A stretch of DNA of 64,000 bases from Candidatus Adlerbacteria bacterium (lineage in GTDB: Bacteria > Patescibacteriota > Minisyncoccia > Phycocordibacterales > SBAW01), in assembly GCA_026397405.1 (NCBI GenBank), contig JAPLUW010000001.1:43138-107137 (forward strand). Reading direction: 5' to 3'. Made by a program: the position numbers and the translations under genes. Below, piece by piece: positions 1 to 64,000 of this stretch. The notes below the pieces were generated by a model. It was not told the origin of the DNA. It was given only the letters and a program-made list of their open reading frames with translations, and ran no database searches. Within the stretch, counting starts at the first letter, position 1. Every line of letters starts with the position of its first letter.

Positions 1-3
1 ACA

Positions 4-2088
4 GTGGTCGCCAACAAACATATACAGGGCATTGTACAAGTAACTCGCAAAGGCGTGGGGTATCTTGCATGGCCTACGCCAGAGACAGAAACTGCATCTC
101 CAAAAGGAAAAACCAAAGAAGTAGAAGATATTGAAATAGATACAGCAAACCTGGGTGGTGCCTTAAACGGCGACACCGTGTCTGTTGAAGTTATAGACGC
201 AGGTTCACAGCCCAAAGCCTCGCCCGTAGGACGAGCACGGCCGAGGGGCAAAGTACTAAAAGTAGAAGTCCGCGCAAAAACAGAATTTGTTGCGACAGTA
301 AAAAAGACAAATGGGGTGTGGGTTGCAACCCCAGCCGACCAGCGTGTGTACCGGCCCATTACCTTGCACACTGTGCAAGAAGATTTGGCAGAGGGCACAA
401 AAGTGCTCGTGCAACTTACGTCGTTTACTGGCACCGAAGACCCACAAGGAAAAATTATCGAGGTTATTGGCACCGCAGGCGAACACCGTGTCGAGATGAA
501 CGCCATTGTCTTGGAACATGGGTTTAAAACCGAATTCCCTCCCGAGGTACTTGCCGAAGCTCGAGACATTGAAAAAAATCACGCATCTATTATTGCTTCA
601 GAAGTACCGAAACGTGCAGACTACCGCGACACACTCACGTTTACCATCGACCCGTTTGACGCTAAAGACTACGACGACGCACTTTCTATAAAAACACTAG
701 ACGCAGACACGTACGAAATTGGCGTACACATTGCCGACGCAACGTACTTCTGTGCACCGGGGACCGCTATAGACGATGAAGCTGTTAAACGCGGCACGTC
801 GGTGTACTTGGTCGACGCAACTATACCCATGCTCCCACACGAGTTGTCGGGCAATGTATGTAGTTTGAAAGCGGACGAAGACCGTTTGGCATTTTCAGCT
901 ACGTTTACTATTACAAAAGACGGCAAGGTGTTGGACCGCCGATTTGAAAAATCTGTTATACGCTCGAACAAACGTTTTACGTATGAAGAAGCCCAGGAGA
1001 TTTTAAACAGTGTCGATGGCATTAGTGCCGATGAAGGGGCTCCACAGCGCGACGGCGCGAGGACTGAGCAATTTCCTAGCAAGGAAATTGTGTACCCGGA
1101 ATCGGCAGCTGGTGCCGAGAATTTTGCGCAGGCCCTAGTAGTACTGCGTGATTTAGCCCGCGTTATGCGCCGTGCCCGCGAACAGGAAGGCGCGATAGAC
1201 TTTGGCGACAACGAAGTAAAATTTATCTTAGACGAAAAAGGCGTGCCTACGGGCGTTGTCCGTAAAGAACGTATCGAAACAAACCTGCTTATCGAAGAAT
1301 TTATGCTCTTGGCCAACCGCGAAGTAGCTAAATATGTTTCTAAACTTGCCGAAAAAAACCCTGAACACGGGCTGGTATTTTTGTACCGCATCCACGACGA
1401 CCCAAAGGAAGACCGCATAAGCGAACTTTCAACCTTTGTCCGCGCTGTCGGGTACGAATTCGGGCACGGAAAGAAAAAGTCTGCTCGTGACATTGCCCAC
1501 TTGCTTGAGCAAATTAAGGGCAAACCCGAAGAACATCTCATCCGTACCGCAACTCTGCGCAGTATGGCAAAAGCAATATATTCAACAAAAAATATCGGCC
1601 ACTTTGGCTTAGCGTTTGAATATTACACGCACTTTACGTCGCCCATTCGCCGCTACCCCGACATGCTCGTACACCGCATCCTTGCATCACACCTAAACGG
1701 CAAACCGATTACTCGCCGCGAATATGCAACGCTCGAAAAGATGTGCATCACCGCAAGCGAACAAGAGGCAAAAGCAACCTCTGCCGAGCGTGACTCTATC
1801 CGCTACAAACAGGTAGAATATTTGAGCGCGCGCGTGGGGCAGGAATTTGATGCGACAATTTCTGGCGTGACCGACTGGGGCTTATATGTCGAAGACAAAA
1901 TAAGCGCGTCCGAAGGGTTGGTGCGTGTCCGTACCATTGGCAACGACTTTTATACTCACAACCAAAAAGAATATGCGCTGGTGGGCCAGCGTACGCAAAA
2001 AAAATACACGCTCGGGGACACCGTGCGTGTAAAGTTGGTGGCGACCGACCTAGGAGCTAGGACGGCGGATTTTGAGCTAGTTCGCTAG
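4..2088 (+). CDS. rnr: Ribonuclease R (RNB-family 3'-5' exoribonuclease with C-terminal S1 domain). Probably 5'-truncated by the window edge: the ORF opens with GTG at position 4 and is in frame from position 1.
   Basis: RNB catalytic signature HFGLAFEYYTHFTSPIRRYPDMLVHR, N-terminal cold-shock-like region and C-terminal S1-like region (GQEFDATISGVTDWGLYV). Confidence 0.88.
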   Translation: MVANKHIQGIVQVTRKGVGYLAWPTPETETASPKGKTKEVEDIEIDTANLGGALNGDTVSVEVIDAGSQPKASPVGRARPRGKVLKVEVRAKTEFVATVKKTNGVWVATPADQRVYRPITLHTVQEDLAEGTKVLVQLTSFTGTEDPQGKIIEVIGTAGEHRVEMNAIVLEHGFKTEFPPEVLAEARDIEKNHASIIASEVPKRADYRDTLTFTIDPFDAKDYDDALSIKTLDADTYEIGVHIADATYFCAPGTAIDDEAVKRGTSVYLVDATIPMLPHELSGNVCSLKADEDRLAFSATFTITKDGKVLDRRFEKSVIRSNKRFTYEEAQEILNSVDGISADEGAPQRDGARTEQFPSKEIVYPESAAGAENFAQALVVLRDLARVMRRAREQEGAIDFGDNEVKFILDEKGVPTGVVRKERIETNLLIEEFMLLANREVAKYVSKLAEKNPEHGLVFLYRIHDDPKEDRISELSTFVRAVGYEFGHGKKKSARDIAHLLEQIKGKPEEHLIRTATLRSMAKAIYSTKNIGHFGLAFEYYTHFTSPIRRYPDMLVHRILASHLNGKPITRREYATLEKMCITASEQEAKATSAERDSIRYKQVEYLSARVGQEFDATISGVTDWGLYVEDKISASEGLVRVRTIGNDFYTHNQKEYALVGQRTQKKYTLGDTVRVKLVATDLGARTADFELVR

Positions 2089-2092
2089 AGAC

Positions 2093-2275
2093 TTAGTCGA
2101 GGTCGTCTTCCAACAACAAGTCTTGAACACTTCTCGGCAGATGTTGAAGCTCTTCATCCGGAACTTGTTGAGTTCCTCCAAAAGCCGCCGAACCTTCCTT
2201 AGGCCAGCGATGAATTTCATGGTCGACGAGAGTAAACTTGAAGTCGCCAGCTTCCACAACCTTGGGTTTTGACAA
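2093..2275 (-). CDS. Small hypothetical protein (~60 aa) directly downstream of smc. Start assigned to a TTG 5 nt after an AAGGAGG Shine-Dalgarno.
   Basis: ORF 2093..2299 minus strand. The GGAGG sits inside the ORF just upstream of an in-frame TTG. It lies 22 bp after the smc stop on the same strand. No recognisable domain. Confidence 0.3.
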   Translation of the reverse strand: MSKPKVVEAGDFKFTLVDHEIHRWPKEGSAAFGGTQQVPDEELQHLPRSVQDLLLEDDLD

Positions 2276-2320
2276 TACTGCCTCCTTGTACGTTACCAAA
2301 AATACTATACAACTTTTTTA

Positions 2321-4561
2321 TTATTTTGCCACTGCAACAGCTTCTTCAAATTTAACCGACAAGAGTTTGGACACACCGTCTTGCCCCATAGTCACACCGT
2401 ACAAAACTCCGGCACGGCTCATTGTTTCGCGGTTGTGGGTTATCAAAATAAGCTGCGACTTTTCCGCCAAACTCTCTATCATGTCCCCATAGCGGCGCGA
2501 GTTTGCTTCGTCGAGCGCCGCGTCAGTTTCGTCCAGTATCAAAAATGGTGGTGGGTTAACTTGGCTCATTGCAAAAATAAGCGCGATTGAAGTAAGCGCA
2601 CGCTCCCCACCCGAAAGCATATGGAGGCCTTTGATGCGTTTGTGAGGCAAGGCAATGGTTATCTCCACTCCCTCTTCGATACCCCCTTCATCTTTTTCCC
2701 TAAACTGATCTTCTGAAAGATCAGTCGGGCGACCGCTCCCACGGAGCGGTTTAGTCTCTTTCACTATTGCGAGTACTGCCGAGCCCCCACCAAACATCAG
2801 CTTAAAGAAGCGGTCAAACTCGCTGTTTATTTTTTCAATTCCTTCAACAAATTTTACCTGCAACGTTTTAGTCAGCTCTTCAATAAGCTCACGCAAAGAC
2901 TGGGCCGACACTTCTAGGTCGGCAATTTCGCGCGCCAAAAACGCATCACGCTCGGCGGTTTCCGCATGCTCTTTCAACACTTCGGCAGAGTTGCCGGCAC
3001 CAAGTTCTTCCAAACGGATCTTCATGCGCTCCAACTTGCGGCGCCTGTCTTCCTGCACACTTCGAGCCTCTTCCGCAATGTCTGCGTCAGACACTACTTC
3101 CCCGCTTGCCGCACGGACTTCATACTCTTCATAGTTGCTTATAGCACGCCCAATAAGCACCGCTGCTTCGCCCAGTTCTTGTTTAAACTGCTCGCGCTCA
3201 CGGGTAAGTTTTTCTTCCCCGGCACGGGCCGCAGCCAGCACAGTTTCCAGCTCACTGCGGCGTGCCATAGCAGCAAAGAGTTCGCGCTCGGCTTCTCTGT
3301 TTGCGTCTTTTTCGCCTTCGATTTTTGTCCGCAAGGCACGCACCGCACTAGCAACACGCTCACTTTCGACTCGGAGAGTCTGTACTTCCTGCTCCAGTAC
3401 TTCTTTTCTTTTTCGTAGTTCTTCCAACGAATGTTCAGCAGCAGTGTTTGTGTGCGTCATGCGACGCAGAAATTCTTTTGCAAATACCACAAGTGCGGAC
3501 AGGCGGTTTTTTATTTGTGCAACGTCCAGGTTTAGTGTTTCTTCCAAATCTTTTTCTACCTGCTCTGCAAACGCACGCACGTCAGCGGCCGGAACAGACT
3601 CTTCTACTGTTTTAGAAATCCGCTCGTGCGCGTGCATCTCGCCTTCAATACGGCCAAGTTCGCGCACGACCTCCCCTTCACGAGCGCCAGCCGCACGCCC
3701 CGCCTGTTCCAGCCCAACTAACTCCGACGCACCGCTGTCGCCCTGCTTTTTAGCAACTTCGCCACGCAAATGGGCAATAGTTTGGTTTAACTGTGTGTGC
3801 TCTTCTTTTGGTGTGTCGTTTTCCTCTGCAAGGATACTTGCCGCAACACGCAAATATACGCTTTCGCGTTTAAAATATTCCAAATATGCGTCGGTCGTCT
3901 CGTTTCGCAACTGTTCCGACTGCTCAATTTTTTTGACTTGGTTTTGTAAAAAACGCAGGTGGGGCGCAAGTTCGCGGCGCAAACTACTTACCTCACGCAT
4001 GTTCTCGGCTGTCTTTTCCAACTTCCTCTCGGCCTCAACTTTTTTATATAAATATGCGGTCAACCCAAGCGCATCTTCTATCATCTCTCTGCGCTCGCGT
4101 GCACTGGCAGACAGTGCACGGTCGGCTTCGCCTTGCGAGATAATATGGTGCCCGGTTGCACCAATGTTCGCCTGCGAAAGGAGTTCGGAAATGTCACGCA
4201 GGCGCACTTGGCTGCCGTTTAGCAAGTAGTCGTTGCCCCCGTCTCGGTACACAACGCGCTCGAGTGCAACTTCGTCAAAGTCTAAATTTAATGCGCGGTC
4301 GCTATTGTCGAATACAAGTTTGACCGACGCTCGGCCACCTCGGGGCACCGCGGCCGAGCCGTTCCAGATCATGTCTTCGCCCCGTTTGCCGCGCATCGAC
4401 TTCATCGACTGCTCGCCAAGCACAAAACGAAAGCTTTCGGCAATGTTACTTTTACCCGAACCGTTCGGCCCCACCACAGACGTAATAGCCGACGCAAATT
4501 CTAACTGCGTCTTTTTAGCAAACGACTTAAACCCGCTTAGTTCTATCGACTTTAACCTCAT
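2321..4561 (-). CDS. smc: SMC-family chromosome condensation ATPase, unusually short (746 aa) with no recognisable hinge domain.
   Basis: N-terminus MRLKSIELSGFKSFAKK...VVGPNGSGKSNIAESFRFVLGEQS (Walker A). C-terminus LSGGERALTSIALIFAMSQ...FLILDETDAALDEAN (ABC signature plus Walker B/D-loop). Long coiled-coil middle. Confidence 0.82.
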   Translation of the reverse strand: MRLKSIELSGFKSFAKKTQLEFASAITSVVGPNGSGKSNIAESFRFVLGEQSMKSMRGKRGEDMIWNGSAAVPRGGRASVKLVFDNSDRALNLDFDEVALERVVYRDGGNDYLLNGSQVRLRDISELLSQANIGATGHHIISQGEADRALSASARERREMIEDALGLTAYLYKKVEAERKLEKTAENMREVSSLRRELAPHLRFLQNQVKKIEQSEQLRNETTDAYLEYFKRESVYLRVAASILAEENDTPKEEHTQLNQTIAHLRGEVAKKQGDSGASELVGLEQAGRAAGAREGEVVRELGRIEGEMHAHERISKTVEESVPAADVRAFAEQVEKDLEETLNLDVAQIKNRLSALVVFAKEFLRRMTHTNTAAEHSLEELRKRKEVLEQEVQTLRVESERVASAVRALRTKIEGEKDANREAERELFAAMARRSELETVLAAARAGEEKLTREREQFKQELGEAAVLIGRAISNYEEYEVRAASGEVVSDADIAEEARSVQEDRRRKLERMKIRLEELGAGNSAEVLKEHAETAERDAFLAREIADLEVSAQSLRELIEELTKTLQVKFVEGIEKINSEFDRFFKLMFGGGSAVLAIVKETKPLRGSGRPTDLSEDQFREKDEGGIEEGVEITIALPHKRIKGLHMLSGGERALTSIALIFAMSQVNPPPFLILDETDAALDEANSRRYGDMIESLAEKSQLILITHNRETMSRAGVLYGVTMGQDGVSKLLSVKFEEAVAVAK

Positions 4562-4684
4562 TGAGCTTTAAGTATACCAAAAGAAACACCGCTATTGACA
4601 ATTTGCTATTATTAGTTCAAGCTACTAACTAGCGTAGCCTACGCGTACCTTACACAACACATTCAGAAAGAAAGACGGTGTACT

Positions 4685-5875
4685 ATGGCTAACTCTAGCC
4701 CGACTCCTCCCTGCCCCGGCAATGTCACGTTCGAACACGTCGCAGGCATCGCCTCTGGCTACCTCGTGATGACGAAGGACAACAAGCGTGTCTTGCCGAC
4801 CTTCAAGCTCGGAGGAAACGATTTCTTCGCCCAAAAGCACGTCCGTGACAAGCGCCTATTCTGGCGAGACATCACAGAACTCTTCGCCATATCGGGTCTC
4901 GGCGGCCAATTCCAGATGGTCGTCAAGGGCAAGCTCCCCGGCCGGCACCATACCAAGGGTCTCACTCTTGGCATACCTGCTGCCGGCGGGGCGATCTTCA
5001 GTATCCACTACGGGTCCAACGACGACCGGTTCGAATCCATGGTCGTTGCCCCACACGGTATGGACTCGAACCACTTCACCGGCCTCCTGAAAACCGGCAA
5101 GGGGCTGCTCGATAAGGAGACCGCCGACCAGGCGCTGGAACGTAGAGCCAGGTACGGACAAGCAGGGCAGGAACTCTTCGCACAGGAGGTGAAGAAGTTC
5201 GCGGAAAAGAAGCCCGTTGCTGCGGCCCCTCCACAGGCCAAAGCTGCGCCAGCTCCTGTTCCGACTCCTCCGCCGGCTCAACCACCCACACCAGCGGTTC
5301 CTGCTCCGGCAACCCTTCCAAAGGTTGCTACTCCTCGCAGTAAGGCGCTCTCTTCCGATTCCACCTCCATGACGCTCTATATGGAGGAACTCGGAAAGCA
5401 CGCCACACCCGACGGATACGTCAGCCGGGCAGACTGTCTTCGGGTTCTCGTGGACCAGTCGTTCGTCCAAGGACAGGGTGCTGGATCTGTCTTGGCCAGC
5501 CTCATCCGCGACGAACACCTTGTAACGTCATCGCAGAGTGAGAACTGGCTCAGCTTTGGCTCCAAGTGGCAGAAGTTGGCCAACACGCCTTCACTGCCTG
5601 CAGCTGGATTGAGCGACATCCAGCAGCTCACTGCCGTGACTACCGAGGAACGGGAGCTCCGCACACAACGGGAAGCTGTTGTGGCAGATATCGGCCGTCT
5701 CGAGTCGGAAGTCACCCGTATCGAGAGATTGCTGCAAACGCAGCGCGAGGTGCTCGCCACTTCACAAGCCGGACTGCAGGAAATCAACACGAAGCTCGCT
5801 GACCCGAAGTACGCGTCAGCGCGCGAACACGTCGAGATGATCCGTAGGCTCCTTTCGGATGGTTCCACCTCCTAG
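4685..5875 (+). CDS. Hypothetical protein on a GC-rich island (about 60% GC). Has an N-terminal globular region, a Pro/Ala-rich linker and a C-terminal coiled coil.
   Basis: Continuous 396-aa ORF with strong C/G third-position bias unlike its neighbours. Hairpin terminator immediately after the stop. Linker sequence PVAAAPPQAKAAPAPVPTPPPAQPPTPAVPAPA. Confidence 0.6.
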   Translation: MANSSPTPPCPGNVTFEHVAGIASGYLVMTKDNKRVLPTFKLGGNDFFAQKHVRDKRLFWRDITELFAISGLGGQFQMVVKGKLPGRHHTKGLTLGIPAAGGAIFSIHYGSNDDRFESMVVAPHGMDSNHFTGLLKTGKGLLDKETADQALERRARYGQAGQELFAQEVKKFAEKKPVAAAPPQAKAAPAPVPTPPPAQPPTPAVPAPATLPKVATPRSKALSSDSTSMTLYMEELGKHATPDGYVSRADCLRVLVDQSFVQGQGAGSVLASLIRDEHLVTSSQSENWLSFGSKWQKLANTPSLPAAGLSDIQQLTAVTTEERELRTQREAVVADIGRLESEVTRIERLLQTQREVLATSQAGLQEINTKLADPKYASAREHVEMIRRLLSDGSTS

Positions 5876-5883
5876 ACCTACTA

Positions 5884-5916
5884 CCCCCAGCCATTCCAGG
5901 CTGGGGTTTTCTTTTC
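5884..5916 (+). terminator. Rho-independent terminator for the 4685..5875 gene.
   Basis: CCCCAGCC-ATTCCA-GGCTGGGG hairpin followed by TTTTCTTTTC. Confidence 0.65.
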
Positions 5917-5935
5917 TATAAATTAAATTGTTGTT

Positions 5936-6628
5936 TTACCACCCCTTTGCTTCAAGTGCGGCGCGTGCAGCAGACTGTTCGGCTTCTTGTTTTGACTTAC
6001 CTTCGCCCTGTGCCATCAGTGTGTCTTTAACATACACACCGACAATAAAATGTTTGTCGTGGTCGGGACCAGTTTCCTTCACAACGCTGTAGTACGGGGT
6101 TGAGCCTTCGTGCTCCTGCACTTTTTCCTGCAACCCAGACTTTGCATCTTGCCACAAACGCTGCTTTACAATCTCGTCAATTTTTGGAAAGAGGTGTTCG
6201 GAAATAAATTGTTTGGCAGAGTCGTATCCAAGGTCCAAGTAAATTGCACCCACAACTGCTTCAAACGCGTTCGCCAAAAGCATCTGCCGTGCACGGCCAT
6301 TGTCTTTTGCCTCCCCTTTGGAAAGCAGCAAATAGTCGTTCATCCCAATTGCTGACGCGACTTCCGAAAGTGTAATTGCATTAACAAGTGCCGCGCGGTA
6401 TGCGGTTAAGTCGCCTTCGTTGCGGTCGGCGTATTTTTCATACAAAAAGTGCGTCGAAATAAGTTCGAGCACTGCGTCGCCCAAAAATTCCAAACGTTCG
6501 TTGTGGCCGTGTACTTCGCCCCGGTGCTCGTTTATATACGAGCGGTGGGTAAAGGCCTGCCGTAGGAGGTTAGAGTCGTTAAATGTGAGACCTATTTTTT
6601 CTTCAAACGACCCAAAATCTTTTTCCAT
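5936..6628 (-). CDS. rnc: Ribonuclease III.
   Basis: RNase III signature ERLEFLGDAVLEL and ...NAFEAVVGAIYLD, plus a C-terminal dsRBD. Confidence 0.92.
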   Translation of the reverse strand: MEKDFGSFEEKIGLTFNDSNLLRQAFTHRSYINEHRGEVHGHNERLEFLGDAVLELISTHFLYEKYADRNEGDLTAYRAALVNAITLSEVASAIGMNDYLLLSKGEAKDNGRARQMLLANAFEAVVGAIYLDLGYDSAKQFISEHLFPKIDEIVKQRLWQDAKSGLQEKVQEHEGSTPYYSVVKETGPDHDKHFIVGVYVKDTLMAQGEGKSKQEAEQSAARAALEAKGW

Positions 6629-6633
6629 GCGGT

Positions 6634-7539
6634 TTATTTTTTAGTTAATTTCTGTATTGCTGTCGTGACAATAGGAAGCATGTCGTCATAAAAATTGAGT
6701 TCAAGCGCATCCTGCATGCGGAACCACTTTGCGTCGTCGAGCCCGCCCTTTTGTTCGAGCTGTAATTCTTTGTACGGCGACTCTGCCAAAAAGTACGTCA
6801 CGTGTTTGCGCTTTTTACCTACTTTAGGGTCGCTCGCAACATATTCGTTTTCTCCTATTTTTTCTTTTATCTCAATGCTCAGACCAATTTCTTCCTTTAT
6901 TTCACGCATCGTGCCCTCTTCGATAGTTTCGTTTGCAATGTCGGGGTTGTCGCCAATTTTGCCCTTAGACAAGGTCCAGTGGCCAAAAATGTCATGCACC
7001 AGCGCCAAATAAATGTCGCCACCATGTTTTGCGTACACGACAGCACCACCCAAATGCTGCACGGGCAGTTCTTCATACGGGACATCTTTTCTTTTTTTAG
7101 AGACCTCGTCTTTGCCGGGCTCGCCCAGTTCTTTATACACAGCGCCGAGCACACCGTTAACAAACCGACCGCTGTTTTCGCCGCCAAAGTTTTTGGCAAG
7201 TTCAATCGCTTCGTTTATAGCAACCTTTGCAGGCACCTTTTCGCGGTCGGCAAACAAAAGTTCGTACAACCCAAGGCGTAGGACATTTCTGTCGACAAGT
7301 GCAATACGGTCCAAGGGCCACTCGGGTGCAGCTTTTTCAATAACTAAGTCGAGGTCAGCTTTGCGCGCAACTGTGCCACGCAACAAATCTTCCATAAATG
7401 GAAGATCGCCCGCAGCCGGAGCAAATTCGCCCGCGTTACGCATGAGAGCTTCTTCTATAAAGTCATTTTTGCAATCACGAAAGTCCCACTCGAAGAGAGT
7501 CTGGAGAACTACTGACCGTGAAAGGTGTCTGTTTGCCAT
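6634..7539 (-). CDS. nusB: NusB antitermination factor fused to a C-terminal NUDIX hydrolase domain.
   Basis: The N-terminal ~140 aa is NusB-like (LSRSVVLQTLFEWDF...RFVNGVLGAVYKE). The C-terminal ~150 aa has the Nudix box GTMREIKEEIGLS (GX5EX7REUXEEXGU). Start assigned to the ATG at 7539 (MANRHL...). Confidence 0.8.
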   Translation of the reverse strand: MANRHLSRSVVLQTLFEWDFRDCKNDFIEEALMRNAGEFAPAAGDLPFMEDLLRGTVARKADLDLVIEKAAPEWPLDRIALVDRNVLRLGLYELLFADREKVPAKVAINEAIELAKNFGGENSGRFVNGVLGAVYKELGEPGKDEVSKKRKDVPYEELPVQHLGGAVVYAKHGGDIYLALVHDIFGHWTLSKGKIGDNPDIANETIEEGTMREIKEEIGLSIEIKEKIGENEYVASDPKVGKKRKHVTYFLAESPYKELQLEQKGGLDDAKWFRMQDALELNFYDDMLPIVTTAIQKLTKK

Positions 7540-7660
7540 ATGTGCTCCGCGTATGTGCGGAAAAGAACTTACGAACCTTAGAACCAGAAGCAAATCAAGA
7601 ATGGATCCTGCCTTACCTCTACCCCCAGAACCGACGTTGCAGTCGGCTCCTCGACTCTGC

Positions 7661-7885
7661 CTATTTTGTAGGCGCCGAGGCTTTTGCCTTACGTACTGCT
7701 TTTTTTTGTGCCTTAGCAGCTACATCGACAACAACACGGCCACGATACCGGCCGCACGATGGACATGCACGGTGAGATACACGCGTTGCACCGCACTCGC
7801 ATTTTGCGAGCGTCTGTGCGACTAGGGCATGGTGCGAACGGCGGTTTGCCGTATGCGCCCTCGTATGTCTCATCCTCACTACCAT
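7661..7885 (-). CDS. rpmF: 50S ribosomal protein L32. It is hidden inside a longer spurious ORF in the supplied track.
   Basis: MVVRMRHTRAHTANRRSHHALVAQTLAKCECGATRVSHRACPSCGRYRGRVV matches the L32 pattern (RR-SH-AL ... C-x-x-CG ... H-R-x-C-x-x-CG-x-Y-x-G). Confidence 0.75.
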   Translation of the reverse strand: MVVRMRHTRAHTANRRSHHALVAQTLAKCECGATRVSHRACPSCGRYRGRVVVDVAAKAQKKAVRKAKASAPTK

Positions 7886-7964
7886 GCCGCAACCATACCA
7901 AAAAGAGCTTAAAAAGACAAGGCGCGGGCCGTGGATTACTCGAGCCGGACTAGGAGCCGTGGCT

Positions 7965-8558
7965 TTAGTGGCAAAAGGTCTTTCGGTGCATCTCTGACAG
8001 CCCAAACTTTTGTATCGCATCCCTGTGGGCTTTTGTTCCATACCCTTTATGGACCTCAAAGCTGTACTCTGGGAACTCGCCTGCGCGCCTACACATAAGG
8101 CGGTCGCGCGAAACTTTTGCAACGATAGATGCCAAAGAAATAACCGGTTCACTCGCATCGCCGCGGATTATTGTTTGCTGCGCATATTCGGGAGGCGCGT
8201 GCAGCAAACCATCTAACAGAACGTGCACATTTTTTGTATCCGGTGAGAGCTTTTTTACTCCTTTATATACACACCCTCGCACTGCTTTTGTAATACCTAC
8301 AGTATCTATTATCTGCGCACTACTAAACTCCACACAAAAATCTATCTTCCCCTCCTTTCTATATATACATGCACGCGCGTAAATTTCTTCGCGCTTTTTT
8401 TCAGTAACTTTTTTTGAATCTCCAACTCCGGGGAATGCTTTTTTGATATCAAAATTTTCTGGTGCAGAAACAACCCCAATAGCAACCGGTCCCGCCAAGG
8501 GTCCTCTGCCAGCTTCATCAACGCCAATTAAAATTTTTACCACACTTGCAGTATACAA
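7965..8558 (-). CDS. rnhB: Ribonuclease HII.
   Basis: ILIGVDEAGRGPLAGPVAIGVV signature, 197 aa. Confidence 0.9.
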   Translation of the reverse strand: MYTASVVKILIGVDEAGRGPLAGPVAIGVVSAPENFDIKKAFPGVGDSKKVTEKKREEIYARACIYRKEGKIDFCVEFSSAQIIDTVGITKAVRGCVYKGVKKLSPDTKNVHVLLDGLLHAPPEYAQQTIIRGDASEPVISLASIVAKVSRDRLMCRRAGEFPEYSFEVHKGYGTKAHRDAIQKFGLSEMHRKTFCH

Positions 8559-8603
8559 AAAGAAAACCCTCGGCCAGCGTGGAGCGCTAGCCGAGGGCCG
8601 TGG

Positions 8604-9596
8604 TCATTGAACTTGTGGAGAGGTGAGTTGTTCAGAGTGTTGTTTGACTTCGTGAGGCAGATGACCCACTTGCCAAAAAATGACGAACGACGCCAACACG
8701 ACGAGCCCGAGGTAGTAACCGAGCCACTTTGCTCGCACCCCACCTGTTGGATAGGCTCGGTCGTCAATATTGCCAGCATCGCCGTTTTCACTGCGTGCAC
8801 TGTCCTTGATCCAATACATCCCCGTGAGGATAATTGCAATGACACAGTCCATCACTGTGATGTGCCACGGTTGAGGGTCGCCGTATCCGAGGAACATCAA
8901 CGTCGCCATTGAGACACCCAGAATACCTGCAAGCCAAGGACGAAGCCAGAGTGTGAAGCGCTTAAAGCCGTCCAGACACAGTATCCAGATAAGCAGGATG
9001 CCAGGCTGACCTGTTGTAATGGTGTAAACGAGCAATACGCCAAGACCGACGTACTTGAACCAACCGCCAATGGCTTGCGTGACCCTGCCGCCATCCATTG
9101 GGCTAATCGGAATCAGATTGAACAGATTTAGAAAAATCCCAACGTAGCTCACCAGAAGTACAATCTCGGCGGTCTTGCCGTCCGTGAACGGCCATATCGC
9201 CAAGCATGCCAGTGCACCGATGGTTCCGAATAAGGGGCCTCCAAAGCCGACAAAGGCTTCGGTGTCGCGGTTGTCGAACTTGGGGGCAAAGATGACCGCG
9301 CCAAGGAACGGGATGAACACTGGGCCAGGTGTCTCATAGCCCTTCATCCGCAAGGCGATGATGTGTCCCATCTCGTGGATGAAGAGCATTGCGACTAGGC
9401 CTACACCAAACCACGGCCCCAGCCCTATGCCGTAGAGGACGGCTGAGATCGCCATAGAAATAACTGTGATCAGTGGCTTGGTGAACTTGAGCACCTTCAA
9501 AGCTGCGACGATTTTCGTTGACTTGATGAAGATAGTCATGGCCGCAAGCGCCAGTCCGATGTAGGATTTGCGCCTGCTCGTGTTGTCGTTTTCCAT
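8604..9596 (-). CDS. Site-2 protease family (peptidase M50) intramembrane zinc metalloprotease.
   Basis: HEMGH (HExxH) inside a transmembrane helix and NLIPISPMDGG (the NxxPxxxxDGG motif of M50). Polytopic membrane protein. Confidence 0.75.
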   Translation of the reverse strand: MENDNTSRRKSYIGLALAAMTIFIKSTKIVAALKVLKFTKPLITVISMAISAVLYGIGLGPWFGVGLVAMLFIHEMGHIIALRMKGYETPGPVFIPFLGAVIFAPKFDNRDTEAFVGFGGPLFGTIGALACLAIWPFTDGKTAEIVLLVSYVGIFLNLFNLIPISPMDGGRVTQAIGGWFKYVGLGVLLVYTITTGQPGILLIWILCLDGFKRFTLWLRPWLAGILGVSMATLMFLGYGDPQPWHITVMDCVIAIILTGMYWIKDSARSENGDAGNIDDRAYPTGGVRAKWLGYYLGLVVLASFVIFWQVGHLPHEVKQHSEQLTSPQVQ

Positions 9597-9636
9597 CGTT
9601 TAACCTCCGTTTTGAAAAGGGCGACTGCCAAGGATA

Positions 9637-12600
9637 ATGACAGGCATAAAGAAAATTGTCAATGTTTTACTAAAAGAAAAACTGCCCCCGAGGTATACTA
9701 AAAATATGTCGAGGTTTGTCCATCTCCATGCCCATTCGCACTACTCGCTGCTTGGCGCACTACCTAAGTTGCCCGAATTGGTTGCGGCTGCAAAAGCACA
9801 AGGCTGCGAGGCACTTGCATTGACCGACTTGGGCAACATGTACGGCGCAATTGAGTTTATAAAAGAGTGTAAAGATGCAGGGATAAAACCAATTGTCGGC
9901 GTGGATTTAGCCCTTGCAACCGGTGGGAGGCTTGTCTTGCTTGCAGAAAATAACGAAGGCTACAAAAATTTGCTCGCGCTTGTTACCGATTCGTACTTTA
10001 CAGAAAACGCCAGCACGGTAGCTGTCACCCACGACATGCTGCGTGCCCGCAGCGCTGGAGTTATTGCCATTGCAACAAGCGGACAAAGTGACCCTGCACT
10101 GCGCGAAATTTTTGGGGATAAAAATTTGTATACCGATGTTGCGCTGCGCGAGATATTTTACGTACGCCCTGACGACCGCCGCGCATGGGAGACGCTGCGC
10201 AAAATTGCACACAGCGACGGAGGTGCAGAAAATGCTTACTTGGAAGAAGGCGACTTCCATTTCCCCACCGTCGCTGAAATGGAAGAAGAATTTACCGCAG
10301 AGCAATTGGCGAGGACAGTTGAAATTGCCGAGCGGTGCAATGTAGAGTTAAAACTTGGATCGTGGGTGTTCCCCGACTTCCCTATTCCTGCAGGTGCAAC
10401 CTACGACAGCGAACTCCGCCGCTTAATGGAAGAAGGGTTGGTGCGCCGCGGGCTACATGAGAGTGCTGAAGTGCGCGAGCGAATTGAATACGAATACAAA
10501 ATTATTTGCACCAAAGGATATTCGCCATACTTTTTGGTAGTGGCCGACCTGCTTAACTTTGCACGTACTAACGGGATTTTGACAACCATCCGCGGCTCGG
10601 TCGCAGGCTCTATGGTTACGTTTGCACTTGGCATCACCAACGTGAACCCACTGGAATATAAACTCCCCTTCGAGCGTTTTCTAAACCCCGAGAGGCCCAG
10701 CGCCCCCGACATCGACATGGACTACGCCGACAACCGCCGCGACGAAGTTATTGAATATGCCCGCCGGAAATATGGCGAGACTCACGTGGCACAAATAGGT
10801 ACCTTCGGCACCATGTTGGCGCGCGGCGTTGTACGTGACGTTGCGCGAGCACTTGGGTACCCCTACGGCCTGGGCGACCGTATTTCAAAAGAAATTCCTT
10901 TTGGGAGCCAAGGTTTCCCCATGACACTCGAGCGTGCACTTGCAGAAAACCCCGAACTCGCAAAAATATATAAGGAAGACGAAGATGCGAAAGAGATCAT
11001 CGACCTCGGTAAAAAACTGGAAGGCAGCGCCCGCCACATCTCTGTACACGCGGCGGGCGTCGTAATTTCGCCCCAGCCGCTTGTAGAATATTCGCCACTT
11101 CAAAAAGACCCTAAGGGCGGCAAAATAATTACCCAATACGACATGCATTCCGTGGAAGACGCGGGGCTGTTGAAATTCGACTTCCTAGGCATCCGCAACC
11201 TTGCTATCTTGGCACACGCCGTAAAGCTGGTTGAAAAAATAACCGGTACAAAAATTGATATAGAAAATATTCCTATCGACGACAAAAAAACATTCGACAT
11301 GCTTGCGCGCGGCGAGACGGAAGGTACGTTCCAGTTAAACGGTACGGGCATGACGCGTTACTTGAAAGAATTGAAGCCGTCGACCATACACGACATTAAC
11401 GCCATGGTTGCGTTGTTCCGCCCAGGACCGATGGAAACAATTCCACAATATATTGAACGCAAACATAACCGACACTTGGTGCATTACTTAGACCCACGCA
11501 TGAAAGAGTATTTGGAATTTTCCAATGGACTGCTTGTGTACCAAGACGACGTGCTCATGACCGCGATAAAACTCGGCGGCTATTCGTGGTTGCAGGCCGA
11601 CGTGCTGCGCAAAGCGATGGGTAAAAAAATTCCCGAAGTAATGAAAGCCGAAAAAGAAAAACTTATTAAGGGCTTTGTCGAATTTGGCAAACTCACTCCA
11701 GGGTTGGCAGAAAAATTGTGGTTACTTATTGAGCCCTTTGCCGCGTACGGCTTTGGCAAAGCGCATGCTGCAAGTTACGGCAAAGTTGCGTACCAAACTG
11801 CATACATGAAAGCCAACTTCCCTGCACTGTATATGGCCGCAGTGCTTACGGCAGAGTCGGGCGACTTGGATACAATTTCTGTGATGGTTGCCGAGTGTAA
11901 ACGCATGGGCGTTGCAGTATTGCCGCCCGACATTAATGAAAGTTTTGGCGACTTTACAGCGATATTAAACGAAGGCAATGGAGATGCTATCCGCTTCGGA
12001 CTCTATTCAATAAAAAACTTCGGAGCAGGCGTTGCCGATGCGATACTTGCTGAGCGGAAAGAGAACGGGCCGTTCACGTCGCTTTCGACCTTCCTTACCC
12101 GCGTTGGTAAAACAAGTTTAAATAAACGCGGACTTGAGTCGCTTATAGAATGCGGCGCACTCGACTCGCTTGGTGAGCGCGGGCAAATGCTCGCCTCGCT
12201 TGAGTTGTTGTTGCAATACCACCGCGACGCAGGAGCGGAACAATCGCAAGACTCTTTGTTTGCAGACGCAGGTGCATCGAGCGAAATAAAGCTTCCAGAC
12301 GCACCTGTCGCAACTGCCGAAACTCGCCTTGCGTGGGAAAAAGAATTGCTCGGCCTCTACATTTCCGGCCACCCGCTCGACAAATATCGCGAAAAGCTTT
12401 CCAAGCGCCCGATGACCATAGGCCAGATGAAGCAGCGCATCATGCCTGGCATGACCGCAGTTGCCGCCGGCATGATAGAAGACGTTCGCATGATACTTAC
12501 CCGCGGCGGCGACCAGATGGCGTTTATCAAACTTGCCGACTTTGACGGTTCTATTGAAGCAGTTGTATTCCCCAAAGACTACGCCACCCACAAAGACATG

Positions 12601-12693
12601 TTAAAACCAGAAACCTGCGTTGCCATGAAAGGTCGCGTCTCTAACCGCAACGGCGAACTTTCGATGGTTGCCGAAGCAATGAAAGCTCTGTAG
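9637..12693 (+). CDS. dnaE: DNA polymerase III alpha subunit (short form, 1018 aa).
   Basis: PHP domain FVHLHAHSHYSLLGA, polymerase core and OB-fold C-terminus. True start may be the internal ATG at 9706 (MSRFVHLH...). Confidence 0.9.
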   Translation: MTGIKKIVNVLLKEKLPPRYTKNMSRFVHLHAHSHYSLLGALPKLPELVAAAKAQGCEALALTDLGNMYGAIEFIKECKDAGIKPIVGVDLALATGGRLVLLAENNEGYKNLLALVTDSYFTENASTVAVTHDMLRARSAGVIAIATSGQSDPALREIFGDKNLYTDVALREIFYVRPDDRRAWETLRKIAHSDGGAENAYLEEGDFHFPTVAEMEEEFTAEQLARTVEIAERCNVELKLGSWVFPDFPIPAGATYDSELRRLMEEGLVRRGLHESAEVRERIEYEYKIICTKGYSPYFLVVADLLNFARTNGILTTIRGSVAGSMVTFALGITNVNPLEYKLPFERFLNPERPSAPDIDMDYADNRRDEVIEYARRKYGETHVAQIGTFGTMLARGVVRDVARALGYPYGLGDRISKEIPFGSQGFPMTLERALAENPELAKIYKEDEDAKEIIDLGKKLEGSARHISVHAAGVVISPQPLVEYSPLQKDPKGGKIITQYDMHSVEDAGLLKFDFLGIRNLAILAHAVKLVEKITGTKIDIENIPIDDKKTFDMLARGETEGTFQLNGTGMTRYLKELKPSTIHDINAMVALFRPGPMETIPQYIERKHNRHLVHYLDPRMKEYLEFSNGLLVYQDDVLMTAIKLGGYSWLQADVLRKAMGKKIPEVMKAEKEKLIKGFVEFGKLTPGLAEKLWLLIEPFAAYGFGKAHAASYGKVAYQTAYMKANFPALYMAAVLTAESGDLDTISVMVAECKRMGVAVLPPDINESFGDFTAILNEGNGDAIRFGLYSIKNFGAGVADAILAERKENGPFTSLSTFLTRVGKTSLNKRGLESLIECGALDSLGERGQMLASLELLLQYHRDAGAEQSQDSLFADAGASSEIKLPDAPVATAETRLAWEKELLGLYISGHPLDKYREKLSKRPMTIGQMKQRIMPGMTAVAAGMIEDVRMILTRGGDQMAFIKLADFDGSIEAVVFPKDYATHKDMLKPETCVAMKGRVSNRNGELSMVAEAMKAL

Positions 12694-12891
12694 TATATAC
12701 GTATCGGAAATTGTTTCGGCTACCAACCGGAATCCCTCGGGGAGCAGTAATGCCTAATCTGAACCAGAGTGCCCCATCCGGGGAAACTAGGTGGAACCGC
12801 GGTCACAGTAAGATCGTCCTAGTGAGCACACGAGAAATCGTGTCTTCACTAGGGCGTTTTTTTGTTTACTTACAAATTTATTGAATTATTT
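12694..12891 (+). promoter_or_regulatory. T-box riboswitch leader controlling thrS, including its intrinsic terminator.
   Basis: T-box consensus AAACUAGGUGGAACCGCGG at 12784..12802. Hairpin loop CUACCAA at 12720..12726 presents ACC (Thr) plus a purine. The UGGA bulge is complementary to an UCCA 3' end (discriminator U), which matches the tRNA-Thr in this window. Terminator: 16-bp stem with GAAA tetraloop at 12819..12850, then GCGTTTTTTT. Confidence 0.62.
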
Positions 12892-14634
12892 ATGTCTACT
12901 ATTGAAGAAAAACGACACACGCTCGCCCACCTTCTGGCCGCCGCAGTTCGCGAACTGTACAGCGGTGCACAAAATGCTATAGGCCCTGCAGTTGAGAACG
13001 GTTTTTATCAAGACTTTGACCTAGGCTCGCACAAAGCCACCGACGAAGACTTGGCAAAAATTGAAGCCAAGATGCGCGAGATGCTTCCGAACTGGCACGC
13101 TTTTGAACGACGCGAAGTTTCTAAAGACGAAGCACTTAAAGAATTTGGATGGAACCCGTACAAGTGCGAACTTATTAACGAGTTTTCCGACAGCGAAACG
13201 CAGCTTACCTTTTACACTGTCGGCGGCTTTCTAGACCTCTGCCGTGGTGGACATGCAGAAAACCCTGCAGCAGATATTGCTCCAGACTCGTTTAAACTCG
13301 AACGTATTGCAGGCGCATATTGGCGCGGAGACGAAAAAAATAAAATGCTTACCCGCATCTATGGGTTAGCCTTTGACTCGAAGGCAGAGCTTGATGCATA
13401 CCTCGCACAAATTGAAGAAGCAAAAAAACGCGACCACAAAAAGCTCGGACCCGAACTCGACCTGTTTGTCTTTTCTGACCTTGTGGGTCCTGGCCTTCCG
13501 TTGTTTACACCAAAAGGCACACTTGTACGCAACTTACTCGATGAGTTTGTATGGGAATTGCGCAAACCCCGTGGATATCAAAAAGTAGAAATCCCACATA
13601 TTACAAAAAAAGACCTGTACGAAAAGTCCGGGCACTGGGATAAGTTTAAAGACGAGCTCTTCCGTATAACAACACGCGAAGGTCACGAGTTTGCAATGAA
13701 GCCGATGAACTGCCCACACCACACGCAAATTTATGCGCGCAAACAGTGGAGCTACCGCGAATTGCCGCAGCGATATTCAAACACTACAACCTGTTACCGC
13801 GACGAACAGTCCGGCGAACTCTCTGGCCTTTCGCGCGTCCGTGCATTCTGGCAGGACGACGCACACGTCTTTTGCCGCCTCGGAGATGTGAAAAGTGAAT
13901 TCTTAAAAGTATGGGATATCATCCATGCATTTTACCCAACCTTTGGTTTCGAATTGAAGGTCCGTCTTTCGACCCACGACCCAGAACACATGGAAAATTA
14001 TTTGGGCAGTATCGAAACCTGGGAAAAATCGGTTGGGATGCTCAAAGAAATAATTGCCGACAAAGGTATCGAAGCAATGGACGGCGTTGGAGAAGCCGCA
14101 TTCTACGGACCCAAGTTGGACTTTATGGCGCACGACTCTATTGGCCGCCAATGGCAAGTTGCAACAATTCAGCTCGACATGCTCCAGCCTGAACGCTTTG
14201 ACCTTACCTGCATCAACGAACAAGGCCAAAAGGAACGCATCGTGATGATCCATGCGGCTATCATGGGTTCGCTCGAGCGCTTTATGTCTATTCTTATTGA
14301 ACATACTGCAGGAGCATTCCCGTTGTGGCTGGCACCTGTACAAGTATCTGTGTTGCCGGTTGGCGAAGCTCACCAGGCATACGCACAAGAAATTTTGAAC
14401 GAACTGGAAAGCAAAGGTGTCCGTGCAGAAATGCTTGCAAGTGATTCTTTAGGCAAGCGCATCCGCGAAACAAAGATGCAAAAAGTTCCTTGCTTTATTG
14501 TCGTTGGCGACAAAGAAGTTGCAGACAAAACGGTTACTGTTGAAAACAATCGTGCTGGTGACAAACAAACTGTGCCGCTCGCTGAGTTTATTACCCCGAT
14601 GCTCGAACATATTCGCACACGCGCAAATATGTAA
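12892..14634 (+). CDS. thrS: Threonyl-tRNA synthetase (no N-terminal TGS domain).
   Basis: Class II aaRS motifs (PMNCPHHTQIY, FWQDDAHVFC), ThrRS editing/second-additional-domain-like region (HTLAHLLAAAV) and C-terminal anticodon-binding domain. The TTG at 12862 sits inside the leader U-tract, so the ATG at 12892 is the likely start. Confidence 0.9.
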   Translation: MSTIEEKRHTLAHLLAAAVRELYSGAQNAIGPAVENGFYQDFDLGSHKATDEDLAKIEAKMREMLPNWHAFERREVSKDEALKEFGWNPYKCELINEFSDSETQLTFYTVGGFLDLCRGGHAENPAADIAPDSFKLERIAGAYWRGDEKNKMLTRIYGLAFDSKAELDAYLAQIEEAKKRDHKKLGPELDLFVFSDLVGPGLPLFTPKGTLVRNLLDEFVWELRKPRGYQKVEIPHITKKDLYEKSGHWDKFKDELFRITTREGHEFAMKPMNCPHHTQIYARKQWSYRELPQRYSNTTTCYRDEQSGELSGLSRVRAFWQDDAHVFCRLGDVKSEFLKVWDIIHAFYPTFGFELKVRLSTHDPEHMENYLGSIETWEKSVGMLKEIIADKGIEAMDGVGEAAFYGPKLDFMAHDSIGRQWQVATIQLDMLQPERFDLTCINEQGQKERIVMIHAAIMGSLERFMSILIEHTAGAFPLWLAPVQVSVLPVGEAHQAYAQEILNELESKGVRAEMLASDSLGKRIRETKMQKVPCFIVVGDKEVADKTVTVENNRAGDKQTVPLAEFITPMLEHIRTRANM

Positions 14635-14675
14635 AAACAAAAACTCCCCGGAAATCCGGGGAGTTTTTGTTTTCT
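14631..14675. terminator. Bidirectional rho-independent terminator between convergent genes.
   Basis: AAAAACAAAAA-CTCCCCGG-AAAT-CCGGGGAG-TTTTTGTTTTC. Confidence 0.78.
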
Positions 14676-14681
14676 AGTTTT

Positions 14682-15620
14682 TTACGAACGGAATATTTGC
14701 GAGATAAGGAAGCTGTCTTCCGTAGACGGCTCACCGAAGAGAAATACTTTAAATTTATTAGCAAATGAATTTTGCACGCGCTTTACAAACATCAAGTATC
14801 CGGCAAAGACTGCCCACAGTGCCAAGAACAACCAGTACGCTACTTCGGCAGCAGTACCAAGGTCGAGGCCCGTGTACGGTACGGCAGAAAGGGTGACGTA
14901 TGGGTTGCTAATTTGTGCTTGTGCGTAGTAGGCAGATGCGTATCCATAGTTATAGTTGTACGCAAACGTGCTGCTGCCTCCCCCGCCTCCGCCCCCACCA
15001 CCTGGCGGCACGACGCAGTTCGGGTATACGCCTGTGCTGCCCGGTGGGCATACGCCCGGCGGAGTTGTACAGTTTGGGTAGGTCCCTGTTGTTCCCGGAG
15101 GGCAGACACCTGGTGGGGTCGTACAGTTTGGATACGTACCGGAAGTTCCGTTTGGACACACAGGCCCTGGCGGAACGACAGGAGGTGTCCCGCCGCCACC
15201 AGTGTCACCTTGAGTAGGCGAGGGAGAAGCTTCAGCAACTGCAACGGTAGGAGTATCAACTGTAGGTGTATCGACAGAAGGACTGTCTTCACCTTCACCT
15301 GGGCCGCAGCAACCAGCGTCATTACCCGTACCCCCCGCTCCGCCATCATCTCCAGCAGATGCGCCAGCACCCGCTCCGTCTCCAGAGCCATCCCCCGCTC
15401 CGCCGCCGCCATCACCTCCTCCGCCGTCTCCACCACCATCGCCACCTCCTCCGTCTCCGTCGGCATGTGCAATATGCGAGTCAAATATTGAAATTGTGTT
15501 GCTGTGGTTACCCGTCGATACAGAAACAGCCGAAAGCAAAAACAAGGTGCCAAGCACCAAACTGCCGCTAAGACGGAGTATGAGTCGGATATTCTGTTTT
15601 TTGTCGAGCCAGGTAAACAT
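14682..15620 (-). CDS. Gly/Asp-rich secreted surface protein with three CPPGTTGTYPNCTTPPGV repeats and a C-terminal VPYTG sorting-signal-like segment. Putative sortase substrate.
   Basis: N-terminal signal/TM. (GD)n and CPPG repeats. C-terminal NPYVTLSAVPYTGLDLG followed by a hydrophobic stretch, then KRVQN and a conserved tail ending DSFLISQI. Confidence 0.6.
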   Translation of the reverse strand: MFTWLDKKQNIRLILRLSGSLVLGTLFLLSAVSVSTGNHSNTISIFDSHIAHADGDGGGGDGGGDGGGGDGGGGAGDGSGDGAGAGASAGDDGGAGGTGNDAGCCGPGEGEDSPSVDTPTVDTPTVAVAEASPSPTQGDTGGGGTPPVVPPGPVCPNGTSGTYPNCTTPPGVCPPGTTGTYPNCTTPPGVCPPGSTGVYPNCVVPPGGGGGGGGGSSTFAYNYNYGYASAYYAQAQISNPYVTLSAVPYTGLDLGTAAEVAYWLFLALWAVFAGYLMFVKRVQNSFANKFKVFLFGEPSTEDSFLISQIFRS

Positions 15621-15715
15621 AGTAATTTTGTAATTAGATAAAGTGATTAAAGTTTTAATAATGGTTTGATGTAAAAAGTGTGGTCCACGGGTTTCCTTAA
15701 ACCCGTGGTTGCCAC

Positions 15716-16252
15716 TTATCGCGGTTCGCGAACTCGAAGTCCTGCGGCGAACAGCTCCGGAGGAGCATGTTTGCCGTAACGCAAACGTTCGGCGACTTGC
15801 TCGTTGGAGAACGTGTAGACGTATTTACTGGCGTAAAGCACTTCACCAGTCTGCGGATCTCTTTCGACGTCGATACAGAATGCCGCAGTCCCTCCAGTAT
15901 TCAGTGCCCACTCCCAGAAACCCCGACCCACGCACATCTCATCGCCCTCGACTTTGTACGAGGTATGTAACTCATTGTTGAGATTTTCGGGATTGGGATT
16001 TCCTAAAGCATCTTCAACAACAAAAGTCACTTTCCGTTTGCCGTTCACCCGGATGGGCATACAGACCAACGGACCGTTGTAGTTGATAGCCGGACGCCCC
16101 TCACGCATGTGCATGATGCACGCTGCCGTGTTGACGTAGACCTGCAAGTTGCAGTCCACACCTTGGGCAACTGCCGGGGTTACCGACAGTGCAACAGGCA
16201 TTGCCAGACCAAGAAGGCCCGCCAATGTAGTCAGAAATCTCGGATACTTCAC
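15716..16252 (-). CDS. Secreted hypothetical protein on a GC-rich island.
   Basis: Signal peptide MKYPRFLTTLAGLLGLAMPVALSVTPAVAQG. About 57% GC. No known domain. Confidence 0.5.
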   Translation of the reverse strand: MKYPRFLTTLAGLLGLAMPVALSVTPAVAQGVDCNLQVYVNTAACIMHMREGRPAINYNGPLVCMPIRVNGKRKVTFVVEDALGNPNPENLNNELHTSYKVEGDEMCVGRGFWEWALNTGGTAAFCIDVERDPQTGEVLYASKYVYTFSNEQVAERLRYGKHAPPELFAAGLRVREPR

Positions 16253-16426
16253 GAGTCGTCTCCTTAGGTTGTTGTTGGAACTTAAAAAGTCTCGTCCTGC
16301 AATGTTTTAGACATTGCGAGAGCATCTCTGCAAACCTCTTTCGAGATTTCCAATACATGCGCTCACAAAAAACTAAGCCCTGCTGGTGCAGAGTACCTCT
16401 TCATGAATGAATTTTTTATGAACAGC

Positions 16427-17080
16427 CTATTGTCCGGCTACAGCGTATGCCCCTACAAAGTCGGCCGTGACAATAAAACGGTTGCTCTTTGACGCGAACG
16501 AGTCGCACGTTACCAAGGTCAAATGTTTGCCTGTGGTCTTAAGCTCGATACTGTCCTGTGTTGCGTTGGCAACTTTTACCTGCACTACGCTGTAGCGATA
16601 TTCCATACCGGCAGAATAAACACTCACAAACTCACCTGGCTTCAAGTTTTGAATACCGTCAAAGGCTTTGTATGCCTGGTTGTGGACAATAGGCAGGTAA
16701 CTGCTGTGCCCAAACAACAACACGGTACCTTCGCTCCCGAGCAACGCGCTGCTTGGGTAGCGCACCGCACCTGTCAGCAACGCGTCGTCGAGCACCTTCA
16801 AGTCTGTTGACCCGGGGTTTTTGATAGACACATCGAGCCCAATGTTTTTTATGACAATGCGCACGGGGGCTTCGGGTGTACTGGTTGCTACACCTGCAAC
16901 AACAGCGGTGTTGTTTGTAATAGCCGGCTCGCTGGTAACCAGCGGGTGCAATGGTTCAGGCACTGCGTCGACACTTTTTAGGAAAAGCACGGTGAGCAAA
17001 AACATGCCGAGAAACATAGCAACAAACGCGCCACGGCGTTCGCCTATCTCACCTACAATGCCTTTGTTTGTTTTTTCCAT
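16427..17080 (-). CDS. Sortase (transpeptidase).
   Basis: N-terminal TM, conserved His in LLFGHS, and the catalytic Cys motif TLVTCD (TLxTC). Confidence 0.75.
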   Translation of the reverse strand: MEKTNKGIVGEIGERRGAFVAMFLGMFLLTVLFLKSVDAVPEPLHPLVTSEPAITNNTAVVAGVATSTPEAPVRIVIKNIGLDVSIKNPGSTDLKVLDDALLTGAVRYPSSALLGSEGTVLLFGHSSYLPIVHNQAYKAFDGIQNLKPGEFVSVYSAGMEYRYSVVQVKVANATQDSIELKTTGKHLTLVTCDSFASKSNRFIVTADFVGAYAVAGQ

Positions 17081-17162
17081 ATCTAACGTCTGGCTGCAAC
17101 GTACCCTTTATTGGGCTACTTGTCAAGACTCCCCCACCTCACGCGCAAAACGCGCGTAGTGT

Positions 17163-18308
17163 TTACGCGCGGGCGCGGCCCTGAATTTGCGAGAGTATAA
17201 ACGAGTCGACGGTGTCGAGAGCTTCACCAGTTGCAACTACCGCATGTACCGGGTGTACTTCAGGAGCATGGCTGTGTTGCGCAGGTGCTGCGTGGGTAGT
17301 GTGTGCAGCTGTAGCTTTGCCACCAAAGAGCGCAACAACACGGCGAGCAACTATGTTTTGTACGCGCTTAACAACAACTAAGTATGCGGCGAGCAAACAC
17401 CACACTATAAGGAAGCTCCAGTATGCAACCGTTCCCCAAAAACCAAGTTCAAGGCCGGTGTATGGAAGACTCGAAAGAGTTACGTATGGGTTGTTGGAAG
17501 TTACTGCAACTGGGTAGGTGCTTACATATGTCGGAGTTGTGTAGCTTGGGTAAACAGTAGTACCAGTGTAGGCAACTGTCGGCGACGGAGTAACAATGCT
17601 GTTGCAGCTGTTGGTTACGCAGTTACCAGTAATGTTTGTGGTAGGAGTCGTCGGTGGATAGTAGATGCTGCCGTAGGTATAGCCAGGTGACGAGTAGCTG
17701 TAACCTGGGTAGTACGAACTACCGTAACTGTAGCCACCATAGTTGTATCCACCAAGGCTGTAGTTTGCAAGGTTGAAGCCATAGACTCCTGTAACATATC
17801 CGTCTGATGTGTAGATTGTGGCAGAATTTGGAGTAATAGTTCCGTAACCGTTTGGTGTTATTGTCCCATAATTGTTTAAAGCAATAGCATCGGCACCATT
17901 CGGGGTAATCGTTCCGTAGTTGTCATTAGCAACAATGGTCCCGTACCCAGCATTTGGAGTGATGGTCCCATAATTACTATTTTGAGTTATTGTGCCGTAG
18001 TTATCGTTTGACGTAATAGTTCCGTAACCATTATTTACTGTTATTGTCCCATAGTTGTCATTAGCACTTACTGTACCAAAACCAGTGTTTGGAGTAATAG
18101 TGCCGTAACCACTATTTGAAGTTATTGAACCGTAATTTTGAGAAATACTTCCATAGTTATCGTTCGAAGTAATTGTTCCGTAATTACCTTCATCAGCATC
18201 CTGCGCGTATGCAACAGGTGCAGTTGTAAAAAGTACCACGAGGCCGAGCATTGCAAAGATACCGAAAGAAACCGGGCGTACTGCTGAAATATGTTTGAGT
18301 GTATTCAT
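17163..18308 (-). CDS. Secreted surface protein with about 15 tandem octapeptide repeats (D/N)NYGTIT(S/P)N, a Tyr/Gly-rich region and a C-terminal LPYTG sorting-signal-like segment. Putative sortase substrate.
   Basis: Signal peptide. Repeats NYGTITSN/NYGSITSN. C-terminal NPYVTLSSLPYTGLELG, then a TM stretch, KRVQN and a 60-aa tail ending DSFILSQIQ. Confidence 0.65.
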   Translation of the reverse strand: MNTLKHISAVRPVSFGIFAMLGLVVLFTTAPVAYAQDADEGNYGTITSNDNYGSISQNYGSITSNSGYGTITPNTGFGTVSANDNYGTITVNNGYGTITSNDNYGTITQNSNYGTITPNAGYGTIVANDNYGTITPNGADAIALNNYGTITPNGYGTITPNSATIYTSDGYVTGVYGFNLANYSLGGYNYGGYSYGSSYYPGYSYSSPGYTYGSIYYPPTTPTTNITGNCVTNSCNSIVTPSPTVAYTGTTVYPSYTTPTYVSTYPVAVTSNNPYVTLSSLPYTGLELGFWGTVAYWSFLIVWCLLAAYLVVVKRVQNIVARRVVALFGGKATAAHTTHAAPAQHSHAPEVHPVHAVVATGEALDTVDSFILSQIQGRARA

Positions 18309-18457
18309 ATGGTTCTTTTTATTGCTAATGCTTGGACCTTGTGCAGGTCATGACATCCACGAAATAAATTCGTGGAGGCTAGATTTGCACAAAACAATGT
18401 ACTAATTTCCCATGGAGCGAGTGCCAAGTTGGCACTCGCTCCCGGACACCGATGACG

Positions 18458-19261
18458 TTAGTCTTCGGTGTAGCTCTTGGGAGCGTAGAGATGCCCCGAA
18501 TTGTCTCCGATGACAACGCCATCGACGACGTAGAGCTTCTGGCCGGTGCATTCGTAGAGAATGGGACCGACCGGGGCGAAGGAGTAGACCTTCTCACCCG
18601 ACGCCTTCGTCCGAGCGTAGACACCAACCCGGCGCTTGCCCTTCACGAGAGCAACGGCGCACTCGGTCAGAGCGCTCTCGAAGATCTTCTGGGCGGTGAC
18701 AGTCACCCCAGAAGTTGCAGTGATCGCCGCGGTCACGTCTTCGACCGGAGCGTTCAGCACATCGCTCTTCGAGCCCGTCTTGAACGCATCGGCCAGAACA
18801 GCGGGCGAAACGCCGGGCGTAAAGACACGTCCGACGCCACCACCGGTCGAGACCGGCGCCGGAGCCTGTGCAACCTGCACAGGCGGAGCCGCGTGCGGAG
18901 CACCGTGAGGTGCACCAACCGGACGACGATCTTCCGGCTGGCCCTGAATGACTCCAGAGCGAGCCAGGTCACGGCGGTCGATGACCACCATGTTAGGATC
19001 CGCGACATGCGGAGTCTCGGCCCGGCGATCCGGCTGCCGGGACTGCACACCCGGCGGCGTGCCACGCGTATGCGTGGCCGTCCCGGGCTGGTTGTCGAAG
19101 GGGCAGAACGCCCCCACGGCAACCGGCTGCGAGCACTGGCAGGTAGCCTGCCCGACCTGGGCGTTCACGCGCACCCCCTGAAGGGTGCACTGGTAGCCCT
19201 GCGCCGAAGCGGAGAAGCCGACGAAGCCCAGGACAGTAGCGAGAGCGATTGACTTGATCAT
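18458..19261 (-). CDS. Secreted hypothetical protein on a strongly GC-rich island (about 65% GC).
   Basis: Signal peptide MIKSIALATVLGFVGFSASAQG, Cys-rich N-terminus, Pro/Ala-rich middle. The overlapping plus-strand ORF 18452..19252 is judged to be a GC artefact. Confidence 0.55.
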   Translation of the reverse strand: MIKSIALATVLGFVGFSASAQGYQCTLQGVRVNAQVGQATCQCSQPVAVGAFCPFDNQPGTATHTRGTPPGVQSRQPDRRAETPHVADPNMVVIDRRDLARSGVIQGQPEDRRPVGAPHGAPHAAPPVQVAQAPAPVSTGGGVGRVFTPGVSPAVLADAFKTGSKSDVLNAPVEDVTAAITATSGVTVTAQKIFESALTECAVALVKGKRRVGVYARTKASGEKVYSFAPVGPILYECTGQKLYVVDGVVIGDNSGHLYAPKSYTED

Positions 19262-19496
19262 GACGGTCTCCTTTCAAGAGACTGTGGGTTTGAGACCCGG
19301 TTGACTGATTGACTTACAACGAGCGAAAATTGCCGGTCCGAGAGATAAGATTCTAAGGCCTTAACTCACGGTACTTCCCAATTATAAACCCATTTAAGAT
19401 ATTTGTCAAGGGGTGTCGTTTGGGACACATTTGGAGGCCCCTGCCCGCCGGCAGGCAGGCTTGACAAGCCTTTTCAATTATGCTAGGGTTCCTGGT

Positions 19497-20666
19497 ATGT
19501 CAGAACACACAACCTTTAAGGACTGGGCGCTCCGCGTTATTTCTATACTCGGTCTTATCGCTATTTTGATCCTTGGCGCATGGGGCATTATCCAAATTGC
19601 CTTCGTACTCGCAGGGTTTTTAGGTAATGCAAGCGAGTCGGCATCAAACACTCCTGCTGTTACAAACACTGTCGTTAAAGTAGAACAGGTTATTGTCACT
19701 TCCCCTTCAACCATTACGTCGGGAGTTCCCTTTACACTTTCTTTCGCACATGAAAATGCAACAGGCAACTACAGCTACGGTATCTCCTACTCATGTGCAG
19801 CAGGCTTGAGCATTGCAGCCCCACTTCCAACCGGCGGTACACAAAACGTGCCGTGCGACACTCCGTTTAACTACACAAACGCTACTGCGCAGCAGCTCAC
19901 CGCAACACTTACCGGCAAGACACAGGTAAACACAACCTTTAGCGTTGGGGCAAAAAATCTAAGCACTCTTGCCATAACTGCAACGGGCACTGCCGGCGCA
20001 ACTGTGTTGCCAACTGTTTCAACCACAGCTGTAAAACCTGCAGCAACTACTCCCGCTGTGACAAAGCCTGCGGCAACTACACCCGGTAGCACCTACATTG
20101 CTGCAAAACGCACAACAACGTTGTACGGCCAGCCAGACTTGGCAGTGTCGACAGGCTCGGTTACACAAACAGGTGGACGCTACTCGGTGCAGTTTACTGT
20201 GCAGAACGTGGGCACCAATGTTACCCCTTCAAACTGGACCTTTAACGCAGTGTTGCCAACGTCACCTGCATATACCTACACGTCGGACGCACAGCGCGCA
20301 CTCTACCCGGGAGACAAAATTGTCTACACTCTTGGCTTTACAATCTCGCCTGGCGGCGGACAGGTGCAAAATAATTCGTACTCGGCCTACACTGTAAACA
20401 ATCCCTCATACGGCTACCAATATCAGTACGGCAACCAAAACGGTGCGTACACCTACCCTGCAAACTGCGCATACACAAACAACTACACCTACAACGGCCA
20501 GTACACCTACCCTGGCGCTGCGTTTGGATGCACCACAAACAACACTGGCTACAACGCCAACTACAATTACGGATATTCAAACGGCACAATGACAGTGCAG
20601 GTTGACCCATACAACTACGTGTACGAAAGTTCAGAAAACAACAACGCGGTAAACATCTCGCTCTAA
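19497..20666 (+). CDS. Membrane-anchored extracellular protein with a Thr/Ala/Pro-rich linker and a CARDB-like beta-sandwich domain.
   Basis: N-terminal TM (ISILGLIAILILGAWGII). CARDB-like stretch YSVQFTVQNVGTNVTPSNWTFNAVLP and terminal VDPYNYVYESSENNNAV. Start chosen at the ATG at 19497; the ORF could begin at 19413. Confidence 0.55.
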   Translation: MSEHTTFKDWALRVISILGLIAILILGAWGIIQIAFVLAGFLGNASESASNTPAVTNTVVKVEQVIVTSPSTITSGVPFTLSFAHENATGNYSYGISYSCAAGLSIAAPLPTGGTQNVPCDTPFNYTNATAQQLTATLTGKTQVNTTFSVGAKNLSTLAITATGTAGATVLPTVSTTAVKPAATTPAVTKPAATTPGSTYIAAKRTTTLYGQPDLAVSTGSVTQTGGRYSVQFTVQNVGTNVTPSNWTFNAVLPTSPAYTYTSDAQRALYPGDKIVYTLGFTISPGGGQVQNNSYSAYTVNNPSYGYQYQYGNQNGAYTYPANCAYTNNYTYNGQYTYPGAAFGCTTNNTGYNANYNYGYSNGTMTVQVDPYNYVYESSENNNAVNISL

Positions 20667-20680
20667 ATCGAGAAATAGAA

Positions 20681-20757
20681 AAACAAAACACCTATAAAAG
20701 TGTGCGCTCCGGGCCGCTAGGCCGAGTCCAACCCACTTTTATAGGTGTTTTGTTTTG
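20681..20757. terminator. Very long perfect hairpin (23-bp stem, 31-nt GC-rich loop) between convergent genes. Probable bidirectional terminator or structured RNA element.
   Basis: AAAACAAAACACCTATAAAAGTG ... CACTTTTATAGGTGTTTTGTTTT. Confidence 0.6.
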
Positions 20758-20763
20758 TAGATA

Positions 20764-22851
20764 TTAAATATCCAAGTTTGCGCTGCGTGCGTTGCTTTGG
20801 ATAAACGACTTACGTGACGGCACGTCTTCGCCCATCAAGATTTCAAATATACGGTCAGCGTCGGCTGCGTCTGTAATGTTGACCTGCTTCAAGATGCGGT
20901 TTGCTGGGTTCATCGTTGTCTCCCACAGCTCGTCGGGGTTCATTTCTCCAAGACCTTTGTAGCGCTGGATACGAAATTTATTTGAACTCTTTTTAGACTT
21001 CGCAGAGCTCTCCGCGTCAGCCTCGGGCTCCGTATCCGAGTTCTGCTCAGCCGCCTCTTCCTCACCTTCACCTTCTATTTCAATCTCAGCGTCTTTGCCA
21101 AGCACTTTGTTTTTTTCCTCGTCAGAATATACATACTGCGCGCTTTTACCACGTGAGATTTTGTACAGCGGCGGTTGGGCAATGTAGACAAAGCCCCCGT
21201 CCACAATCGGTTTAAAGTGGCGGTACAACAACGTCAAAAGAAGTGTGCGGATGTGCGCACCGTCCACGTCGGCGTCGGTTGCGATAATTATTTTATGGTA
21301 GCGAAGTTTTTCTAAATTAAAGGTTTCGCCAATGGCTGTGCCGAGCGCCACAACCAAGTTTTTTATTTGCTCGGAGGCTAGCATTTTGTCCAAACGTGCG
21401 CGTTCAACGTTTAAAATTTTACCGCGCAGTGGAAGTATTGCCTGTATACGGCGGTCGCGACCCTGCTTGGCCGAGCCACCTGCCGAGTCTCCTTCCACAA
21501 CAAACAGCTCCGACTCTGACGCGTCTTTGCTTTGGCAGTCGGCAAGTTTGCCTGGCAGTGTCATGCCTTCGAGTGCGCCCTTGCGGAGTACCGAGTCTTT
21601 TGCGGCCTTTGCTGCCTTGCGAGCCTTAAGTGCAAGAATAGATTTCTGGATGATTGCCCGCGCATCGTCGGGGTTTTCCTCCATAAATTCGTTAAACGCT
21701 TCAGCAAACACACCGGCCACAGCAGCCTGTGCTTCCACACTGCCAAGCTTGCCCTTGGTCTGACCTTCAAACTGAATTTCTGCAAGCTTTACGGAAATAA
21801 CTGCGGTCAAACCTTCAAGCACGTCGTCGCCTGTCAGGTTTTCTTCGCTTTCTTTCAAGACATTATTTTTGCGACCGTAGGCATTAAGCGTACGAGTCAG
21901 TGCAGTTTTAAAACCGGTAACGTGCGTACCGCCTTCGGCGGTGTAGATATTGTTTGCAAACGGGAACACACGCGACGAAATGTCATCGGTATATTGCAAC
22001 GCAATTTCAACCGCAACGTTGTCCTGCTCTTTTTCGATATAGAAAATATTTTTATGAACGGGCTTTTGGTAGCGGTTGTGGAACGAAATAAGCGAACGCA
22101 AGCCGCCTTCGAAATAAAATGTCTGCGACGGATAGTCGTGGAGCTGGTCGCGGATAAAAAGTTCGTCTCCAGCTTTCGGAAGCTTCATCCCGCTTTTACG
22201 AGCATCGATGATAGTGATACGCAGCCCCTTTACCAAGTACGCTTGTTCGCGCAAGTGCGACACTATTTTGTCGAAGTTAAATTCAACAGTTGAAAAAATG
22301 CTCGGGTCAGCCTGGAAGGAAGTAACCGTGCCGTGCAATTTTGACGAGCCAATTTTTTTGACCGCGGCCTTCTTTTTACCTATGGCATATTCCTGCACAT
22401 GGGCGCCGCCGTCGCGATGGACTTCTGCACGCAAGTAGGTCGAAAGCGCGTTAACAACCGACGCACCTACGCCGTGCAAACCGCCCGAGACCTTGTACCC
22501 TTCGCCACCGAATTTACCGCCGGCGTGCAGCGTAGTCATGATTGTTTCCAAGGCAGAAACTTTGGTTGCTTTGTGTACGTCTACCGGGATACCGCGGCCG
22601 TTGTCGGCAACGCGGATAGTTGCAGCACCACCCTCTTCGCCAGGCAAAAGCACCACTTCAATATCGTCGGCAAAACCGCCCATGGCTTCGTCGCGGGAGT
22701 TGTCGAAGACTTCCCAAATAAGGTGGTGCAGACCGTCGGGACCCGTAGTCCCAATGTACATGCCCGGCCGGCGGCGTACTGCCTCCAAGCCTTCAAGGAC
22801 GGTAATAGACGACGCGTCGTAATTAGATTTCTTCGCTTTTTCAGCTGCCAT
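20764..22851 (-). CDS. gyrB: DNA gyrase subunit B.
   Basis: GHKL ATPase N-terminus (LEGLEAVRRRPGMYIGTTG...HHLIWEVFDNSRDEAMGG), TOPRIM domain (EGDSAGGSAKQGRDR), plus an acidic insert near the C-terminus. Confidence 0.95.
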   Translation of the reverse strand: MAAEKAKKSNYDASSITVLEGLEAVRRRPGMYIGTTGPDGLHHLIWEVFDNSRDEAMGGFADDIEVVLLPGEEGGAATIRVADNGRGIPVDVHKATKVSALETIMTTLHAGGKFGGEGYKVSGGLHGVGASVVNALSTYLRAEVHRDGGAHVQEYAIGKKKAAVKKIGSSKLHGTVTSFQADPSIFSTVEFNFDKIVSHLREQAYLVKGLRITIIDARKSGMKLPKAGDELFIRDQLHDYPSQTFYFEGGLRSLISFHNRYQKPVHKNIFYIEKEQDNVAVEIALQYTDDISSRVFPFANNIYTAEGGTHVTGFKTALTRTLNAYGRKNNVLKESEENLTGDDVLEGLTAVISVKLAEIQFEGQTKGKLGSVEAQAAVAGVFAEAFNEFMEENPDDARAIIQKSILALKARKAAKAAKDSVLRKGALEGMTLPGKLADCQSKDASESELFVVEGDSAGGSAKQGRDRRIQAILPLRGKILNVERARLDKMLASEQIKNLVVALGTAIGETFNLEKLRYHKIIIATDADVDGAHIRTLLLTLLYRHFKPIVDGGFVYIAQPPLYKISRGKSAQYVYSDEEKNKVLGKDAEIEIEGEGEEEAAEQNSDTEPEADAESSAKSKKSSNKFRIQRYKGLGEMNPDELWETTMNPANRILKQVNITDAADADRIFEILMGEDVPSRKSFIQSNARSANLDI

Positions 22852-22876
22852 AATGTCCCTTTATTCTACCAAATTT

Positions 22877-24697
22877 TTAGCGAACCTCAAAGCCCTTTCC
22901 CACCAAAATATGGCTTATTTCTTCCATTATTTTGTTGACTTCGACTTCAGTTAGTGTCCTGTCAAACGACTGGAAAATAAGGCGAAATGCGAGCGAAGTT
23001 TTTTCACCTTTGCTGAATGTGTCGAAGAGAGAAATTTTTGAACACAGCTCCCCCGCTTCTGTCTTTATCATCTCCGCAACATTTTTTTCGTCAGTCCCGG
23101 CAGGTGTCCAAAATGCCACGTCGCGCACAATGTATGGGTACTTTGAAAACGGTATGTATTGCACCGCTGTTGAAAGTGGCAAGTTTTGGTATTCAGCAGG
23201 AAACACATCCGGCGCATGCATCTGGAGAGGCTCTTCCATAGCTGGTTCTTTTTCGGTCACGATTCCGACCATCTGTACTTCCTTTCCATCATTCCCGCCT
23301 CGACTCGACGTCTCCGGCGAGGCGGGCCACACGACTCCAATTTCGAAAAGTTTTACTTCTTTTAGTCCCAGCAATTCTTTGTTTGGGATATTTTTCTTGC
23401 ACGCAGCGTTGAGTCCGTCGACAAGCGTGGTGCGTAGGTACGGGTTAACGCCGTCGACTTTATTTAAGACGACCCTCTCCCCTTTCGGTGCAAAAACACT
23501 AGTAAAGACTTCCGAGTATCCTGCCGCAAGCAACTCTTCGCGAACTTTTTCTGCTGTGTAAAAGTTTTGATTTATTTCAGGAGTTTTCTCAAATGTCGGA
23601 AGCGGAGTTGCGGGGATTTTGTCGTAGCCAACAATACGGCCAACTTCTTCGATCAAGTCTTCAGCAATAATCAAGTCGAGCCGCTCAAATGGTGGCTGCA
23701 CTTCAAACACGCCCTCCTGCTCTTTATATGCAAGACCGAGGCGCGTAAACACGTCAGCAATATCTGCACCGGTAAAATCAGCACCCAAGACTTTGTTTAT
23801 CTGCTCGACCGTAACTGCAACGTAGGTTTGTTTCTGCGGCTCTGGGTATACATCTACAAAGCCTTGCACCTCGCCGCCGATTTGGTGTGCAATAAATTCC
23901 AACATCCCTTTCATACCTTCTGCTGCAAGTCCGGGAGAGATTCCTTGTTCGAACCGTGCCGATGCATCGGTGCGCAATTTTAGTGCCGCGGCACTTTTGC
24001 GCACAGTAACTCCGTCAAAATTTGCTGACTCGATAACGATATCTTGTGTGTCTGCCGTAATACCTGCAGGCATACCACCTTTGATACCTGCAATACCAAC
24101 AGGTATGTCACCTGCAGTTATCACAAGCGTTGAGTCATTTAGTGTGTATTCTTTTTCATCGAGTGCGAGCATTTTCTCGCCTGCTTTTGCCAGGCGCACC
24201 CCAATGTCCAAGCTGCCCAATTTGCGTGCATCAAACGCATGCAAGGGCTGGCCTGTGTTAAACATCACAAAGTTTGTCGCATCGACAACGTTGTTTATGG
24301 AGCGTTGGCCAATTGCTTCGAGTCTTTCCTTCAACCACTTTGGTGAGGGCCCTACTTTTACACCTTTTATGTAGCCGGCAATATAGCGTTTACACAAATT
24401 ACTTTGTATCGAAACAGAGACTTCAGCGGTCTTTTTAGAAAGATCTCCACTAACAGCAAAAGGGTCATGCGCAAGCGGGAGTTTTAAAATTGCCGAAAGC
24501 TCTTTTGCGATACCGCGGTGCGAAAGGGCGTCGTGTCCGCGGTTTGGGGTGACTTTTACATCCAGTACTTCATCCTCGCCCACTTTTTCAACCCCATCTA
24601 TTTCAAATGCATGGAATGTAAGTGCGTCGGAAAGTTTCTCTGCGTCAGGCAAAGGTGCATCAAAAAATTTATCTAGCCAGAGTTTGCTTACTTTCAT
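22877..24697 (-). CDS. pheT: Phenylalanyl-tRNA synthetase beta subunit (short form, 606 aa).
   Basis: N-terminus MKVSKLWLDKFF... (tRNA-binding domain), B3/4 and B5 domains, and a C-terminal FDX-ACB-like region. Directly upstream of pheS. Confidence 0.88.
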   Translation of the reverse strand: MKVSKLWLDKFFDAPLPDAEKLSDALTFHAFEIDGVEKVGEDEVLDVKVTPNRGHDALSHRGIAKELSAILKLPLAHDPFAVSGDLSKKTAEVSVSIQSNLCKRYIAGYIKGVKVGPSPKWLKERLEAIGQRSINNVVDATNFVMFNTGQPLHAFDARKLGSLDIGVRLAKAGEKMLALDEKEYTLNDSTLVITAGDIPVGIAGIKGGMPAGITADTQDIVIESANFDGVTVRKSAAALKLRTDASARFEQGISPGLAAEGMKGMLEFIAHQIGGEVQGFVDVYPEPQKQTYVAVTVEQINKVLGADFTGADIADVFTRLGLAYKEQEGVFEVQPPFERLDLIIAEDLIEEVGRIVGYDKIPATPLPTFEKTPEINQNFYTAEKVREELLAAGYSEVFTSVFAPKGERVVLNKVDGVNPYLRTTLVDGLNAACKKNIPNKELLGLKEVKLFEIGVVWPASPETSSRGGNDGKEVQMVGIVTEKEPAMEEPLQMHAPDVFPAEYQNLPLSTAVQYIPFSKYPYIVRDVAFWTPAGTDEKNVAEMIKTEAGELCSKISLFDTFSKGEKTSLAFRLIFQSFDRTLTEVEVNKIMEEISHILVGKGFEVR

Positions 24698-24701
24698 ATA
24701 A

Positions 24702-25448
24702 TTAAAACTGGTTTACAAACCGCAGGTCAGCCAAATGCATCAAACGGATGTCGTCGATTGCCCAACGCAAAATAGCCAAACGGTCGAGACCCATGCCGAA
24801 TGCAAACCCACGATATTTCTGTGGGTCGAGGCCGGCATTTTTGATAACGTTTGGGTGCACCATACCTGCACCCATCATCTCGATCCATTTATTGCGGAGT
24901 TTCTCTGGAACTTTTTCGCCCACCAGGCGCATATCCACCTCAACGCTAGGTTCGGTAAACGGAAAAAAGCTCGGGCGGAACCGTACTTCGACTTCCACAC
25001 CTTTAAATAATTCTTTAAAAAATTGTTCGAGAGTGCCTTTCAAGTGCCCGAGTGTAATATCTTCTCCCACAGCAAGTCCTTCGATTTGAAAAAACTCCGC
25101 TTCATGCGTCATGTCGGTGGCTTCGTTGCGGAACACTTTCCCAGGCACAATAACTCGGTACGGTGGTTGAATATTTTTCTGTAATTGTGCTTCCATGTAG
25201 CGAACCTGCACAGGTGAGGTGTGTGTGCGCAGTACCGTCTCTTTTTCGTCCTTAACAAAAAAAGTATCCTGCATATCGCGGGCTGGGTGGTCCTTGGGTA
25301 CGTTAAGCGCGTCAAAGTTGTACCACTCCTTTTCCACGAGAGGGCCTTCGGCAAAGGTAAAACCCATCTCGGAGAAGATGTTGTTGGCTTCGCGTATGAG
25401 CGAGCTTATTGGGTGCAGGTGTCCGCGCGACGTTTCCATAAACAGCAT
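24702..25448 (-). CDS. pheS: Phenylalanyl-tRNA synthetase alpha subunit (catalytic core only, 248 aa).
   Basis: Class II motifs HPARDMQDTFF, FRNEATDMTHEAEFFQIEG and GFAFGMGLDRLA. Confidence 0.9.
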   Translation of the reverse strand: MLFMETSRGHLHPISSLIREANNIFSEMGFTFAEGPLVEKEWYNFDALNVPKDHPARDMQDTFFVKDEKETVLRTHTSPVQVRYMEAQLQKNIQPPYRVIVPGKVFRNEATDMTHEAEFFQIEGLAVGEDITLGHLKGTLEQFFKELFKGVEVEVRFRPSFFPFTEPSVEVDMRLVGEKVPEKLRNKWIEMMGAGMVHPNVIKNAGLDPQKYRGFAFGMGLDRLAILRWAIDDIRLMHLADLRFVNQF

Positions 25449-25467
25449 TATACGGTATAATCGTCAA

Positions 25468-26700
25468 ATGGACATCGGGGCATTTGGCATATATATATGC
25501 CTGTTTATTGGGCTTTATTTCGAGGTGTTCCTCCTTATTTCGTTCTTGGAGAGACGCCCCGAGGTAAAGTCTGCGGCTACGCCAAAACGCTACCCAAGCG
25601 TCTCTATTTTGGTGCCTTCGTTTAATGAAGAAAAAACAATAGCAGGAACCCTGCAGTCCCTGCTTGACCTGACCTACCCAAAAGACAAACTTGAAATAGT
25701 AGTGATTAACGACGGCTCAAAAGACAAAACAGCCGAAATCGCAGCACGTTTTGCCGCTGAACACCCGCAAATAAAACTCCTCAATAAAGAAAACGGCGGG
25801 AAATACACAGCTCTCAACGTAGGTATTGAACATTCGAGCGCCGAACTTATCGGTTGTCTCGACGCAGATTCCTTCGTTGCAAAAGACGCACTCGTGGAAG
25901 CAGTAAAGCAGTTTGAAACAGACTCCTCTATTATGGCTATTACTCCAGCGATGAAAGTGTACCAACCACGCAAAGTTCTTGAACTCATGCAGTCTGTTGA
26001 ATATATGTTCGGCATCTTTTATAAAAAAATGTTTGACAACCTTTCTGCAATTAACGTGCTCCCTGGACCTTTTTCAATATATAAAAGCGATGTGTTTAGA
26101 AAGATAGGCGGCTTTAAACATGCACACAATACCGAGGATATGGAGATAACCTTCCGCATGCACGCGCACGGTCTGCGCATCGCCAACGCCCATACAGCGC
26201 TTGTATACACAACCGTACCAAACACGGTTGCCGCATTGGTTAAACAACGCACCCGTTGGTCGCAAGGATTCCTGCAAAACTCCCGTGACTATTCATATAT
26301 GTTTTTCAATCCGCGTTTTGGTAATTTTGGCATGCTGGTACTCCCCTTCGGGCTCATCGCCTTTTGCGCCGGGCTCTACACAGCAAGCTACGCTTTATAC
26401 CGCGCCGTAAGCTTTGTCCTAACCCGAGCGCTCGACATGTTTGCCACACACATACCACCACACCTATCCACGCCGCATCTGCAATGGTTTTATATCAACA
26501 CAAGCATGATGACCTTCCTGGTTATTACGGTGCTTGGCATGACATTTGTCGCAATATTCCTTGGGCAGCACATTACAAAAAGCCGGCTTTCAATTACCTC
26601 TTTTGTTTCCTACTTTGTTTTGTTTGGATTAATCGCACCGCTATGGCTTGCCCGCGCAGCATGGGGAGCACTTCGCGCACAGGAAAGCGCCTGGAGATAA
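25468..26700 (+). CDS. Family-2 glycosyltransferase of the processive NodC/cellulose-synthase/hyaluronan-synthase type, integral membrane.
   Basis: VLVPSFNEEKTI...VINDGSKD...DADS (DxD) and QRTRWSQGFLQ (QxxRW), with TM helices at both ends. Start at the ATG at 25468, because the longer ORF overlaps pheS on the other strand. Confidence 0.8.
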   Translation: MDIGAFGIYICLFIGLYFEVFLLISFLERRPEVKSAATPKRYPSVSILVPSFNEEKTIAGTLQSLLDLTYPKDKLEIVVINDGSKDKTAEIAARFAAEHPQIKLLNKENGGKYTALNVGIEHSSAELIGCLDADSFVAKDALVEAVKQFETDSSIMAITPAMKVYQPRKVLELMQSVEYMFGIFYKKMFDNLSAINVLPGPFSIYKSDVFRKIGGFKHAHNTEDMEITFRMHAHGLRIANAHTALVYTTVPNTVAALVKQRTRWSQGFLQNSRDYSYMFFNPRFGNFGMLVLPFGLIAFCAGLYTASYALYRAVSFVLTRALDMFATHIPPHLSTPHLQWFYINTSMMTFLVITVLGMTFVAIFLGQHITKSRLSITSFVSYFVLFGLIAPLWLARAAWGALRAQESAWR

Positions 26701-26704
26701 TACT

Positions 26705-27388
26705 ATGGCTTGGAAAAGATACATTTTAGCGTTTTGTATTACTGCCGCTATTTTTGGCACAGCATTTTATATTGCGCAGCGCATTGATGCAGGGCGCATT
26801 GCGGACATCCGGGCAACGGAAGAAAGTATTTCGATCGACATCCTTTCGAGCGAAACACAGTTTGAACTGCTCGGGCACCTCGACTGCAAAATAATTGCCG
26901 AAAACCCAGTGCTTTCAGACGAGCTTAACTCTCTCGCATCCCGACTTTCTGTCGCAGAAGAAAATTTGGGCGCTACCAACAAAGAGGTTATCAATTTGAA
27001 AGAGCAATATTCCCTACTTGAAATTAAAGACTATCTTTTGCTGCAGCAAATTTCAGAAAAATGCCATTCGAAGCCAGTCTTCGTGCTGTACTTTTACTCT
27101 AACGCAGGTGACTGCAAAGACTGCGGCCGCATGGGGCAAGAGCTTTCCTACTTGCGAGAAATTTACCCAGGACTCCGCGTATATTCGTTCGACTACAACT
27201 TAGACCTCTCGGCAGTAAAAACACTTATTGCATTACAAAAACTACAAGGCCCGTTGCCTGCATTTATAGTTAATAACCGCGCACCGGTGTACGGTTTTAA
27301 AACCCTCGACGAGGTTGAAAAACTTATCCCAGAGCTAAAGACCCTCGCAACCTCAACCGCCGCAACTTCTACAAAAGCTTCAAACTAG
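26705..27388 (+). CDS. Membrane-anchored protein with a thioredoxin-like CxxC motif (CKDC).
   Basis: N-terminal TM (YILAFCITAAIFGTAFYIA). VLYFYSNAGDCKDCGRMGQEL. Start at the ATG at 26705, 5 nt after the GT2 stop. Confidence 0.45.
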   Translation: MAWKRYILAFCITAAIFGTAFYIAQRIDAGRIADIRATEESISIDILSSETQFELLGHLDCKIIAENPVLSDELNSLASRLSVAEENLGATNKEVINLKEQYSLLEIKDYLLLQQISEKCHSKPVFVLYFYSNAGDCKDCGRMGQELSYLREIYPGLRVYSFDYNLDLSAVKTLIALQKLQGPLPAFIVNNRAPVYGFKTLDEVEKLIPELKTLATSTAATSTKASN

Positions 27389-27390
27389 AC

Positions 27391-27409
27391 TTTGGAGCCG
27401 CCTCCCAGA
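27391..27409. repeat. 19-nt direct duplicate of the 3' end of tRNA-Thr (TTTGGAGCCGCCTCCCAGA). The second copy lies at 27484..27502 inside the tRNA.
   Basis: Exact 19/19 match, 93 bp apart. It covers the CCA, the acceptor 3' strand and the start of the T-arm. Confidence 0.7.
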
Positions 27410-27485
27410 ACCTCACATCCTCGGAAACCCGCGGTTTTCCGACGCTTCGCTGCCTTCCTCCACGAGGAAAATTTATTCTAAATTT

Positions 27486-27561
27486 TGGAGCCGCCTCCCA
27501 GATTTGAACTGGGGACCTTCTCTTTACAAAAGAGTTGCTCTACCAACTGAGCTAAGGCGGC
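27486..27561 (-). tRNA. tRNA-Thr (anticodon UGU), CCA encoded, discriminator U.
   Basis: Reverse complement reads GCCGCCTTAGCTCAGTTGGTAGAGCAACTCTTTTGTAAAGAGAAGGTCCCCAGTTCAAATCTGGGAGGCGGCTCCA. It forms a 7-bp acceptor stem, GTTCAAATC T-loop and anticodon loop UUUGUAA. Confidence 0.85.
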
Positions 27562-27569
27562 ACGTGCTA

Positions 27570-27983
27570 CTATTCTTTAATCTTTTTTTCTCTGGGCTTC
27601 CGACGTAGCAACCTGCGTTTATGTTCGGCTACCTCGCGTAAAAATGCCGACGCTTCCTTGCTGCTTTTTGGGTGGTCGGTTGCACCGCGTATTGTGTCGA
27701 GCGTGTGCTCGAGCCCCCGCTCTGCCGCAAGTACCCCGCGTGCAATTGTCCTGTGTGTCCACGCGCGCACTACAGCGACTGTTCTCTGCCCGTGGTGCGC
27801 CGCAAGCGCCGGGAGTACGCGCTCTACCCAGAGCAAAAATACATGCGCCATGGTGCCCACCGTGGGCCGCACCCGTGCCAAGAATAGCACGTTCCCTGTC
27901 TTTAGCTCCCAGCGTTTAACCGCCAAAAGCGACAAGAGCCCGACTATCGACACAAACAGCATTGTGGTGAAAAAGAACACCAT
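27570..27983 (-). CDS. Hypothetical small membrane-anchored protein with a basic C-terminus.
   Basis: 137-aa ORF with an N-terminal TM (MLFVSIVGLLSLLAV). Region is GC-rich with competing ORFs. Confidence 0.35.
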   Translation of the reverse strand: MVFFFTTMLFVSIVGLLSLLAVKRWELKTGNVLFLARVRPTVGTMAHVFLLWVERVLPALAAHHGQRTVAVVRAWTHRTIARGVLAAERGLEHTLDTIRGATDHPKSSKEASAFLREVAEHKRRLLRRKPREKKIKE

Positions 27984-28001
27984 AGAACCCAGTATATAGT
28001 A

Positions 28002-28586
28002 CTATTTAACCGAAAAACAACCGAGCTTGCTTACCTCGACACGTTCGCCAAACTTCTGTGCAGCATCGAGCAAGAGCTGCGCCACAGTCTTGCTATCGTC
28101 TTTGATAAACGGCTGCTCGAGCAGCACTATTTCTTTCAAACGCGACTGCACTTTGCCAGCAAGAATCTGCTCGCGCAAATTTTCTGGCTTGTCTGCTACC
28201 GCGGGCAAAAAGATTGTTTCAAGCTCTTTAAGCGCAGCTTCGCCTACATCTTCGCGCGCAATATATTCGGGCTTTGTTGCAGCCGCATGCATCGCAATAT
28301 CGCGGCAGAGTTTAATAAAATCTTCGTTCTTTGAGACAAAGTCAGTCTCGCAGGAAAGCATAACCATAGCACCAACCTGGCCAGTGTTGTGGATATATGA
28401 GGCAACAGTACCTGCACCAAACGAACGGTCTCCTTTTTTGCGTGCAATTTCTGCACTGCGGCGTGAAAGGACGACAATAGCTTTGTCCATGTCACCACCC
28501 GCTTCTTCAAGCGCCTTTTTGCATTCCATGACAGAAATGCCTGTTTTGTCGCGGAGCTCTTTTACTACATCTGCACTGACTGCCAT
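28002..28586 (-). CDS. tsf: Elongation factor Ts (short form).
   Basis: MAVSADVVKELRDKTGISVMECKKALEEAGGDMDKA (UBA-like N-terminus), downstream of rpsB. Confidence 0.9.
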   Translation of the reverse strand: MAVSADVVKELRDKTGISVMECKKALEEAGGDMDKAIVVLSRRSAEIARKKGDRSFGAGTVASYIHNTGQVGAMVMLSCETDFVSKNEDFIKLCRDIAMHAAATKPEYIAREDVGEAALKELETIFLPAVADKPENLREQILAGKVQSRLKEIVLLEQPFIKDDSKTVAQLLLDAAQKFGERVEVSKLGCFSVK

Positions 28587-28612
28587 ATATATATTATGTT
28601 AGGGCTAAAGAA

Positions 28613-29347
28613 CTACGCTACTACTGCAGGTGCTGCCGCAAGAGAGTCTGCGGTGGGCACTGCGCCCATATTGCTTTCGTATGTTTTTGCAACTTCGTCG
28701 AGCACGTACGCTACTACCTGGAGAGACGCGTCGTTTGCAGGAATTGGGTACGTGATAAGGCTCTTGTCGCAGTCGGAGTTAAGCAGCGAAACAATTGGGA
28801 TGTTTAGTTGGCGCGCCTCTGCAACTGCGCCACTTTCCTGACGTGGGTCCACAATAAACAAAGCGTCGGGGAGCTTGTTCATGCCCTTCAAGCCTCCAAA
28901 CATTGCTTCTAGGTCGGTGATATTGCGGTCAATAAGCAAACGTTCGTGTTTAGTAAACTTCTGCAATTCGCCCTTTTCGCGCTGGTCGGTTTGTTCGGTC
29001 AAAAGGTTAAGGCGCTTTTTGATTTCAGAAAAGTTAGTGAGTGTGCCGCCTATCCAACGTGACGCAACGTAGGGCTGGTTGAGGCGTTCTGCGGCGCGCT
29101 TCAAGGCTTCGCGAGCCTCAGCTTTGCTGCCGACAAAAAGTACTGTTTTACGGGCTGCTGCGAGTGTTTTTATATATTCGAGCGCGTCGGTAAAACACAC
29201 AGACGTGCGTTCGAGGTCAAACAATTCAGTACCTCCTTTGCTACCGAAAATATACGGTGCAACAGACGGGTGGCGGCGTGACGGCGCGTAGCCAAAATGG
29301 GCTCCGAGCGAAAACAACTTGTCTATAACTGATTCGTTTTTTTCCAT
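28613..29347 (-). CDS. rpsB: 30S ribosomal protein S2.
   Basis: LFSLGAHFGYAPSRRHPSVAPYIFG and the LPDALFIVDP region. Confidence 0.93.
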   Translation of the reverse strand: MEKNESVIDKLFSLGAHFGYAPSRRHPSVAPYIFGSKGGTELFDLERTSVCFTDALEYIKTLAAARKTVLFVGSKAEAREALKRAAERLNQPYVASRWIGGTLTNFSEIKKRLNLLTEQTDQREKGELQKFTKHERLLIDRNITDLEAMFGGLKGMNKLPDALFIVDPRQESGAVAEARQLNIPIVSLLNSDCDKSLITYPIPANDASLQVVAYVLDEVAKTYESNMGAVPTADSLAAAPAVVA

Positions 29348-29382
29348 ATAAGATACGGGCTAGAATAGCACGGCCACACTGG

Positions 29383-30354
29383 TTATGCAACCGCCTCCAC
29401 CCCGGTCTGGGCCGCGGCCAGGGCGTCGAGCAGGGGGTTAATGTTACCGGCAAAAATAAGCGGCAAGTTGTGCCAACTCTCTTTAATACGGTGGTCGGTG
29501 ATACGGTCTTGGAGCACGTTGTAGGTGCGCACTTTTTCCGACCTGTCGCCAGTACCAATTTGTAGCTTCCGGTCAGCAGAAAGCTTCGCCCGAGCCTTTT
29601 CTTCTTCGTGCTGTTCAAGTTTTGCCAAGAGCACGGCCATCGCCTTTTCGCGGTTACCCAACTGGTTTCTCTCCGACTGCGAACGCGCTTCCAAACCTGT
29701 TGGTTTGTGCACAATACGCACCGCAGTTTCCACTTTGTTGACGTTCTGTCCGCCCGCACCCCCCGCACGCGAAAATTCCATTTCGATATCGCCAGGGTTA
29801 ATTTCTATAGTGTGTTTTTTGCGTATCGGCAAAATAGCGACCGACGCAGTCGACGTATGGACGCGACCGGACTTTTCTGTTGCAGGTATTCGTTGGACGC
29901 GGTGCACGCCAGTTTCGAACCGGAGGCGTTTGTATACTTCGAGGCCTTTTACCTCAAGCACAACTTCTTTGTAACCACCCAGGTCGGTCTTAGACTCCGA
30001 AAGCACACGTACCTGCCAGCCGCACTGGTCGGCATATGCGCGATACATGTGGGAAAGCTCTTCAGCAAACAATGCAGCCTCTTCCCCACCTACGCCTGCG
30101 CGGATTTCCAAAATCGCTTCGTTGGGGAACTCTTCCTCAAGTTTTTCTTTATCTAAAATTTTCTCTATCTCCGCGAGCAAGGCTGCTTTTTGTTCTTCAA
30201 TGCGCGCAAGGTCGTCCTTGGCAAGTTCGCCCAAGTCGCCCGTTGCCATTTCTTTAAGCTCCTTTTCTTCTACAGCCAAGCGTTCGAGCTCCGCAGCAAA
30301 ATATGCGGTCTTTGGGTTTTCTTTATAGAGGAGCAAGTCCGCCTCTGTAGCCAT
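29383..30354 (-). CDS. prfA: Peptide chain release factor 1.
   Basis: GGQ motif ([20 protein letters not shown]) and RF1-type PAT tripeptide ([16 protein letters not shown]). Confidence 0.9.
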
Positions 30355-30564
30355 CTACTTTTTTGCGGCTGCGCGACGAGCTCTGAATTTTTCTACGCGA
30401 CCTGCGGCATCCAAAATCTTTTCGTTACCGGTATAGAACGGGTGGCATGCGCTGCAAATTTCGACAGAGAGTTTTTCCTGCGTTGAGCCCACAGTAAAAG
30501 CCCGTCCGCATGCGCAGGTAACTTTTGCCTCAGCAAAATAGGTTGGGTGCGTTTCTGTCTTCAT
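30355..30564 (-). CDS. rpmE: 50S ribosomal protein L31.
   Basis: [10 protein letters not shown]...CACGRAF...[10 protein letters not shown] (Zn ribbon). Confidence 0.9.
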
Positions 30565-30586
30565 ATACCTACACTATAGCACAGGG

Positions 30587-31954
30587 TTATAGATCGTTCA
30601 AGAAGTCGATATTTTGCTGTATCGCGGCCACTCGCGACATAACTTGGCTTGCATAGGTCTTCCCAGCGGTTGCCCAGGCTCCTCCAGCGTAGTATTTGGC
30701 AGCCGCAGTAGACTCCGCTGTGTATCCGCCCTTGTCGGCCCCTAAATCACCGAGGTACACAGACATCGCGGTTATAGCATCTTGCGGGTTCCAAGGGTTT
30801 GCGGTCGACACGCCGTCGGCGGCGGCAATACGCTTGGCATACAACGCCCATGTTGACGGGATAAATTGTGCAGGACCCATTGCACCTCCCCACCCGCCAG
30901 CACTTGCAATGGGGCACGACACCACCTGCCCGTGTGGGTCAAACCCAAGCTTGTCTGCGAGCGCCAAAAACGGCGGCACATCGCGAGTTGGGCTCATAAC
31001 TTTTGCAAATGCTTTCCCACTATTTTTACCCACTCCCGCACCGGTTGTTTCGTCTTTTAAATAGCACTGCCCTACATTTGCGCCTAAGTTTGACTCTTGG
31101 GTAAGTATCGCAAGCACCAAAGCTGGGTCGACGCCAGTCGACTTCTGTGCAACTTGGGCAAACTGCAGTGCCGCACCGAACTCAATAGCAGCCGCGTCAC
31201 GCAAGGGAAACAGCGCTGCACGAATAGCTGCGGCTTTTGCCTGGTTTGCGGCAAGCACTTTTTGATACTGCGTTTCTTGGTTAGTCGTTATAGCCAAGAG
31301 CTGCTTTTTTTGCTGCTTGTCAGCGTTTATCTGCTGCTGTGTCAGCTCCACTTTGTAGCGAGCATCGACTTGTGCACTTTGCTTAGCTGCGAGGGCGTCT
31401 TTTTCGTTTTGTGTTTCGGTTTTTACACCGCGCAGCTGGTTAAAAAGGTCTTGGAGCTGCTGGTCTATAGTGTCGATAGACTGCACGTCATCAAAAAAAC
31501 TGGACAGTGTTTCTGAAGAAAGTGCAACCATCGCAAGAGGCGTACTTTCTGCCTCGTTCTTTTCACGAATAAGTTTAGACAACGAATCATGCCCCGCCTC
31601 TATTTTTTGTTCGAGCGTTTGTATTGTAGCGGTCTTTTTTGTTATCTCACTACCGAGTGTTTTTATCGTAATGTTGCGCTGGTCTATTTGCGCTTGCGCT
31701 TTGTTTATCTGCGCAGTCAAAGAAGTAACGTCTCCGGTAAGCGTGTTCTTTTTTGCCTTTGTGTCGTCGAGTACTTTTTGCCACTGTGCAATTTCAGCCT
31801 GCAGCTGGTCGTACTCGGTTTGGAGTTGGGCGCGTTGTTCAGGGGTTAAGTCTTGGGCATGTACGGTAGACACCTGAAATACGGGTGCATGTGCCGCGAA
31901 CACAAACAGAACGGCAATAGTAAAAAAACCTATGTAGCACAGCAGTCGCTTCAT
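30587..31954 (-). CDS. Secreted protein with a long coiled-coil N-terminal region and a C-terminal lytic transglycosylase (SLT-like) domain.
   Basis: Signal peptide MKRLLCYIGFFTIAVLFVFAAHA, Gln/Ala-rich coiled coil, and C-terminal LAILTQESNLG ... GPAQFIPSTW ... Y. Confidence 0.7.
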   Translation of the reverse strand: MKRLLCYIGFFTIAVLFVFAAHAPVFQVSTVHAQDLTPEQRAQLQTEYDQLQAEIAQWQKVLDDTKAKKNTLTGDVTSLTAQINKAQAQIDQRNITIKTLGSEITKKTATIQTLEQKIEAGHDSLSKLIREKNEAESTPLAMVALSSETLSSFFDDVQSIDTIDQQLQDLFNQLRGVKTETQNEKDALAAKQSAQVDARYKVELTQQQINADKQQKKQLLAITTNQETQYQKVLAANQAKAAAIRAALFPLRDAAAIEFGAALQFAQVAQKSTGVDPALVLAILTQESNLGANVGQCYLKDETTGAGVGKNSGKAFAKVMSPTRDVPPFLALADKLGFDPHGQVVSCPIASAGGWGGAMGPAQFIPSTWALYAKRIAAADGVSTANPWNPQDAITAMSVYLGDLGADKGGYTAESTAAAKYYAGGAWATAGKTYASQVMSRVAAIQQNIDFLNDL

Positions 31955-32007
31955 GTATCCCTTTATTCTACCAGACCAAAAAGCTCCCTGCCGGGGACGA
32001 AATGAAT

Positions 32008-32040
32008 GACCCATATAAAACAAAACTGCCCCGCGAGCGC
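32008..32040 (-). terminator. Rho-independent terminator for rplY.
   Basis: CTGCCCCGCG-AG-CGCGGGGCAG, followed on the minus strand by TTTTGTTTTAT. Confidence 0.65.
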
Positions 32041-32053
32041 GGGGCAGTTGGTG

Positions 32054-32701
32054 TTATTCTGCTGATTCTCCTTCTGCGGGAGCGTCTTCTGGTTTTTTAC
32101 CACGCTCAACGCTGGTTTCGATTGCAGAAAGGTCCATCGGTGCACTTTCTTCCACTTCTTCTTTTGCAGTGTCTACCATGGCAACAACTTCTTCGAGGTC
32201 GACACTGATTATTGCGCTCTTAGGAATATCCAGATCTTTAATTTGTATCTGGCTGTCAAGGCTAGTGAGTTTTGAAATATCAACACGGATTGAGCTCGGC
32301 AAATCTTTTGGCAATACTTCCATTTCGAGTTCGTGCATAACCTTAACCAAAATACCACCGAGCTCTTTAACTGCAGGAGACACACCGTCAAATTCGAACG
32401 GCACCGACACAGTAACTGTCTGACCTTTTTCAATTGCGTAAAAGTCGGCGTGCAATGGCGCGCCAGAAACTGCATGGAACGACACGTCGTGGATAAGCGC
32501 ATCTTTGTCTTCGCCCACACCGGTAAGAGTAATCACAGTAGAGGAACCCGCTGTCTTAAAAAGCTTTTCAAAGTCTTTGCGGTTTATAGAAATTGGAGTC
32601 GACTCTTCGCTACGGCCATAGACGACCGCTGGCAAGACCCCCGCCTCCCGGAGAGCCTTGGCTTTTTTGCCTATATCGCGCTTTTCTATCGTCAGTTGCA
32701 T
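32054..32701 (-). CDS. rplY: 50S ribosomal protein L25 / general stress protein Ctc.
   Basis: MQLTIEKRDIGKKAKALREAGVLPAVVYG and a two-domain L25/Ctc layout with acidic tail. Confidence 0.85.
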   Translation of the reverse strand: MQLTIEKRDIGKKAKALREAGVLPAVVYGRSEESTPISINRKDFEKLFKTAGSSTVITLTGVGEDKDALIHDVSFHAVSGAPLHADFYAIEKGQTVTVSVPFEFDGVSPAVKELGGILVKVMHELEMEVLPKDLPSSIRVDISKLTSLDSQIQIKDLDIPKSAIISVDLEEVVAMVDTAKEEVEESAPMDLSAIETSVERGKKPEDAPAEGESAE

Positions 32702-32739
32702 GCGAGCGAGTATACCAAAAGTACTAGAAAAGGCAACCT

Positions 32740-33597
32740 TTACTGCCCTGCAAAGAGGCGGATTTTCTGGGAGACGTATGCCTGCATTTTTTGGACAGAG
32801 GGCCTCAGGAATTTGTAGGGAGTAGTTTCAGCCCCGGCAGTCAACGTTTCTTTAAGGCTGTCGTGGTAGAGCACGCGCAGGTCGGTATTGATATGGATCA
32901 TCACAACGCCTGAGGCAATTGCCTGCGTAAATTCCTCGTCCGACGAACCAGAGCCCCCGTGCAACACAAGTGGCACACCAACTGCTGCGTTTAACTGCGC
33001 GATGCGCGTGATAGAAAGTTTCGGCTGTCCCTGCAACACAATACCGTGAATATTCCCGACTGCGGGTGCCACCAAGTCTATCCCTGTTTCTTCCACCAAG
33101 CGTTTTAGCTCGTCGGGGTTGGTCATCATTTCTTCTGTTATGGCGGCGCCTTCGGGGAGCGACTGCATAACATTTGACGATGTGCCGATGTAGCCAAGCT
33201 CACCTTCCATAAGCACATCGCGGCCGCTCGCACGCGCATATTTTACACACGTTGCGAGCAAATGTTCGTTTTCTTCAAATGGCAACTTTGCACCGTCGAC
33301 AACCACCGAGTCAGCGCCGTCGGCAATGGCATGCTGCACTTTTTCCACACTGTAGGTATGGTCGGCGTTTAAATATATTTGAATTCCCTGGTGCTGGTAG
33401 AGGTCGACCAGTGCCCGTGCATGCGCGAGCGGGAAAAAGTTGCGCTCGCCTTCGGAAAGGCCTGCAACGACCGGCAGCCCACATTCTTTTGCAGCCAGCG
33501 CAATTGCTGCCAACTGGTTCGAGTCAGAAAAATTAAAATGCCCGAGCGCTTTCTTGCTGTCTTTATAGTCCTGCAGAGTCTCGCGTAATGTTTGCAT
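32740..33597 (-). CDS. fba: Class II fructose-bisphosphate aldolase (FBA/tagatose-bisphosphate aldolase family).
   Basis: LSEGERNF..., the DHTYS/LNADH region and GVPLVLHGGSGSSDEEFTQAIASGVVMIHINTDLR. Confidence 0.85.
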   Translation of the reverse strand: MQTLRETLQDYKDSKKALGHFNFSDSNQLAAIALAAKECGLPVVAGLSEGERNFFPLAHARALVDLYQHQGIQIYLNADHTYSVEKVQHAIADGADSVVVDGAKLPFEENEHLLATCVKYARASGRDVLMEGELGYIGTSSNVMQSLPEGAAITEEMMTNPDELKRLVEETGIDLVAPAVGNIHGIVLQGQPKLSITRIAQLNAAVGVPLVLHGGSGSSDEEFTQAIASGVVMIHINTDLRVLYHDSLKETLTAGAETTPYKFLRPSVQKMQAYVSQKIRLFAGQ

Positions 33598-33620
33598 ACT
33601 TTCATTATATACTAGAGCGT

Positions 33621-34649
33621 ATGGAACCTATCGATTTCTTTGCTATTGGCGATATTGTGACCGAACCGTTTATTCGGCTGAAAGAGGCGCATATTAATTG
33701 CAAAATAGACTCTGAACAATGCGAAATTTGTATGAAGTGGGGCGACAAAATCCCCTACGACTACTTTATATTGATGCCTGCGGTGGGTAACGCGTCCAAT
33801 GCTGCAGTCGCAGCGGCACGTTTGGGCTTAAGTTCCGCACTCCGTGCATATACCGGCGAAGATAGGTACGGCGAGGACTGCTTAGCAGTTTTGAAAGCAG
33901 AAAAAGTGGACATCACATTTATGGTGAAGGACCCTAGCCGCCCCAGCAACTACCACTATGTACTGTGGTACGAAACGGAGCGCACTATTTTGGTAAAACA
34001 TGAAAACTACGACTATCGCCTACCGGAAATCCCACCATCCGTACAATGGATATATCTTTCGTCGCTCGCAGACAATTCGCTTCCCTACCACCTGGCACTT
34101 GCCGAGTGGTTGCAGAAAAATCCGAGCACAAAACTTTGCTTCCAGCCCGGCACATTCCAGATGAAATTAGGAATTGAGGCTCTCAAAAATATGTACGAAC
34201 GAACCGAACTATTTGTTTGTAATAAAGAAGAAGCTCAACGGATTTTACAAGTGGAAGCCACCCTCGCCCATAGCCCGGCCACGGGCGAGGCAGACGATAT
34301 AAAAAAAATACTCGAAGGCCTGCACGCGCTCGGTCCAAAAATTGTAGTAATCACAAACGACAGAAAAGGCGCGTATGCGCGTACTGAGGCAGGAGAATTC
34401 TGGTTCGTCCCCATGTACCCAGACACCAGACCGCCGTTTGAACGTACCGGCGCAGGAGACGCCTTTGCGTCGAGCGTTACTGCAGCGCTCGCGCTTGGCA
34501 AACCGCTAGAAGAAGCTCTGCTGTGGGGCCCAGTGAACGCAATGTGCGTTGTACAGGAGGTTGGCGCACAAAAAGGCTTGCTGACGCGCGAAAAATTAGA
34601 AGAGTACGTACAAAACGCACCAGCCGAATACAAACTAGAAAAAATGTAG
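33621..34649 (+). CDS. PfkB-family carbohydrate kinase (ribokinase-like; possibly a PfkB-type phosphofructokinase given the adjacent fba).
   Basis: C-terminal signature ERTGAGDAFASSVTAALALG (DTxGAGDxF). Start at the ATG at 33621. Confidence 0.72.
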   Translation: MEPIDFFAIGDIVTEPFIRLKEAHINCKIDSEQCEICMKWGDKIPYDYFILMPAVGNASNAAVAAARLGLSSALRAYTGEDRYGEDCLAVLKAEKVDITFMVKDPSRPSNYHYVLWYETERTILVKHENYDYRLPEIPPSVQWIYLSSLADNSLPYHLALAEWLQKNPSTKLCFQPGTFQMKLGIEALKNMYERTELFVCNKEEAQRILQVEATLAHSPATGEADDIKKILEGLHALGPKIVVITNDRKGAYARTEAGEFWFVPMYPDTRPPFERTGAGDAFASSVTAALALGKPLEEALLWGPVNAMCVVQEVGAQKGLLTREKLEEYVQNAPAEYKLEKM

Positions 34650-34664
34650 TTCTGCGGTTCAGCG

Positions 34665-35717
34665 CTACTGTAGCTTTCGCGCAAAAACAGTTTTAACCGC
34701 CTCTTTAATTGCAGGGGTGTCTAACTTATAGTGAGCCAGCAATTCTGCCGGGTTCCCCGACTGCCCAAACTGGTCTCGAACGCCGACAAATTCCATTGGC
34801 ACCGGGTACTCCTGCGCAAGTGCTTCCGCAATAGCACTTCCCAAACCTCCGGCAATTTGATGTTCCTCCACGGTCACGACGGCGCCTGTATTTTTTGCAG
34901 CAGCGACAACCGCCGCAGTGTCGAGCGGCTTTATGGTGTGCACATTAATGACAGATACCGAAATTTCGCTCTCTAGTTCTTGTGCGGCCATGAGTGCCTG
35001 GTACGTCAGTGGGCCTGTAGCAAAAATAGTTACCTGCGGGTTTTCCCCAAGCCATAGTAAATTTGCGCGCCCTATTTCAAACGGCGAAGCAAGAGTTGTC
35101 ATCACTGGTGTTTTTTCGCGTGCTAAACGGATATAGACAGGGCCATTGTGTGTCGCTGCCGCACGTGTTGCTTTGCGTGCCTCTTCGGCGTCACACGGGG
35201 AAAGTACGCACATGTTTGGCTGCACGCGCATGAGTGCAATGTCCTCAAGAGCTTGGTGGGTTGCGCCGTCCGGGCCCACTGAAAGCCCAGCGTGGCTCCC
35301 TACAATTTTGACGGGAACGTTGTTTAGGGAAATTGTGGTGCGAATTTGTTCGTTATTACGACCAGGGGAAAATGCCGCGTATGACGCAATAAAAGGAATT
35401 TTCCCGTAGTTTGCCAACCCGCTTGCGACCGAAGCCAAGTTTTGCTCGGCAACGCCAAGCTCAATGTACCGCTCGGGATATTTTTCTTTGAAGGCAAGCA
35501 TGCGGGTCGACTCGGCCAAGTCGGCGCACAGTGCGAGGACGCGCGGGTCTTTTTCTCCCAGCTCCAACAGACCTTTTCCAAACCCATCACGAGTAGCCGC
35601 GAGAGAAGGGGTTTGGGAAGAAAAAGTCTGGCCGTGCGTAGCAAGGAGATCCGAGGACTTTTTCGAAGCAAATTCCTTCTCGAACTCACTATCTAATTTT
35701 GCACTAGGGTTTAACAT
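34665..35717 (-). CDS. Transketolase, C-terminal subunit (pyrimidine-binding plus C-terminal domain) of a split transketolase.
   Basis: GPDGATHQALEDIALMRVQPNMCVLSPCDAEE; 350 aa. Confidence 0.85.
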   Translation of the reverse strand: MLNPSAKLDSEFEKEFASKKSSDLLATHGQTFSSQTPSLAATRDGFGKGLLELGEKDPRVLALCADLAESTRMLAFKEKYPERYIELGVAEQNLASVASGLANYGKIPFIASYAAFSPGRNNEQIRTTISLNNVPVKIVGSHAGLSVGPDGATHQALEDIALMRVQPNMCVLSPCDAEEARKATRAAATHNGPVYIRLAREKTPVMTTLASPFEIGRANLLWLGENPQVTIFATGPLTYQALMAAQELESEISVSVINVHTIKPLDTAAVVAAAKNTGAVVTVEEHQIAGGLGSAIAEALAQEYPVPMEFVGVRDQFGQSGNPAELLAHYKLDTPAIKEAVKTVFARKLQ

Positions 35718-35718
35718 A

Positions 35719-36573
35719 TTATTGATGTTCGCTTGCTATCTTTCCTTTCAATGTGCGCAGTTCGGCAAGGAACTTCTGCGCCTCCTCTTTACTTGGCGGT
35801 TTGCCATGCCAACGGTAGTCGAATTCAATTTCTTTAATTCCCTTTCCCGGTATGGTGTGCGCAATGATAACGGTCGGGCGCTCATAAATGGCTTTTGCTT
35901 GCTCTGTTGCATCAACAAACTCACGTATGTTGTGCCCGTCGACTTCAATCACATGCCAGTTAAATGCTTCGTACTTAGCTCGCAAATGTTCGAGAGGCAT
36001 CACATGTTCGGTCATACCGTTTATCTGGATATTATTGCGGTCAACTATCGCAGTAAGGTTTGAAAGCTTGTTGTTGCCTGCAAACATCGCTGCCTCCCAC
36101 ACGTTCCCTGCATCTTGTTCACCGTCGGACATTGCACAGTAGACGCGGAATTTTTTATCATCCATGCGTGCGCCATATGCGTACCCTGCCGCTTGAGAAA
36201 GCCCCGAGCCGAGTGGCCCCGACGTAGTTTCCAAGCCCGGCAGCCGCAAACGTTCCGGATGGCCTTGCAGGCGGCTCCCAAATTTGCGCAGAGTTAAACA
36301 TTCCGCAACAGGAAAATACCCTGCGTGTGCCATTGCGGCATAGCGCACCGGCACAATATGCCCGTTTGAAAGTATCAGTCGGTCGCGTTCCTCCCAGCCC
36401 GGGTTATGCGGGTCATGCTTTAAAATATAAAAATAAAACGCCGCAAAAATGTCCGCCATTCCAAGGGGACCCGCAGTGTGTCCGCTACCAGCAGCAGTGA
36501 GCATCTCCACAATAGTTTCGCGCAGAGACTCTGCCTGCAGTTCAAGTTCTTTTATTTTTTGTTCGGTCAACAT
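35719..36573 (-). CDS. Transketolase, N-terminal subunit (TPP-binding) of a split transketolase.
   Basis: GSGHTAGPLGMADIFAAFYF...HDPHNPGWEERDRLILSNGH and GPLGSGLSQAAGYAYG. Confidence 0.85.
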   Translation of the reverse strand: MLTEQKIKELELQAESLRETIVEMLTAAGSGHTAGPLGMADIFAAFYFYILKHDPHNPGWEERDRLILSNGHIVPVRYAAMAHAGYFPVAECLTLRKFGSRLQGHPERLRLPGLETTSGPLGSGLSQAAGYAYGARMDDKKFRVYCAMSDGEQDAGNVWEAAMFAGNNKLSNLTAIVDRNNIQINGMTEHVMPLEHLRAKYEAFNWHVIEVDGHNIREFVDATEQAKAIYERPTVIIAHTIPGKGIKEIEFDYRWHGKPPSKEEAQKFLAELRTLKGKIASEHQ

Positions 36574-37284
36574 TTATATACGCGACTCCCCTCGCAGGCG
36601 GCTGATTTCTGCAACTGGGTCCTCTGCTTCTAGTATATCGTGTCCGACCACAAGTCGGTTAGCGCCCGCCTGCGCAAGTGCGCGCACATGTTCGAGCGTG
36701 ACACCACCGTCGACTTGTATACAAAGGTCTGGATGCGCAGCGCGCAATTTTTGTACCAACTCCACACAACGTGCATCAAATTCCTGTCCTTGGAAGCCAA
36801 TACGTCCAACACCCATCACTTGTACAAAGTCGTATAGGTCTGTAAACGGAAGAAGTGTGTCGAGCGACGCACCCGGCATAAGTGCAACGCCGACCTCAAC
36901 CGGCACCAACTCGGTGCCGCGATACTGCTGCAAAAGCTGTACAGCCGCGAGCGCGCCCCCTGCTTTTGCATGCACCACAACACTTGCAGCCCCTGCACGG
37001 ACAAAATTTTCTACATCAAGTTCTGGATGTTCTGCCATTACGTCAAACTGGAAGTCGAACTGCCCCCAGTGCGGCAAGCCTTCATCGCCCGACACAAAGG
37101 TTTCAAACGAGCCGGGGGCAGAGTACGGCCAGGTTTTATTTTTTGCATACACACCGTCGACCATGTCGACCTGCACCGTACCTCCTGCATTTTCAATACG
37201 CGTAAGGTTGATCTCTAAGTCAGTAACACTTTTAGGAAGTATTGCTGGAATAATTTCTACCCGGCGTGATAACGGGTCAATCAT
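36574..37284 (-). CDS. rpe: Ribulose-phosphate 3-epimerase.
   Basis: VDMVDGVYAKN..., VQVMGVGRIGFQGQEF..., VDGGVTLEH (TIM barrel, Rpe pattern). Confidence 0.85.
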   Translation of the reverse strand: MIDPLSRRVEIIPAILPKSVTDLEINLTRIENAGGTVQVDMVDGVYAKNKTWPYSAPGSFETFVSGDEGLPHWGQFDFQFDVMAEHPELDVENFVRAGAASVVVHAKAGGALAAVQLLQQYRGTELVPVEVGVALMPGASLDTLLPFTDLYDFVQVMGVGRIGFQGQEFDARCVELVQKLRAAHPDLCIQVDGGVTLEHVRALAQAGANRLVVGHDILEAEDPVAEISRLRGESRI

Positions 37285-37777
37285 GCTGGTCGAGTTTAGC
37301 TATACGTCGCACATGCCGTTCGTCACCGCTAAAGGGAGTCTTCAGCCAAAGATCTACAGCTTCTTTTGCATCACTCTCAGAAATAAAACGCGCACCCAAA
37401 CTAAGAATATTTGCGTCATTATGTTCGCGCGAAAGCTTGACGATGCCTAGAGCCTGCGCAAAATCCTCTGCGTCGATCTTCGGCTCCGCAGCCGGATTTT
37501 GCTTCGGCAACCCGTAGTACACCGCCGCGCGAATTCCCTTAATTCTATTTGCCGCCATTGCCTCCCCTTGGCCCGAACCACCTACAGCAATACCTAAACT
37601 CCCGGGTGTCTGTGCAACTTTTGTTGCAAGTGGAAACATAAAGTCCGGATAATCATCATCGGATGCCAGTGTGTATGGACCCATATCTTCCACTTCGTCT
37701 CCTCTCTCGCGCAAAAAAGAAACTAAAACTTGTTTTAGTTCATATCCTGCGTGGTCGGACGCCAAAAATATCTGCAT
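37277..37777 (-). CDS. rpiB: Ribose-5-phosphate isomerase B (RpiB/LacAB family).
   Basis: MQIFLASDHAGYELK ... GIAVGGSGQGEAMAANRIKGIRAA. Confidence 0.85.
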   Translation of the reverse strand: MQIFLASDHAGYELKQVLVSFLRERGDEVEDMGPYTLASDDDYPDFMFPLATKVAQTPGSLGIAVGGSGQGEAMAANRIKGIRAAVYYGLPKQNPAAEPKIDAEDFAQALGIVKLSREHNDANILSLGARFISESDAKEAVDLWLKTPFSGDERHVRRIAKLDQHD

Positions 37778-37780
37778 ACC

Positions 37781-38818
37781 TTATATATGCTTCGCGAGAC
37801 GCTGCACATGTTCGACAAGCGAATGCGTGTACCCCATTTCGTTGTCATACCATGCCAGTACTTTAACCAGGTTGCCGTCCACAACACGCGTGAGAGACAG
37901 GTCGGCAATAGAGGCATGTGCGTTCCCAAGTATGTCGCTTGAAACCAGCGGCTCGGTCGTGACTGCAAATACCGGTTTCCATCGTTCGTCTGCTGCAGCG
38001 TTTGTTAAAATATTATTTATCTCTTCCACACTTGTAGGGCGCTTTGCGATAAACGTTACGTCAGCAATAGAACCTGCAACAACCGGCACGCGCAAGGAAA
38101 TACCGTCGAATTTACCTGCAAGTTCGGGCAGTGCTTTGGTTACCGCAATTGCCGCCCCAGTTGAAGACGGCACTATATTGTCTGCGCCTGCCCGCCCATC
38201 GCGAAAGTCGTCCTTACCTTTTGCTTTTTTAACCGGGCCGTCGACTATGTTTTGAGACGCAGTGTAGGCATGTGTTGTTGAAAGTACTGCTTTTTCAACT
38301 CCGACAGCCTCGTTCAAAATTTGTATAAGCGGGCTCGATGCATTTGTCGTACACGATGCGTTGGATGTGATAATAGACGTTTCAAATTTATCGTCATTAA
38401 TTCCAACAAGTATAGTTGCACCTGCAAGACCCTCGGGAGCGTCATCTTTAACTGGAGCGGTGATAACGACACGCTTGGCACCTGCTGCTATATGTACTTT
38501 TGCTTTTTCATAACTTGTAAAAAAACCCGTACTTTCAATAACAATATCAATACCCAAATCCTTCCATGGGAGGTTGCTCGGGTCAGCTTCCGCGTAGACA
38601 GGGATTTTTGTACCGCCAACAACAAGCGCGCCGTTTTCTGTAGCAATAGGAAATGTTGCCTGCCCGTAGACGCTGTCGTGCGTTAGTAGATATGCTAAAT
38701 TTTCTGCATCACTTAAGTCATTTATTGCGACCACTTCTAATTCCGGATGCTCCTGCACAACACGCATAAATGCCCGGCCAATACGCCCAAACCCGTTAAT
38801 CGCTATTTTTGTTGCCAT
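37781..38818 (-). CDS. gap: Glyceraldehyde-3-phosphate dehydrogenase (type I).
   Basis: INGFGRIGRAFMRV and active-site ASCTTNASSPL. Confidence 0.92.
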   Translation of the reverse strand: MATKIAINGFGRIGRAFMRVVQEHPELEVVAINDLSDAENLAYLLTHDSVYGQATFPIATENGALVVGGTKIPVYAEADPSNLPWKDLGIDIVIESTGFFTSYEKAKVHIAAGAKRVVITAPVKDDAPEGLAGATILVGINDDKFETSIITSNASCTTNASSPLIQILNEAVGVEKAVLSTTHAYTASQNIVDGPVKKAKGKDDFRDGRAGADNIVPSSTGAAIAVTKALPELAGKFDGISLRVPVVAGSIADVTFIAKRPTSVEEINNILTNAAADERWKPVFAVTTEPLVSSDILGNAHASIADLSLTRVVDGNLVKVLAWYDNEMGYTHSLVEHVQRLAKHI

Positions 38819-38847
38819 ACTACGCAGTATACCAGACTCAACTTTCT

Positions 38848-39801
38848 CTACAGAGTGCCGTTTGAAGAGCTTGCGGTGGCAGGAGTTGAAGGCGCGTCCG
38901 GCACGACCGGTGGTGGAGTACCCACAACAACACTACGGGTTGCTTCTGCCGTACTCCCGCCCGTGGCAGTGGTTATATACGTAATGGTATGTACCCCGTA
39001 TGTTTTGGTATCAAGCCGTATCTCTTGTACACGCACACCGTCAAGGAAAATTGTGTACCCGAGCTCGTGCCCAACGCTGTCTGTTGCAACAGCTCCTAAG
39101 TCTATATATGAATCACCGATAGCAAGCCGCGCGGGGTTATTACCAAGGATCTGCACTGTTGGGGATGTTCCCCCACTTTGAGTTTGTGGCAGAGGAGGCG
39201 CGTCTGACGAAGGTGAAGAAGAATTGTCTCCTGAACTGGAAGGGGCTGCGGATACAGTTTCGTCAACCACAGGGACGTAGCCCGGAAGAGTTTCTGTGGT
39301 GTCGTCGAGGAATTTACCTATCAACCCACCGTAGGCCGTTGCAACAATTTTTTGTGATACCTGTGCTTTTTCTATTTGTTGTGTCTCTCGCAGCAGCTCC
39401 ATTTCACGACCAACTCGCTGTACAAGTTCGTGTGTGACATACACACCCAGGTCTTTGCCGTTGAGTGCTTCTTTTTGGACCTTCATCGACTCACCCTTTG
39501 TGATGTCTTGCCAAACGGAGTCTTTAATATCAATAGTATTGAGCGAATAGTTTACGTAGTAAAAGTCATTGTCTTCGCTTACTCCGGTAATAGTGATGCG
39601 CGGTGTGTAGGAGTCGAGGTTTTTACCTACGAGATATGTATTGTCTACCGAAAGGACTTTTGTTTCCGACGACAGCACTCCTGCGGCTACGTCGGAGCGA
39701 ATTGCAGGACTTGCAGCAAATGCTGAACCTGCAGAAAGCACCAGGAGAGAAATAATGACAGGTACCGCGTTATTGTATTTTACAAATTTCCACCACGGCA
39801 T
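38848..39801 (-). CDS. Secreted hypothetical protein with Ser/Pro-rich linkers and a C-terminal Ig-like (DUF5011-like) domain.
   Basis: Signal peptide (VIISLLVLSAGSAFAA) and PTVQILGNNPARLAIGDSYIDLGAVATD...HTITYITT. Last gene of the minus-strand operon that starts at 43795. Confidence 0.5.
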   Translation of the reverse strand: MPWWKFVKYNNAVPVIISLLVLSAGSAFAASPAIRSDVAAGVLSSETKVLSVDNTYLVGKNLDSYTPRITITGVSEDNDFYYVNYSLNTIDIKDSVWQDITKGESMKVQKEALNGKDLGVYVTHELVQRVGREMELLRETQQIEKAQVSQKIVATAYGGLIGKFLDDTTETLPGYVPVVDETVSAAPSSSGDNSSSPSSDAPPLPQTQSGGTSPTVQILGNNPARLAIGDSYIDLGAVATDSVGHELGYTIFLDGVRVQEIRLDTKTYGVHTITYITTATGGSTAEATRSVVVGTPPPVVPDAPSTPATASSSNGTL

Positions 39802-39805
39802 ATTG

Positions 39806-40327
39806 CTACAGAATACCACGAGTTAGAAGCTTCTTTTTTCTTGCGTATACATATAAACCTGAAGCCCCCATACAAAAACCCGCTACCCCTGATACCACAT
39901 ACCAGAACCACACGTACTTTGTAGTATCTCCAGCAGCAACAGGTATTTGAAACGTTGCCTCGCCTAGCGTATCGTCGGCTGTTTCGTACCGCACCGAAAC
40001 GCTGTACACGCCGGGTGCCGCAAACGTATACACCAACCCCGTTGGCCCCGCGTCCATGTGCGCAATGCCGGCTGCAAACAACGTACCATTGTCTTGGTAG
40101 ATACGTACCCACACATTACGGTAAGGGGCATCGCCCGGTGTTGGCCCGTTTTGATATATTTTAAAATCAAAGTAGGTTGAGTCACCTGCAACCACTGGGT
40201 CCGGGCTATACCCTACGTCTAGTAAGTACTTCCCCACTATCTGCTCTACGCTTTTGCCGGTTGTATGCGCAAAGGCAGCGTACGGTATAAGCAGCAGGCT
40301 AATACTTACAAGTAAAAACTTTTTCAT
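39806..40327 (-). CDS. Secreted protein with a C-terminal TM anchor, hypothetical.
   Basis: Signal peptide MKKFLLVSISLLLIPYAAFA and C-terminal WFWYVVSGVAGFCMGASGLYVYARKKK. Confidence 0.45.
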   Translation of the reverse strand: MKKFLLVSISLLLIPYAAFAHTTGKSVEQIVGKYLLDVGYSPDPVVAGDSTYFDFKIYQNGPTPGDAPYRNVWVRIYQDNGTLFAAGIAHMDAGPTGLVYTFAAPGVYSVSVRYETADDTLGEATFQIPVAAGDTTKYVWFWYVVSGVAGFCMGASGLYVYARKKKLLTRGIL

Positions 40328-41547
40328 AGCATATCGGGCGAATTTTCTTCCGAGCATTGCTTCTGCAAGTTTTCCGGCAACGCAGCACATAATTTCCCTC
40401 TGTTTACTGTATCACTTCCGAAGGTAAAGTTTGCGAGATCTGCCAAATATCCAAAACAACTCTCTCGATACAGTTTTCCTGCGCTTGTACAAACAGCAAC
40501 AGCGGCCGGGCCTTGTGTTCTGTCTTCTTCGACAAATGCCTCGGCAAGGATCCCAAAACATTCCTGCCCAAGTGCTCGCGGTAAGGCACTGCAGACTGCC
40601 GCTTGTTTTTGTGGGTCACTAAGTGATGTGCGTGCCCCTATAGTAAGTGCAGTGCGATAGCAATTTGTTTGTGTTGCGGAGTCTTTTACTGTTGTACAAA
40701 ATGCTTGTACACCCGCAGCAGTTTTTAAGTCGTCGCGGAACAGTGGCCATCCTTCACCAAAACATACACTGCGCTCTTCTTCTGTTTTGTACGTACCACA
40801 AAACTGCGCGAGCGTGTCGCGTGTAGGTTTAACCGGAAGCCGCGCGATAAGTTCGTAGTCTTCTGGTTCAAGCGGTTGGAAAATTTGCATAAACACGCCA
40901 GAGATACACGTTTGACTATAGTCTTCGCCATTAGTTTTTACGGCTATTTTTTTACAGTACGAAACTGCTCGGGGCATGTCGGCGCCCGTTACAAACGTGA
41001 GTACGTGCCCCATGCCGTGGTAACACATTGCGCGGTCGAGGCTTGTCGGGCTCCAGTTGGCAGCAGGTTCGCATGCCCGAGCCAGGTCAGGCTCAATTGC
41101 ATCAATTTGTTCGGGAGGTAGCTCCGCCGCATGGAACCTCCCGACGATAACACCGTGGATATACCCGTTGGAACACACGCTGTCCGGTGGGTTTTTATGC
41201 ATCAAGCTCACCCATGCACCCGGGTCCCTGGCAACTTCGTCTTGTCCTATGTTGTGCGCAAGCACGTGGCAAAAACGATACTTGGTATCTTGCGTTTGAA
41301 TTTCACGTATGACCGAAAACACATCTTCAACTGGAACTACATATAAAAGACGAGGCACGGTGCGTTCGTAGCATCCGCCACTGTCTGGTTTCTGTGCACA
41401 ATACCAAACAAAAAATGTGGCTGTCGTCCGAGCTAGTGACTGGGACAACCTAGTGTTTGCAGAAACAACAAGAAACAATGCCAGCATACCTACCAAGACA
41501 GCCGCAGCAACATGTACCCAGACATTATGTTTTTTTTGCATATTCAT
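40324..41547 (-). CDS. Member 1 of a paralogous Cys-rich membrane-anchored family carrying C-x-H...G and C-x-HG-x-GH motifs (unknown function).
   Basis: N-terminal TM. CHVLAHNIG and CYHGMGHV motifs. About 18 Cys. Confidence 0.6.
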   Translation of the reverse strand: MNMQKKHNVWVHVAAAVLVGMLALFLVVSANTRLSQSLARTTATFFVWYCAQKPDSGGCYERTVPRLLYVVPVEDVFSVIREIQTQDTKYRFCHVLAHNIGQDEVARDPGAWVSLMHKNPPDSVCSNGYIHGVIVGRFHAAELPPEQIDAIEPDLARACEPAANWSPTSLDRAMCYHGMGHVLTFVTGADMPRAVSYCKKIAVKTNGEDYSQTCISGVFMQIFQPLEPEDYELIARLPVKPTRDTLAQFCGTYKTEEERSVCFGEGWPLFRDDLKTAAGVQAFCTTVKDSATQTNCYRTALTIGARTSLSDPQKQAAVCSALPRALGQECFGILAEAFVEEDRTQGPAAVAVCTSAGKLYRESCFGYLADLANFTFGSDTVNRGKLCAALPENLQKQCSEENSPDML

Positions 41548-41552
41548 AAAGT

Positions 41553-42620
41553 TTAGTCGCGACCCGGAGAAGGTACTTCTGACCTACCTGAAGCTGCTTT
41601 GCCACACATTGTGTACCACGGCTCAATGAGACCTACGCATACGCCTCGTGCGCGGCTGCGAGCGGACACCTCAGCAAAAAAAGAGTCGGCAGCAGTTACT
41701 ATACAAGAGCTTCGTTCATCAGTGCGTGCAGACGCCAAAGCACATAACGTGATTGTTTCTGCAACGTCATAGTCTGCAGCCATAGCAACGATAGTACCTA
41801 CTCCTTGAAAACATTTTGTATGCACACTCATTGCTGTGCCGCTACACAATGTTCCTATACGAGTAACTATGTCCCTAGAACTCTTTCCTTCACTTTTAAA
41901 ACTCTGATACCACCATTGCGGCTGCCAATAATAGCAAACCTCCGCATCTCCACCCGTGAATATATTGCACGGATACTGTAGCCCGTCTGGCTCAACACTG
42001 CGTGGCGGCATACCGGAAAACGAATGCATGGTGCGCATATTAAATTCCATAAACACTCCTCCTGGGCAGCCCCCAATAGGGTCGCTGTATGCAAGCCGTT
42101 TACATACATCAAGGCTTTCTATCAACGCGTCGTCCGTGTACCCAAGATACGACTCGATACCATGTCCAAGACCGTGAGTACAGGAAAGTGCTTTTCCAGG
42201 ACCAAGTGCTTTAAAGCAAGCCTCGTTGAGTGCCTCAACAATAGTAAGACCTTCCTGTTGTATAGCACGCCCTAAAAATTCGTGGAAACAACCGTACGCA
42301 AACAAATCATCGCAGGCAGAAAGTCCCGTCACTCCTTCTTGTTCATATAAACTTCCTCCAAAAATATGTGCCATGGTGTGTTGGTCCCCAGGTGTCGAGC
42401 TTGCATAGGCGCGCAGAAATTCTGTATACGCAATTTTGCCACCTACTCGCGCTATTTCTCCCCTCCAAAATGTCCCGGCCTCTCTAAAACCTTCATTGGT
42501 ATACAACGCAAATACAGGCACCTTCAAGGGGGTTGCGCGCATATGCGAAACAACAATACTTCCAAGAACCAGTGTTATGCACAGTAGAGCAACACTGTGG
42601 TAGCCCAGTGGGTGTTTCAT
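41553..42620 (-). CDS. Member 2 of the Cys-rich C-x-HG-x-GH family.
   Basis: N-terminal TM. CFHEFLGRA and CTHGLGHG, then C..GVFMEF. Confidence 0.6.
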   Translation of the reverse strand: MKHPLGYHSVALLCITLVLGSIVVSHMRATPLKVPVFALYTNEGFREAGTFWRGEIARVGGKIAYTEFLRAYASSTPGDQHTMAHIFGGSLYEQEGVTGLSACDDLFAYGCFHEFLGRAIQQEGLTIVEALNEACFKALGPGKALSCTHGLGHGIESYLGYTDDALIESLDVCKRLAYSDPIGGCPGGVFMEFNMRTMHSFSGMPPRSVEPDGLQYPCNIFTGGDAEVCYYWQPQWWYQSFKSEGKSSRDIVTRIGTLCSGTAMSVHTKCFQGVGTIVAMAADYDVAETITLCALASARTDERSSCIVTAADSFFAEVSARSRARGVCVGLIEPWYTMCGKAASGRSEVPSPGRD

Positions 42621-43795
42621 TTTGATGTGTGGGGTGTATACCTGTCAGTAAGGACCTGTACATATGAAGTGCACGAGCGTTCTGCTACAGGGTCTTGCAC
42701 ACCAAGAAGCGCGCAGAAATGTGCGGAAATTTTTGGATCATTTTCTCCACCCCAATAGAGAGAATCTTGTATACTTTCAACACATAGTGTTGTGTCGTGC
42801 GCATTACCAGAACGTGAGCACCACGACGTCATACGTGCAAGTTCCTCATCGGTCAGTGTAGTTATGTCTCGCGCATCGCTCTGCCGTGCCCACCAAATAA
42901 ATTCTTTGCCAAACGACCCTATACACACGTCACGGTCCTGGTCGCCCACTGGAAGTGCGCGACACAGCGAAAAGGCTTTTGGAAATACCGCAGGGTCAGG
43001 ATGATTTTTGTCACCACCCGCAGCCTCAATTAAATGTGGTGTGACGTAGATGTAACAAAAAGCGCGAACTTCTTTTGGCATATACGGTTTGTCGCACGGA
43101 GAGAGCGGGTCGGCAGTGGTCAAATACTGTGGGCGCATCGTACTCCACACTTCGGGGCTATGCCCACCACCGGAAATTAATTCCATAATGGCACCGCCAA
43201 CACATTGGGGATATTCTTCGAACTGTGCGGCCCGAGTGCCCGTCTTTTTACACAGCGCTATCGTTTTTTCTAAATTGTAATTTTCGTATGCAAGCACGCC
43301 GTGGCCGAGACCATGAAAGCACATGGTGTATGCACCACTGCCGCCTGGAGCTTTTTTGCAGGATTCTGAAATATCGTCTAAGGCTTTTTCGCCATAGTCG
43401 AGGAGTAAACCCACCACAACGGTGTGCGAACAGGCATTGCGAAATTCGTCGGTGCAATATTGTATGGCGTCTTTGCCATATTGTTTATACAGCTCATCAC
43501 CGACCGTGTGCCCAAGCAAATGGATATCTGTTTGGGGAGGCAGAGGTGCACGACGTAATATTTCAAACGCATACAGCGCGCCCTTTTTTACTGCAATGTC
43601 TTTAAAGTATGAGTTTAGTTCACTAAAACTATCTTCATGATGCACAATGTCGGTCACTTCCGGGTAGGGCCTTATTGCACGCACATAATAGCCATATCCG
43701 ACAATGACACACAGCAAAAAAAAAGGGATGAGTTTTGGCAGCATGCGCCGTAATGTCATGGAAACACGCATGCTATTTAGTATACTTGAGTACAA
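42617..43795 (-). CDS. Member 3 of the Cys-rich C-x-HG-x-GH family.
   Basis: N-terminal TM. CSHTVVVGLLLDYG and CFHGLGHGV, then C.GGAIMEL. The start may be the internal ATG at 43759. Confidence 0.6.
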   Translation of the reverse strand: MYSSILNSMRVSMTLRRMLPKLIPFFLLCVIVGYGYYVRAIRPYPEVTDIVHHEDSFSELNSYFKDIAVKKGALYAFEILRRAPLPPQTDIHLLGHTVGDELYKQYGKDAIQYCTDEFRNACSHTVVVGLLLDYGEKALDDISESCKKAPGGSGAYTMCFHGLGHGVLAYENYNLEKTIALCKKTGTRAAQFEEYPQCVGGAIMELISGGGHSPEVWSTMRPQYLTTADPLSPCDKPYMPKEVRAFCYIYVTPHLIEAAGGDKNHPDPAVFPKAFSLCRALPVGDQDRDVCIGSFGKEFIWWARQSDARDITTLTDEELARMTSWCSRSGNAHDTTLCVESIQDSLYWGGENDPKISAHFCALLGVQDPVAERSCTSYVQVLTDRYTPHTSK

Positions 43796-45411
43796 TGCAA
43801 AACCTCAAAATGGCAGGACTATGCGGGATTATGTTGGTCCTGCTTGCCAGCATAGGCAGCCTGGCGCGCCTCCGTGAGATGAAGATGTCAGTGGGAAACC
43901 CTGCCGCATATGCAGAAGCCCACGCACTTGACCCACTGTTTGCATTCCCAGGATTTGAAACAGCGGACCTAAAAACCCAAATAGCAGCATTTAAAATATC
44001 TGCCTCTGTAGCACTTCCTGCCTTTCCCGAAGGTGCCTATGTGCGAGACCATATATACCCATTTCGTTTTTTAGATCTATTACCACAAACAGAAGAGGCT
44101 AGGAGGCAAGTGCTTGCAGAACCAACGCTGGAACATGCTACGTTGTATCACACACTACTTCTCTCACTTATTGCAGCACACAAGCAAGACTTGGAAGACG
44201 CCGTTGCCCTGCTCGCCCACGACATGTCGGGCTCACACTATGAATTGTTTAGCGGCCAAACAACCGCCACTCATATACGAAGTGTACTAACAGAAACACT
44301 CAAGACAGACACGAGGGCAGAAGAAAAAGAAAAGGCTCGGTTCGCATGTCTTAGCGGTACAACCCGAGCGTGCGAGTCGCTGACAAAACTACAGCTGCAA
44401 TTTGGACCGCATGATGGTGGCCAAAATCTGCCCCCCACCGAAAGCGTTCTTAACAGCGTGCTAGAAAACCGTGATGCACTTACAGTTGCCTATCCATCGA
44501 TTGATACTCGACCCCTTATTTCGCTTACACAGTCTTCCTGCTTTACCAACTCACCTGCTTTTTTTGCAGTTGTTGGAGGAGTGTCGCGACTTTCAAACTT
44601 ACCGACGACACAGGCGGTCTATTTGAGTGACTTATATTTTGAAGATGTGCGAACCAGCACACAACCTTTCTACGCAGCTCTTCGGAAAGAGGGCGACTCT
44701 TTTACCTACCAACCATTCCGCGCATACTTGTGCCCCGACGCAGGTATAGATTTTGGAACAACAGTAACTATACAACGTGCATACGATACGCTGAGACAGA
44801 ATCCATTCACACCTACGGCACCCATCTCTCCCCTTTTCGAAACTCTGGTGAGCGCACAAAAAAACTTTACAGAAGCGCCTTTTCTTACAGACACTGCATA
44901 CGATGCATTTATTAGGGCGGCGACAGAAACTGTTCGCGGCACACCTAAGGACATACTTACAGAGAGGCTCGGCGGACAAACAGAAGTTCTGCGGCTTATA
45001 GAACTTGTAACAGAGGCCGAGACAAACAGTGCTGACTTTGCCGGCACCATTGGATATTTTGACGACCTCCAAATTGGCGGCTCTATTATCTACAATTTGC
45101 AGTCGAGCCCTACTATTGTGTACTTTATCTCCCGCGGTGGCCTGTCGCAACTCTATGCGCTCAACAACAAAACTATTTCTCCCACACCAGAACCTCTAAC
45201 TACACAAAGAGCAGCGCCCGCCGACCAGATATCAAAAGGAGAGGGAGTGCCGTATGTTTCGTATATGCAGACACACGACACTGAACCTGCGTTTTCCGAT
45301 ATCCGCACGTTACTTACACGAGACATTCCTGCGCGCGCACGAGTACTTTCCCCATCACTTACACAACTACAACAAAAACGTGCAGAATATGTTCGTGCGC
45401 GTACGCACTAA
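43795..45411 (+). CDS. Membrane-anchored extracellular hypothetical protein (about 538 aa).
   Basis: N-terminal TM (AGLCGIMLVLLASIGSLA), no recognisable domain. Start at 43795 or 43810. Confidence 0.5.
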   Translation: MQNLKMAGLCGIMLVLLASIGSLARLREMKMSVGNPAAYAEAHALDPLFAFPGFETADLKTQIAAFKISASVALPAFPEGAYVRDHIYPFRFLDLLPQTEEARRQVLAEPTLEHATLYHTLLLSLIAAHKQDLEDAVALLAHDMSGSHYELFSGQTTATHIRSVLTETLKTDTRAEEKEKARFACLSGTTRACESLTKLQLQFGPHDGGQNLPPTESVLNSVLENRDALTVAYPSIDTRPLISLTQSSCFTNSPAFFAVVGGVSRLSNLPTTQAVYLSDLYFEDVRTSTQPFYAALRKEGDSFTYQPFRAYLCPDAGIDFGTTVTIQRAYDTLRQNPFTPTAPISPLFETLVSAQKNFTEAPFLTDTAYDAFIRAATETVRGTPKDILTERLGGQTEVLRLIELVTEAETNSADFAGTIGYFDDLQIGGSIIYNLQSSPTIVYFISRGGLSQLYALNNKTISPTPEPLTTQRAAPADQISKGEGVPYVSYMQTHDTEPAFSDIRTLLTRDIPARARVLSPSLTQLQQKRAEYVRARTH

Positions 45412-46695
45412 CTATCTAGACACTTGAAGTCGTTTGCGTTTGTCTGTTGGTAATGTGCGTAATACTTCTACCGGCTCCGCAGTACATACAAGTGGCGAAA
45501 CGACACCGAGCTCCACAAGGTCGGCATATGTTCGTGTAGAACTTACCTGGATAGCACGCGCAAGCATGTCACTGTGTATATAAGGAGCGTGGTCAGTATA
45601 GAGCACGGTAGAAAGGCCGGGAGGGCTAATGCGTTCATTCCAGACAGCAGTAAAGTCTGCCACTTTGTATGGGAGTTTCAGCACAGCTTCTTCAAGCACA
45701 GCACTGCTCAGCCCCCCGTATGGCAATAGTTTTATCCTGTCCAAACCAACACGGCCGAGTATTTCAAACATGGGTTCTGTACTGCCACACGAACAGAGCC
45801 CGTGCTTGCGCACCACGGCGTAGTCGCCCGTGCGGTAGCGCACAAGAGAAAACGCCATGGGAGTAAGTGCTGTTATCACCACTTCGCCTTCAGCACCCTC
45901 CACCTGAGGAACTACATGGCCAGTTTCTGGGTCGACAAGTTCTAACTGGTACGTTGGGAACACGTGCATATAGTTTGGCGACACCGTGAGGTAACTCGGG
46001 CAGGTGTAGCCCACCGTTCCGTGGGCATCAACAGTCGCATACACAGCAGCAATAGTTGCATGCGGAAATGCTTCAACCAACTCTCTGCGTAAAGGCTCTG
46101 TCACGCGCTCACCCATTAGCACAATACGTTTCATACGCGCAGCAAGCGGCGTTCCTGCGACGTAGTGTCCAACGCCGGCAAGCGGTGAGGGGAACGAATA
46201 CATCGAGTCAACTCCTGCGGCTTCGGCACGTGCAAATGTTTTTTCCTGGTCGCGATAGTCGCCCGACACTGCGACGTGCCCACCCTCCTCTACTACATAT
46301 GTTTCGTGTACAGCATTTGACGGCGAATAAATGAGAATAGAATACGTATCTTCTTTTTTAAAATAGGGTCCAAAAAAACGGCCCGCAAGTGCTTCTTCCC
46401 CGCTAAAACCAAGCGACTTCCGGTAGCGCATTAGCTCTGGCTCTTCCGCCAGAGGAAAGGCAATCACTCCACGACCCGACGACCCAGATGTTGCCCGCAC
46501 AAAATGTATCATTTCTTTCGGGATAAAAATGCGGTCAAAAAAAGGAGTCGCGTCTATTTCCTCGCGTGTGAGCAGGGGGATGCCAGCAAGATCTTTTTCT
46601 ATATATGTTTTATAGTCGCTGCCATATTTGCGACGATAAAAATCCGAATACGGATTTAAAATAGCAAACTGCAGTGCGCGAGAAAGTAGTGTCAT
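45412..46695 (-). CDS. Adenylate-forming enzyme of the PaaK / coenzyme F390 synthetase-like family (ANL superfamily).
   Basis: P-loop-like ATSGSSGRGV and the adenylation motif YRTGDYAVV. 427 aa, typical PaaK size. Confidence 0.68.
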   Translation of the reverse strand: MTLLSRALQFAILNPYSDFYRRKYGSDYKTYIEKDLAGIPLLTREEIDATPFFDRIFIPKEMIHFVRATSGSSGRGVIAFPLAEEPELMRYRKSLGFSGEEALAGRFFGPYFKKEDTYSILIYSPSNAVHETYVVEEGGHVAVSGDYRDQEKTFARAEAAGVDSMYSFPSPLAGVGHYVAGTPLAARMKRIVLMGERVTEPLRRELVEAFPHATIAAVYATVDAHGTVGYTCPSYLTVSPNYMHVFPTYQLELVDPETGHVVPQVEGAEGEVVITALTPMAFSLVRYRTGDYAVVRKHGLCSCGSTEPMFEILGRVGLDRIKLLPYGGLSSAVLEEAVLKLPYKVADFTAVWNERISPPGLSTVLYTDHAPYIHSDMLARAIQVSSTRTYADLVELGVVSPLVCTAEPVEVLRTLPTDKRKRLQVSR

Positions 46696-47004
46696 GGTAG
46701 TGGGTCAAACACGACCACGCCCCCAGGCGGCGTGTACGGAGAAATTTCGCCGGACGTAGTGACAATAAGCCAACCTTTAATGTGCGAGAGAATTCCAAGG
46801 CTTTCGAGATGTGCCACAAGCTCATACAGGAGTGTGTCTGTTGTCACAAGTGCTTAACAACAATATTTCGTGCACGGGCCTCCACATATGCAGGGCGATG
46901 TAGTTGCAACACTGGGGGCAACAACAGGCCAAGACCCCTGGGGCGCACAGTATCAAGCAACCCGCCCAATGCTTTCCATTCCTGTTCGCCAGACATTAGA
47001 TACT

Positions 47005-47193
47005 CTAGTACACCCCGCCGCACCATACGTAGTAGATCTTCTCTGTAGATTTTCCTTGTGTTTGTTTTTCTGTTTCCTTGTCTTGAGAAGGGGTAACGGG
47101 ACAGAAGAGTTCTTGTTTTTCTTTATGTGCAACAATCCCAATTGTCAGAACAGGAAGGAAAAACCCAAGCCCTATAAGAAATTTCTTCATCAT
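47005..47193 (-). CDS. Small signal-peptide protein (62 aa), possibly co-transcribed with the upstream paralog gene.
   Basis: MMKKFLIGLGFFLPVLTIGIVA..., 33 nt downstream of the stop of the 47227..47979 gene. No strong RBS. Confidence 0.25.
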   Translation of the reverse strand: MMKKFLIGLGFFLPVLTIGIVAHKEKQELFCPVTPSQDKETEKQTQGKSTEKIYYVWCGGVY

Positions 47194-47226
47194 AGTGTAA
47201 TACCTACAGTATAACGCACACAACAC

Positions 47227-47979
47227 TTAGTGGAATAGCCCACCAAAAAATGACGCAACTGATCCAAAGAAATTACTGTTAAAACTTCCAAATGACGTTT
47301 TTTTGTATCCGGCTGGGTAGATATACTCCCCTTTCTTTACTAGTGTTGTATCGGTCTTTTCGACTTCCGGGACTATTGGATTGGCGAGGATGTAGGGGTC
47401 GTGGCGAATGCCGGTGACTTGCCAGGAGACTCGGGCCCCTGGGGTGCCACCCGCGATGCCGAACTGGTTATTTTGCACCTCGCGACTTATATAGAGGTTC
47501 GGCATCGGCTCCCCGAGCGGCCGCACTAAGTAACGATAGTCTTTATTCAACACTTCAAAATACTTTGGGAGGGAGACCGCAGCTTCCCCGTTAGCATCCA
47601 ATGTTGCGATACCATCGTAGATGTTTTTAACGTCCGGCGACTCAACGAACGAGTGGTAGAGAAGTTTGTTAGCGGGGTCGAGGGGGTGGTCTATGACAAA
47701 CGAACCTGATCCTTTGGAAATAGAGCCTGTTACTGCAACAGTTTTCGATGCAGTAGCATTTTTTGTAAAGGTTGTCTGATACGTTGACTGTGAATAGTAC
47801 GTACTTTGTGAGTAATACGTTGACTGCGAATAGTACGTTCCTTGGTAGTACGGCTGCGAATAATATGCCGACTCAGCATAGTAGTCTCCTTGTGAATACG
47901 CATGGGTAGCATGCGGAATAAGCACGCAGGCAAGCAGCGAGAACGCCGAGACCGTATAGGTATATATATTATTTCTCAT
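47227..47979 (-). CDS. Secreted protein, paralog A of a triplicated family (conserved FVIDHPLDP...HSFVESPDVKNIYDGIATLD domain and identical C-terminal 40 aa).
   Basis: Signal peptide. Tyr/Gln/Ser-rich repeats (YYSQSTYYSQSTYYSQSTY). C-terminus ARVSWQVTGIRHDPYILANPIVPEVEKTDTTLVKKGEY. Its start ATG overlaps the paralog B stop in ATGAGAAATAA. Confidence 0.65.
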   Translation of the reverse strand: MRNNIYTYTVSAFSLLACVLIPHATHAYSQGDYYAESAYYSQPYYQGTYYSQSTYYSQSTYYSQSTYQTTFTKNATASKTVAVTGSISKGSGSFVIDHPLDPANKLLYHSFVESPDVKNIYDGIATLDANGEAAVSLPKYFEVLNKDYRYLVRPLGEPMPNLYISREVQNNQFGIAGGTPGARVSWQVTGIRHDPYILANPIVPEVEKTDTTLVKKGEYIYPAGYKKTSFGSFNSNFFGSVASFFGGLFH

Positions 47980-48529
47980 AGCCTTCAAATAAATACTCCC
48001 CTTTCTTTACTAGTGTTGTATCGGTCTTTTCGACTTCCGGGACTATTGGGTTTGCGAGGATGTAGGGGTCGTGGCGAATGCCGGTGACTTGCCAGGAGAC
48101 TCGGGCTCCTGGGGTGCCTCCTGCAATAGTAAACTGATTTTTTGTTTTGTCTGCCCCCACTTTCAAATATATATTTGGGTCAGCATGCTCAAGCGGGAAA
48201 AATTGATATCTAAAATCTTTATTGAGCGCGTCGAAATACTCTGGCAGCTGTACTATTACCTCTCCCTTGTCATCCAATGTCGCAATACCATCGTAGATGT
48301 TTTTAACATCGGGCGACTCGACGAACGAGTGGAAGAGCAGTTTGTTAGTAGGGTCCAGTGGATGGTCTATAACAAACGTACCTGAGCCTTTAGAAAGAGC
48401 TCCGGTGATTGCAAGATTTCCCGCAAATTTTACGTTGCCTACCAACTTCACCCCGAACGCAATGGTAGGTACGCACAACAACAGGAATGCGAAGATATGT
48501 TTTGTATATTTGAAATTATTATTTCTCAT
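47969..48529 (-). CDS. Secreted protein, paralog B of the triplicated family.
   Basis: Same conserved domain and identical C-terminal block. Its start overlaps the paralog C stop in the same ATGAGAAATAA junction. Confidence 0.65.
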   Translation of the reverse strand: MRNNNFKYTKHIFAFLLLCVPTIAFGVKLVGNVKFAGNLAITGALSKGSGTFVIDHPLDPTNKLLFHSFVESPDVKNIYDGIATLDDKGEVIVQLPEYFDALNKDFRYQFFPLEHADPNIYLKVGADKTKNQFTIAGGTPGARVSWQVTGIRHDPYILANPIVPEVEKTDTTLVKKGEYLFEGYEK

Positions 48530-49091
48530 ACCCTTCAAATAAATACTCCCCTTTCTTTACTAGTGTTGTATCGGTCTTTTCGACTTCCGGGACTATTGGA
48601 TTGGCGAGGATGTAGGGGTCGTGGCGAATGCCGGTGACTTGCCAGGAGACTCGGGCCAGGGGTACTCCTCCTGATATTTTAAATTGTATCGCACCAAAGA
48701 GGCCAAACCATCGGCGAGCAACTTCTTTTTTCAAAAATAAATTCGGCATAGACGCTCCAATAGGTGTCGCTAGATATCTAACATCTTGATTCAACGCTAG
48801 AAAATAGTCGGGTAGATTGATGGTTGCTTCACCTTTGTCGTCGAGCGTCGCAATACCATCGTAGATGTTTTTAACATCTGGTGACTCAACGAATGAGTGA
48901 AAGAGTAATTTGTTAGCTGGGTCGAGCGGGTCGTCGATAACGAAGGTGCCGGAGCCTTTGGAGAGTGCACCTATGACACTCGCGCTGCCAGTTACAGACA
49001 CAGCTGTGGTAAGGGTAACGGCCTGCGCGCTCGAGATAAGCGCGAAAAACAGCCCCAAACTACCGACAAGTCTGTAGAGAGAAAATCTCAT
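48519..49091 (-). CDS. Secreted protein, paralog C of the triplicated family.
   Basis: Signal peptide MRFSLYRLVGSLGLFFALISSAQA and the same conserved domain and C-terminal block. Confidence 0.65.
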   Translation of the reverse strand: MRFSLYRLVGSLGLFFALISSAQAVTLTTAVSVTGSASVIGALSKGSGTFVIDDPLDPANKLLFHSFVESPDVKNIYDGIATLDDKGEATINLPDYFLALNQDVRYLATPIGASMPNLFLKKEVARRWFGLFGAIQFKISGGVPLARVSWQVTGIRHDPYILANPIVPEVEKTDTTLVKKGEYLFEGYEK

Positions 49092-49156
49092 ATACACAAG
49101 TATATCATGAGCGTTTTGCCACAATTTTATAGGGGAAAATCGAGTATACTTTCCAC

Positions 49157-50629
49157 ATGCAAACGCGCAGAAAAAGTATGCTCGGCGCTATAGCGTTGTT
49201 TCTCTGTGCCGCCGGAATAGCCTTCTACACTACCCACAAGCACCATACCGTAGTAGTCACACGCACGGCAGCGGGGTTTATACCCAAAACTGTACTTATA
49301 CACAGAGGTGATACCGTGCGATTTGTGTCGACTACAGGCGCACCATTTTGGCCCCTGTCGGACCCTCACTCTTCGCAGGGCATTTCTCTCGCCTTTGACC
49401 CTGGGAGGGCACTTACACCAAACGAGCAGTGGTCGTTTACATTTGAACAGGCTGGAGTATGGAATTTCCACGACCGTCTGCTGGCAGAGATGCGCGGTTC
49501 AGTGCTTGTTGAAGGAGAGAAAGACGAGAGTGTAAAAAACTGTCTGTCTTCATCGCAAGATACAACAAAAGGCTATTGTTGGGCTACTGAAATAACAGCA
49601 ACAATAAAACAAGAGGGACTTTCTGCCGGGTTTGACTCCGTGCACGACTACTACGAAACAAGTCTCGAATTTCAAAACCAATGTCACGACGTTATGCATG
49701 TACTGGGGAGCGCCACATACAGCGAGTATAAAAAAACAGGGACACATATTGCACGGCAAGAAACCAGTTACTGCGGCTACGGTTTTTACCATGGGTTTAT
49801 GGAACAGATGCTTGTAGAACTTGGCAGAGATTATCTGCATGAAGCAAATTCCTATTGCATAGGGTTGCTCATCGACCCTGCGCTTCCCTCCCGTGCCGCC
49901 GGACACTCTGCTGCTGCGGCATGCTTCCACGGTATTGGACACGCACTACTTGATTCACTTCCGGCAACTATATGGGGAAACGATAAAGCTATGACAGCCG
50001 AGGCCACAATAGAGTGCGAAGCCGTGACAGACGAGCCACAATGGCGCGTGCGGTGTGTGTCGGGAGTTTTCAATTCCCTCTCTAATGCCGAAGGTTCAAA
50101 AAACTACAGCCTATCATACAGCGTGAGCGACCCAACCGCCCTGTGTCGTACACAAAAAGCCGAATACCAACAATCGTGCTACAACGAACTGGCTATAGGC
50201 TACACACATTACGCAAACTACAGCGACACCGAGGCACTTTCGTTAATTGCACATTTGCCCGGGGACGCAAAATACTGGAGCCTTATGGCATATTTTGACG
50301 ACACCGTACGACACAACTTGCAAGACAAAACACTGGCACAACTGTACGAAGAGACTGTGGCATTCCCAGAAGAAAAAGAGCGGGAGGCAGTTATTGACGG
50401 TGTAGCAAACGCACTCTCATCTGGAGGCAAACCGGGTGGAGAATATCTACAAATGCTTACCTATTGTTCCCTCTTTCCAATATCTAATGCACGGACGCAT
50501 TGTTACAGGCGCACGATAGACACATTGAGTGCACTGTATAGCAACACCGCCCTGAGTGCTATATGCAAGACTATCCCTGTTGGCGACCAAGCGGTATGCA
50601 CTTCTTCGCTTAGAACAAAAAATTTATAG
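49157..50629 (+). CDS. Member 4 of the Cys-rich C-x-HG-x-GH family, with an N-terminal degenerate cupredoxin-like domain.
   Basis: N-terminal TM. GDTVRFVSTTGAPFWPLSDPH...WSFTFEQAGVWNFHDRLLAEMRGSVLVE (cupredoxin pattern without the Cys ligand). CHDVMHVLG and CFHGIGHAL. Confidence 0.62.
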   Translation: MQTRRKSMLGAIALFLCAAGIAFYTTHKHHTVVVTRTAAGFIPKTVLIHRGDTVRFVSTTGAPFWPLSDPHSSQGISLAFDPGRALTPNEQWSFTFEQAGVWNFHDRLLAEMRGSVLVEGEKDESVKNCLSSSQDTTKGYCWATEITATIKQEGLSAGFDSVHDYYETSLEFQNQCHDVMHVLGSATYSEYKKTGTHIARQETSYCGYGFYHGFMEQMLVELGRDYLHEANSYCIGLLIDPALPSRAAGHSAAAACFHGIGHALLDSLPATIWGNDKAMTAEATIECEAVTDEPQWRVRCVSGVFNSLSNAEGSKNYSLSYSVSDPTALCRTQKAEYQQSCYNELAIGYTHYANYSDTEALSLIAHLPGDAKYWSLMAYFDDTVRHNLQDKTLAQLYEETVAFPEEKEREAVIDGVANALSSGGKPGGEYLQMLTYCSLFPISNARTHCYRRTIDTLSALYSNTALSAICKTIPVGDQAVCTSSLRTKNL

Positions 50630-50633
50630 CTGT

Positions 50634-51518
50634 ATGCAGCGTATACTAAAAATATTCTTGTTCCTTGGAGGAGTGCTAGTAGTTTTTTTTCTCTACCATA
50701 CACTACACTCACCTACTGTAGTTGAAAATGCGAGAGTGAAGTATTGGGAGAGGCGTATACATTCCATAGGTGCCACTGGGGCTTACAATGAACTCCTATC
50801 GAGCACTACTGAACATTTTGAAGGTCACTATTTTGGCACTGCGCTGTATCAAGAACAAGGAATTTCTGGAATGACTGTGTGCGATGACAAACTACAGTAT
50901 GCATGTTTACATGAAATGTACGGCCGCGCACTTGCGGAATATGGTCTCTCTATAATAAAAAAGCTTGATACCGTATGCACGGAGAGCGCAGACCCTCTTG
51001 TGTGCGAACATGGGATAGGACACGGTCTGGTGGGATATTTTGGATACACCAAAACCTCAGCACTACAAAGTGTAGCCGCGTGCAAAAGTATTTCTGAACA
51101 TGGGGATGTGGTGGGAGCCTGCGAGTCTGGTTTGTTTATGGAATATTTTAATCGGACTATGCTTCCAGGCACGGAACCCTTTCCTGTATCAGAGGCGGCG
51201 CTGTATGCACCATGCGAGGAACTTGCACTTGGGGAACATGACATGCCGCAATGCGTATTTGAATTTCCTCGTCTGTGGTTTTTGTCACTATTTAAGAACG
51301 AAAGAACCCCTGAACATTTGAAGCAGCTCGGCCTGTATTGCCAGAAATATGACTCTATCCCCGCCCTACGCACAGTGTGTGCGCGCGGAGCAGCCGAAAT
51401 AGTTGTACACGCACAAACTCTAGAGGAATCAAAAAAAATCTGCAGCCAAATATTTACAGATATAGACAAAAAAAATCTCTGCGAGCTCCAAGTAGAAAGA
51501 TTGTTTAATCTCCAATGA
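50634..51518 (+). CDS. Member 5 of the Cys-rich C-x-HG-x-GH family.
   Basis: N-terminal TM. CLHEMYGRALAEYG and CEHGIGHGLVGY, then C.SGLFMEY. Confidence 0.6.
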   Translation: MQRILKIFLFLGGVLVVFFLYHTLHSPTVVENARVKYWERRIHSIGATGAYNELLSSTTEHFEGHYFGTALYQEQGISGMTVCDDKLQYACLHEMYGRALAEYGLSIIKKLDTVCTESADPLVCEHGIGHGLVGYFGYTKTSALQSVAACKSISEHGDVVGACESGLFMEYFNRTMLPGTEPFPVSEAALYAPCEELALGEHDMPQCVFEFPRLWFLSLFKNERTPEHLKQLGLYCQKYDSIPALRTVCARGAAEIVVHAQTLEESKKICSQIFTDIDKKNLCELQVERLFNLQ

Positions 51519-52756
51519 ACACAAAAAAACGCCTGCGGCACATATTCTGGGTAGCACTACTTACAGTAATTTTTGGTGTTGGAATATATTTTTTTAGCCA
51601 ACAGTCCTTCGTATACCATGCGACCGTATGTGACTACTCTCATACCTCTGCGCCGGACAAAATTGAATGTTGGTATGGACTGCTCGATACATCTCTCGCA
51701 ACAGGAGGTGCAGCAAACATGCTCCACGACTACGCATACTTATATAGTCATTACCCCAATATATTAGTTCCCGAAAATTGCCATGCCGACGCCCATTGGA
51801 TGGGAGACCAGATGTACTCTGCACTACTCCACAGTGGAGAGAGTCTGGAAACAGTCGACTTCCCCGAGACCGCGAATGTTTGTACGTTTGGTGTTCCTCA
51901 CGGTTTTTTCATGCACTTGTTTGCAGACCATCCAAACGCACCATTTGTAACTGCAACATGTAGTAGTTTTGAAACACGTTTCTCGAATATATTTCCAACA
52001 ATAAACGTACAGTGTTACCACGCTGCCGGGCATGGGTTTGTCCTTGCGCATGCACACGACACATCCAAGGACGCACACCAGCTTGCAGCAGATACGCTCG
52101 GGCAATGCGACACTCTGCCCAACACACTGACAGACATAGAACGTCAGACATGCTACCGGGGTGTATTTACGGCCTTACTTGAATGGGCTGCCCAAAAACA
52201 ACACGGCCTTTCCTTTGACAAGTTGCACCCGTTTGCACTCTGCACAACGCTCACCAACTCATGGAAGCGCATGTGTTACGCAGGCGTTGCCGACCGGTTT
52301 TTTAGAGAAGCTAGTCTTACGGTACCTTCCCTTATAGAACACATTGCCCAGGTAGAAGATCCCTCACTGCGCGTCCAGGCGTTTCGACCGGCAATGCGAG
52401 TACTTATTTTGCGAGCCATGCCGCACAACTCTTACCTGTCTCTTATACCTGCATGCGCAACTGTCTCAAAAGAGTTATTTGTTGCGTGTATTACTATATT
52501 CCCGAGCGCACTTTTTACCGGAGGTTTTCCAGAGCAAGAATATCCAAAAGCACTTGCCTTGTGTGCGTCAAACCAAATACACGCACTGGACGCTGAAAAA
52601 CTTTGTTATCTTTCTGTAGCAAAACAGCTAGCCCTCTTTTACCCACCAGAAAAACTACAGGCCTTCACTGACCCTCACGTACAGCAAGCAATTGCACAGC
52701 TGACAGAGGCGGGGAAATTAACCACGACCGAATTAGACTTGCCCAACATCCACTAA
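51515..52756 (+). CDS. Member 6 of the Cys-rich C-x-HG-x-GH family (divergent: CYHAAGHGF).
   Basis: N-terminal TM. CHADAHWMGDQMY and CYHAAGHGFV, then C.RGVF. 4-bp ATGA overlap with the previous gene. Confidence 0.58.
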   Translation: MNTKKRLRHIFWVALLTVIFGVGIYFFSQQSFVYHATVCDYSHTSAPDKIECWYGLLDTSLATGGAANMLHDYAYLYSHYPNILVPENCHADAHWMGDQMYSALLHSGESLETVDFPETANVCTFGVPHGFFMHLFADHPNAPFVTATCSSFETRFSNIFPTINVQCYHAAGHGFVLAHAHDTSKDAHQLAADTLGQCDTLPNTLTDIERQTCYRGVFTALLEWAAQKQHGLSFDKLHPFALCTTLTNSWKRMCYAGVADRFFREASLTVPSLIEHIAQVEDPSLRVQAFRPAMRVLILRAMPHNSYLSLIPACATVSKELFVACITIFPSALFTGGFPEQEYPKALALCASNQIHALDAEKLCYLSVAKQLALFYPPEKLQAFTDPHVQQAIAQLTEAGKLTTTELDLPNIH

Positions 52757-52766
52757 CTACAGAATG

Positions 52767-54227
52767 TTATTTAGCCTTCACCGCAGCCAAAAGATCGCTT
52801 GCTTCGGTATAGGTCGGTCGCAGCGCCAGGGCTGCTTGTAGTGTGTCTCCGGCCTGCTGCTTTTGACCAGCTAATATATAAAGTTGCGCTTGGAAAAATA
52901 GTACGGAGGGATCGTTGGGCGACTCTGCGTGCGCGCGTTCGAATGCCGCCTTACTTTCGTAAAATACGTCTTCGCTTGGCGCAAGCGACATTTCTTCAGC
53001 AAGAGTGATACCGAGTAATTTCCAACTTTGTGCATTCGCGCCCTCGGTTACTGTTGCTGCACGTGCATAGATGCTTGCACGATGAAACAGCTGCCCCACC
53101 TGCGTCTGCGACGCAGCCGCATTACCCAGTGCATGACCACTTGAGCGGAGTATCTGTGCGAGCAAGCGGTCAGTTTGTCCTGTAGGCGAAAGTGCATAGG
53201 CATATTCCCCCGCACTGCGTGCGTGCAAAAGGTCCTGCTGCTGCATGCTTGCATATGCGTAAAAATAAAATGCTGCTGAAAGTCCGAGATACAAAACACC
53301 AACAGTAAGTACCGCTATAACTCCAAAAAGTATGGTTCGTAGCAAAGGACGTACACGAAGACCGATAGAATCTTCATATCTACACGAACCAAACGCGACT
53401 GCCACTGCAAGCAAAAGCGGCGCTGAAGGTTCAGCATAGACGAGCAGTGCGAGAGCAAAAAAAATAACGGCGACTGAAGCGAGCACAACCACACGACGAC
53501 GCATTGTATATGTCCGTGTAATGACCTGCAAAAATTCTTCAGCAACAGCTGAAAAAAAACTAAGGGTAAACAATAGCACCGCTATAGCCCCACATTCTAC
53601 GAGCAACGTGGGGAGCAGGCCGCTGCCGACGGAAAAATCTTCGTTCCAAAAAGGGGTGGCGAGCACTTCCCCTGGGCGATATTTTTGCCACGCATAAGTA
53701 AACGCGCTCGGCCCTATGCCGGCTACAAGTACTTTGCCACCGAGGTCCGTGTACGCCGCTGACTCTACCCGTAGTGTTGTTGTAAGTGACGGTCGCACAA
53801 GCTGCTCGGTGCGCAGATACGGATACACCAAAAGACCTACAAGCACACAGGTTGATGCGATAAAAAGACCCTGACGCACCACGCGCGAAAAGCCACCTAC
53901 GAATAACGCAAGGATACACATAAGGACTATAAAGCCCCCCGACGTCATGTCGAGTGCAAAGCCAAAGAATGCATGCAAAAAATTTCCAGAAAAAATCGTA
54001 GTACACAATACTACAAACACAAATGCGACAAGCAGCCACTGCGAAGGCTTCCACTCCTTGGGGTGCGGGACACCCGCGTAGAGTATAGACAAACCACACA
54101 GGTACAAGGCACATAGACTTGCCCCAATTGACGCCATCGTGTCTGCATAGGTCTGTCCGATACCTACATAGAGAAGGAATACAGCAATCACACTTATGGC
54201 AGGAACATACAAGCGGAATGCACGCAT
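52767..54227 (-). CDS. Polytopic membrane protein with a C-terminal TPR-like region (possible O-antigen-ligase/Wzy-like protein).
   Basis: About 10-12 predicted TM helices followed by a soluble C-terminus with TPR-like helical repeats (LFFQAQLYILAGQKQQAGDTLQAALALRP). Confidence 0.4.
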   Translation of the reverse strand: MRAFRLYVPAISVIAVFLLYVGIGQTYADTMASIGASLCALYLCGLSILYAGVPHPKEWKPSQWLLVAFVFVVLCTTIFSGNFLHAFFGFALDMTSGGFIVLMCILALFVGGFSRVVRQGLFIASTCVLVGLLVYPYLRTEQLVRPSLTTTLRVESAAYTDLGGKVLVAGIGPSAFTYAWQKYRPGEVLATPFWNEDFSVGSGLLPTLLVECGAIAVLLFTLSFFSAVAEEFLQVITRTYTMRRRVVVLASVAVIFFALALLVYAEPSAPLLLAVAVAFGSCRYEDSIGLRVRPLLRTILFGVIAVLTVGVLYLGLSAAFYFYAYASMQQQDLLHARSAGEYAYALSPTGQTDRLLAQILRSSGHALGNAAASQTQVGQLFHRASIYARAATVTEGANAQSWKLLGITLAEEMSLAPSEDVFYESKAAFERAHAESPNDPSVLFFQAQLYILAGQKQQAGDTLQAALALRPTYTEASDLLAAVKAK

Positions 54228-54252
54228 AGAGTTCTAGTATACTGCACAGTAT

Positions 54253-54690
54253 ATGAGAGCACTGGCCGCACTAACCCTAGTCCTGGGTATTACACTTGGG
54301 GTGTGTGCAGGAATATATATATGGCCGGTAGTGTCACCAAAACAGGTAGGCGGCTCGTGGGCCCTTGCATCTCCACACAGCGCAACGCTGCCCTACCCTT
54401 TGTCACTTCAAGGAACAATTACTGACGTTGGACCAGAAACGTTTCTTTTGAATATACCGACAGAGGGTGACTCAGCCAAAAAAAAGGTCCGCATACGGTA
54501 CGACGTTGACACGCGCGTACTAGTACGAGACCCGCAAAAAACACCGGGCGGAGTTATCAGTAGCTCTCGACTTCTTGTAGCTCCAAAGGAACATAGTATT
54601 ATTGACGGAGAAAAAGTCCGCGCAGACATATGGATTACTGGAGACGCGTCGGTGCCATATGCACTTATACTATTACAGTCGTCGTTTTAA
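54253..54690 (+). CDS. Small membrane-anchored hypothetical protein.
   Basis: N-terminal TM (ALAALTLVLGITLGVCAGIYIW), 145 aa. Confidence 0.45.
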   Translation: MRALAALTLVLGITLGVCAGIYIWPVVSPKQVGGSWALASPHSATLPYPLSLQGTITDVGPETFLLNIPTEGDSAKKKVRIRYDVDTRVLVRDPQKTPGGVISSSRLLVAPKEHSIIDGEKVRADIWITGDASVPYALILLQSSF

Positions 54691-54694
54691 CCTC

Positions 54695-55150
54695 ATGAAT
54701 ACAAAAGACTCACTAACCATGCCTCTTCTTTTTATCTGCGCATTCTTGCTTGCAGGAAGCTGTGTGGTAAATATGCTGCAATTTCAACAAGCTCAAAACC
54801 TGTCTGTAAAAAAAGCGCAAACGAACCTCCTTCTTAAAATTCCTGATGTGCAGAGAATCGCAACAATAGTAAAAAATAACTTTGACGAACGGTGGGTGCG
54901 TATCTCATATACAGATGGAGAGGGGCAGACCGAACAACTACAAGCATGGGTTACTTCTGCAACTGTCATACAACGTACGCAAGCAGGAGCAGTATCAGGA
55001 GTGACTGAACGTGCCTCCGTAGAAGACATCGACCAGAAAGATCTCCGCGTAGGTGAACCTATCTATATAATTATGCGCAATTCGTCCGACCAACAACGTC
55101 TGGAAGCAAGTCGTATTACTGTCGGCGACCTGCTCCCTGTTTCTCTATAG
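54695..55150 (+). CDS. Small membrane-anchored hypothetical protein, possibly paralogous to the preceding gene.
   Basis: ATG at 54695 lies 4 nt after the previous stop. N-terminal TM (MPLLFICAFLLAGSCVV). Confidence 0.45.
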   Translation: MNTKDSLTMPLLFICAFLLAGSCVVNMLQFQQAQNLSVKKAQTNLLLKIPDVQRIATIVKNNFDERWVRISYTDGEGQTEQLQAWVTSATVIQRTQAGAVSGVTERASVEDIDQKDLRVGEPIYIIMRNSSDQQRLEASRITVGDLLPVSL

Positions 55151-55699
55151 AGAAAACATAGGTGCCAACCACCCGCGGCGGCGTTCGTGTTTGAGCCATC
55201 GATAGTCCCAGTGCCACGCACCGCTTCCTTCCCTGCTCAGTATTAAAAAGTATCGGTACCCGCCGTCGTGACACATAACAGTACCCGGAACTTCAAACCA
55301 GGTGATGCCGTGGTTGTCGTAGAGCCAGCGCAATGTTTTTTGACCTTCTTCCAAAAACAATCCTATTCCAAATGCAAAGTCAGGGCGCACGTCGGGGAAC
55401 ACTTTTAAGCGTTCTAGTTTCTGCTCGCCATCGATAGAGTCTTCGCCATCTTTAAAACCATGAACAAATTTCATGCGGCTAAAATCAAAAGCGTTCATTG
55501 CAGTTGCTCGAGCGTCTTGGTCTTCTTCGCCCTCAAGCCCTTCCCCATTCTTCGGACCTTTCCACACAGTCCATTCGTCACCAAGAAGGTCAGTTACGGT
55601 CGGAAGCTTCGTGCGATCAACTCTAAACACAGGACCTTCCGTTATAACAACTACAGGGTCTGTGGCGGTCAACTCGTCATGATGAGATACATGGTCCAT
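55145..55699 (-). CDS. Hypothetical cytoplasmic protein (184 aa).
   Basis: Continuous ORF between two plausible genes. Acidic middle (EGLEGEEDQD). No recognisable domain. Confidence 0.4.
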   Translation of the reverse strand: MDHVSHHDELTATDPVVVITEGPVFRVDRTKLPTVTDLLGDEWTVWKGPKNGEGLEGEEDQDARATAMNAFDFSRMKFVHGFKDGEDSIDGEQKLERLKVFPDVRPDFAFGIGLFLEEGQKTLRWLYDNHGITWFEVPGTVMCHDGGYRYFLILSREGSGAWHWDYRWLKHERRRGWLAPMFSL

Positions 55700-55721
55700 A
55701 TGTACCTATTGTACTCATGCC

Positions 55722-57272
55722 CTACTGTGGTGTACAGAGTTTGTCCGTTCCGGGGATGTCCGCCACTAATGCACATGCAGCGGCACGGGCTACTTCGCCA
55801 TAGTTATTTATAAGCGTCGTAACAAGCGTGTTGGCACAGAGCGTTTTTTCACCTGACGTGAGTGTACGTACGTGACACAACTCCGCGCCTCGCGCACCTT
55901 CAGTTCCCGGCGCGCCGTTAAAGACAACTCCGCGCAGAAGGCCAGCAATACAATATGAATGGAGCGTTGTATCAACAACAGAGGCACACAACCCTATAAG
56001 TTTTTTATTCGACATGTCGACATTGTTTGCGGCCGAAACAAACGCAACACTTGTTATTGCAGAAAACATGTACGTCCCATCTAACCACGTGCGCGCAGCA
56101 CTCATAACCGACTGAAGTGAGGTGTCAGTATTGTGGTTAGCAATAACAAGTGTTTCTTTTGCCATTTCCCATACACATGCATCCTTCTGCCATGTTTCCT
56201 GCAAAGGTGCGCACAACGCAAATGGGTGGTCGAGCGAAAAAACATCTGTATAGACAGTCTGTAGATTTTGAACATTGACCCATGCTTTAAATACGTCGAA
56301 CGCGCCGTCGGCACAGCGGAACTTCCCTTCTGGGGAAGGCATCGCGGCACACTCGGCAACTCCCATGTTCAGAAGAGTCTGTAGGTTCCTACTGTTGTTA
56401 CTCAAGTCTGGTCGTGTTGTAAGGAGATATTCCATGACACTGTGCCCAATGCCGTGCATACACTGCAGACCTGCGACAGTTTTTTCGCCAACGCGCTTGG
56501 CTTCCGCCGTACAAAATGCAAGTGCAGGCTGTATGTCACCATGCCTTTCCATAAGAAAACTTTCAAGATAGCCGTGATAAAACCCTTGGCCGCAATACAT
56601 AGTGTTAGCCGCGGGAAGATGGTCGCCATATTTTTTATACGCCATAAGTCCCAAGTCGTGTAAAAACGAATGGCACTCTGGGCGGAACTCCGGATACTTT
56701 TCATATACAGAGGCAACCTCATCCATCGCGCCACTCAAACCTTTTTTATCGAGCGCAAGCAAAATGTGCTGGCGGTAACATGCTGCACGGCCACTTTGTT
56801 CAGGTTCATCACAGACCCCAAGCACATCATATATTGCTTCTCCTTTTGCTCCTGGCGGGACAACAATAATTACACCGATGTCGAGCCCTATGTGGTCGTG
56901 AAAGCTCCAGTGTCCATCTTTATCAAATGTAAAACTCCAGGCACTTGTTGCCCCAACGGGTCCTTTAGAATCAAATGCCGAATATATAGTATGGAACGGG
57001 TGCAAGTCCGACGCAGGCCAAAAAGAGTTTCCTGCTGTTGTACGAAATACAACTGTTGTATTGCGGCTGATATAGATTTCTGACGGAACAAAACCGTTTT
57101 TTGTGAGAGTAATTGTTACCGTGCTCTTTCCCGTCAAGTCGAGCGGACCCCGATGCATATAGGTGTATATGCCGTATATACACAAGCCAGAGACCACCAT
57201 TAAACACACAAAAAATATCGCGTACTTCGAGCGCATGCAGTCCAGTGTAGCGCATGCTATCCTCTTACGCAT
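55722..57272 (-). CDS. Member 7 of the Cys-rich C-x-HG-x-GH family, with an N-terminal degenerate cupredoxin-like domain.
   Basis: N-terminal TM. TVTITLTKNGFVPSEIYISRNTTVVFRTTAGNSFWPASDLHPFH...WSFTFDKDGHWSFHDHIGLDIGVIIVV. CHSFLHDLG and CMHGIGHSVMEY. Confidence 0.62.
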   Translation of the reverse strand: MRKRIACATLDCMRSKYAIFFVCLMVVSGLCIYGIYTYMHRGPLDLTGKSTVTITLTKNGFVPSEIYISRNTTVVFRTTAGNSFWPASDLHPFHTIYSAFDSKGPVGATSAWSFTFDKDGHWSFHDHIGLDIGVIIVVPPGAKGEAIYDVLGVCDEPEQSGRAACYRQHILLALDKKGLSGAMDEVASVYEKYPEFRPECHSFLHDLGLMAYKKYGDHLPAANTMYCGQGFYHGYLESFLMERHGDIQPALAFCTAEAKRVGEKTVAGLQCMHGIGHSVMEYLLTTRPDLSNNSRNLQTLLNMGVAECAAMPSPEGKFRCADGAFDVFKAWVNVQNLQTVYTDVFSLDHPFALCAPLQETWQKDACVWEMAKETLVIANHNTDTSLQSVMSAARTWLDGTYMFSAITSVAFVSAANNVDMSNKKLIGLCASVVDTTLHSYCIAGLLRGVVFNGAPGTEGARGAELCHVRTLTSGEKTLCANTLVTTLINNYGEVARAAACALVADIPGTDKLCTPQ

Positions 57273-57768
57273 GAGCCTCTCTCCGAAGGATGCAAAGGAG
57301 TTGTCGCAGCTGCAGACCTTGCTTGGTATATTTCTGGGGCTCTATTTTTTAGCGGGGCTTTCAACATTTTTCCTTTTTTCTTCAGCGCACGACAAAAGCT
57401 TCCCGCCTTTTTTTCACTGGTTTTTGTTTGCACTCGTTCCAAACGAACATTTCTCTACACAGTACACGGTGCAGCTAACTGCCTACCGAGGTAAAACATT
57501 CACTCCTCCAGAATTATTCGGCGAAGCAAATGATATCATTCCCGAAGCAACAGCAAACCGTGCACGTGACGGCATTCGACATTTAGGAAAAGCACTTGTG
57601 GCGGGCGACACTGCAAGGGCCGACGTAGTACGAGCAGAGCTCGAAGCTGCGTACTTTCCAAAAGATCTTTCCTGGCAAGTGGTTAAAATAACTTACGACC
57701 CCATAGAACGTTTTAAAACCGGCACACTTGAAAAAGTCGACGTGCTTGGTACCTACCACACTAAATGA
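57271..57768 (+). CDS. Hypothetical membrane-anchored protein (about 165 aa).
   Basis: ORF 57163..57768. Start placed at the ATG at 57271 to avoid overlapping the divergent gene. TM (LLGIFLGLYFLAGLSTFFLF). Confidence 0.4.
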   Translation: MSLSPKDAKELSQLQTLLGIFLGLYFLAGLSTFFLFSSAHDKSFPPFFHWFLFALVPNEHFSTQYTVQLTAYRGKTFTPPELFGEANDIIPEATANRARDGIRHLGKALVAGDTARADVVRAELEAAYFPKDLSWQVVKITYDPIERFKTGTLEKVDVLGTYHTK

Positions 57769-58724
57769 AATATATTTCTATATTGCTCGAATATATTTTT
57801 AAAGACTCGCCTCTGCGGCATCTAGAACGCTATGCGAACGACTCTAGTGTGTTTGTGTCAGCACGTACATTAGTGCAGATGTACTACTTTTTTTTGCTCT
57901 TTATTTCTGTTGCATTGTTTACCTGGGACACATCATTTGGCGCGCAGACCCAAATAGAAACGCCGTGGCCTATAGGCTGGATTCCTTTCGTCGGGTTTGT
58001 TGCAGCCTATACGTTTGTCCGCATATTTTTTATTGCCGCCAGTGTACTTGCCGCGTGGAAGCCCCACTGGCGCCCGGCGCGCATACTTTCGTTCGTAGCG
58101 CTGTTTGAATTTTGCGCGCTCTATATATCAATACTGCAGCTCGACGTAGATGGGTATGGCCTACTACTTACCTCACTCCTGTTTATTTTTTTACCGCTAG
58201 GATACGAAAAAATGGATGCACCTGTTGTTGTACGGATGAAATTTTTACTCGTTTTTTTTGCTGTTCAGGTGGAAAATTTACTTACCTATACCATGGGAGG
58301 CATCGGCAAACTCTATGGCGCGGCAGTGCAAATTGCAGCTGGGCAGTCGAACTTCTTTAGTCTCCATGCACCAGCACTCCAAATCGCCGACAGGCAGCTG
58401 CTCACCGGTGTACATACAGCGCTGGGGTCCTGGGCAGTAGAACATTACCTGCTTATATACCCGTGGTACCTCTTCACGCTCTACCTACTCCTCTTTTCCT
58501 TTTTTGTCGCATTCCGGCCAAAGTTGCATCGCACGTGGGGGCTGTTACTCATACTCTTCCATGTTGGTAATTACTTAGTGATAAACATTGGGTTTGTGTC
58601 GCATATATTTTTATGGTCACTACTATTACTCGCATCACCCTTTGCACCTACAAAAGTTTCTGTGAAAGAATTTCTCTGCAACCTGCCTGTTGTTGACGTA
58701 GTGTTTAAAAAAATATTGCGATGA
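57765..58724 (+). CDS. Polytopic integral membrane protein of unknown function.
   Basis: 319 aa with about 8 predicted TM helices. Overlaps its neighbours by 4 bp (ATGA) at both ends. Confidence 0.5.
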   Translation: MKYISILLEYIFKDSPLRHLERYANDSSVFVSARTLVQMYYFFLLFISVALFTWDTSFGAQTQIETPWPIGWIPFVGFVAAYTFVRIFFIAASVLAAWKPHWRPARILSFVALFEFCALYISILQLDVDGYGLLLTSLLFIFLPLGYEKMDAPVVVRMKFLLVFFAVQVENLLTYTMGGIGKLYGAAVQIAAGQSNFFSLHAPALQIADRQLLTGVHTALGSWAVEHYLLIYPWYLFTLYLLLFSFFVAFRPKLHRTWGLLLILFHVGNYLVINIGFVSHIFLWSLLLLASPFAPTKVSVKEFLCNLPVVDVVFKKILR

Positions 58725-59623
58725 CACGAACACACATTATTTTTATTTCTGGTGCAGTGTTCACCGTAGGTAGTGCATGCATACTATATTTTTTTCTGTT
58801 TTCAAACTCGTACACACTCCGCACTGTTCCTATACACGTACAAAATGTAGAACGCGAATATTTGCTGTATGCACCCACACACACAAACACGCCGCTCCCT
58901 GTTGTGCTGGTGTTCCACGGCGGCGGTGGCCCGCTTGGCTCTGCTGAACTCATGGCGCAGTATTCGGGCTGGAAGGAAAAAGCACAAAAAGAGGGCTTTA
59001 TTGTAGTGTTTACGCAAGGCACCTTAGAAAACCCCTCGAGGCCTCTGAACCTTACCTTGGGCGACCCTAATCGTAATATCCGCCTGTGGCATGTGGGCGA
59101 ACATATTCCACCTGTCACACACGATGATGTCGACGACGTTACCTATGTGCGCGCAATACTCGGCGATATAACTTTTAAATACAACGTTAATCGGGAACAC
59201 ATATTTGCCACTGGTTTTTCAAACGGCGCTACATTCGCCTACCGCCTCGGGAGTGAAATGTCGGACACGCTGGCAGCCATAGCTCCTGTCGCAGGGCTTT
59301 TATACAACTCCTTCCCTACACCACAAACCCCCGTATCCCTTCTTTCTATTGTTGGGACATCCGACCCAGTGCCCCCAGCAGAAACTCCGGGAGAACTAAT
59401 TCCTGTAATAGACCCCCCTACAGCATGGGCACACTTCGACCACTGTACTGAACCAGCCGGGCAAAAGGCTGAACTGGGAGTACGGACAGAAACTTTTACC
59501 TCATGTGCTAGTAGCACTGAAGTGCGCGATATATATATAACAGGGCTCGCGCACACATACCCTGCAGCCGCAACCGACCTAGCCTGGGACTTTTTTAAGA
59601 GCCATCCAAAAAAAGAAAACTAG
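58721..59623 (+). CDS. Secreted alpha/beta-hydrolase esterase of the PHB-depolymerase/LpqC-like family.
   Basis: N-terminal TM/signal. VVLVFHGGGG and nucleophile elbow GFSNGA (GxSxG). Confidence 0.68.
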   Translation: MTRTHIIFISGAVFTVGSACILYFFLFSNSYTLRTVPIHVQNVEREYLLYAPTHTNTPLPVVLVFHGGGGPLGSAELMAQYSGWKEKAQKEGFIVVFTQGTLENPSRPLNLTLGDPNRNIRLWHVGEHIPPVTHDDVDDVTYVRAILGDITFKYNVNREHIFATGFSNGATFAYRLGSEMSDTLAAIAPVAGLLYNSFPTPQTPVSLLSIVGTSDPVPPAETPGELIPVIDPPTAWAHFDHCTEPAGQKAELGVRTETFTSCASSTEVRDIYITGLAHTYPAAATDLAWDFFKSHPKKEN

Positions 59624-59631
59624 GAGGTTTC

Positions 59632-62600
59632 TTAGAGGGACGCGCTGTCGAGGGCAGCAGCGGTAGAGCTTATAGGTTCTATACCACGGGCAGGTGCTGC
59701 CTGGCCTGTAGTTGTAGTTTCAAGTTCATGCCCCTTATACGAACCGCCTTGGTCGGGGCGGACGTTTGGCCACTTCGCAGAGTCGTAGCGGTTTGCGATA
59801 AAGCGCGCTGACACTTCCCCTGGTTGCGAAGTAGAGATTATAACCGCTGCTTCGTTTGGTACTTTGGTGTAGAAGACGCTACCGTCAAACGACGCCGTAA
59901 GGTTAATAACCAAATTCTTCCAGTTCGTACCGAAGTCTGTCACTTGGTAGAAGAGCCAGAGGTCCGAGCCCTTGTCGAGGTCTTTAAATGATATTTTTGT
60001 TTCGTACTTGCCAGTCTTTGCGTTTTTATTTGTAACTTCAAGCACCTCAACAGCTTCTTCTTTAATACCCACAGTTGAGTGGCCGTAGGTTGCATATTTT
60101 AAGCCATCAATTGTGTACACAGGGTCGATAGTGCCGACGTCGAGTTTACCGGTGATTTTTATGTCACCCATAAAGGTCGATGTTGCCGTACCCATGCCGC
60201 TTACGCCCCCGGCACCGACAAAGAGCCTGTCGGATATAGAGAATTGGCGTGTTGGTGTTGTAGTACCTATACCAACACTCCCGTTTCGGTCGACGATAAA
60301 TACCTTTTGGTTCGACGATGTTGCAATTTGGAACAAGTCTTCCGAAGTGCTTTGTGACTCTATTGTCAGGCGATATTTTGGCGTGGTGGTACCGATACCG
60401 ATGTTTGTCTCGGCAATAATGTTGCCAGTGCCTGTTGGTGTACCAGTTGGGCATGCAACACCCGAACATACCCACAAGTTGCTGTCATACAGCGTAGCAT
60501 CTTGACCTTGTGGGGTAATGGTTAAGTCGCCCGTTGAGTTCGTCAAAAAGTCTGTGTAGCGGCTGGTGTCATAGGCAACTGTCATCTGCGCAGTCGACAC
60601 TGCAGACTGTATCGACATTGCACGTGACGGCGAAGTGCTACCAATACCCACGTTACCTGCAAATGTAGAAGCTGTGGTTGATGTTGCCGTAAAGAATCCT
60701 GCGAGCGCGCTCGTACCTAAGTCTGAGTTTCCATTTACTGAGAGTGTGCGCCATGGCGTGGTGGTGCCAACACCAACATTGCCGGTAGAACCAATAGTCA
60801 TCCACGTGTTGCTTGCGTTCATGTCAGTGAAGTAAAGTGGCGCGCCGTTACCCGAAGTTCCTTTCGTCGCAGATTGTATGTAGTTAATTCCACTCGTCGA
60901 AGTGAACTTCAAATATCCTTGAGCTGCTGAACTTACAGACATTGATCCGTTAACCGAAAAGGCTTGGTCGGGTGTCGTTGTGCCAACACCAACGTTGCCA
61001 CCACCTGGGTTAAGGTTTAAATAGCGGTATCCAGTGCCATTCTTAACTGCCTGTATCCAGCTGTAGTCGCCGTCGTGGACACCAAAGACGAGTTTTTCGT
61101 CCGTGAGCAAACCAGTACCGGTTGAAAGTTCAAAGTGTGTGCTGCGGTCGGTCGCAGCTTGCGAGGAACCTACAACTTCAAGTTTTGCTAGGGGGTTTGT
61201 AGTAACGATGCCGACACTTCCTCCGAATGAGGTAATTCCTGAACTGCTAAATGTGTTTGCCGCATTGAGCAGTGGCACGTTAGTGCTGAGTACATTGTCT
61301 GACAATGTGTGCGAGCCAGTGATGTTTGCAGCAGTGAGGTTGGTCAAGTTTGCACCAGAGACTGCACCGAAGGAGCCACTCCATGTACCTGAGGTGATAG
61401 TTCCAACTGTTGTGATGTCAGTACCAACCAACTTCGACGCAGCAATGGAACCTGCCAACATCGCGTTTGTGATAGATGTGTTTGCAATACCAAACGTTCC
61501 TCCAACGCCTCCTACCAAAGAACCAAGCGTGCCTGAGTATGTGAGTACGGAACCTATCGCCGGGGCTGTGGTGGCGACGTTGGCAAAGGTGTTTACGCCT
61601 GAGAAATATGGGATGTTACCAACAACTGCGGCCGTAGAGGTAGAAAGGCCTCCGAAGGAAATTGCTGGTGTTGTACCGCCAGACGAGATTACTGGCCAGG
61701 TGCCGGTGACGGAGGTGACACCACTAGTGCTTGGTGTCGTGGTAGCTATTATTTGTCCGCTTGCATTAACCGCAATAAATGTTCCTGCAGCCGTACCAAG
61801 TGGAGAAAGTGTTAGCGTTGATGTTGCAGTAATTGCTCCACCAAAGAATGCGGTACCTGAATGATATGAATTACCTTGGACAGAAAGCGCAGAGGTGGGA
61901 GTTGTAGTACCAATCCCCACACTACCTGCGCTTGTTGCAAAGTATGCATTCCCTGTCGAACCAATTTGAGTGGTTGATGCGTTTGCAAATATTGCAGTGC
62001 CAGTGAAAGTTGGTGAACCTGCAAGCGCTACAGCACCACTTCCAGTTGTGCCATTGGAGAGATCAGATGCTGCAAGCTGGCTCACAGTGATAGCACCACC
62101 GGATGATGACTGCCTGAGTACTTGTGAAGCACCGCCTGTTGCAGAAAGGTCTGCATTGGTGCCGCCGTATGCAAGACCAATTTTTGTTCCCTGCCATACA
62201 CCAGTGCCGATTGTTCCTACAGTTGCAATGTCACTACCAACCAATTTTGATGCAGCGATACTTCCCGCCAAGTCTGCGTTCACAATTGCACCTGTCAGTG
62301 ACAGTTTGCTGTAGGCAATCGAGCCTGCGAGCATCGCGTTGGTGACAGCGCTGTTTGCAATACCGAAGGTGCCACCCACCCCTCCTACAAGGCTGCCTAA
62401 TGTGCCTGAATAGGTCAAGACTGAGCCTATGGCAGGTGCCGAGGTCGCAACATTGGCAAAGGTGTTTACGCCTGAGTAGTACGGGATATTGCCCACGACT
62501 GCGGCTGTTGATGTGGAGAGGCCTCCAAATGATAAGGCAGGAGTGTTGCCGCCTGAAGAAATAATCGGCCAGGTGCCGGAGACGGAGGTGACAGCCGAGG

Positions 62601-64000
62601 TAAGGTACGTACTGGTATCAACTGACAACGTTCCATCACTGCTTGTTTTTACAAAACCAGCAGATGCCAAGTTAGAGAGTTTGCTGATGCTCTGTATGCT
62701 GTTTACGTTAAATGCATTACCTGTGTATGTAAGACCAGTGCCCGCTGTTGTTGTTGCACCTGATGAGACGAGGCCGCCGAAGACTGCGAGGGCTCCGTCT
62801 GAGAGCGATGGTAAGTGGAATGTTCCGCTAAATGTAGATGAGGCATTAGAGAAAATTCCTCCAGTCAAAAATCCTACAACTGATGTGGTGGAGACATATC
62901 CAGAATTTGTAGTAAATGGATATGCAAAACCAGATTTATTATTAAACGTAGACCAATCAGTTGACGTCAAAAGACCAGACAATGTTGCGCTTGCATTCTG
63001 GAACAACGACGACGTTGCAACTGCTGTCGGTGCTGCAGACCCAGAGGTATTGTTTGCAAGCACCGTGTTTGCAGCAATTGCTGGGAAGTCTGTGAGGGCA
63101 GCGGTGGAAACAACACCAGATGATGCTTTGAGAAGACCTGTCAGTGATGTTGCAAGTGTGGTCTGACCTTGAACTGTAAGTGTCGATGTTGCTGTTACTG
63201 CCCCACCGAAGAATGCGGTGCCAGACGTATATTGATTGCCTTGGATAGAAAGCCTACTTGTAGGCGTACTTGAGCCAACACCAACATTTCCCACAAAGGT
63301 GTTATTACCCGTATTACTAAAGGCGTTCGCAGCGTCCAGCAATGGCACATTTGTGCTCAACACCCCGTCTGGGAGGGTATGCGAACCGGTGACATTTGCA
63401 GCGGTGAGGTTGGTGAGGTTTGCACCCGATACTGTGCCAAAGGAGCCACTCCATGTACCCGAAGTTACTGTACCAACAGTAGTTATATCGGTTCCTACGA
63501 GTTTTGAAGCCGCGATACTTCCGGCCAAGTCAGCATTCAAAATAGCACCTGTCAGTGAGAGCTTGCTGTATGCAATACTGCCTGCCAAGTCTGCGTTCAA
63601 GATTGCCCCGGTCAACGCAAGTTTGCTGTAGGCAATTGAGCCTGCGAGCATTGCGTTGGTAATGGATGTGTTAGCGATGCCGAAGGTGCCTCCTACACCA
63701 CCCACGAGGCTTCCCAATGTGCCTGAGTATGTAAGTACCGAACCAATTGCCGGTGCAGACGTTGCAACGTTAGCAAAGGTGTTTAGGCCTGAGTAGTACG
63801 GGATGTTGCCGACAACTGCGGCTGTTGATGTGGAGAGGCCATTAAAGCCCACTGTGGCGCCTGTAAGCGTTATAGGCCAGGCCGCAGCGATTGTTGCTTG
63901 TTTGTTGTTAAACGTAGACCAGTCAGTACCGCTGAGGCAGCCTGCAACACCGGCCGAGGCAGCAGTACAACTTACGTTCCCGTTTGAAAATACCAGTGGC
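59632..64000 (-). CDS. Giant repetitive surface protein, tail-fibre/adhesin-like (over 1400 aa). It is 5'-partial: the reading frame stays open to the window end.
   Basis: Three ~300-aa tandem repeats (LSTSTAAVVGNIPYYSG...TNAMLAGSIAYSKL...) and multiple G(N/S)VG(I/V)GTTTP...(L/F)S(V/I)(Q/N)G motifs typical of phage tail-fibre-like proteins. The underlying DNA repeats have a ~900-bp period. Confidence 0.7.
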   Translation of the reverse strand, partial: PLVFSNGNVSCTAASAGVAGCLSGTDWSTFNNKQATIAAAWPITLTGATVGFNGLSTSTAAVVGNIPYYSGLNTFANVATSAPAIGSVLTYSGTLGSLVGGVGGTFGIANTSITNAMLAGSIAYSKLALTGAILNADLAGSIAYSKLSLTGAILNADLAGSIAASKLVGTDITTVGTVTSGTWSGSFGTVSGANLTNLTAANVTGSHTLPDGVLSTNVPLLDAANAFSNTGNNTFVGNVGVGSSTPTSRLSIQGNQYTSGTAFFGGAVTATSTLTVQGQTTLATSLTGLLKASSGVVSTAALTDFPAIAANTVLANNTSGSAAPTAVATSSLFQNASATLSGLLTSTDWSTFNNKSGFAYPFTTNSGYVSTTSVVGFLTGGIFSNASSTFSGTFHLPSLSDGALAVFGGLVSSGATTTAGTGLTYTGNAFNVNSIQSISKLSNLASAGFVKTSSDGTLSVDTSTYLTSAVTSVSGTWPIISSGGNTPALSFGGLSTSTAAVVGNIPYYSGVNTFANVATSAPAIGSVLTYSGTLGSLVGGVGGTFGIANSAVTNAMLAGSIAYSKLSLTGAIVNADLAGSIAASKLVGSDIATVGTIGTGVWQGTKIGLAYGGTNADLSATGGASQVLRQSSSGGAITVSQLAASDLSNGTTGSGAVALAGSPTFTGTAIFANASTTQIGSTGNAYFATSAGSVGIGTTTPTSALSVQGNSYHSGTAFFGGAITATSTLTLSPLGTAAGTFIAVNASGQIIATTTPSTSGVTSVTGTWPVISSGGTTPAISFGGLSTSTAAVVGNIPYFSGVNTFANVATTAPAIGSVLTYSGTLGSLVGGVGGTFGIANTSITNAMLAGSIAASKLVGTDITTVGTITSGTWSGSFGAVSGANLTNLTAANITGSHTLSDNVLSTNVPLLNAANTFSSSGITSFGGSVGIVTTNPLAKLEVVGSSQAATDRSTHFELSTGTGLLTDEKLVFGVHDGDYSWIQAVKNGTGYRYLNLNPGGGNVGVGTTTPDQAFSVNGSMSVSSAAQGYLKFTSTSGINYIQSATKGTSGNGAPLYFTDMNASNTWMTIGSTGNVGVGTTTPWRTLSVNGNSDLGTSALAGFFTATSTTASTFAGNVGIGSTSPSRAMSIQSAVSTAQMTVAYDTSRYTDFLTNSTGDLTITPQGQDATLYDSNLWVCSGVACPTGTPTGTGNIIAETNIGIGTTTPKYRLTIESQSTSEDLFQIATSSNQKVFIVDRNGSVGIGTTTPTRQFSISDRLFVGAGGVSGMGTATSTFMGDIKITGKLDVGTIDPVYTIDGLKYATYGHSTVGIKEEAVEVLEVTNKNAKTGKYETKISFKDLDKGSDLWLFYQVTDFGTNWKNLVINLTASFDGSVFYTKVPNEAAVIISTSQPGEVSARFIANRYDSAKWPNVRPDQGGSYKGHELETTTTGQAAPARGIEPISSTAAALDSASL

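Follow-up and report, generated by a model that had tools for sequence, protein, structure and literature searches.

Textbook sorting signals are C-terminal and end a few residues past the membrane helix, and the fragment left over after cleavage is usually treated as waste. We know of no described sorting signal that continues past the basic residues into a conserved cytoplasmic tail. In the LPXTG system of the housekeeping class A and E sortases, a membrane-anchored Cys transpeptidase with a His-Cys-Arg triad serves many dispersed substrates, which carry an N-terminal signal peptide and, at the other end, an xPxTG motif, a hydrophobic helix and basic residues in turn. In the SrtB-IsdC pair, and in the class GN 'marine sortase' (TIGR03784) with its adjacent target, a divergent sortase stands beside a few variant-motif substrates that end shortly after the TM helix, and the pairing rests mainly on co-localisation. 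The PEP-CTERM/exosortase, GlyGly-CTERM/rhombosortase and MYXO-CTERM/myxosortase sorting domains were defined in silico by a motif, a TM helix and a basic cluster, and are lineage-restricted and tied to one processing enzyme (PMC3237569, PMC11980579); their enzymes are unrelated to sortases and the domains end at the C-terminus. In the Streptococcus gordonii work cited in PMC11502775, the membrane-embedded C-peptide remaining after sortase cleavage is reported to have its own function; it is a short signal of the usual kind, and a histidine kinase senses it within the membrane.

We analysed a 64 kb stretch of DNA, referred to as the window, from a Candidatus Adlerbacteria genome (CPR/Paceibacterota); the host organism is uncultivated. 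The window contains only two ORFs with an xPxTG motif and a TM helix, and both flank a sortase gene, as the preliminary description had proposed for two signal-peptide proteins around a sortase with a TLVTC motif; all of the elements lie at the positions it gave. The features of the locus are as follows, the two flanking ORFs being called substrates 1 and 2.

17163..18308 (-): PYTG substrate 1, 381 aa; signal peptide, repeats, low-complexity region, sorting module and 68-residue tail
17454..17489 (-): extended sorting motif of substrate 1, PYVTLSSLPYTG; LPYTG at 17454-17468 (aa 281-285)
17370..17441 (-): TM helix of substrate 1, WGTVAYWSFLIVWCLLAAYLVVV, aa ~290-313, assigned by hydropathy
17166..17369 (-): predicted cytoplasmic tail of substrate 1; KRVQN, ..ALFG, His/Ala-rich linker, DSFILSQIQGR (17175-17207), ARA
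16427..17080 (-): sortase, 217 aa; short cytoplasmic N-terminus, TM helix at aa 15-41, catalytic domain (PF04203)
15716..16252 (-): small secreted Cys-containing protein, 178 aa, between the sortase and substrate 2; signal peptide ..AVA|QG
14682..15620 (-): PYTG substrate 2, 312 aa; signal peptide, low-complexity passenger, sorting module and 33-residue tail
14868-14882 (-): VPYTG of substrate 2; TM helix at ~14784-14849 (aa ~258-279)
14685..14783 (-): predicted cytoplasmic tail of substrate 2; KRVQN, ..VFLFG, short linker, DSFLISQIFR (14688-14717), S
18458..19261 (-): secreted protein, 267 aa, upstream of substrate 1; signal peptide MIKSIALATVLGFVGFSASAQG
19413..20666 (+): divergently transcribed neighbour; N-terminally membrane-anchored, with two beta-rich domains

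The locus shares the enzyme architecture and the substrate anatomy of the LPXTG system, and differs from it in several respects. Its motif, (V/L/A)PYTG, has an invariant Tyr, is preceded by 10 conserved residues (PYVTLS) and leads into a conserved GL(D/E)LG spacer; conservation of the TM helix extends to its sequence and is not limited to hydrophobicity; the signal stands away from the C-terminus, with 28 to ~280 conserved cytoplasmic residues behind it; and there is one sortase per one to three adjacent substrates. Compared with the TIGR03784 and SrtB cassettes, the motif differs and the enzyme belongs to another clade, scoring 28.1 against a cut-off of 158 and 13.1 against 154, respectively. 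Unlike the CTERM domains, the module is linked to a true sortase and continues into the cytoplasm. Compared with the S. gordonii C-peptide, the putatively functional extension here is dedicated and conserved and has no linked kinase.

The sortase matched the Pfam Sortase family PF04203 (E=4.6e-18, 65.6 bits against a cut-off of 26.6), with TLVTC at 16505-16519, and H125 (in FGHSSY), C192 and R201 were invariant among 25 homologues. The AlphaFold2 model (mean pLDDT 80.5) showed the eight-stranded beta-barrel of the sortase fold. A Foldseek search of the PDB gave 132 matches at E<=1e-3; the 50 matches listed were all sortases (best E~6e-11), and the model resembled classes A, C and E about equally (E~1e-10). 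In the NCBIfam search, no model of a defined class (A-F, GN, SrtD) reached its cut-off (best scores 13-33 bits against 140-166), nor did the generic TIGR01076 (33 against 39.35); the sortase is divergent and fits none of the defined classes. At least 283 species-level genomes carry the sortase. We found 1228 homologues, and those with a name were labelled Adlerbacteria, Paceibacterota or Patescibacteria.

Both substrates end in NPYVTLSx(L/V)PYTGL(D/E)LG, a TM helix, KRVQN, ..LFG, a linker and DSF(I/L)(L/I)SQIxxR, in agreement with the (L/V)PYTG, hydrophobic segment and KRVQN first read from the window. A BLASTP comparison of the two proteins gave 54% over 70 aa (E=5e-20) in this C-terminal module and nothing significant elsewhere. 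The passenger of substrate 1, whose signal peptide ends ..AYA|QD, consists of (N/S)-x-N-Y-G-T-I-T repeats followed by a Tyr/Gly/Ser-rich low-complexity region, and that of substrate 2 contains a Gly/Asp-rich region, PPGxCPxGxxGxYPNC repeats, poly-Gly and a Tyr-rich stretch. An orthologue of substrate 1 is present in a 97%-identical MAG and in syntenic loci. Neither substrate matched any Pfam (E<=0.1) or NCBIfam (E<=1) model, and neither was recognised in these searches by the curated LPXTG anchor HMMs, Pfam PF00746 and NCBIfam TIGR01167. No account of these substrates was found in the literature searched. At present, all PYTG proteins bear the label 'hypothetical', and gene callers often truncate them.

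The extension after KRVQN is real, although its length had been given as 30-65 residues and is actually 63 in substrate 1 (KRVQN at 17355-17369, tail ending DSFILSQIQGRARA) and 28 in substrate 2 (KRVQN at 14769-14783, tail ending DSFLISQIFRS). It had been called unusual, and in neither substrate does the signal lie at the extreme C-terminus, as it does in LPXTG proteins. The topology of a sorting signal is correct, with the motif, a spacer of 6-8 residues (8 in the window), a ~22-residue hydrophobic helix and K-R/K. In substrate 1, the Kyte-Doolittle 19-residue mean of this segment reached 2.2, and a second hydrophobic segment was N-terminal. The homologous segment of a relative was modelled by AlphaFold2 as one long helix (pLDDT >90). 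Hydropathy, the basic residues at the C-terminal end and this helix point to a TM segment rather than a re-entrant loop.

A profile search with the C-terminal module recovered 747 clusters at E<=1e-3, 217 at E<=1e-10 and 65 at E<=1e-30, with matches reaching the C-terminus, and nearly all of the top 150 matches had the whole module to the last residues. Of 149 top matches, 148 had the terminal motif D-x-F-I-x-S-Q-I-x-R, with 2-8 residues between it and the stop; loss of the tail in orthologues had been named as the observation that would overturn the proposal, and the shared ending of the two window tails was found again in homologues from other metagenomes. Conservation extended beyond what had been described: the 10 residues before PYTG belong to the module (family consensus xPY[VI][TS]LSx[VA]PYTGL[DE]LG, with L at -4 100% conserved), the ..LFG element belongs to the tail, and positions in the TM helix were conserved across 149 homologues as Y (100%), W (98%), F (89%), L (91%), W (88%), A (99%) and Y (100%). 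We then scanned ~2 Mb of six-frame ORFs with the pattern [DE]xF[IVLM]xxQ[IVLM]x(1-2)[RK], and all ORFs ending in the terminal motif also had PYTG (126/126). Since the whole module recurs elsewhere and the terminal motif is exclusive to PYTG ORFs, the similarity is not due to chance, confirming that the C-terminal module is a family feature. D, F and Q of the motif are near-invariant in hundreds of clusters that differ by >50% overall, and the linker varies; on this sequence evidence, the tail is under selection. Family substrates are small, Lys-poor and of low complexity, and are rich in Tyr, Ser, Thr, Gly and Pro.

Co-occurrence of the module with the sortase, suggested earlier as a check, held in both directions. 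A PYTG gene was present at 45 of 45 fully flanked sortase loci (at least 5 kb on both sides), and a sortase was found on the same strand in 48 of 49 informative metagenome loci selected by the module. All 71 PYTG ORFs of the sortase loci were on the sortase strand and none was opposite; 65 lay 0.7-6.7 kb downstream and 6 upstream, five of these within 82 bp. This two-way co-localisation strongly supports the sortase-substrate pairing. In loci chosen by the sortase alone, 43 of 69 complete PYTG ORFs had the terminal motif, and each informative cassette had exactly one protein with an extended tail, which carried the terminal motif in 43 cases and a long domain in 14. A second PYTG paralogue with a short tail lacking the motif was present in 12 cassettes, indicating that the module as such can do without the terminal motif. 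Hundreds of related genomes have the cassette, and the best reading is a dedicated sortase-substrate cassette, lineage-specific to Paceibacterota/Parcubacteria.

In more distant Paceibacterota, the short tail is replaced by a full cytoplasmic domain predicted to fold: the tail comprises ~240 residues (up to ~280) and ends in a helical bundle of ~105 residues (pLDDT >90). Given these relatives, the region after the TM helix is a real cytoplasmic module. The order of elements was the same in both tail classes (TM helix, FG, His/Ala/Pro-rich linker, IDDxxxxxxR-type helix). Aligning the short-tail motif with SIDDIVKGLSR, an element of the long class, gave no significant sign of homology (hhalign E=0.22). 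One PQTG variant occurred among ten long-tail sequences read. The bundle aligned with domain III of the E. coli gamma subunit over ~110-117 residues (rmsd 2.2-3.9 A), a marginal match (Foldseek E=2e-3 at best, 17-21% identity). The long-tail relatives had no Pfam match, and a profile search of the PDB gave nothing below E=0.36. With no sequence-level match and no AAA+ module, we do not claim that the bundle is a clamp-loader domain III, which mediates oligomerisation in clamp loaders, and the likeness to the DnaX domain III 'collar' applies to the long-tail relatives and not to the window proteins. The cytoplasmic N-terminal peptide of the sortase is itself conserved, with two forms that follow tail class, KGxIxE[IV]xE[RH] and VxLIRAxGRAYxxKWSF; this covariation is confounded by phylogeny, because the two classes are two clades.

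Taken together, we favour, with a probability of about 55%, a dedicated cassette of a sortase and its substrates in which the sorting signal brings along a functional module on the cytoplasmic side. An N-terminal signal peptide would direct the export of the substrates, and the C-terminal module, displaying xPYVTLSxVPYTGL(D/E)LG on the outer face of the membrane, would keep them anchored there. The neighbouring membrane-anchored sortase would most likely cleave between T and G, the predicted target of its catalytic domain being TLSAVPYTGLDLG, and transfer the passenger to an amine of the cell envelope, with peptidoglycan or lipid II as the most plausible acceptor. An SLT lytic transglycosylase encoded within the window suggests a peptidoglycan wall in the host. 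On the cytoplasmic side, the TM helix is predicted to continue as a juxtamembrane helix (KRVQN...LFG), the His/Ala-rich linker and the terminal amphipathic motif, (I/V)DxF(I/V)xSQ(I/V)xR. The tail may serve as a handle that docks or clusters the precursor beside the sortase. It could do so by contacting the conserved cytoplasmic N-terminal peptide of that enzyme, or the tails could associate with one another; after cleavage, the tail would remain on the membrane-embedded C-peptide. Points against this reading are that the LPXTG-anchor models do not match the substrates, that the sortase fits no defined class, and that second paralogues lack the terminal motif; we also identified no cytoplasmic partner of the tail.

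Sorting would be secondary under a different role for the tail, in which the sortase cut is a 'site-1' event. It would release a cytoplasmic peptide or domain that stays tethered to the membrane and reports surface-protein assembly inward, possibly after further intramembrane cleavage. According to PMC11502775, a membrane histidine kinase can relay a signal from the C-peptides of LPXTG adhesins; the predicted bundle of the long-tail relatives lies on the appropriate side, and one extended-tail protein per cassette would fit a dedicated reporter. We consider this doubtful, since the tail and its neighbourhood showed no recognisable signalling domain, whether kinase, DNA-binding or other, and the 28-63 residues after KRVQN offer little beyond a single binding helix. 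An M50 ORF (site-2 protease family) in the window would also suit this role, but it lies outside the conserved cassette.

Somewhat less probable still is that these are uncleaved type I membrane proteins, with PYTG and the TM helix forming a conserved juxtamembrane and oligomerisation element and the sortase using them as scaffold, acceptor or pseudo-substrate. The TM positions indeed vary far less than those of ordinary sorting signals, a cytoplasmic domain of as many as ~280 residues would be unprecedented on a cleaved signal, and the LPXTG-anchor HMMs found no match. However, P, T and G occupy the exact sortase-recognition positions 6-8 residues ahead of the helix, PYTG is essentially invariant (exact in 149 of 151 family members examined in the terminal-motif set), and the one-to-one, same-strand linkage to a sortase with an intact triad is typical of dedicated pairs.

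The short tails of the window could also be decaying, functionless remnants of the larger domain of related lineages, and the shared element order, the variable tail length (51-140 residues after PYTG) and the motif-less paralogues are compatible with decay. We regard this as improbable, because the linker is free to vary while D, F and Q are held across divergent clusters, and because both window paralogues keep the motif despite unrelated passengers. Polymerisation of the flanking proteins as pilins, joined via an internal lysine by a class C-like sortase, is very improbable: the substrate-sortase-substrate order resembles pilin islands and the best matches in sequence and structure include class C sortases, but the mature passengers of both window substrates have no Lys or Arg as read from sequence, 81 of 126 PYTG family passengers lack Lys altogether, no pilin motif or Ig-like pilin domain was found in the substrates, the class C model scored 32.9 against a cut-off of 160, and most cassettes have a single PYTG gene.

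In a whole clade of uncultivated CPR bacteria, a sorting signal with a conserved cytoplasmic extension, from a single terminal helix to a ~105-residue bundle, has become fixed. Should the tail have a function, which its conservation implies, it would define a new sorting-domain class, help to annotate probable major envelope proteins of Paceibacterota and provide a sortase of new specificity, for (V/L)PYTG with extended recognition, that might find use in protein ligation; it would also make inside-outside coupling in surface-protein anchoring testable. More speculatively, and with little confidence, the PYTG module may be a transmembrane coupling device, its tail or collar-like domain binding the sortase N-terminal peptide or a cytosolic factor so that the interior of these ultra-small cells licenses, positions or senses surface assembly. 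Cleavage would at the same time act as a switch, signalling or proteolytic, after which a functional cytoplasmic protein stays tethered to the membrane. This would be the first sorting signal with a built-in intracellular function.

The remaining genes of the locus vary in their distribution. The 178-aa Cys-containing protein had homologues in the 3 closest loci only and is a variable accessory gene, other cassettes having different small secreted protein families at its position. The 267-aa secreted protein (18458..19261), with homologues in 2 loci only, is a lineage-restricted accessory gene. The neighbour at 19413..20666 (+) is conserved, with conserved columns in its sequence, and showed weak similarity to CARDB in Pfam (E=0.061, below threshold); its homologues lay upstream of the sortase on the opposite strand in 68 of 82 loci.

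The centre of this analysis is a cassette of four consecutive minus-strand genes, in which a sortase is encoded between two exported proteins that carry the same C-terminal module:

17163-18308, minus strand: PYTG substrate 1, 381 aa, first of the four genes
16427-17080, minus strand: sortase, 217 aa, Pfam PF04203 (E = 4.6e-18), TLVTC at 16505-16519
15716-16252, minus strand: secreted protein, 178 aa, between the sortase and substrate 2
14682-15620, minus strand: PYTG substrate 2, 312 aa, last of the four genes

The preliminary description had placed a sortase with a TLVTCD motif between two signal-peptide proteins, and the Pfam match, the motif position and the order read from the ORFs bore this out. 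Hydropathy analysis revealed an N-terminal signal-peptide-like segment in each flanking protein and, after PYTG, the expected second hydrophobic segment near the C-terminus. Both substrates contained the reported common string, NPYVTLS(S/A)(L/V)PYTGL(E/D)LG, followed by a TM helix, KRVQN, ..LFG and DSF(I/L)(L/I)SQI..R. The extension after KRVQN, described as 30-65 residues long, was real, but its lengths were corrected to 63 residues in substrate 1 and 28 in substrate 2. The substrates were alike in this module only (54% over 70 aa, E = 5e-20), with no significant similarity outside it. Searches of both against Pfam and NCBIfam, LPXTG-anchor models included, gave no match, and among the long ORFs of the 64 kb window no further xPxTG motif with a TM helix was found.

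When the C-terminal 115 residues were used as the query, a word-based search returned two homologues with the full arrangement. We also built a module profile from four sequences and ran it against 1.84 billion cluster representatives. The expectation that other proteins share the NPYVTLS-PYTG-KRVQN-DSF arrangement was confirmed by 747 matches at E <= 1e-3, typically aligned to their last residues, with 217 at E <= 1e-10 and 65 at E <= 1e-30. The consensus of the top matches was x-P-Y-[VI]-[TS]-L-S-x-[VA]-P-Y-T-G-L-[DE]-L-G-P-x-G-T-x-x-Y-W-x-F-L-x-L-W-C-x-x-A-A-Y-L-I-x-V-K-[RK]-V-[QH]-N, then about 10 residues and F-L-F-G. PYTG was exact in 149 of 151 top matches, single TM positions (Y, W, F, L, W, A and Y) were 88-100% conserved, and PYTG was followed by 51-140 residues (median 92). 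The terminal motif [DENG]-x-F-[IVLM]-x-x-Q-[IVLM] lay 2-8 residues before the stop in 148/149 top matches, a figure that is biased because the search profile itself contained the motif. Among six-frame ORFs from about 2 Mb of loci, all 126 that ended with the terminal motif also carried PYTG, and none of these was a protein other than a PYTG protein. Judged from sequence, the substrate tail is conserved, cytoplasmic by predicted topology and exclusive to PYTG substrates. LFG and the terminal motif are separated by an Ala- and His-rich linker of variable length and sequence (Ala 19%, His 6.9%). His/Ala-rich runs such as HTTHAAPAQHSHAPEVHPVH (e.g. 17210-17320, minus strand) were seen in both short-tail and long-tail classes; they might bind metal or serve as a pH-sensitive spacer. 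The FtsZ C-terminal peptide is D-I-P-x-F-L-R; a likeness of the terminal motif to it was dropped because the spacing was mismatched.

With an alignment of 25 sortase sequences we scanned GTDB, taking a single genome for each species; this identified 283 genomes, and 80 loci were fetched. The titles among those listed were Adlerbacteria, Paceibacterota, Kaiserbacteria and Nomurabacteria, or were generic or probably mislabelled. PYTG ORFs were defined by P[YF]TG[LFVMI] plus a hydrophobic stretch. The results showed that the module co-occurs with the sortase, as had been proposed for checking: at least one PYTG ORF was present in 45/45 loci whose two flanks each extended for 5 kb or more. All 71 PYTG ORFs in these sortase-selected loci were on the sortase strand and 0 on the opposite strand; 65 lay 0.7-6.7 kb downstream of the sortase and 6 upstream, five of the latter within 82 bp. 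PYTG ORFs were absent from 21 sortase loci, 19 of which end within about 3 kb downstream of the sortase; the two others (L042 and L066) had none despite 7.9 kb and 4.1 kb of downstream sequence, respectively. In the reverse test, a metagenome scan with the module alignment returned 80 loci. A same-strand sortase was found in 48/80, at 0.5-3.8 kb upstream in 44 of the 48, and 30/80 were uninformative, their upstream sequence being shorter than 3 kb. One locus had 3-5 kb upstream and no sortase, and none of the 80 combined at least 5 kb of upstream sequence with absence of a sortase. The genomic pairing of sortase and substrate was strictly one-to-one.

The claim that the cytoplasmic tail is conserved across homologues also held. 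The sortase-selected loci, which are free of the profile bias noted above, contained 69 complete PYTG ORFs: 43 had the terminal motif, 14 a long cytoplasmic region and 12 a short tail that stops soon after LFG. Exactly one extended-tail protein was present per informative sortase-selected locus, and short-tail forms occurred as second copies only. Twelve cassettes contained such a second paralogue without the terminal motif (e.g. L008:12073-12972, L009:7335-8465 and L035:13557-14624), with ends such as ...LYGDEWALS and ...FFEITA. The window is unusual in keeping the terminal motif in both PYTG proteins.

H125, C192 and R201 were invariant among homologues of the window sortase, which is predicted to be catalytically intact and membrane-anchored, with a catalytic domain at about residues 66-217. 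An AlphaFold2 model of the enzyme (mean pLDDT 80.5) resembled sortase structures of classes A, C and E to about the same degree (E ~ 1e-10). The nearest solved structure by sequence was B. anthracis SrtA (6e-8), and no NCBIfam sortase class model came near its cut-off; the window sortase fits none of the defined classes. Its cytoplasmic N-terminus (aa 1-17, window 17030-17080) was conserved, an unusual trait, in two forms that track the substrate tail class (L006-L084): M..KG.I.E[IV].E[RH]..F with terminal-motif tails and ..V.LIRA.GRAY..KWSF with long-domain tails. This could reflect a cytoplasmic enzyme-substrate contact, but the covariation is confounded by phylogeny because the two tail classes are two clades.

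Loci with a sortase 44-54% identical to that of the window encoded PYTG proteins of 560-1100 aa, in which ...YLSQ(I/V)PYTGL(D/E)LGP and a TM helix were followed by about 230-280 more residues. These comprised an FG element, a His/Ala/Pro-rich linker, GY..GF(K/R)SFA..L(S/T)IDDIVKGLSR, a second linker and a conserved block of about 105 residues. All 120 long-tail proteins retrieved were annotated as hypothetical, and 119/120 had no precomputed Pfam domain. Kaiserbacteria-like long-tail loci included L052:13143-14006, L053:13056-13874, L075:14277-15167 and 11 more (L064, L065, L068-L072, L076, L081, L083 and L084). We modelled the long-tail region with AlphaFold2 from a 61-sequence alignment. The model showed a single long helix that spans the membrane and extends past it (residues 27-77, pLDDT >90), disordered linkers with a short helix at IEDIVKGL, and a six-helix bundle at residues 177-280 (pLDDT mostly >90). 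In a single Foldseek search of the PDB, the best matches of the bundle were clamp-loader gamma/tau, delta and delta' subunits, with marginal scores (best E = 2e-3; about 110-117 columns, rmsd 2.2-3.9 Å, 17-21% identity). We read the matched part as probably the domain III collar; the bundle may oligomerise, a lead that makes no claim of clamp-loader membership. Sequence-profile searches with the bundle gave no match.

The TM helix, FG element, His-rich linker and IDDxxxxxxR-type helix follow the same order in short and long tails. We rejected homology between the terminal motif and parts of the long region, as hhalign was not significant (global/local E = 0.64 and E = 0.22, the latter pairing the motif with SIDDIVK-GLSR), and we can therefore only infer that the window tails are a shortened long region. 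A stand-alone homologue of the long-class helical domain, considered as a docking partner for short tails, was also discarded, since only PYTG proteins matched in the window and about 2 Mb of loci. In the long-tail class, a degenerate motif copy just upstream (VTLAMLPHVG or VVLSSVPHVG, then ..YLYLSQIPYTG), seen in protein P0318 and in ORF 7413-8852 of locus L086, suggests that the recognition segment may be tandemly duplicated.

No recognisable domains were found in the family passengers, the exported parts between signal peptide and module. They were low-complexity (Tyr 12%, Thr 13%, Ser 13%, Gly 10%, Pro 9%, Asn 8%, Lys 1.3%, Arg 1.0%), and both window passengers had zero Lys and zero Arg past the signal peptide. 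That of substrate 1 (within 17500-18200, minus strand) has about a dozen (N/S)xNYGTIT repeats and then a Y/G/S-rich stretch; that of substrate 2 (within 14900-15450, minus strand) combines a Gly/Asp-rich run and poly-Gly with three PPGxCPxGxxGxYPNC repeats (TRF period 54 at 15040-15149). Family members of 262-290 aa that start just before PYTG were considered as a radically different, passenger-less architecture, and this was rejected on re-reading the L086 DNA: the public call (8001-8852) is truncated, and the true ORF of 479 aa includes both a signal peptide and a passenger of poly-Pro/poly-Gly type. The other such members are probably truncated calls too, given the same start position. Public calls for PYTG proteins often begin just before PYTG, so that these database entries resemble passenger-less proteins, and a spurious antisense gene is called over the poly-Pro/poly-Gly coding region.

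The substrates are predicted to be exported, and their motif, TM helix and basic signal have the correct orientation. We propose that the sortase would cleave between the Thr and Gly of PYTG in the NPYVTLSAVPYTGLDLG-type motif, and that an envelope amine, probably on peptidoglycan or lipid II, would be the acceptor of the Lys-free, Tyr-rich passenger. Before cleavage, the sequence-specific TM helix and the cytoplasmic tail would hold or cluster the precursor at the sortase; after cleavage, the tail would remain on the C-peptide, the membrane fragment left behind, and might serve some additional function there. That the tail acts in signalling after cleavage and in nothing else is kept as a rival. 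The closest functional precedent for such a fragment being useful is streptococcal C-peptide signalling (PMC11502775), which involves ordinary short signals, in contrast to the extended tail of PYTG proteins. We also retain as rivals that PYTG proteins are uncleaved membrane proteins and that the tail is vestigial. Polymerisation of PYTG proteins into pili, listed with these rivals, was rejected on the grounds of Lys-free passengers, as 81/126 in the family have no Lys at all.

In its working, the proposed PYTG cassette resembles LPXTG/sortase systems and dedicated sortase-substrate cassettes. It departs from the LPXTG anchor in two defining features: the signal is not at the extreme C-terminus, and curated anchor HMMs do not match it. 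Literature searches (PYTG/VPYTG/LPYTG; sortase with CPR, Parcubacteria or Patescibacteria) found no description of the PYTG signal, module or tail, and CPR genome papers contained only general remarks that sortases are common in CPR (PMC6744442, PMC5220378).

A Candidatus Adlerbacteria MAG has a protein with 97% identity to the window sortase, on a contig with the gene order of the window: PheST, GyrB, divergent membrane protein, substrate, sortase, small secreted protein, substrate, ThrRS and DnaE. The order from PheST to DnaE was also kept in a genome with a 63%-identical sortase. An SLT lytic transglycosylase is also encoded in the window and points to a wall of peptidoglycan. A conserved accessory gene between sortase and substrate was sought and rejected; several unrelated small secreted families occur there instead, each in 3-16 loci, and the 178-aa secreted protein of the window (15716-16252) had homologues in 3 loci. 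A more constant neighbour is the homologue of 19413-20666 (plus strand), a membrane-anchored protein with two beta-rich domains and sub-threshold CARDB similarity, which in 68/82 loci is encoded upstream of the sortase and on the other strand. An ORF at 8604-9596 (minus strand), adjoining dnaE about 5 kb from the cassette, matched Peptidase_M50 of the site-2 protease family (E = 1.6e-12). In other bacteria, members of this family remove leftover TM peptides. The M50 ORF is putative, as L001-L003, near-identical MAG contigs syntenic with the window, have no called gene of its size between dnaE and the RNase HII gene. Near-full-length ORFs overlap on opposite strands at 18452-19252 (plus) and 18458-19261 (minus), and public annotations conflict on the strand (L001 and L002 versus L003). 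The minus-strand ORF is probably the real gene because of its clear signal peptide and its position in the sortase operon. A long antisense ORF (14772-15491, plus strand) also overlaps substrate 2.

Follow-up and report, generated by a model that had tools for sequence, protein, structure and literature searches.

Seven membrane-anchored proteins encoded in one Candidatus Adlerbacteria DNA window (the whole analysed stretch of 64,000 nucleotides) were found to belong to a single large family of surface proteins, which database searches indicate to be unnamed, undescribed and at home in the ultra-small Patescibacteria. Together with two partners, these proteins might form a new extracytoplasmic metal system, most likely for copper; this is the reading that we favour, with slightly less than even confidence. 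Each family protein would be tethered outside the cytoplasmic membrane by one N-terminal helix, and a grid of conserved residues would bind one or two ions of a transition metal, with copper the likeliest, in a metal centre presumed to be the functional heart of the protein. Two partners from the same operons would provide this metal or service its redox state: c1, a membrane-anchored protein of putative CopC fold that would capture Cu(II) with a free N-terminal His, and c0, a Cys-less cupredoxin with a His/Asp site that is free-standing or fused to a family protein. The ancient paralogs (P3, P2, P1 and others) probably act next to one another on the surface or join into a hetero-assembly, and we prefer a redox enzyme with envelope or host-surface molecules as its substrates to a mere metal relay.

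All seven open reading frames that a sequence-only reading had placed in the window are present. On the reverse strand, operon 1 begins with P3 (42617..43795, TTG start) and continues with P2 (41553..42620) and P1 (40324..41547), whose residue numbers serve as the reference for the family. On the forward strand, operon 2 comprises P4 (49157..50629), P5 (50634..51518), which is the shortest member with 294 aa, and P6 (51515..52756), and P7 (55722..57272, reverse strand) is a solo gene. For P5, GTG at 50556 is an alternative start, and ATG at 50634 agrees with the family alignment. The earlier description as two tightly overlapping operons was correct for the ATGA overlaps of P3 with P2 (42617-42620) and of P5 with P6 (51515-51518), but the other two junctions within these three-gene runs are gaps of 5 nt and 4 nt and the seventh gene stands alone. 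A further ATGA overlap, absent from that description, joins the stop codon of P1 to the start of the downstream c1 gene (39806..40327, reverse strand, 173 aa), so that c1 is predicted to be translationally coupled to P1.

A family HMM made exclusively from homologues outside the window was run against the 232 window ORFs and matched exactly these seven (E 2e-151, 4e-65 for P3, 1e-22 for P2, 4e-18 for P4, 2e-16 for P7, 4e-13 for P5 and 6e-13 for P6) and no other. Since a model without any window sequence recovers precisely this set, the similarity among the seven lies far beyond chance, despite pairwise identities of only 13-20% in the multiple alignment. In direct comparisons P5 is P2-like (31% identity, E 6e-43) and P7 is P4-like (29% identity, E 6e-49). 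The family comprises 7,270 clusters at 50% identity, and all loci with a specific lineage name are from Patescibacteria; some loci carry other third-party labels. For the helical domain of the seven proteins, Pfam-A, NCBIfam, PADLOC and PHROGs yielded no match and the PDB no sequence match; the only matches of these proteins are weak ones to cupredoxins, located in the extensions that P4 and P7 carry at the N-terminus. The proteins had been described as unassignable to any named family, and this still applies, generic solenoid fold matches being all that was returned. The proposal of an unusual sevenfold expansion was overstated, as related genomes carry 3-14 family copies per 21-kb locus and such arrays are the norm. 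Nor is the expansion a local one: the P3-P2-P1 gene order is kept across Patescibacteria lineages, with a median identity of 47% among P3-type orthologues from other lineages, and therefore the paralogs are ancient and did not arise in a local burst. Because of this conserved order, and because genuine multi-copy fusions have a single TM helix, the paralogs probably work together.

A confident AlphaFold2 model (pLDDT 94.6) predicts an ARM/HEAT-like alpha-solenoid, for which a fold search returned no specific solved relative but only generic solenoid matches (importins and designed repeat proteins). A single strongly hydrophobic segment, at the N-terminus, was seen in each protein, and 18, 15, 15, 15, 12, 14 and 20 cysteines were counted in the seven, in agreement with the N-terminal TM anchor and the 12-20 Cys noted before. 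The ectodomain is predicted to comprise some nine two-helix repeats that go back to duplication, with one disulfide stapling each repeat to its successor; the internal repeats were found by self-comparison only. The Cys of a pair are spaced 11-16 residues apart and connect helix B of a repeat with helix A of the following one, and P1 has nine such pairs. In a set of 646 distinct members, C93 and C125 are both present in 456 sequences, both missing in 178 and never single (phi 1.0), and the pairs C284/C296 (phi 0.98) and C50/C59 (phi 0.83) behave similarly; paired loss is also seen among the seven window copies. Because the cysteines are gained and lost strictly in pairs, they serve as structural disulfide staples and not as metal ligands, including those of the C-x-H motifs. 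This pairwise covariation bears out the idea of an extracellular disulfide-rich scaffold. Of the metal site formerly suggested for the His/Cys pattern, only the histidine part can be retained, and the putative site would be a cluster of His next to which a Met or an Asn is placed.

The histidines H94, H98, H131, H177 and H181 are each conserved in 98-98.6% of these members, and 622 of the 646 possess the complete set of five. All seven window proteins contain the second of the motifs recognized earlier, C-x-H-(G/A)-x-G-H, which is nearly universal in the family (C175 99.7%, H177 98.6%, G180 99.8%, H181 98.3% of the 646 members). The elements that follow it, C(K) and C-x-G-G/x-F, correspond to C198 and C214/G217, where both Cys are 100% conserved and the latter element reads C-x-x-G-x-F in the family. 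In the first motif, C-x-H, two sites had been conflated. The truly invariant element is H-x3-H-x2-G (H94/H98), preceded by Cys only in paralogs 1, 4, 6 and 7, and the strings CFHEFLG, CSHTVVVG and CLHEMYG of paralogs 2, 3 and 5 align to the third invariant His, H131. The core residues are H94, H98, H131, C175-x-H177, G180, H181 and M220 in P1; H81, H85, H113, C147-x-H149, G152, H153 and M191 in P2; H92, H96, H124, C159-x-H161, G164, H165 and M204 in P3; and H61, H65, H93, C124-x-H126, G129, H130 and M169 in P5. The Met is replaced by Asn306 in P4 (H177, H181, H212, C256-x-H258, G261, H262), by Thr219 in P6 (H90, H94, H129, C167-x-H169, G172, H173) and by Asp326 in P7 (H201, H205, H233, C271-x-H273, G276, H277).

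In the model, the histidines lie at i/i+4 positions on helices 94-107 and 169-186 and also on helix 128-138, and the conserved glycines G101, G128, G132, G180 and G217 share helices with them. Four consecutive inner helices, close-packed via the conserved Gly, are predicted to present a grid of H94/H98, N127/H131, H177/H181 and G217/M220. A metal site based on His is the most economical reading of five histidines of about 98% conservation on consecutive helices, and it is strengthened by the copper-type partner genes that adjoin the family. It has to be held against this reading that a regular solenoid puts the equivalent positions of four successive helices in a ladder and not at one point. 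Family-wide conservation is restricted to His, Cys, Gly and Met220 (80%), and no Glu or Asp reaches at least 75% across the 646 members; on account of this residue set, copper would be preferred over zinc or iron hydrolase chemistry. Residue 220 is Met in 279 of 341 unfused copies and in 5 of 71 cupredoxin-fused copies, in which Asn dominates, and since Met is thus common in the former and rare in the latter, tuning of the site is suggested. A type-3 copper protein (tyrosinase, hemocyanin) was considered and rejected, because six His on a four-helix bundle with a corresponding fold match were not found.

The partner c0 occurs 63 times as a free gene, spread over 40 of the 82 loci compared, at a median distance of 28 bp from a family gene and on the same strand in 60 of the 63 cases. 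The same domain is fused to 70 of 440 family ORFs, always N-terminally, and is present in free or fused form in 53 of the 82 loci. Fusions from the database match Cupredoxin_1 (E 4e-12 and 6e-12) and Copper-bind (E 2e-8), a free partner (locus L027) reaches 31 bits with PF13473 against a cut-off of 27, and a profile of 31 c0 sequences aligns with amicyanin over the whole domain (E 2.7e-8), all of which argues for a cupredoxin fold. In the amicyanin alignment the invariant His of c0 (H71) falls on the Cu-ligand His53 and an invariant Asp (D106) on the Cu-ligand Cys92, and no Cys thiolate of the type-1 copper kind occurs in the loop. A blue copper protein of the amicyanin, plastocyanin or azurin kind, with its His-Cys-His-Met ligand set, is ruled out by this replacement, and c0 could at best have a type-2-like His/Asp site. 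Within the window, P7 carries a cupredoxin-like domain (56859..57131, reverse strand) which, aligned with the partner family, has the full ligand set (WPASDLHPFH ... FHDH). P4, with the order TM anchor, cupredoxin-like domain (49238..49510, forward strand), helical domain, shows weak Cupredoxin_1 and plastocyanin matches there and a partly degenerate ligand set (WPLSDPHSSQ ... FHDR), a degeneracy that speaks against our main reading.

These cupredoxins also raise the question of iron. The proteins might form a surface module for the oxidation and capture of ferrous iron like EfeUOB or FtrABCD, with the Ig-like c1 in the place of P19/FtrA, c0 in that of FtrB or the EfeO Cup domain as a Cu-dependent ferroxidase, and the His domain in that of the helical metal-binding part of EfeO. 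PF13473, matched by c0, is a family which we take to be that of the EfeO-type cupredoxins, and the layout of P4 and P7, cupredoxin then helical domain, parallels EfeO. FtrB is a cupredoxin that lacks the Cys and can bind Cu2+ via Asp and His; it has ferroxidase activity and acts with FtrA-P19 (PMC11966278). However, an FTR1/EfeU-type permease was found neither in the window nor in the 30 neighbour clusters that recur most often (82 loci; Pfam on representatives of some clusters), and a multi-TM neighbour at 57765-58724 has no Pfam match; an EfeUOB/FtrABCD system as such was rejected on the missing permease. Moreover, Fe(III) sites normally require carboxylates, and none is conserved in the helical domain; the nearest match of the c0 profile is classical amicyanin, with neither FtrB nor EfeO among the 60 PDB matches listed, and the His/Met copper ligands of P19 are absent from c1. 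We therefore regard an iron module as quite improbable.

The second partner, c1, has a predicted signal peptide ending in A-F-A, so that His would be the first mature residue; a beta-sandwich of 8 strands follows, and a TM helix lies at the C-terminus. In 75 sequences of the c1 family, the His after the predicted A-x-A-type cleavage site and D54 are invariant, and no second invariant His was found. In the C0-1 type Cu(II) site of the CopC family, the mature N-terminal His forms a histidine brace with another His and an Asp. The partner c1 may be a CopC-like beta-sandwich protein; Pfam and the PDB revealed no sequence similarity to CopC or DUF1775. Proteins of the CopC and CrdA type are classically resistance determinants (PMC9182242). 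This would fit a metal buffer or detoxification layer, in which His-rich solenoids keep copper or zinc bound on the outside of a wall-less-outer-membrane cell, c1 and c0 act as chaperones and no catalysis takes place. The partner evidence is the same as for our main reading, and many copies per genome would raise the capacity. On the other hand, five His per ectodomain of about 350 residues make a very poor sponge, the ancient paralog types in fixed order and the precise, conserved site geometry suggest a specific function, and no efflux ATPase is linked, so that such a layer is very improbable. The lack of a copper ATPase, CopZ or CopD-like gene in the window and among the recurrent neighbours also counts against the copper system that we favour, as does the small number of cuproenzymes known from Patescibacteria.

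The neighbourhood holds two more candidate members of the system. An Ig-like surface protein (38848..39819, reverse strand; Pfam Bact_surface_Ig-like, E 1.3e-7) overlaps the end of c1 by 14 nt and recurs beside the family in 17 loci, and c2 (43735..45411, forward strand), a TM-anchored protein of about 555 aa transcribed divergently from P3, recurs in 24 loci according to neighbour clustering and has no Pfam, NCBIfam or PADLOC match. Ig-like and giant repeat surface proteins in the vicinity would suit a non-catalytic binding scaffold or adhesin, whose stapled solenoid binds protein, glycan or lipid on the own envelope or the host like TPR, ARM or Sel1 repeats, with the His being structural (e.g., a Zn clip) or forming a patch that senses pH or a ligand; the divergent paralogs would provide different specificities. 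The ARM/HEAT-like fold, matched only by binding-type solenoids, and the strong divergence of the paralogs outside the core point in the same direction. In one protein (P0164), furthermore, the family domain lies C-terminal to a Wzy_C membrane domain, where similar proteins, among them the Wzy_C-like protein at 52767-54227 of the window, have TPR; this hint at a scaffold counts against our main reading. Yet binding scaffolds rarely retain five nearly invariant His over thousands of clusters while the rest drifts, and neither the tight linkage to a ligand-retaining cupredoxin and a putative CopC-fold protein with an N-terminal His nor the covariation of residue 220 with the cupredoxin fusion would be explained, which makes a pure scaffold rather unlikely.

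In its boldest form, the copper reading would describe a new class of surface metalloenzymes: a stapled HEAT-like solenoid with a His5(+Met) grid for two copper ions, arranged on the pattern of the His3 and His2Met sites known from uncoupled binuclear copper monooxygenases, loaded by the CopC-like chaperone and given electrons by the non-blue cupredoxin, with multi-paralog arrays that oxidatively modify or degrade host or envelope molecules. We consider this full version a long shot. If true, minimal and supposedly fermentative episymbionts would gain an unsuspected extracellular redox chemistry.

Among known proteins, the Hcp proteins (Helicobacter cysteine-rich, Sel1-like) are secreted alpha/alpha-repeat proteins with one disulfide per repeat. 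The periodicity of Cys pairs in the family is similar, but the Cys spacing differs, and Hcp proteins are not known to have a conserved His cluster or cupredoxin or CopC-like partners. A Sel1-like or TPR repeat protein was rejected, as the family proteins gave no Pfam Sel1 or TPR match. In contrast to CopC/PcoC/CrdA and the membrane-anchored YcnI, c1 lacks both a second invariant His and a Met-rich loop. Its gene is linked not with one for a CopD-type membrane protein but with the helical His family, of which no counterpart is known in cop, pco or ycn operons. The partner c0 resembles FtrB (Cup-II) and the N-terminal Cup domain of EfeO (Cup-I) in being a cupredoxin fold without the type-1 Cys, and it likewise has Asp and His at the ligand positions by which FtrB binds Cu2+ (PMC11966278); the order of domains in P4 and P7 resembles EfeO. 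A di-iron protein like hemerythrin or deoxyhypusine hydroxylase (DOHH) was rejected, given the lack of conserved Glu or Asp and of any fold or sequence match, and DOHH was not found in sequence or fold searches with the family. DOHH is cytosolic and eukaryotic or archaeal, has no disulfides and holds iron with His-Glu pairs, whereas the family offers only His (plus Met or Asn) and no conserved carboxylate. Nevertheless, DOHH is a di-iron oxygenase built of HEAT repeats, in which the His-Glu motifs that hold the iron centre sit on the repeats themselves, with metal ligands at equivalent helix positions of successive repeats (PMC9117371). This is the arrangement proposed for the family, and a solenoid metalloenzyme thus has a precedent.

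The seven paralogous open reading frames (ORFs) reported by the sequence-only reading are all present, at 40324-41547 (minus strand, P1), 41553-42620 (minus, P2), 42617-43795 (minus, P3), 49157-50629 (plus, P4), 50634-51518 (plus, P5), 51515-52756 (plus, P6) and 55722-57272 (minus, P7), and they constitute one family. An HMM built from 85 non-window homologues, with the window sequences left out to avoid circularity, matched exactly these seven among the 232 window ORFs of at least 70 aa (E-values of 2e-151, 4e-65, 1e-22, 4e-18, 2e-16, 4e-13 and 6e-13), and no eighth member was found among the 232 ORFs even at E <= 10. All seven proteins carry a single strongly hydrophobic N-terminal segment and none later, in line with the proposed transmembrane (TM) anchor, and the counts of 12-20 Cys per protein agree. 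Conservation of the motifs persisted in a MAFFT alignment of the seven proteins, in which 15 columns are invariant (P1 numbering, used below for the helical family: H94, H98, G101, C125, C159, C175, H177, G180, H181, C198, C214, G217, C250, C262 and C364) despite an identity to the first sequence of only 13-20%. The second motif, C-x-HG-x-GH, had been described correctly together with the C(K) and C-x-x-G-x-F elements that follow it. The first motif had been presented as a single site; however, the invariant element is really H-x3-H-x2-G, and the strings given for P2, P3 and P5 align instead to a third invariant histidine, H131. ATGA overlaps had been proposed within both operons and are found at 42617-42620 and 51515-51518, whereas 4-5 nt separate the genes at the other two junctions. 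A third ATGA overlap, absent from the earlier description, joins P1 to the downstream gene at 39806-40327 (minus strand). The remainder of the window encodes housekeeping functions (RNase R, SMC, DnaE, ThrRS, GyrB, PheT, GAPDH and pentose-phosphate genes), and no genes for a copper ATPase, CopZ or Dsb proteins were found in it.

As had been stated from the sequence, no named family could be assigned: scans of all seven proteins against Pfam, NCBIfam, PADLOC and PHROGs returned nothing for the helical domain, a PDB sequence-profile search with the family gave nothing beyond one chance match (E 0.38), and no relative was present in any library searched. Matches to P1/S1-nuclease, zinc phospholipase C, hemerythrin, tyrosinase, DOHH and imelysin were absent, so that relationships to these would be analogies at most. 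P1 shares 88% identity with another Adlerbacteria protein. A word-indexed search retrieved 91 proteins from Adlerbacteria, Giovannonibacteria, Nomurabacteria and other Patescibacteria, all annotated as "hypothetical" and all without Pfam domains. When 1.84 billion cluster representatives were searched exhaustively with the profile, 7,270 clusters matched at E <= 1e-3; 5,853 of them reached E <= 1e-10 and 1,502 reached E <= 1e-30. No description of the helical family was found in the literature. We rate the family and its three-component arrangement as categorically new, and infer its function below.

Scanning one genome per GTDB species yielded 79 loci, in which P1 is present by construction because a P1-type sub-alignment served as query. 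The specifically named lineages among them are Patescibacteria, mostly Parcubacteria/Paceibacterota, plus Microgenomates and Gottesmanbacteria. Many third-party assemblies among the loci bear the label "uncultured Candidatus Saccharibacteria", a few that of Gammaproteobacteria or Verrucomicrobiia. The last two groups (L043, L045, L054, L059, L063, L072 and L073, labelled "uncultured Gammaproteobacteria", and L074, labelled "Verrucomicrobiia") are all contigs of third-party metagenome-assembled genomes (MAGs) that bear typical family arrays, with up to 14 copies in L063. These labels are probably the result of mislabelling or mis-binning; if they were correct, the range of the family would go beyond Patescibacteria.

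Across all ORFs of 82 non-redundant loci of up to 21 kb, the family HMM detected 1-14 family genes per locus. These genes are usually co-directional and overlapping, and single-gene loci lie mostly on short contigs. When genes were typed by their best match among the seven window proteins, the order P3 -> P2 -> P1 on one strand recurred in many lineages, with median orthologue identities across lineages of 47% for P3, 33% for P2 and 35% for P1. The window copies are 21-31% identical to each other in reliable alignments (closest pairs P2/P5 and P4/P7), so that orthologues are closer than most paralogs within the window. Therefore, each of the seven copies is a distinct type of old origin, and recent local duplication is ruled out; the "sevenfold expansion" of the sequence-only reading does not describe them. 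Database chains with two to seven family copies mostly have one N-terminal TM helix, and since most later copies lack a TM segment, these chains are real fusions. This suggests that family copies physically act together.

The internal repeats of the family are real, as seen by profile-profile comparison of alignment segments. Repeat 3 (residues 167-208, which holds H177 and H181) matched repeats 6, 7 and 8 with probabilities of 59-89% and E-values down to 2.5e-6, and repeat 6 matched repeat 8 with a probability of 93%. The ectodomain is therefore a solenoid that arose as a unit of two helices, roughly 34-45 residues long, was duplicated. Conservation was determined for 646 non-identical members (locus ORFs and database matches) aligned to the family HMM. 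H94 and H98 are each conserved in 98%, H131 in 98.5%, H177 in 98.6%, H181 in 98.3%, C175 in 99.7%, G180 in 99.8%, and C198 and C214 in 100% of members; M220 is conserved in 80% and replaced by Asn in 14%. All five His are present together in 622 of the 646 members, and no acidic residue reaches 75% conservation in this set. The His lie on three consecutive long helices (94-107, 128-138 and 169-186), and the conserved G217 and M220 on a fourth (211-223). The conserved Gly on these helices (G101, G128, G132, G180 and G217) would allow tight packing, and from sequence position alone the side chains may form a 2 x 4 grid of H94/H98, N127/H131, H177/H181 and x/M220.

The less conserved Cys behave differently from what the earlier description of a His/Cys metal site would imply. 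In the 646-member alignment, C93 and C125 are both present in 456 members, both absent in 178 and never single (phi 1.0), C284 and C296 are both present in 518, both absent in 117 and single in 4 (phi 0.98), and C50/C59 have a phi of 0.83. Among the window copies, P2, P3 and P5 lack both Cys of the first pair, and P4, P6 and P7 both of the second. Because these Cys are gained and lost in pairs, they are structural disulfide staples and not metal ligands; one staple per repeat joins a short helix, at its end, to the beginning of the long helix that follows. In P1 the predicted disulfides are 50-59, 93-125, 159-175, 198-214, 250-262, 284-296, 319-330, 353-364 and 387-398. Thus, the disulfide-rich scaffold and the conserved His of the proposed site stand, whereas Cys as its ligands do not, and the strict pairwise co-variation likewise rules out copper-thiolate ligation as in a Csp-like store. 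The fold class is also that of TPR-like binding scaffolds, and one Wzy_C fusion carries the family domain where related proteins have a TPR domain. We nevertheless consider it unlikely that the family is such a scaffold.

To identify partners, the non-family ORFs of the loci were clustered. Cluster 0 (c0) comprises TM-anchored proteins of about 130-150 aa, with 63 copies spread over 40 loci; the median distance to a family gene is 28 bp, and 60/63 are on the same strand. It is a cupredoxin (PF13473 above cut-off). In P4 and P7, the same domain follows the TM anchor and precedes the helical domain; it also occurs in database fusions and is fused in 70/440 family ORFs, N-terminal every time. The c0 profile matched amicyanin (E 2.7e-8): the invariant His71 aligns with the copper ligand His53 and the invariant Asp106 with the copper ligand Cys92. 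Since the His is kept and Asp occupies the Cys-ligand column, the canonical site is retained but could not be blue. Other near-invariant His are at positions 74, 105 and 107. A subgroup of free c0 proteins from four related loci (L013 6798-7292, L022 4491-4958, L028 5329-5736 and L034 5290-5760) has a 10-residue insert with two Cys, …YPEK..(A/T/S)DCLGSSFD(S/A)C…, between the HP-x-H and FD motifs, which probably provides an extra disulfide or an additional ligand loop.

Fusion to c0 is reflected in the helical domain. Met220 occurs in 279/341 unfused copies versus 5/71 cupredoxin-fused copies, where Asn dominates (Fisher p 4e-34, phylogeny not corrected for). Residue 220, beside the His grid, thus differs systematically by architecture, as expected if it is part of the functional site. 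Gene fission or fusion between free cupredoxin genes and Asn220-class copies was considered as well and showed no enrichment (5/44 versus 17/277).

Cluster 1 (c1), which holds the window gene 39806-40327, was recovered from 31 loci. Its median distance to a family gene is 22 bp; in most cases it comes immediately after one, and it often adjoins c0. The window protein, whose mature form would start at His21, matches at 100% identity an entry that NCBI lists as hypothetical protein NT019_00425, from a Candidatus Adlerbacteria bacterium MAG. In every member, the signal peptide ends in a small residue with an invariant His behind it; a beta-sandwich comes next, and a TM helix lies at the C-terminus. 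Copper sites of the CopC and histidine-brace types are typified by a free N-terminal His as ligand (PMC7529816, PMC10952591). The match list of c1 includes the Cu/Fe binders P19/FtrA, Tp34, HftA and PmoD, with generic Ig-like domains scoring nearly equal. Both partners are of recognisable kinds (a probably CopC-like and a cupredoxin fold), yet divergent and unannotated. An iron-handling system of the EfeUOB/FtrABCD kind is quite improbable, as no permease was found in the window or among the 30 most recurrent neighbour clusters of the 82 loci, and conserved carboxylate ligands are absent.

Further recurrent neighbours are a TM-anchored protein of ~555 aa, a PaaK-like adenylating enzyme, a triplicated secreted protein of ~200-250 aa and an Ig-like surface protein. 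The ~555-aa protein (43735-45411, plus strand) is encoded divergently from P3 and lies near arrays in 24 loci. Convergent with and abutting its gene is that of a PaaK-like/DVU_1553-family AMP-dependent ligase (45412-46695, minus; E 6e-20, below cut-off; 22 loci), and the two may form a separate conserved surface-modification pair. The secreted paralogs (189-253 aa) are encoded in tandem with slight overlaps at 47227-47988, 47969-48538 and 48519-49124 (all minus). They share the core GSGSFVIDHPLDP.NKLL.HSFVESPDVKNIYDG..., a nearly identical C-terminal stretch SWQVTGIRHDPYILANPIVPEVEKTDTTLVKKGEY and DNA blocks of 183-236 nt that are 71-88% identical; their family has no Pfam, NCBIfam or PHROGs match and occurs in 21 related loci, often close to arrays. 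A multi-TM protein of 486 aa that ends in a TPR domain (52767-54227, minus) weakly resembles in its membrane part (GIGPxxF, E 0.004; no Wzy_C call by Pfam) the Wzy_C (O-antigen-ligase) region of the database protein P0164, which has the helical domain in place of the TPR domain. Adjoining P7 are two overlapping membrane-protein genes on the plus strand (57163-57768, 201 aa, and 57765-58724, 319 aa, multi-TM), without Pfam/NCBIfam matches and found together in 8 related loci. A Ser/Thr/Gly-rich surface protein of 1,406 aa (59632-63852, minus) has long internal repeats, with GGLSTSTAAVVGNIPYYSG...LAGSIAYSKL(A/S)LTGAI(L/V)NADLAGSIA occurring three times, no Pfam match and relatives in 11 other loci. 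In the related locus L003 (1-5388; JGI 3300020219, 742-kb contig), a five-gene family array is preceded by genes for a protein of >3,200 aa and an 876-aa protein with PG_binding_1, Laminin_G_3, Ig-like and Hint (intein-like) domains, and followed by a sulfatase and a 495-aa spermine-synthase-like protein.

Taken together, the His5(+Met/Asn) cluster lacking conserved carboxylates, the operonic, probably CopC-like c1 with its predicted N-terminal His and the operonic or fused His/Asp cupredoxin suggest that the family and its partners form an extracytoplasmic transition-metal system, most likely for copper. We infer this function tentatively, with a confidence just short of an even chance. It is the simplest reading because it covers the tethered solenoid, the His cluster, the coupling to c1 and the coupling or fusion to c0. 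In this reading, the metal would end up in, and be used by, the helical proteins, served by the two small ones as chaperone and/or redox partner. That the same components merely form a passive metal buffer is very improbable.

Patescibacteria (Candidate Phyla Radiation, CPR) make up a large part of bacterial diversity; they are host-dependent, and their genomes are tiny. For most of their surface proteins no function is known, and uncharacterised families are common. Here, seven genes in one 64-kb window, up to 14 in one locus and thousands of clusters belong to a family with no name, domain model or solved relative, and it becomes a testable system through its architecture, a clearly delimited candidate active site and two partners of copper-handling type. 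Part of its interest hangs on confirmation of the metal centre. A copper centre would point to a metal need and to extracellular reactions with which these organisms have so far not been credited, and would add another protein scaffold to bioinorganic chemistry; as a binding scaffold only, the family would still be among the major conserved surface components of Parcubacteria. In the literature found, cupredoxins of CPR bacteria come up only in the presumed role of passing electrons to NirK (PMC5581439, PMC12931201). FtrB is a Cys-less cupredoxin that was shown experimentally to bind Cu2+ via Asp and His (PMC11966278), and in DOHH a HEAT-type solenoid is itself a metalloenzyme, with its ligands on successive repeats (PMC9117371).

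Follow-up and report, generated by a model that had tools for sequence, protein, structure and literature searches.

The window, the whole 64-kb stretch (64,000 nucleotides) of Candidatus Adlerbacteria DNA analysed here, contains three adjacent genes, C, B and A, which almost certainly represent an ancient operon conserved as a triplet in the order C-B-A among Paceibacteria-type CPR bacteria. The explanation that fits best as a whole, to which we assign a probability of roughly 0.75, is an old coupled triplet encoding components of a surface assembly, within which a recent gene conversion, silent at the protein level, made the 3' ends of the three genes identical.

An overlapping gene triplet of conserved order

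The features of the locus and its surroundings are as follows.

48519-49091, minus strand: gene C (190 aa; P0068, NT019_00480), composed of a signal peptide, a short beta linker and a ~135-aa domain with the class-C 8-residue insert RRWFGLFG
47969-48529, minus strand: gene B (186 aa; P0001, 100% identical), composed of a signal peptide, the linker GNVKFAGNLAITG and the domain
47227-47979, minus strand: gene A (250 aa), composed of a signal peptide, Tyr-rich repeats, the domain and a 23-aa aromatic/Gly-rich C-terminal tail
47779-47898, minus strand: Tyr-rich low-complexity segment of A, YSQGDYYAESAYYSQPYYQGTYYSQSTYYSQSTYYSQSTY
47230-47298, minus strand: C-terminal tail of A, TSFGSFNSNFFGSVASFFGGLFH, in class A only
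48519-48529, minus strand: C/B junction, ATG of B within the last codons and stop of C; ATGAGAAATAA, 11-nt overlap
47969-47979, minus strand: B/A junction, ATG of A within the last codons and stop of B; ATGAGAAATAA, 11-nt overlap
49133-52753, plus strand: three paralogues of the F1 family, conserved neighbours; uncharacterised, membrane-anchored, all-alpha, Cys/His-rich
40327-43804 and 55725-57341, minus strand: further F1 copies

All three genes are intact tandem overlapping ORFs on the minus strand. As described in the initial annotation, they are paralogues encoding, as judged by eye, a Sec-type signal peptide at each N-terminus (MRFSLYRLVGSLGLFFALISSAQA followed by V in C, MRNNNFKYTKHIFAFLLLCVPTIAFG followed by V in B and MRNNIYTYTVSAFSLLACVLIPHATHA followed by Y in A). 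The YYSQSTY repeats reported for A are likewise present as a tandem repeat with a period of 18 nt and 3.3 copies of YYSQST at 47780-47839, and the Tyr-rich segment also characterises class A in other CPR loci. Neither B nor C shows a recognisable anchor. The triplet is surrounded by conserved cellular genes in 10 loci, phage genes being absent around A, B and C. A homology search with a neighbouring F1 protein returned two matches only, and the F1 AF2 model is a generic alpha-solenoid for which none of the PDB matches was informative. Scanning the locus for promoters and terminators yielded nothing informative.

The arrangement is strictly maintained: each of the 14 complete loci in related CPR genomes of the Paceibacteria type has three tandem copies, neither more nor fewer, arranged C-B-A (short-short-long). 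In deep lineages the copies group by position, with class C marked by the insert KRWFGLFG and by RYLATP, class B by RYQFF and the ending GECLFEPLCK, and class A by the Tyr-rich repeats and the C-terminal tail. No residue is strictly class-specific across all 10 genomes because the Adlerbacteria clade is partly homogenised; splitting the deep lineages from Adlerbacteria gives 14 and 34 class-specific positions, and the class-specific residues cluster in one region at residues ~109-131.

Both junctions contain TATGAGAAATAA. Of the 20 junctions listed, 18 have an in-frame ATG between -13 and -3, or at +2, relative to the upstream stop, and this ATG persists when the C-terminal peptide is a different one (PLCK versus GYEK). 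Across lineages the downstream ATG sits 9-13 nt within the end of the preceding gene. This conservation of the start/stop overlap across distant lineages supports the translational coupling that had been deduced from the junctions, and on the basis of the sequence we consider C, B and A to be probably coupled. The three genes would be read as one unit in which a terminating ribosome re-initiates at the overlapping downstream ATG, and coupling of this kind would deliver the three products in fixed proportion.

A domain shared with phage tail proteins and its possible assembly

The ~135-aa domain and the C-terminal portion of phage minor-tail and tail-fibre proteins are homologous. The profile check recommended for the conserved domain established this homology by hhalign against gp19 of Arthrobacter phage Mufasa8, annotated as 'minor tail protein' (97.7% probability, E 2.4e-12, 35% identity, 119 columns), the gene of which belongs to the tail module and is preceded by the tape-measure gene and two minor-tail genes. 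In tblastn the phage domain was matched with E 5e-9 to 1e-8, and Foldseek against BFVD reached E 1.5e-10 with matches including a tail fibre-like protein of P-SSM2. The significant sequence or profile homology covers gp19 of the Arthrobacter phages Mufasa8 and Sonali as well as tail-fibre-like proteins of the cyanophages P-SSM2 and S-TIM54, and the phage domain and the window proteins have in common a beta-rich fold and the motifs F-x-(I/M)-DHP, H-x-x-x-ESP, LD-x-x-GE...LP-x-YF-x-AL and W-x-V. Unlike the phage proteins, A, B and C are stand-alone proteins with a signal peptide and without a stalk, the domain being preceded not by a long fibre but only by a linker of ~20 aa in B and C and by a Tyr-rich segment of 40 aa in A. 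Whereas the phages carry one copy in the tail module, the window encodes three chromosomal paralogues with conserved synteny and no PHROG match.

A profile search recovered 15,582 representative clusters (50% identity), in which the domain is mostly C-terminal in long proteins. In other bacterial phyla it forms the C-terminus of fibre-like proteins of 400-1300 aa, and the N-terminal parts of long homologues match tail-fibre PHROGs, Laminin_G_3 and Gly_rich_2. Searches of A, B and C against Pfam-A, NCBIfam, PHROGs and PDB sequences gave no match above threshold. Foldseek against the PDB gave none at E <= 0.001, with weak hints of phage receptor-binding proteins or tailspikes (best E 0.019), and the AF2 monomer model has a pLDDT of 84 and a pTM of only 0.54. 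Literature searches by motif (IDHPLDP, HSFVESPD) and by topic turned up no account of either the domain or the triplet. The domain is very widespread, has no Pfam entry or structure, and connects the fibre proteins of cells with the tail proteins of phages. Between phyla its identity amounts to 50-60%; conservation of this degree is unusual for a receptor-binding tip and more in keeping with a module for assembly or anchoring than with a determinant of specificity.

Cellular, non-viral surface proteins resembling phage tail fibres have been described as MAT (mosaic adhesive trimer) proteins in Bdellovibrio bacteriovorus, a bacterium living on bacteria, the fibres being trimeric with diverse beta-sandwich tip domains (PMC10769870). 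MAT proteins possess an N-terminal domain (NF053851) and a beta-helix/beta-prism stalk, both of which are absent from A, B and C (no NCBIfam match), and a long non-CPR homologue of the window domain, P0200, shows a weak N-terminal match to the NF053851 model (21.6 bits, cut-off 60). None of the solved MAT tips matches the fold of the window domain (Foldseek against the PDB at E <= 0.001; PDB profile search), and MAT tips are diverse while the window domain is highly conserved.

As to function, we tentatively propose that A, B and C form a hetero-oligomer at the surface, perhaps an A/B/C heterotrimer. Each would contribute a non-redundant subunit to a single assembly on the cell surface, in the simplest case a 1:1:1 heterotrimeric 'knob' derived from a fibre-tip module that is normally homotrimeric. 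The extra segments of A and/or the neighbouring membrane-anchored F1 proteins would act as a tether, and the assembly may serve cell-cell or host contact. This proposal leans on the classes always co-occurring and being coupled, on A alone having potential tether segments, and also on the massing of class-specific residues at ~109-131. In complement C1q, three clustered paralogous genes (A/B/C) encode globular beta-sandwich heads forming an obligate heterotrimer; this is an analogy only, no homology being detected, and the heterotrimer suggested here is hypothetical.

The same history would also be compatible with A, B and C being three independent homo-oligomeric surface or secreted modules having different partners and merely being co-expressed, an alternative we take seriously and rate at somewhat below even odds. 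Phage fibres are homotrimers, and long homologues in other phyla are usually single-copy, showing that the domain can act as a homomer. Tandem pairs or triples of long fibre genes occur elsewhere (L127, L157, L081), presumably encoding independent homomers, so that tandem copies alone do not imply a heteromer. Independent modules are less easily reconciled with the strict three copies and the start/stop overlap throughout the CPR lineages, and with the lack of a recognisable anchor in B and C.

Probable gene conversion and the identical 3' blocks

The near-identity of the 3' ends, which had drawn attention to the locus initially, was confirmed and is sharper than noted, A and C being identical over 115 nt.

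48543-48657, minus strand: conversion tract, C copy; codons ARVSWQ...KKGEY, 115 nt exact versus A
47993-48106, minus strand: conversion tract, B copy; 2 mismatches, at 48050 and 48053
47323-47437, minus strand: conversion tract, A copy; probable donor

B and C agree even further, with 3 mismatches in 140 nt including the junction (B 47967-48106, C 48517-48656), while outside the 3' block the identity between paralogues is 64-78%. The 115-nt identity is not due to chance, the longest identical run in 20,000 permutations of the variable sites being 45 nt. Synonymous codon differences between paralogues number 0-2 of 38 in the block (0/38 for A versus C) and 22-25 of ~50 in the core (Fisher, block versus core: p = 2.4e-8, 7.6e-6 and 6.5e-5). 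The domain core is as conserved as the 3' block, and yet its codons differ synonymously to this extent.

The second repeated block of ~70 bp in the initial annotation stands in part: exact stretches exist at 47609-47631, 48285-48307 and 48853-48875, but they are only 23-32 nt long, lie inside the ~75% identical domain core and are not homogenised. We rejected the 23-nt core match as a second conversion tract since it is conserved across genomes. Its nucleotides AAAAACATCTACGAT are found again in the triplets of many other genomes, indicating amino-acid constraint together with codon preference and not homogenisation.

Gene conversion between the tandem paralogues, as already suspected initially, is the best account of the identical 3' ends and very probably the correct one. 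The tract combines near-zero synonymous divergence with diverged flanks and is absent from the sister lineage, and the paralogues pre-date it, each copy having orthologues in related genomes. In the sister genome (L001), the paralogues differ from each other at 14-17 of 35 codons in the block, without any contrast between block and core, and the blocks share 80-82% nucleotide identity. The window block is closest to the A copy of L001 with 89.5% identity, near the ~90% nucleotide identity of the flanks (blastn-aligned), suggesting A as the probable donor. Of 38 amino acids in the L001 block, 35-36 are identical between paralogues although the DNA is not homogenised; conversion in the window is thus silent at the protein level. 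The extreme 3' end of C carries an older trace: the C copies of the window and L001 have a B-type ending, GEYLFEGYEK, whereas those of L004 and L005 retain the C-type ending, pointing to an earlier conversion from B to C. Further tracts exist in independent assemblies, 134 nt exact between C and B in L005, 89 nt between B and A in L007, and 44 nt between B and A in L014 in the same 3' block.

These data fit a model according to which an older conversion, common to the sister genome, placed the extreme 3' end and the junction of B onto C, and ~115 nt, with A as the probable source, were transferred to C and B in this lineage by a recent homologous recombination of the non-reciprocal kind, which would leave the protein unchanged. 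Conversion falls on the 3' block because the strongest amino-acid constraint there entails the highest DNA similarity, making the locus a clean natural example of the position of a conversion tract following amino-acid constraint. The mechanism as such is ordinary. Concerted evolution of duplicated genes by RecA-dependent gene conversion is known for tufA/tufB of Salmonella, which resemble the present case in involving old paralogues and lineage-specific tracts with almost no synonymous divergence where similarity peaks. In contrast to tufA/tufB, tracts of the window type are short (44-134 nt), patchy and variable in position between genomes, and the genes are adjacent and overlapping.

An assembler or consensus polisher might have homogenised a conserved stretch of ~115 nt over three similar copies, which we regard as improbable. 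In favour of an artefact, the window comes from a single MAG contig and exact-protein look-ups found the same proteins on no other contig; the tract, however, is shorter than a typical read and has unique sequence on either side, and two private differences of B lie inside it. Independently assembled triplets moreover hold tracts of 44-134 nt at other positions, and the older conversion at the 3' end of C is common to two different assemblies, those of the window and L001.

A programmed exchange of cassettes that would vary the surface or its antigens, as in pilE/pilS or vls, is very unlikely, and the shuffling of surface-protein cassettes envisaged in the initial annotation found no support. 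In favour of such a system, A, B and C are secreted relatives of phage receptor-binding fibres, conversion tracts occur in several genomes, and sister genomes show a mosaic pattern across the locus (identity of 60-100% in 60-nt windows, pS 0.05-0.97). The flanking genes are likewise mosaic, however (pS 0.63 for F1_490 and 0.39 for a PaaK-like gene), indicating regional recombination and not a locus-specific machinery. The exchange involves the best-conserved block and leaves the protein unchanged, and the variable regions are specific to their class and conserved among orthologues. Orthologue dN/dS is 0.09-0.12 for A, B and C, and within the 64-kb window there are no extra copies and no silent or partial cassettes. 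Of the hallmarks of pilE/pilS and vls, namely silent donor cassettes, exchange of variable regions and diversifying selection, none was found.

Selection on the DNA or RNA itself, for instance on a structured element or a ribosome-loading site for coupling, could in principle hold the block constant, its end ~30 nt short of each junction and the continuation of B-C identity through the junction being in line with this. It is scarcely credible given that A has the block without a downstream paralogue and that the copies in the sister genome are only 80-82% identical there; neither Rfam nor folding of the block revealed an RNA element, its fold energy being no better than that of shuffles (z = +0.93). 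A recent tandem triplication, with identical 3' ends as relics of young duplicates and rapidly diverging 5' and middle parts, is suggested by the identical ends and diverged bodies of this genome alone and is already contradicted by A, B and C orthologues with class-specific indels in every related genome examined, including deep CPR lineages, by core synonymous sites near saturation between paralogues (~25 of 50 codons differing) and by the absence of the identical block from the sister genome.

Meaning for the biology of CPR bacteria

A life in attachment to other cells is presumed for the ultra-small CPR bacteria, and to our knowledge almost nothing is known about attachment in CPR bacteria outside the Saccharibacteria. 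Speculatively, and with more doubt than for the hetero-oligomer as such, Paceibacteria-type CPR bacteria may have turned a normally homotrimeric tip module of phage tail fibres into an obligate A/B/C heterotrimeric knob kept at 1:1:1 by coupling, tethered by A and/or F1 and contacting a host or partner, with patchy conversion keeping the shared assembly interface identical while the class loops stay distinct. A conserved secreted complex resembling a fibre tip would be a concrete candidate for structural and localisation work on CPR attachment. As a three-gene operon that is undescribed and strictly conserved in a large group of uncultured bacteria, the triplet may outweigh the conversion in importance.

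Genes of the triplet and their junctions

The region 47227-49124 contains three tandem minus-strand genes, transcribed in the order C-B-A and all intact:

48519-49091, minus strand: gene C, 190 aa, intact ORF
47969-48529, minus strand: gene B, 186 aa, intact ORF
47227-47979, minus strand: gene A, 250 aa, intact ORF

The ATG starts of B and C match the public annotation of the source genome, a Candidatus Adlerbacteria MAG, and among the homologous proteins found B has a 100% identical counterpart in P0001 (186 aa), while C corresponds to P0068 (190 aa). A Sec-type signal peptide is recognisable by eye at the N-terminus of A, B and C, confirming the three consecutive signal-peptide genes of the initial annotation, and the YYSQSTY repeats it read in A are present as YYSQST units of 18-nt period at 47780-47839. 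The proteins are 63-67% identical overall. In the alignment, class C is marked by an 8-residue insert KRWFGLFG, RYLATP and the end GEYLFPE(F/L)YxK, class B by GNVKFAGNLAITG, RYQFF and the end GECLFEPLCK, and class A by Tyr-rich repeats after the signal peptide, RYQLKPIG and a ~20-residue aromatic/hydrophobic tail, the class-specific residues clustering at ~109-131 and at the termini. The ending GECLFEPLCK (loci L006-L014) has two conserved Cys which could form a disulphide; in the Adlerbacteria clade including the window it is now GEYLFEGYEK, without Cys. A glycine-rich domain of ~250 aa (Pfam Gly_rich_2), placed between signal peptide and conserved domain, was acquired by one of the three subunits in some CPR lineages (L009 5170-6474, class B; L014 6498-7883, class A; P0121), the N-terminally extended subunit thus differing among lineages.

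The C/B and B/A junctions both read TATGAGAAATAA, the downstream ATG lying inside the upstream gene, as first described, by 11 nt. Across 20 junctions from ten CPR loci plus the window, 15 have an in-frame ATG 3-13 nt upstream of the upstream stop's last base and three further have it 2 nt downstream. The embedded ATG is retained despite a differing C-terminal peptide (CTATGC in ...PLCK-stop, TATGAR in ...GYEK-stop); in Adlerbacteria the embedded start of gene A is kept with the new B ending at a frame offset of -10 instead of -9. Since the embedded ATGs are kept and, judged by eye, no well-spaced Shine-Dalgarno sequence precedes the window ATGs, the arrangement fits termination-reinitiation at the overlapping ATGs. 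Translational coupling of C, B and A, as initially proposed, is made more credible by conservation in CPR loci and is quite probable.

Origin of the identical 3' block

A 47323-47437 and C 48543-48657 are identical over 115 nt with zero mismatches, and B 47993-48106 matches this block except for two positions (48050, 48053), so that the near-identity noticed initially proved sharper than described. Between B 47967-48106 and C 48517-48656 it spans 140 nt with 3 mismatches, taking in the extreme 3' ends and the junction; beyond the block, identity between the copies falls to 64-78%. When the variable sites were permuted 20,000 times, no identical run exceeded 45 nt, compared with 115 observed. 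Within the 38 codons of the block (ARVSWQVTGIRHDPYILANPIVPEVEKTDTTLVKKGEY) the paralogues show 0, 2 and 2 synonymous codon differences, whereas in the domain core, which is just as conserved, 22-25 of ~50 codons for identical amino acids differ (Fisher p = 2.4e-8, 7.6e-6 and 6.5e-5). The same block in the sister genome L001 differs in 14-17 of 35 codons between its paralogues and has no block/core contrast (p = 0.37-1.0). This supports the gene conversion suggested in the initial annotation, and we put the probability that the block reflects recent conversion in the window lineage at about 0.85. The window block is closest to A of L001 at 89.5%, a value near that of the flanks of L001 and the window as aligned by blastn (~90% nucleotide identity); this makes A the probable donor. 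Because the block amino acids are already 35-36/38 identical among the L001 paralogues, the conversion would have altered essentially only synonymous sites.

Selection acting on the DNA or RNA itself is unlikely to have kept the block nucleotides, as they are not retained in the sister genome, the predicted folding of the block is no stronger than that of shuffled sequences (z = +0.93) and it has no Rfam match. An assembly or polishing artefact is improbable, the tract being short, B differing from the other copies at two positions within it and signals of conversion recurring in other assemblies.

Exact tracts occur in three independent assemblies, i.e. 134 nt between C and B of L005 in the 5' core, 89 nt between B and A of L007, and 44 nt between B and A of L014 in the same 3' block (block identity 86%); elsewhere the longest identical runs between paralogues are usually 8-20 nt. 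An older conversion event is visible in C of the window and of L001, which end B-type (GEYLFEGYEK plus B-type junction), C of L004 and L005 retaining the class-C ending. In the tree the Adlerbacteria A, B and C copies all group together as a clade, a sign of older concerted evolution. By the tracts and this grouping, patchy conversion is a recurring property of the operon. Regarding the second repeated block of ~70 bp initially reported (47611/48272/48850), an exact stretch exists, but it is merely 23-32 nt long and lies in the domain core; since many other genomes have these nucleotides too, we rejected homogenisation, and the stretch reflects amino-acid constraint and codon preference.

Age of the triplet and its genomic neighbourhood

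A recent triplication is not supported. Syntenic triplets with clear one-to-one A, B and C orthologues occur in two related Adlerbacteria genomes (L001/L002; L003/L004), and when loci from genome and metagenome collections were scanned with a profile, 14/14 complete CPR loci carried three tandem copies, no more and no fewer, arranged short-short-long. In other phyla a locus holds one copy, rarely two or three, always C-terminal in a long ORF. Among deep CPR lineages the tree groups the copies by position, not by genome. By these comparisons the triplication is almost certainly ancient.

The cassette shuffling of a surface protein raised in the initial annotation, i.e. a variation system, is not supported: the 64-kb window holds no additional copy, silent or otherwise, orthologue dN/dS lies at 0.09-0.12 in A, B and C alike, and the exchange affects the best-conserved stretch of the protein. 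The variable parts are class-specific and conserved among orthologues. Between window and L001 the triplet locus is a mosaic (60 to 100% identity in 60-nt windows; pS 0.05 to 0.97), as are its neighbours (pS 0.63 for F1_490, 0.39 for the PaaK-like gene, 0.10 for F1_413), a pattern that looks like diverged populations exchanging segments regionally by homologous recombination rather than like a dedicated mechanism. Signal peptide and Tyr-rich region of gene A (window 47720-47960, L001 6560-6800) are 97-100% identical (pS 0.05), the adjacent domain core just ~75% (pS 0.75-0.87), this sharp boundary implying recent inter-strain or inter-paralogue recombination. Over window 45412-52756 compared with L001, dS is 1.37 for F1_490, 1.41 for gene C, 0.55 for the PaaK-like gene, 0.11 for F1_413 and 0.17 for a 558-aa gene; synonymous divergence is thus very uneven across ~7 kb, the whole neighbourhood and not the triplet alone being a patchwork of recombined segments.

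F1, an uncharacterised membrane-anchored family, adjoins the triplet in 10/10 CPR loci examined, with 1-5 copies beside it per locus. The window has seven paralogues of 320-490 aa:

40327-43804, minus strand: F1 copies
49133-52753, plus strand: F1 copies
55725-57341, minus strand: F1 copies

All have a TM helix at the N-terminus, an all-alpha solenoid fold (AF2 pLDDT 78) and His/Cys motifs that are invariant, e.g. C-x-H-x-x-G-H, with no match in Pfam or NCBIfam and no informative one in PDB; the 490-aa copy has an extra, weakly cupredoxin/plastocyanin-like N-terminal domain. A 62-aa ORF with one N-terminal hydrophobic helix (47005-47193, minus strand; MMKKFLIGLGFFLPVLTIGIV...) lies 34 nt downstream of gene A, and L001 has a gene call of 62 aa at the corresponding position (7322-7510). 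A PaaK/F390-synthetase-like adenylating enzyme (45412-46695, minus strand; NF045666 E 6e-20, below cut-off) is kept downstream of the triplet in four Adlerbacteria-clade loci (the window, L001, L004, L005). Five deep CPR lineages (L006, L007, L009, L011, L012) have a very large ORF of family F3 (>1100-1600 aa; LVIVD beta-propeller repeats in the L007 member) directly upstream of gene C, a position where Adlerbacteria lack it.

A phage-fibre-related domain and a possible heteromer

A, B and C have no match among Pfam, NCBIfam, PHROG and PDB sequences. The 1,940 near relatives are all ~180-aa hypothetical proteins from Adlerbacteria, Kaiserbacteria and other Parcubacteria. Querying 1.84 billion representatives with a profile found the domain in 15,582 clusters (E <= 0.001), in most of which it is C-terminal in 400-1300-aa proteins; the long homologues, from Bacteroidota, Acidobacteriota, Planctomycetota, Chloroflexota and others, have signal peptides and fibre-like repeats matching tail-fibre PHROGs, Laminin_G_3, Gly_rich_2 or DUF7483. 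The AF2 model of B is a ~9-strand beta-rich domain (pLDDT 84, pTM 0.54), for which Foldseek returned no solved structure at E <= 0.001 and predicted phage proteins down to E 1.5e-10 at 26-35% identity, including the Arthrobacter phage Mufasa8 minor tail protein and the Prochlorococcus phage P-SSM2 tail fibre-like protein. With tblastn (E 5e-9), hhalign (97.7%, E 2.4e-12) and the position of Mufasa8 gp19 immediately downstream of the tape-measure gene and two minor-tail genes, these searches identify the domain as a homologue of a phage tail-fibre/minor-tail C-terminal module, which in the window stands alone and is predicted to be secreted. That the domain is so conserved from phylum to phylum suggests a role in assembly or anchoring rather than a variable tip for receptor binding. 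By analogy, the closest characterised cellular counterpart is the MAT family of Bdellovibrio, trimeric phage-like fibres with beta-sandwich tips on the predator surface (PMC10769870), although the window proteins, having no MAT N-domain, stalk or matching tip fold, fall outside that family.

The operon is old, strictly three-membered and overlapping, and encodes paralogues secreted by signal peptide with class-specific features, recurrent short conversion tracts and purifying selection. Its three products would be made in fixed proportion and act together, and the most economical model would be a hetero-oligomer, perhaps an A/B/C heterotrimer, proposed because phage fibres and MAT proteins are trimers; we regard this heteromer as tentative and rather doubtful. 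No anchor is recognisable in B or C themselves, A would add its Tyr-rich N-terminal segment and short hydrophobic C-terminal tail, and the adjacent F1 family would be a candidate partner. The main alternative, three separate homo-oligomers merely co-expressed, has somewhat less than an even chance.

Literature searches found no description of the CPR triplet or its domain, so that, as far as these searches show, a conserved CPR triplet of this uncharacterised and very widespread phage-fibre-related domain is undescribed. The gene conversion, by contrast, is a commonplace process.
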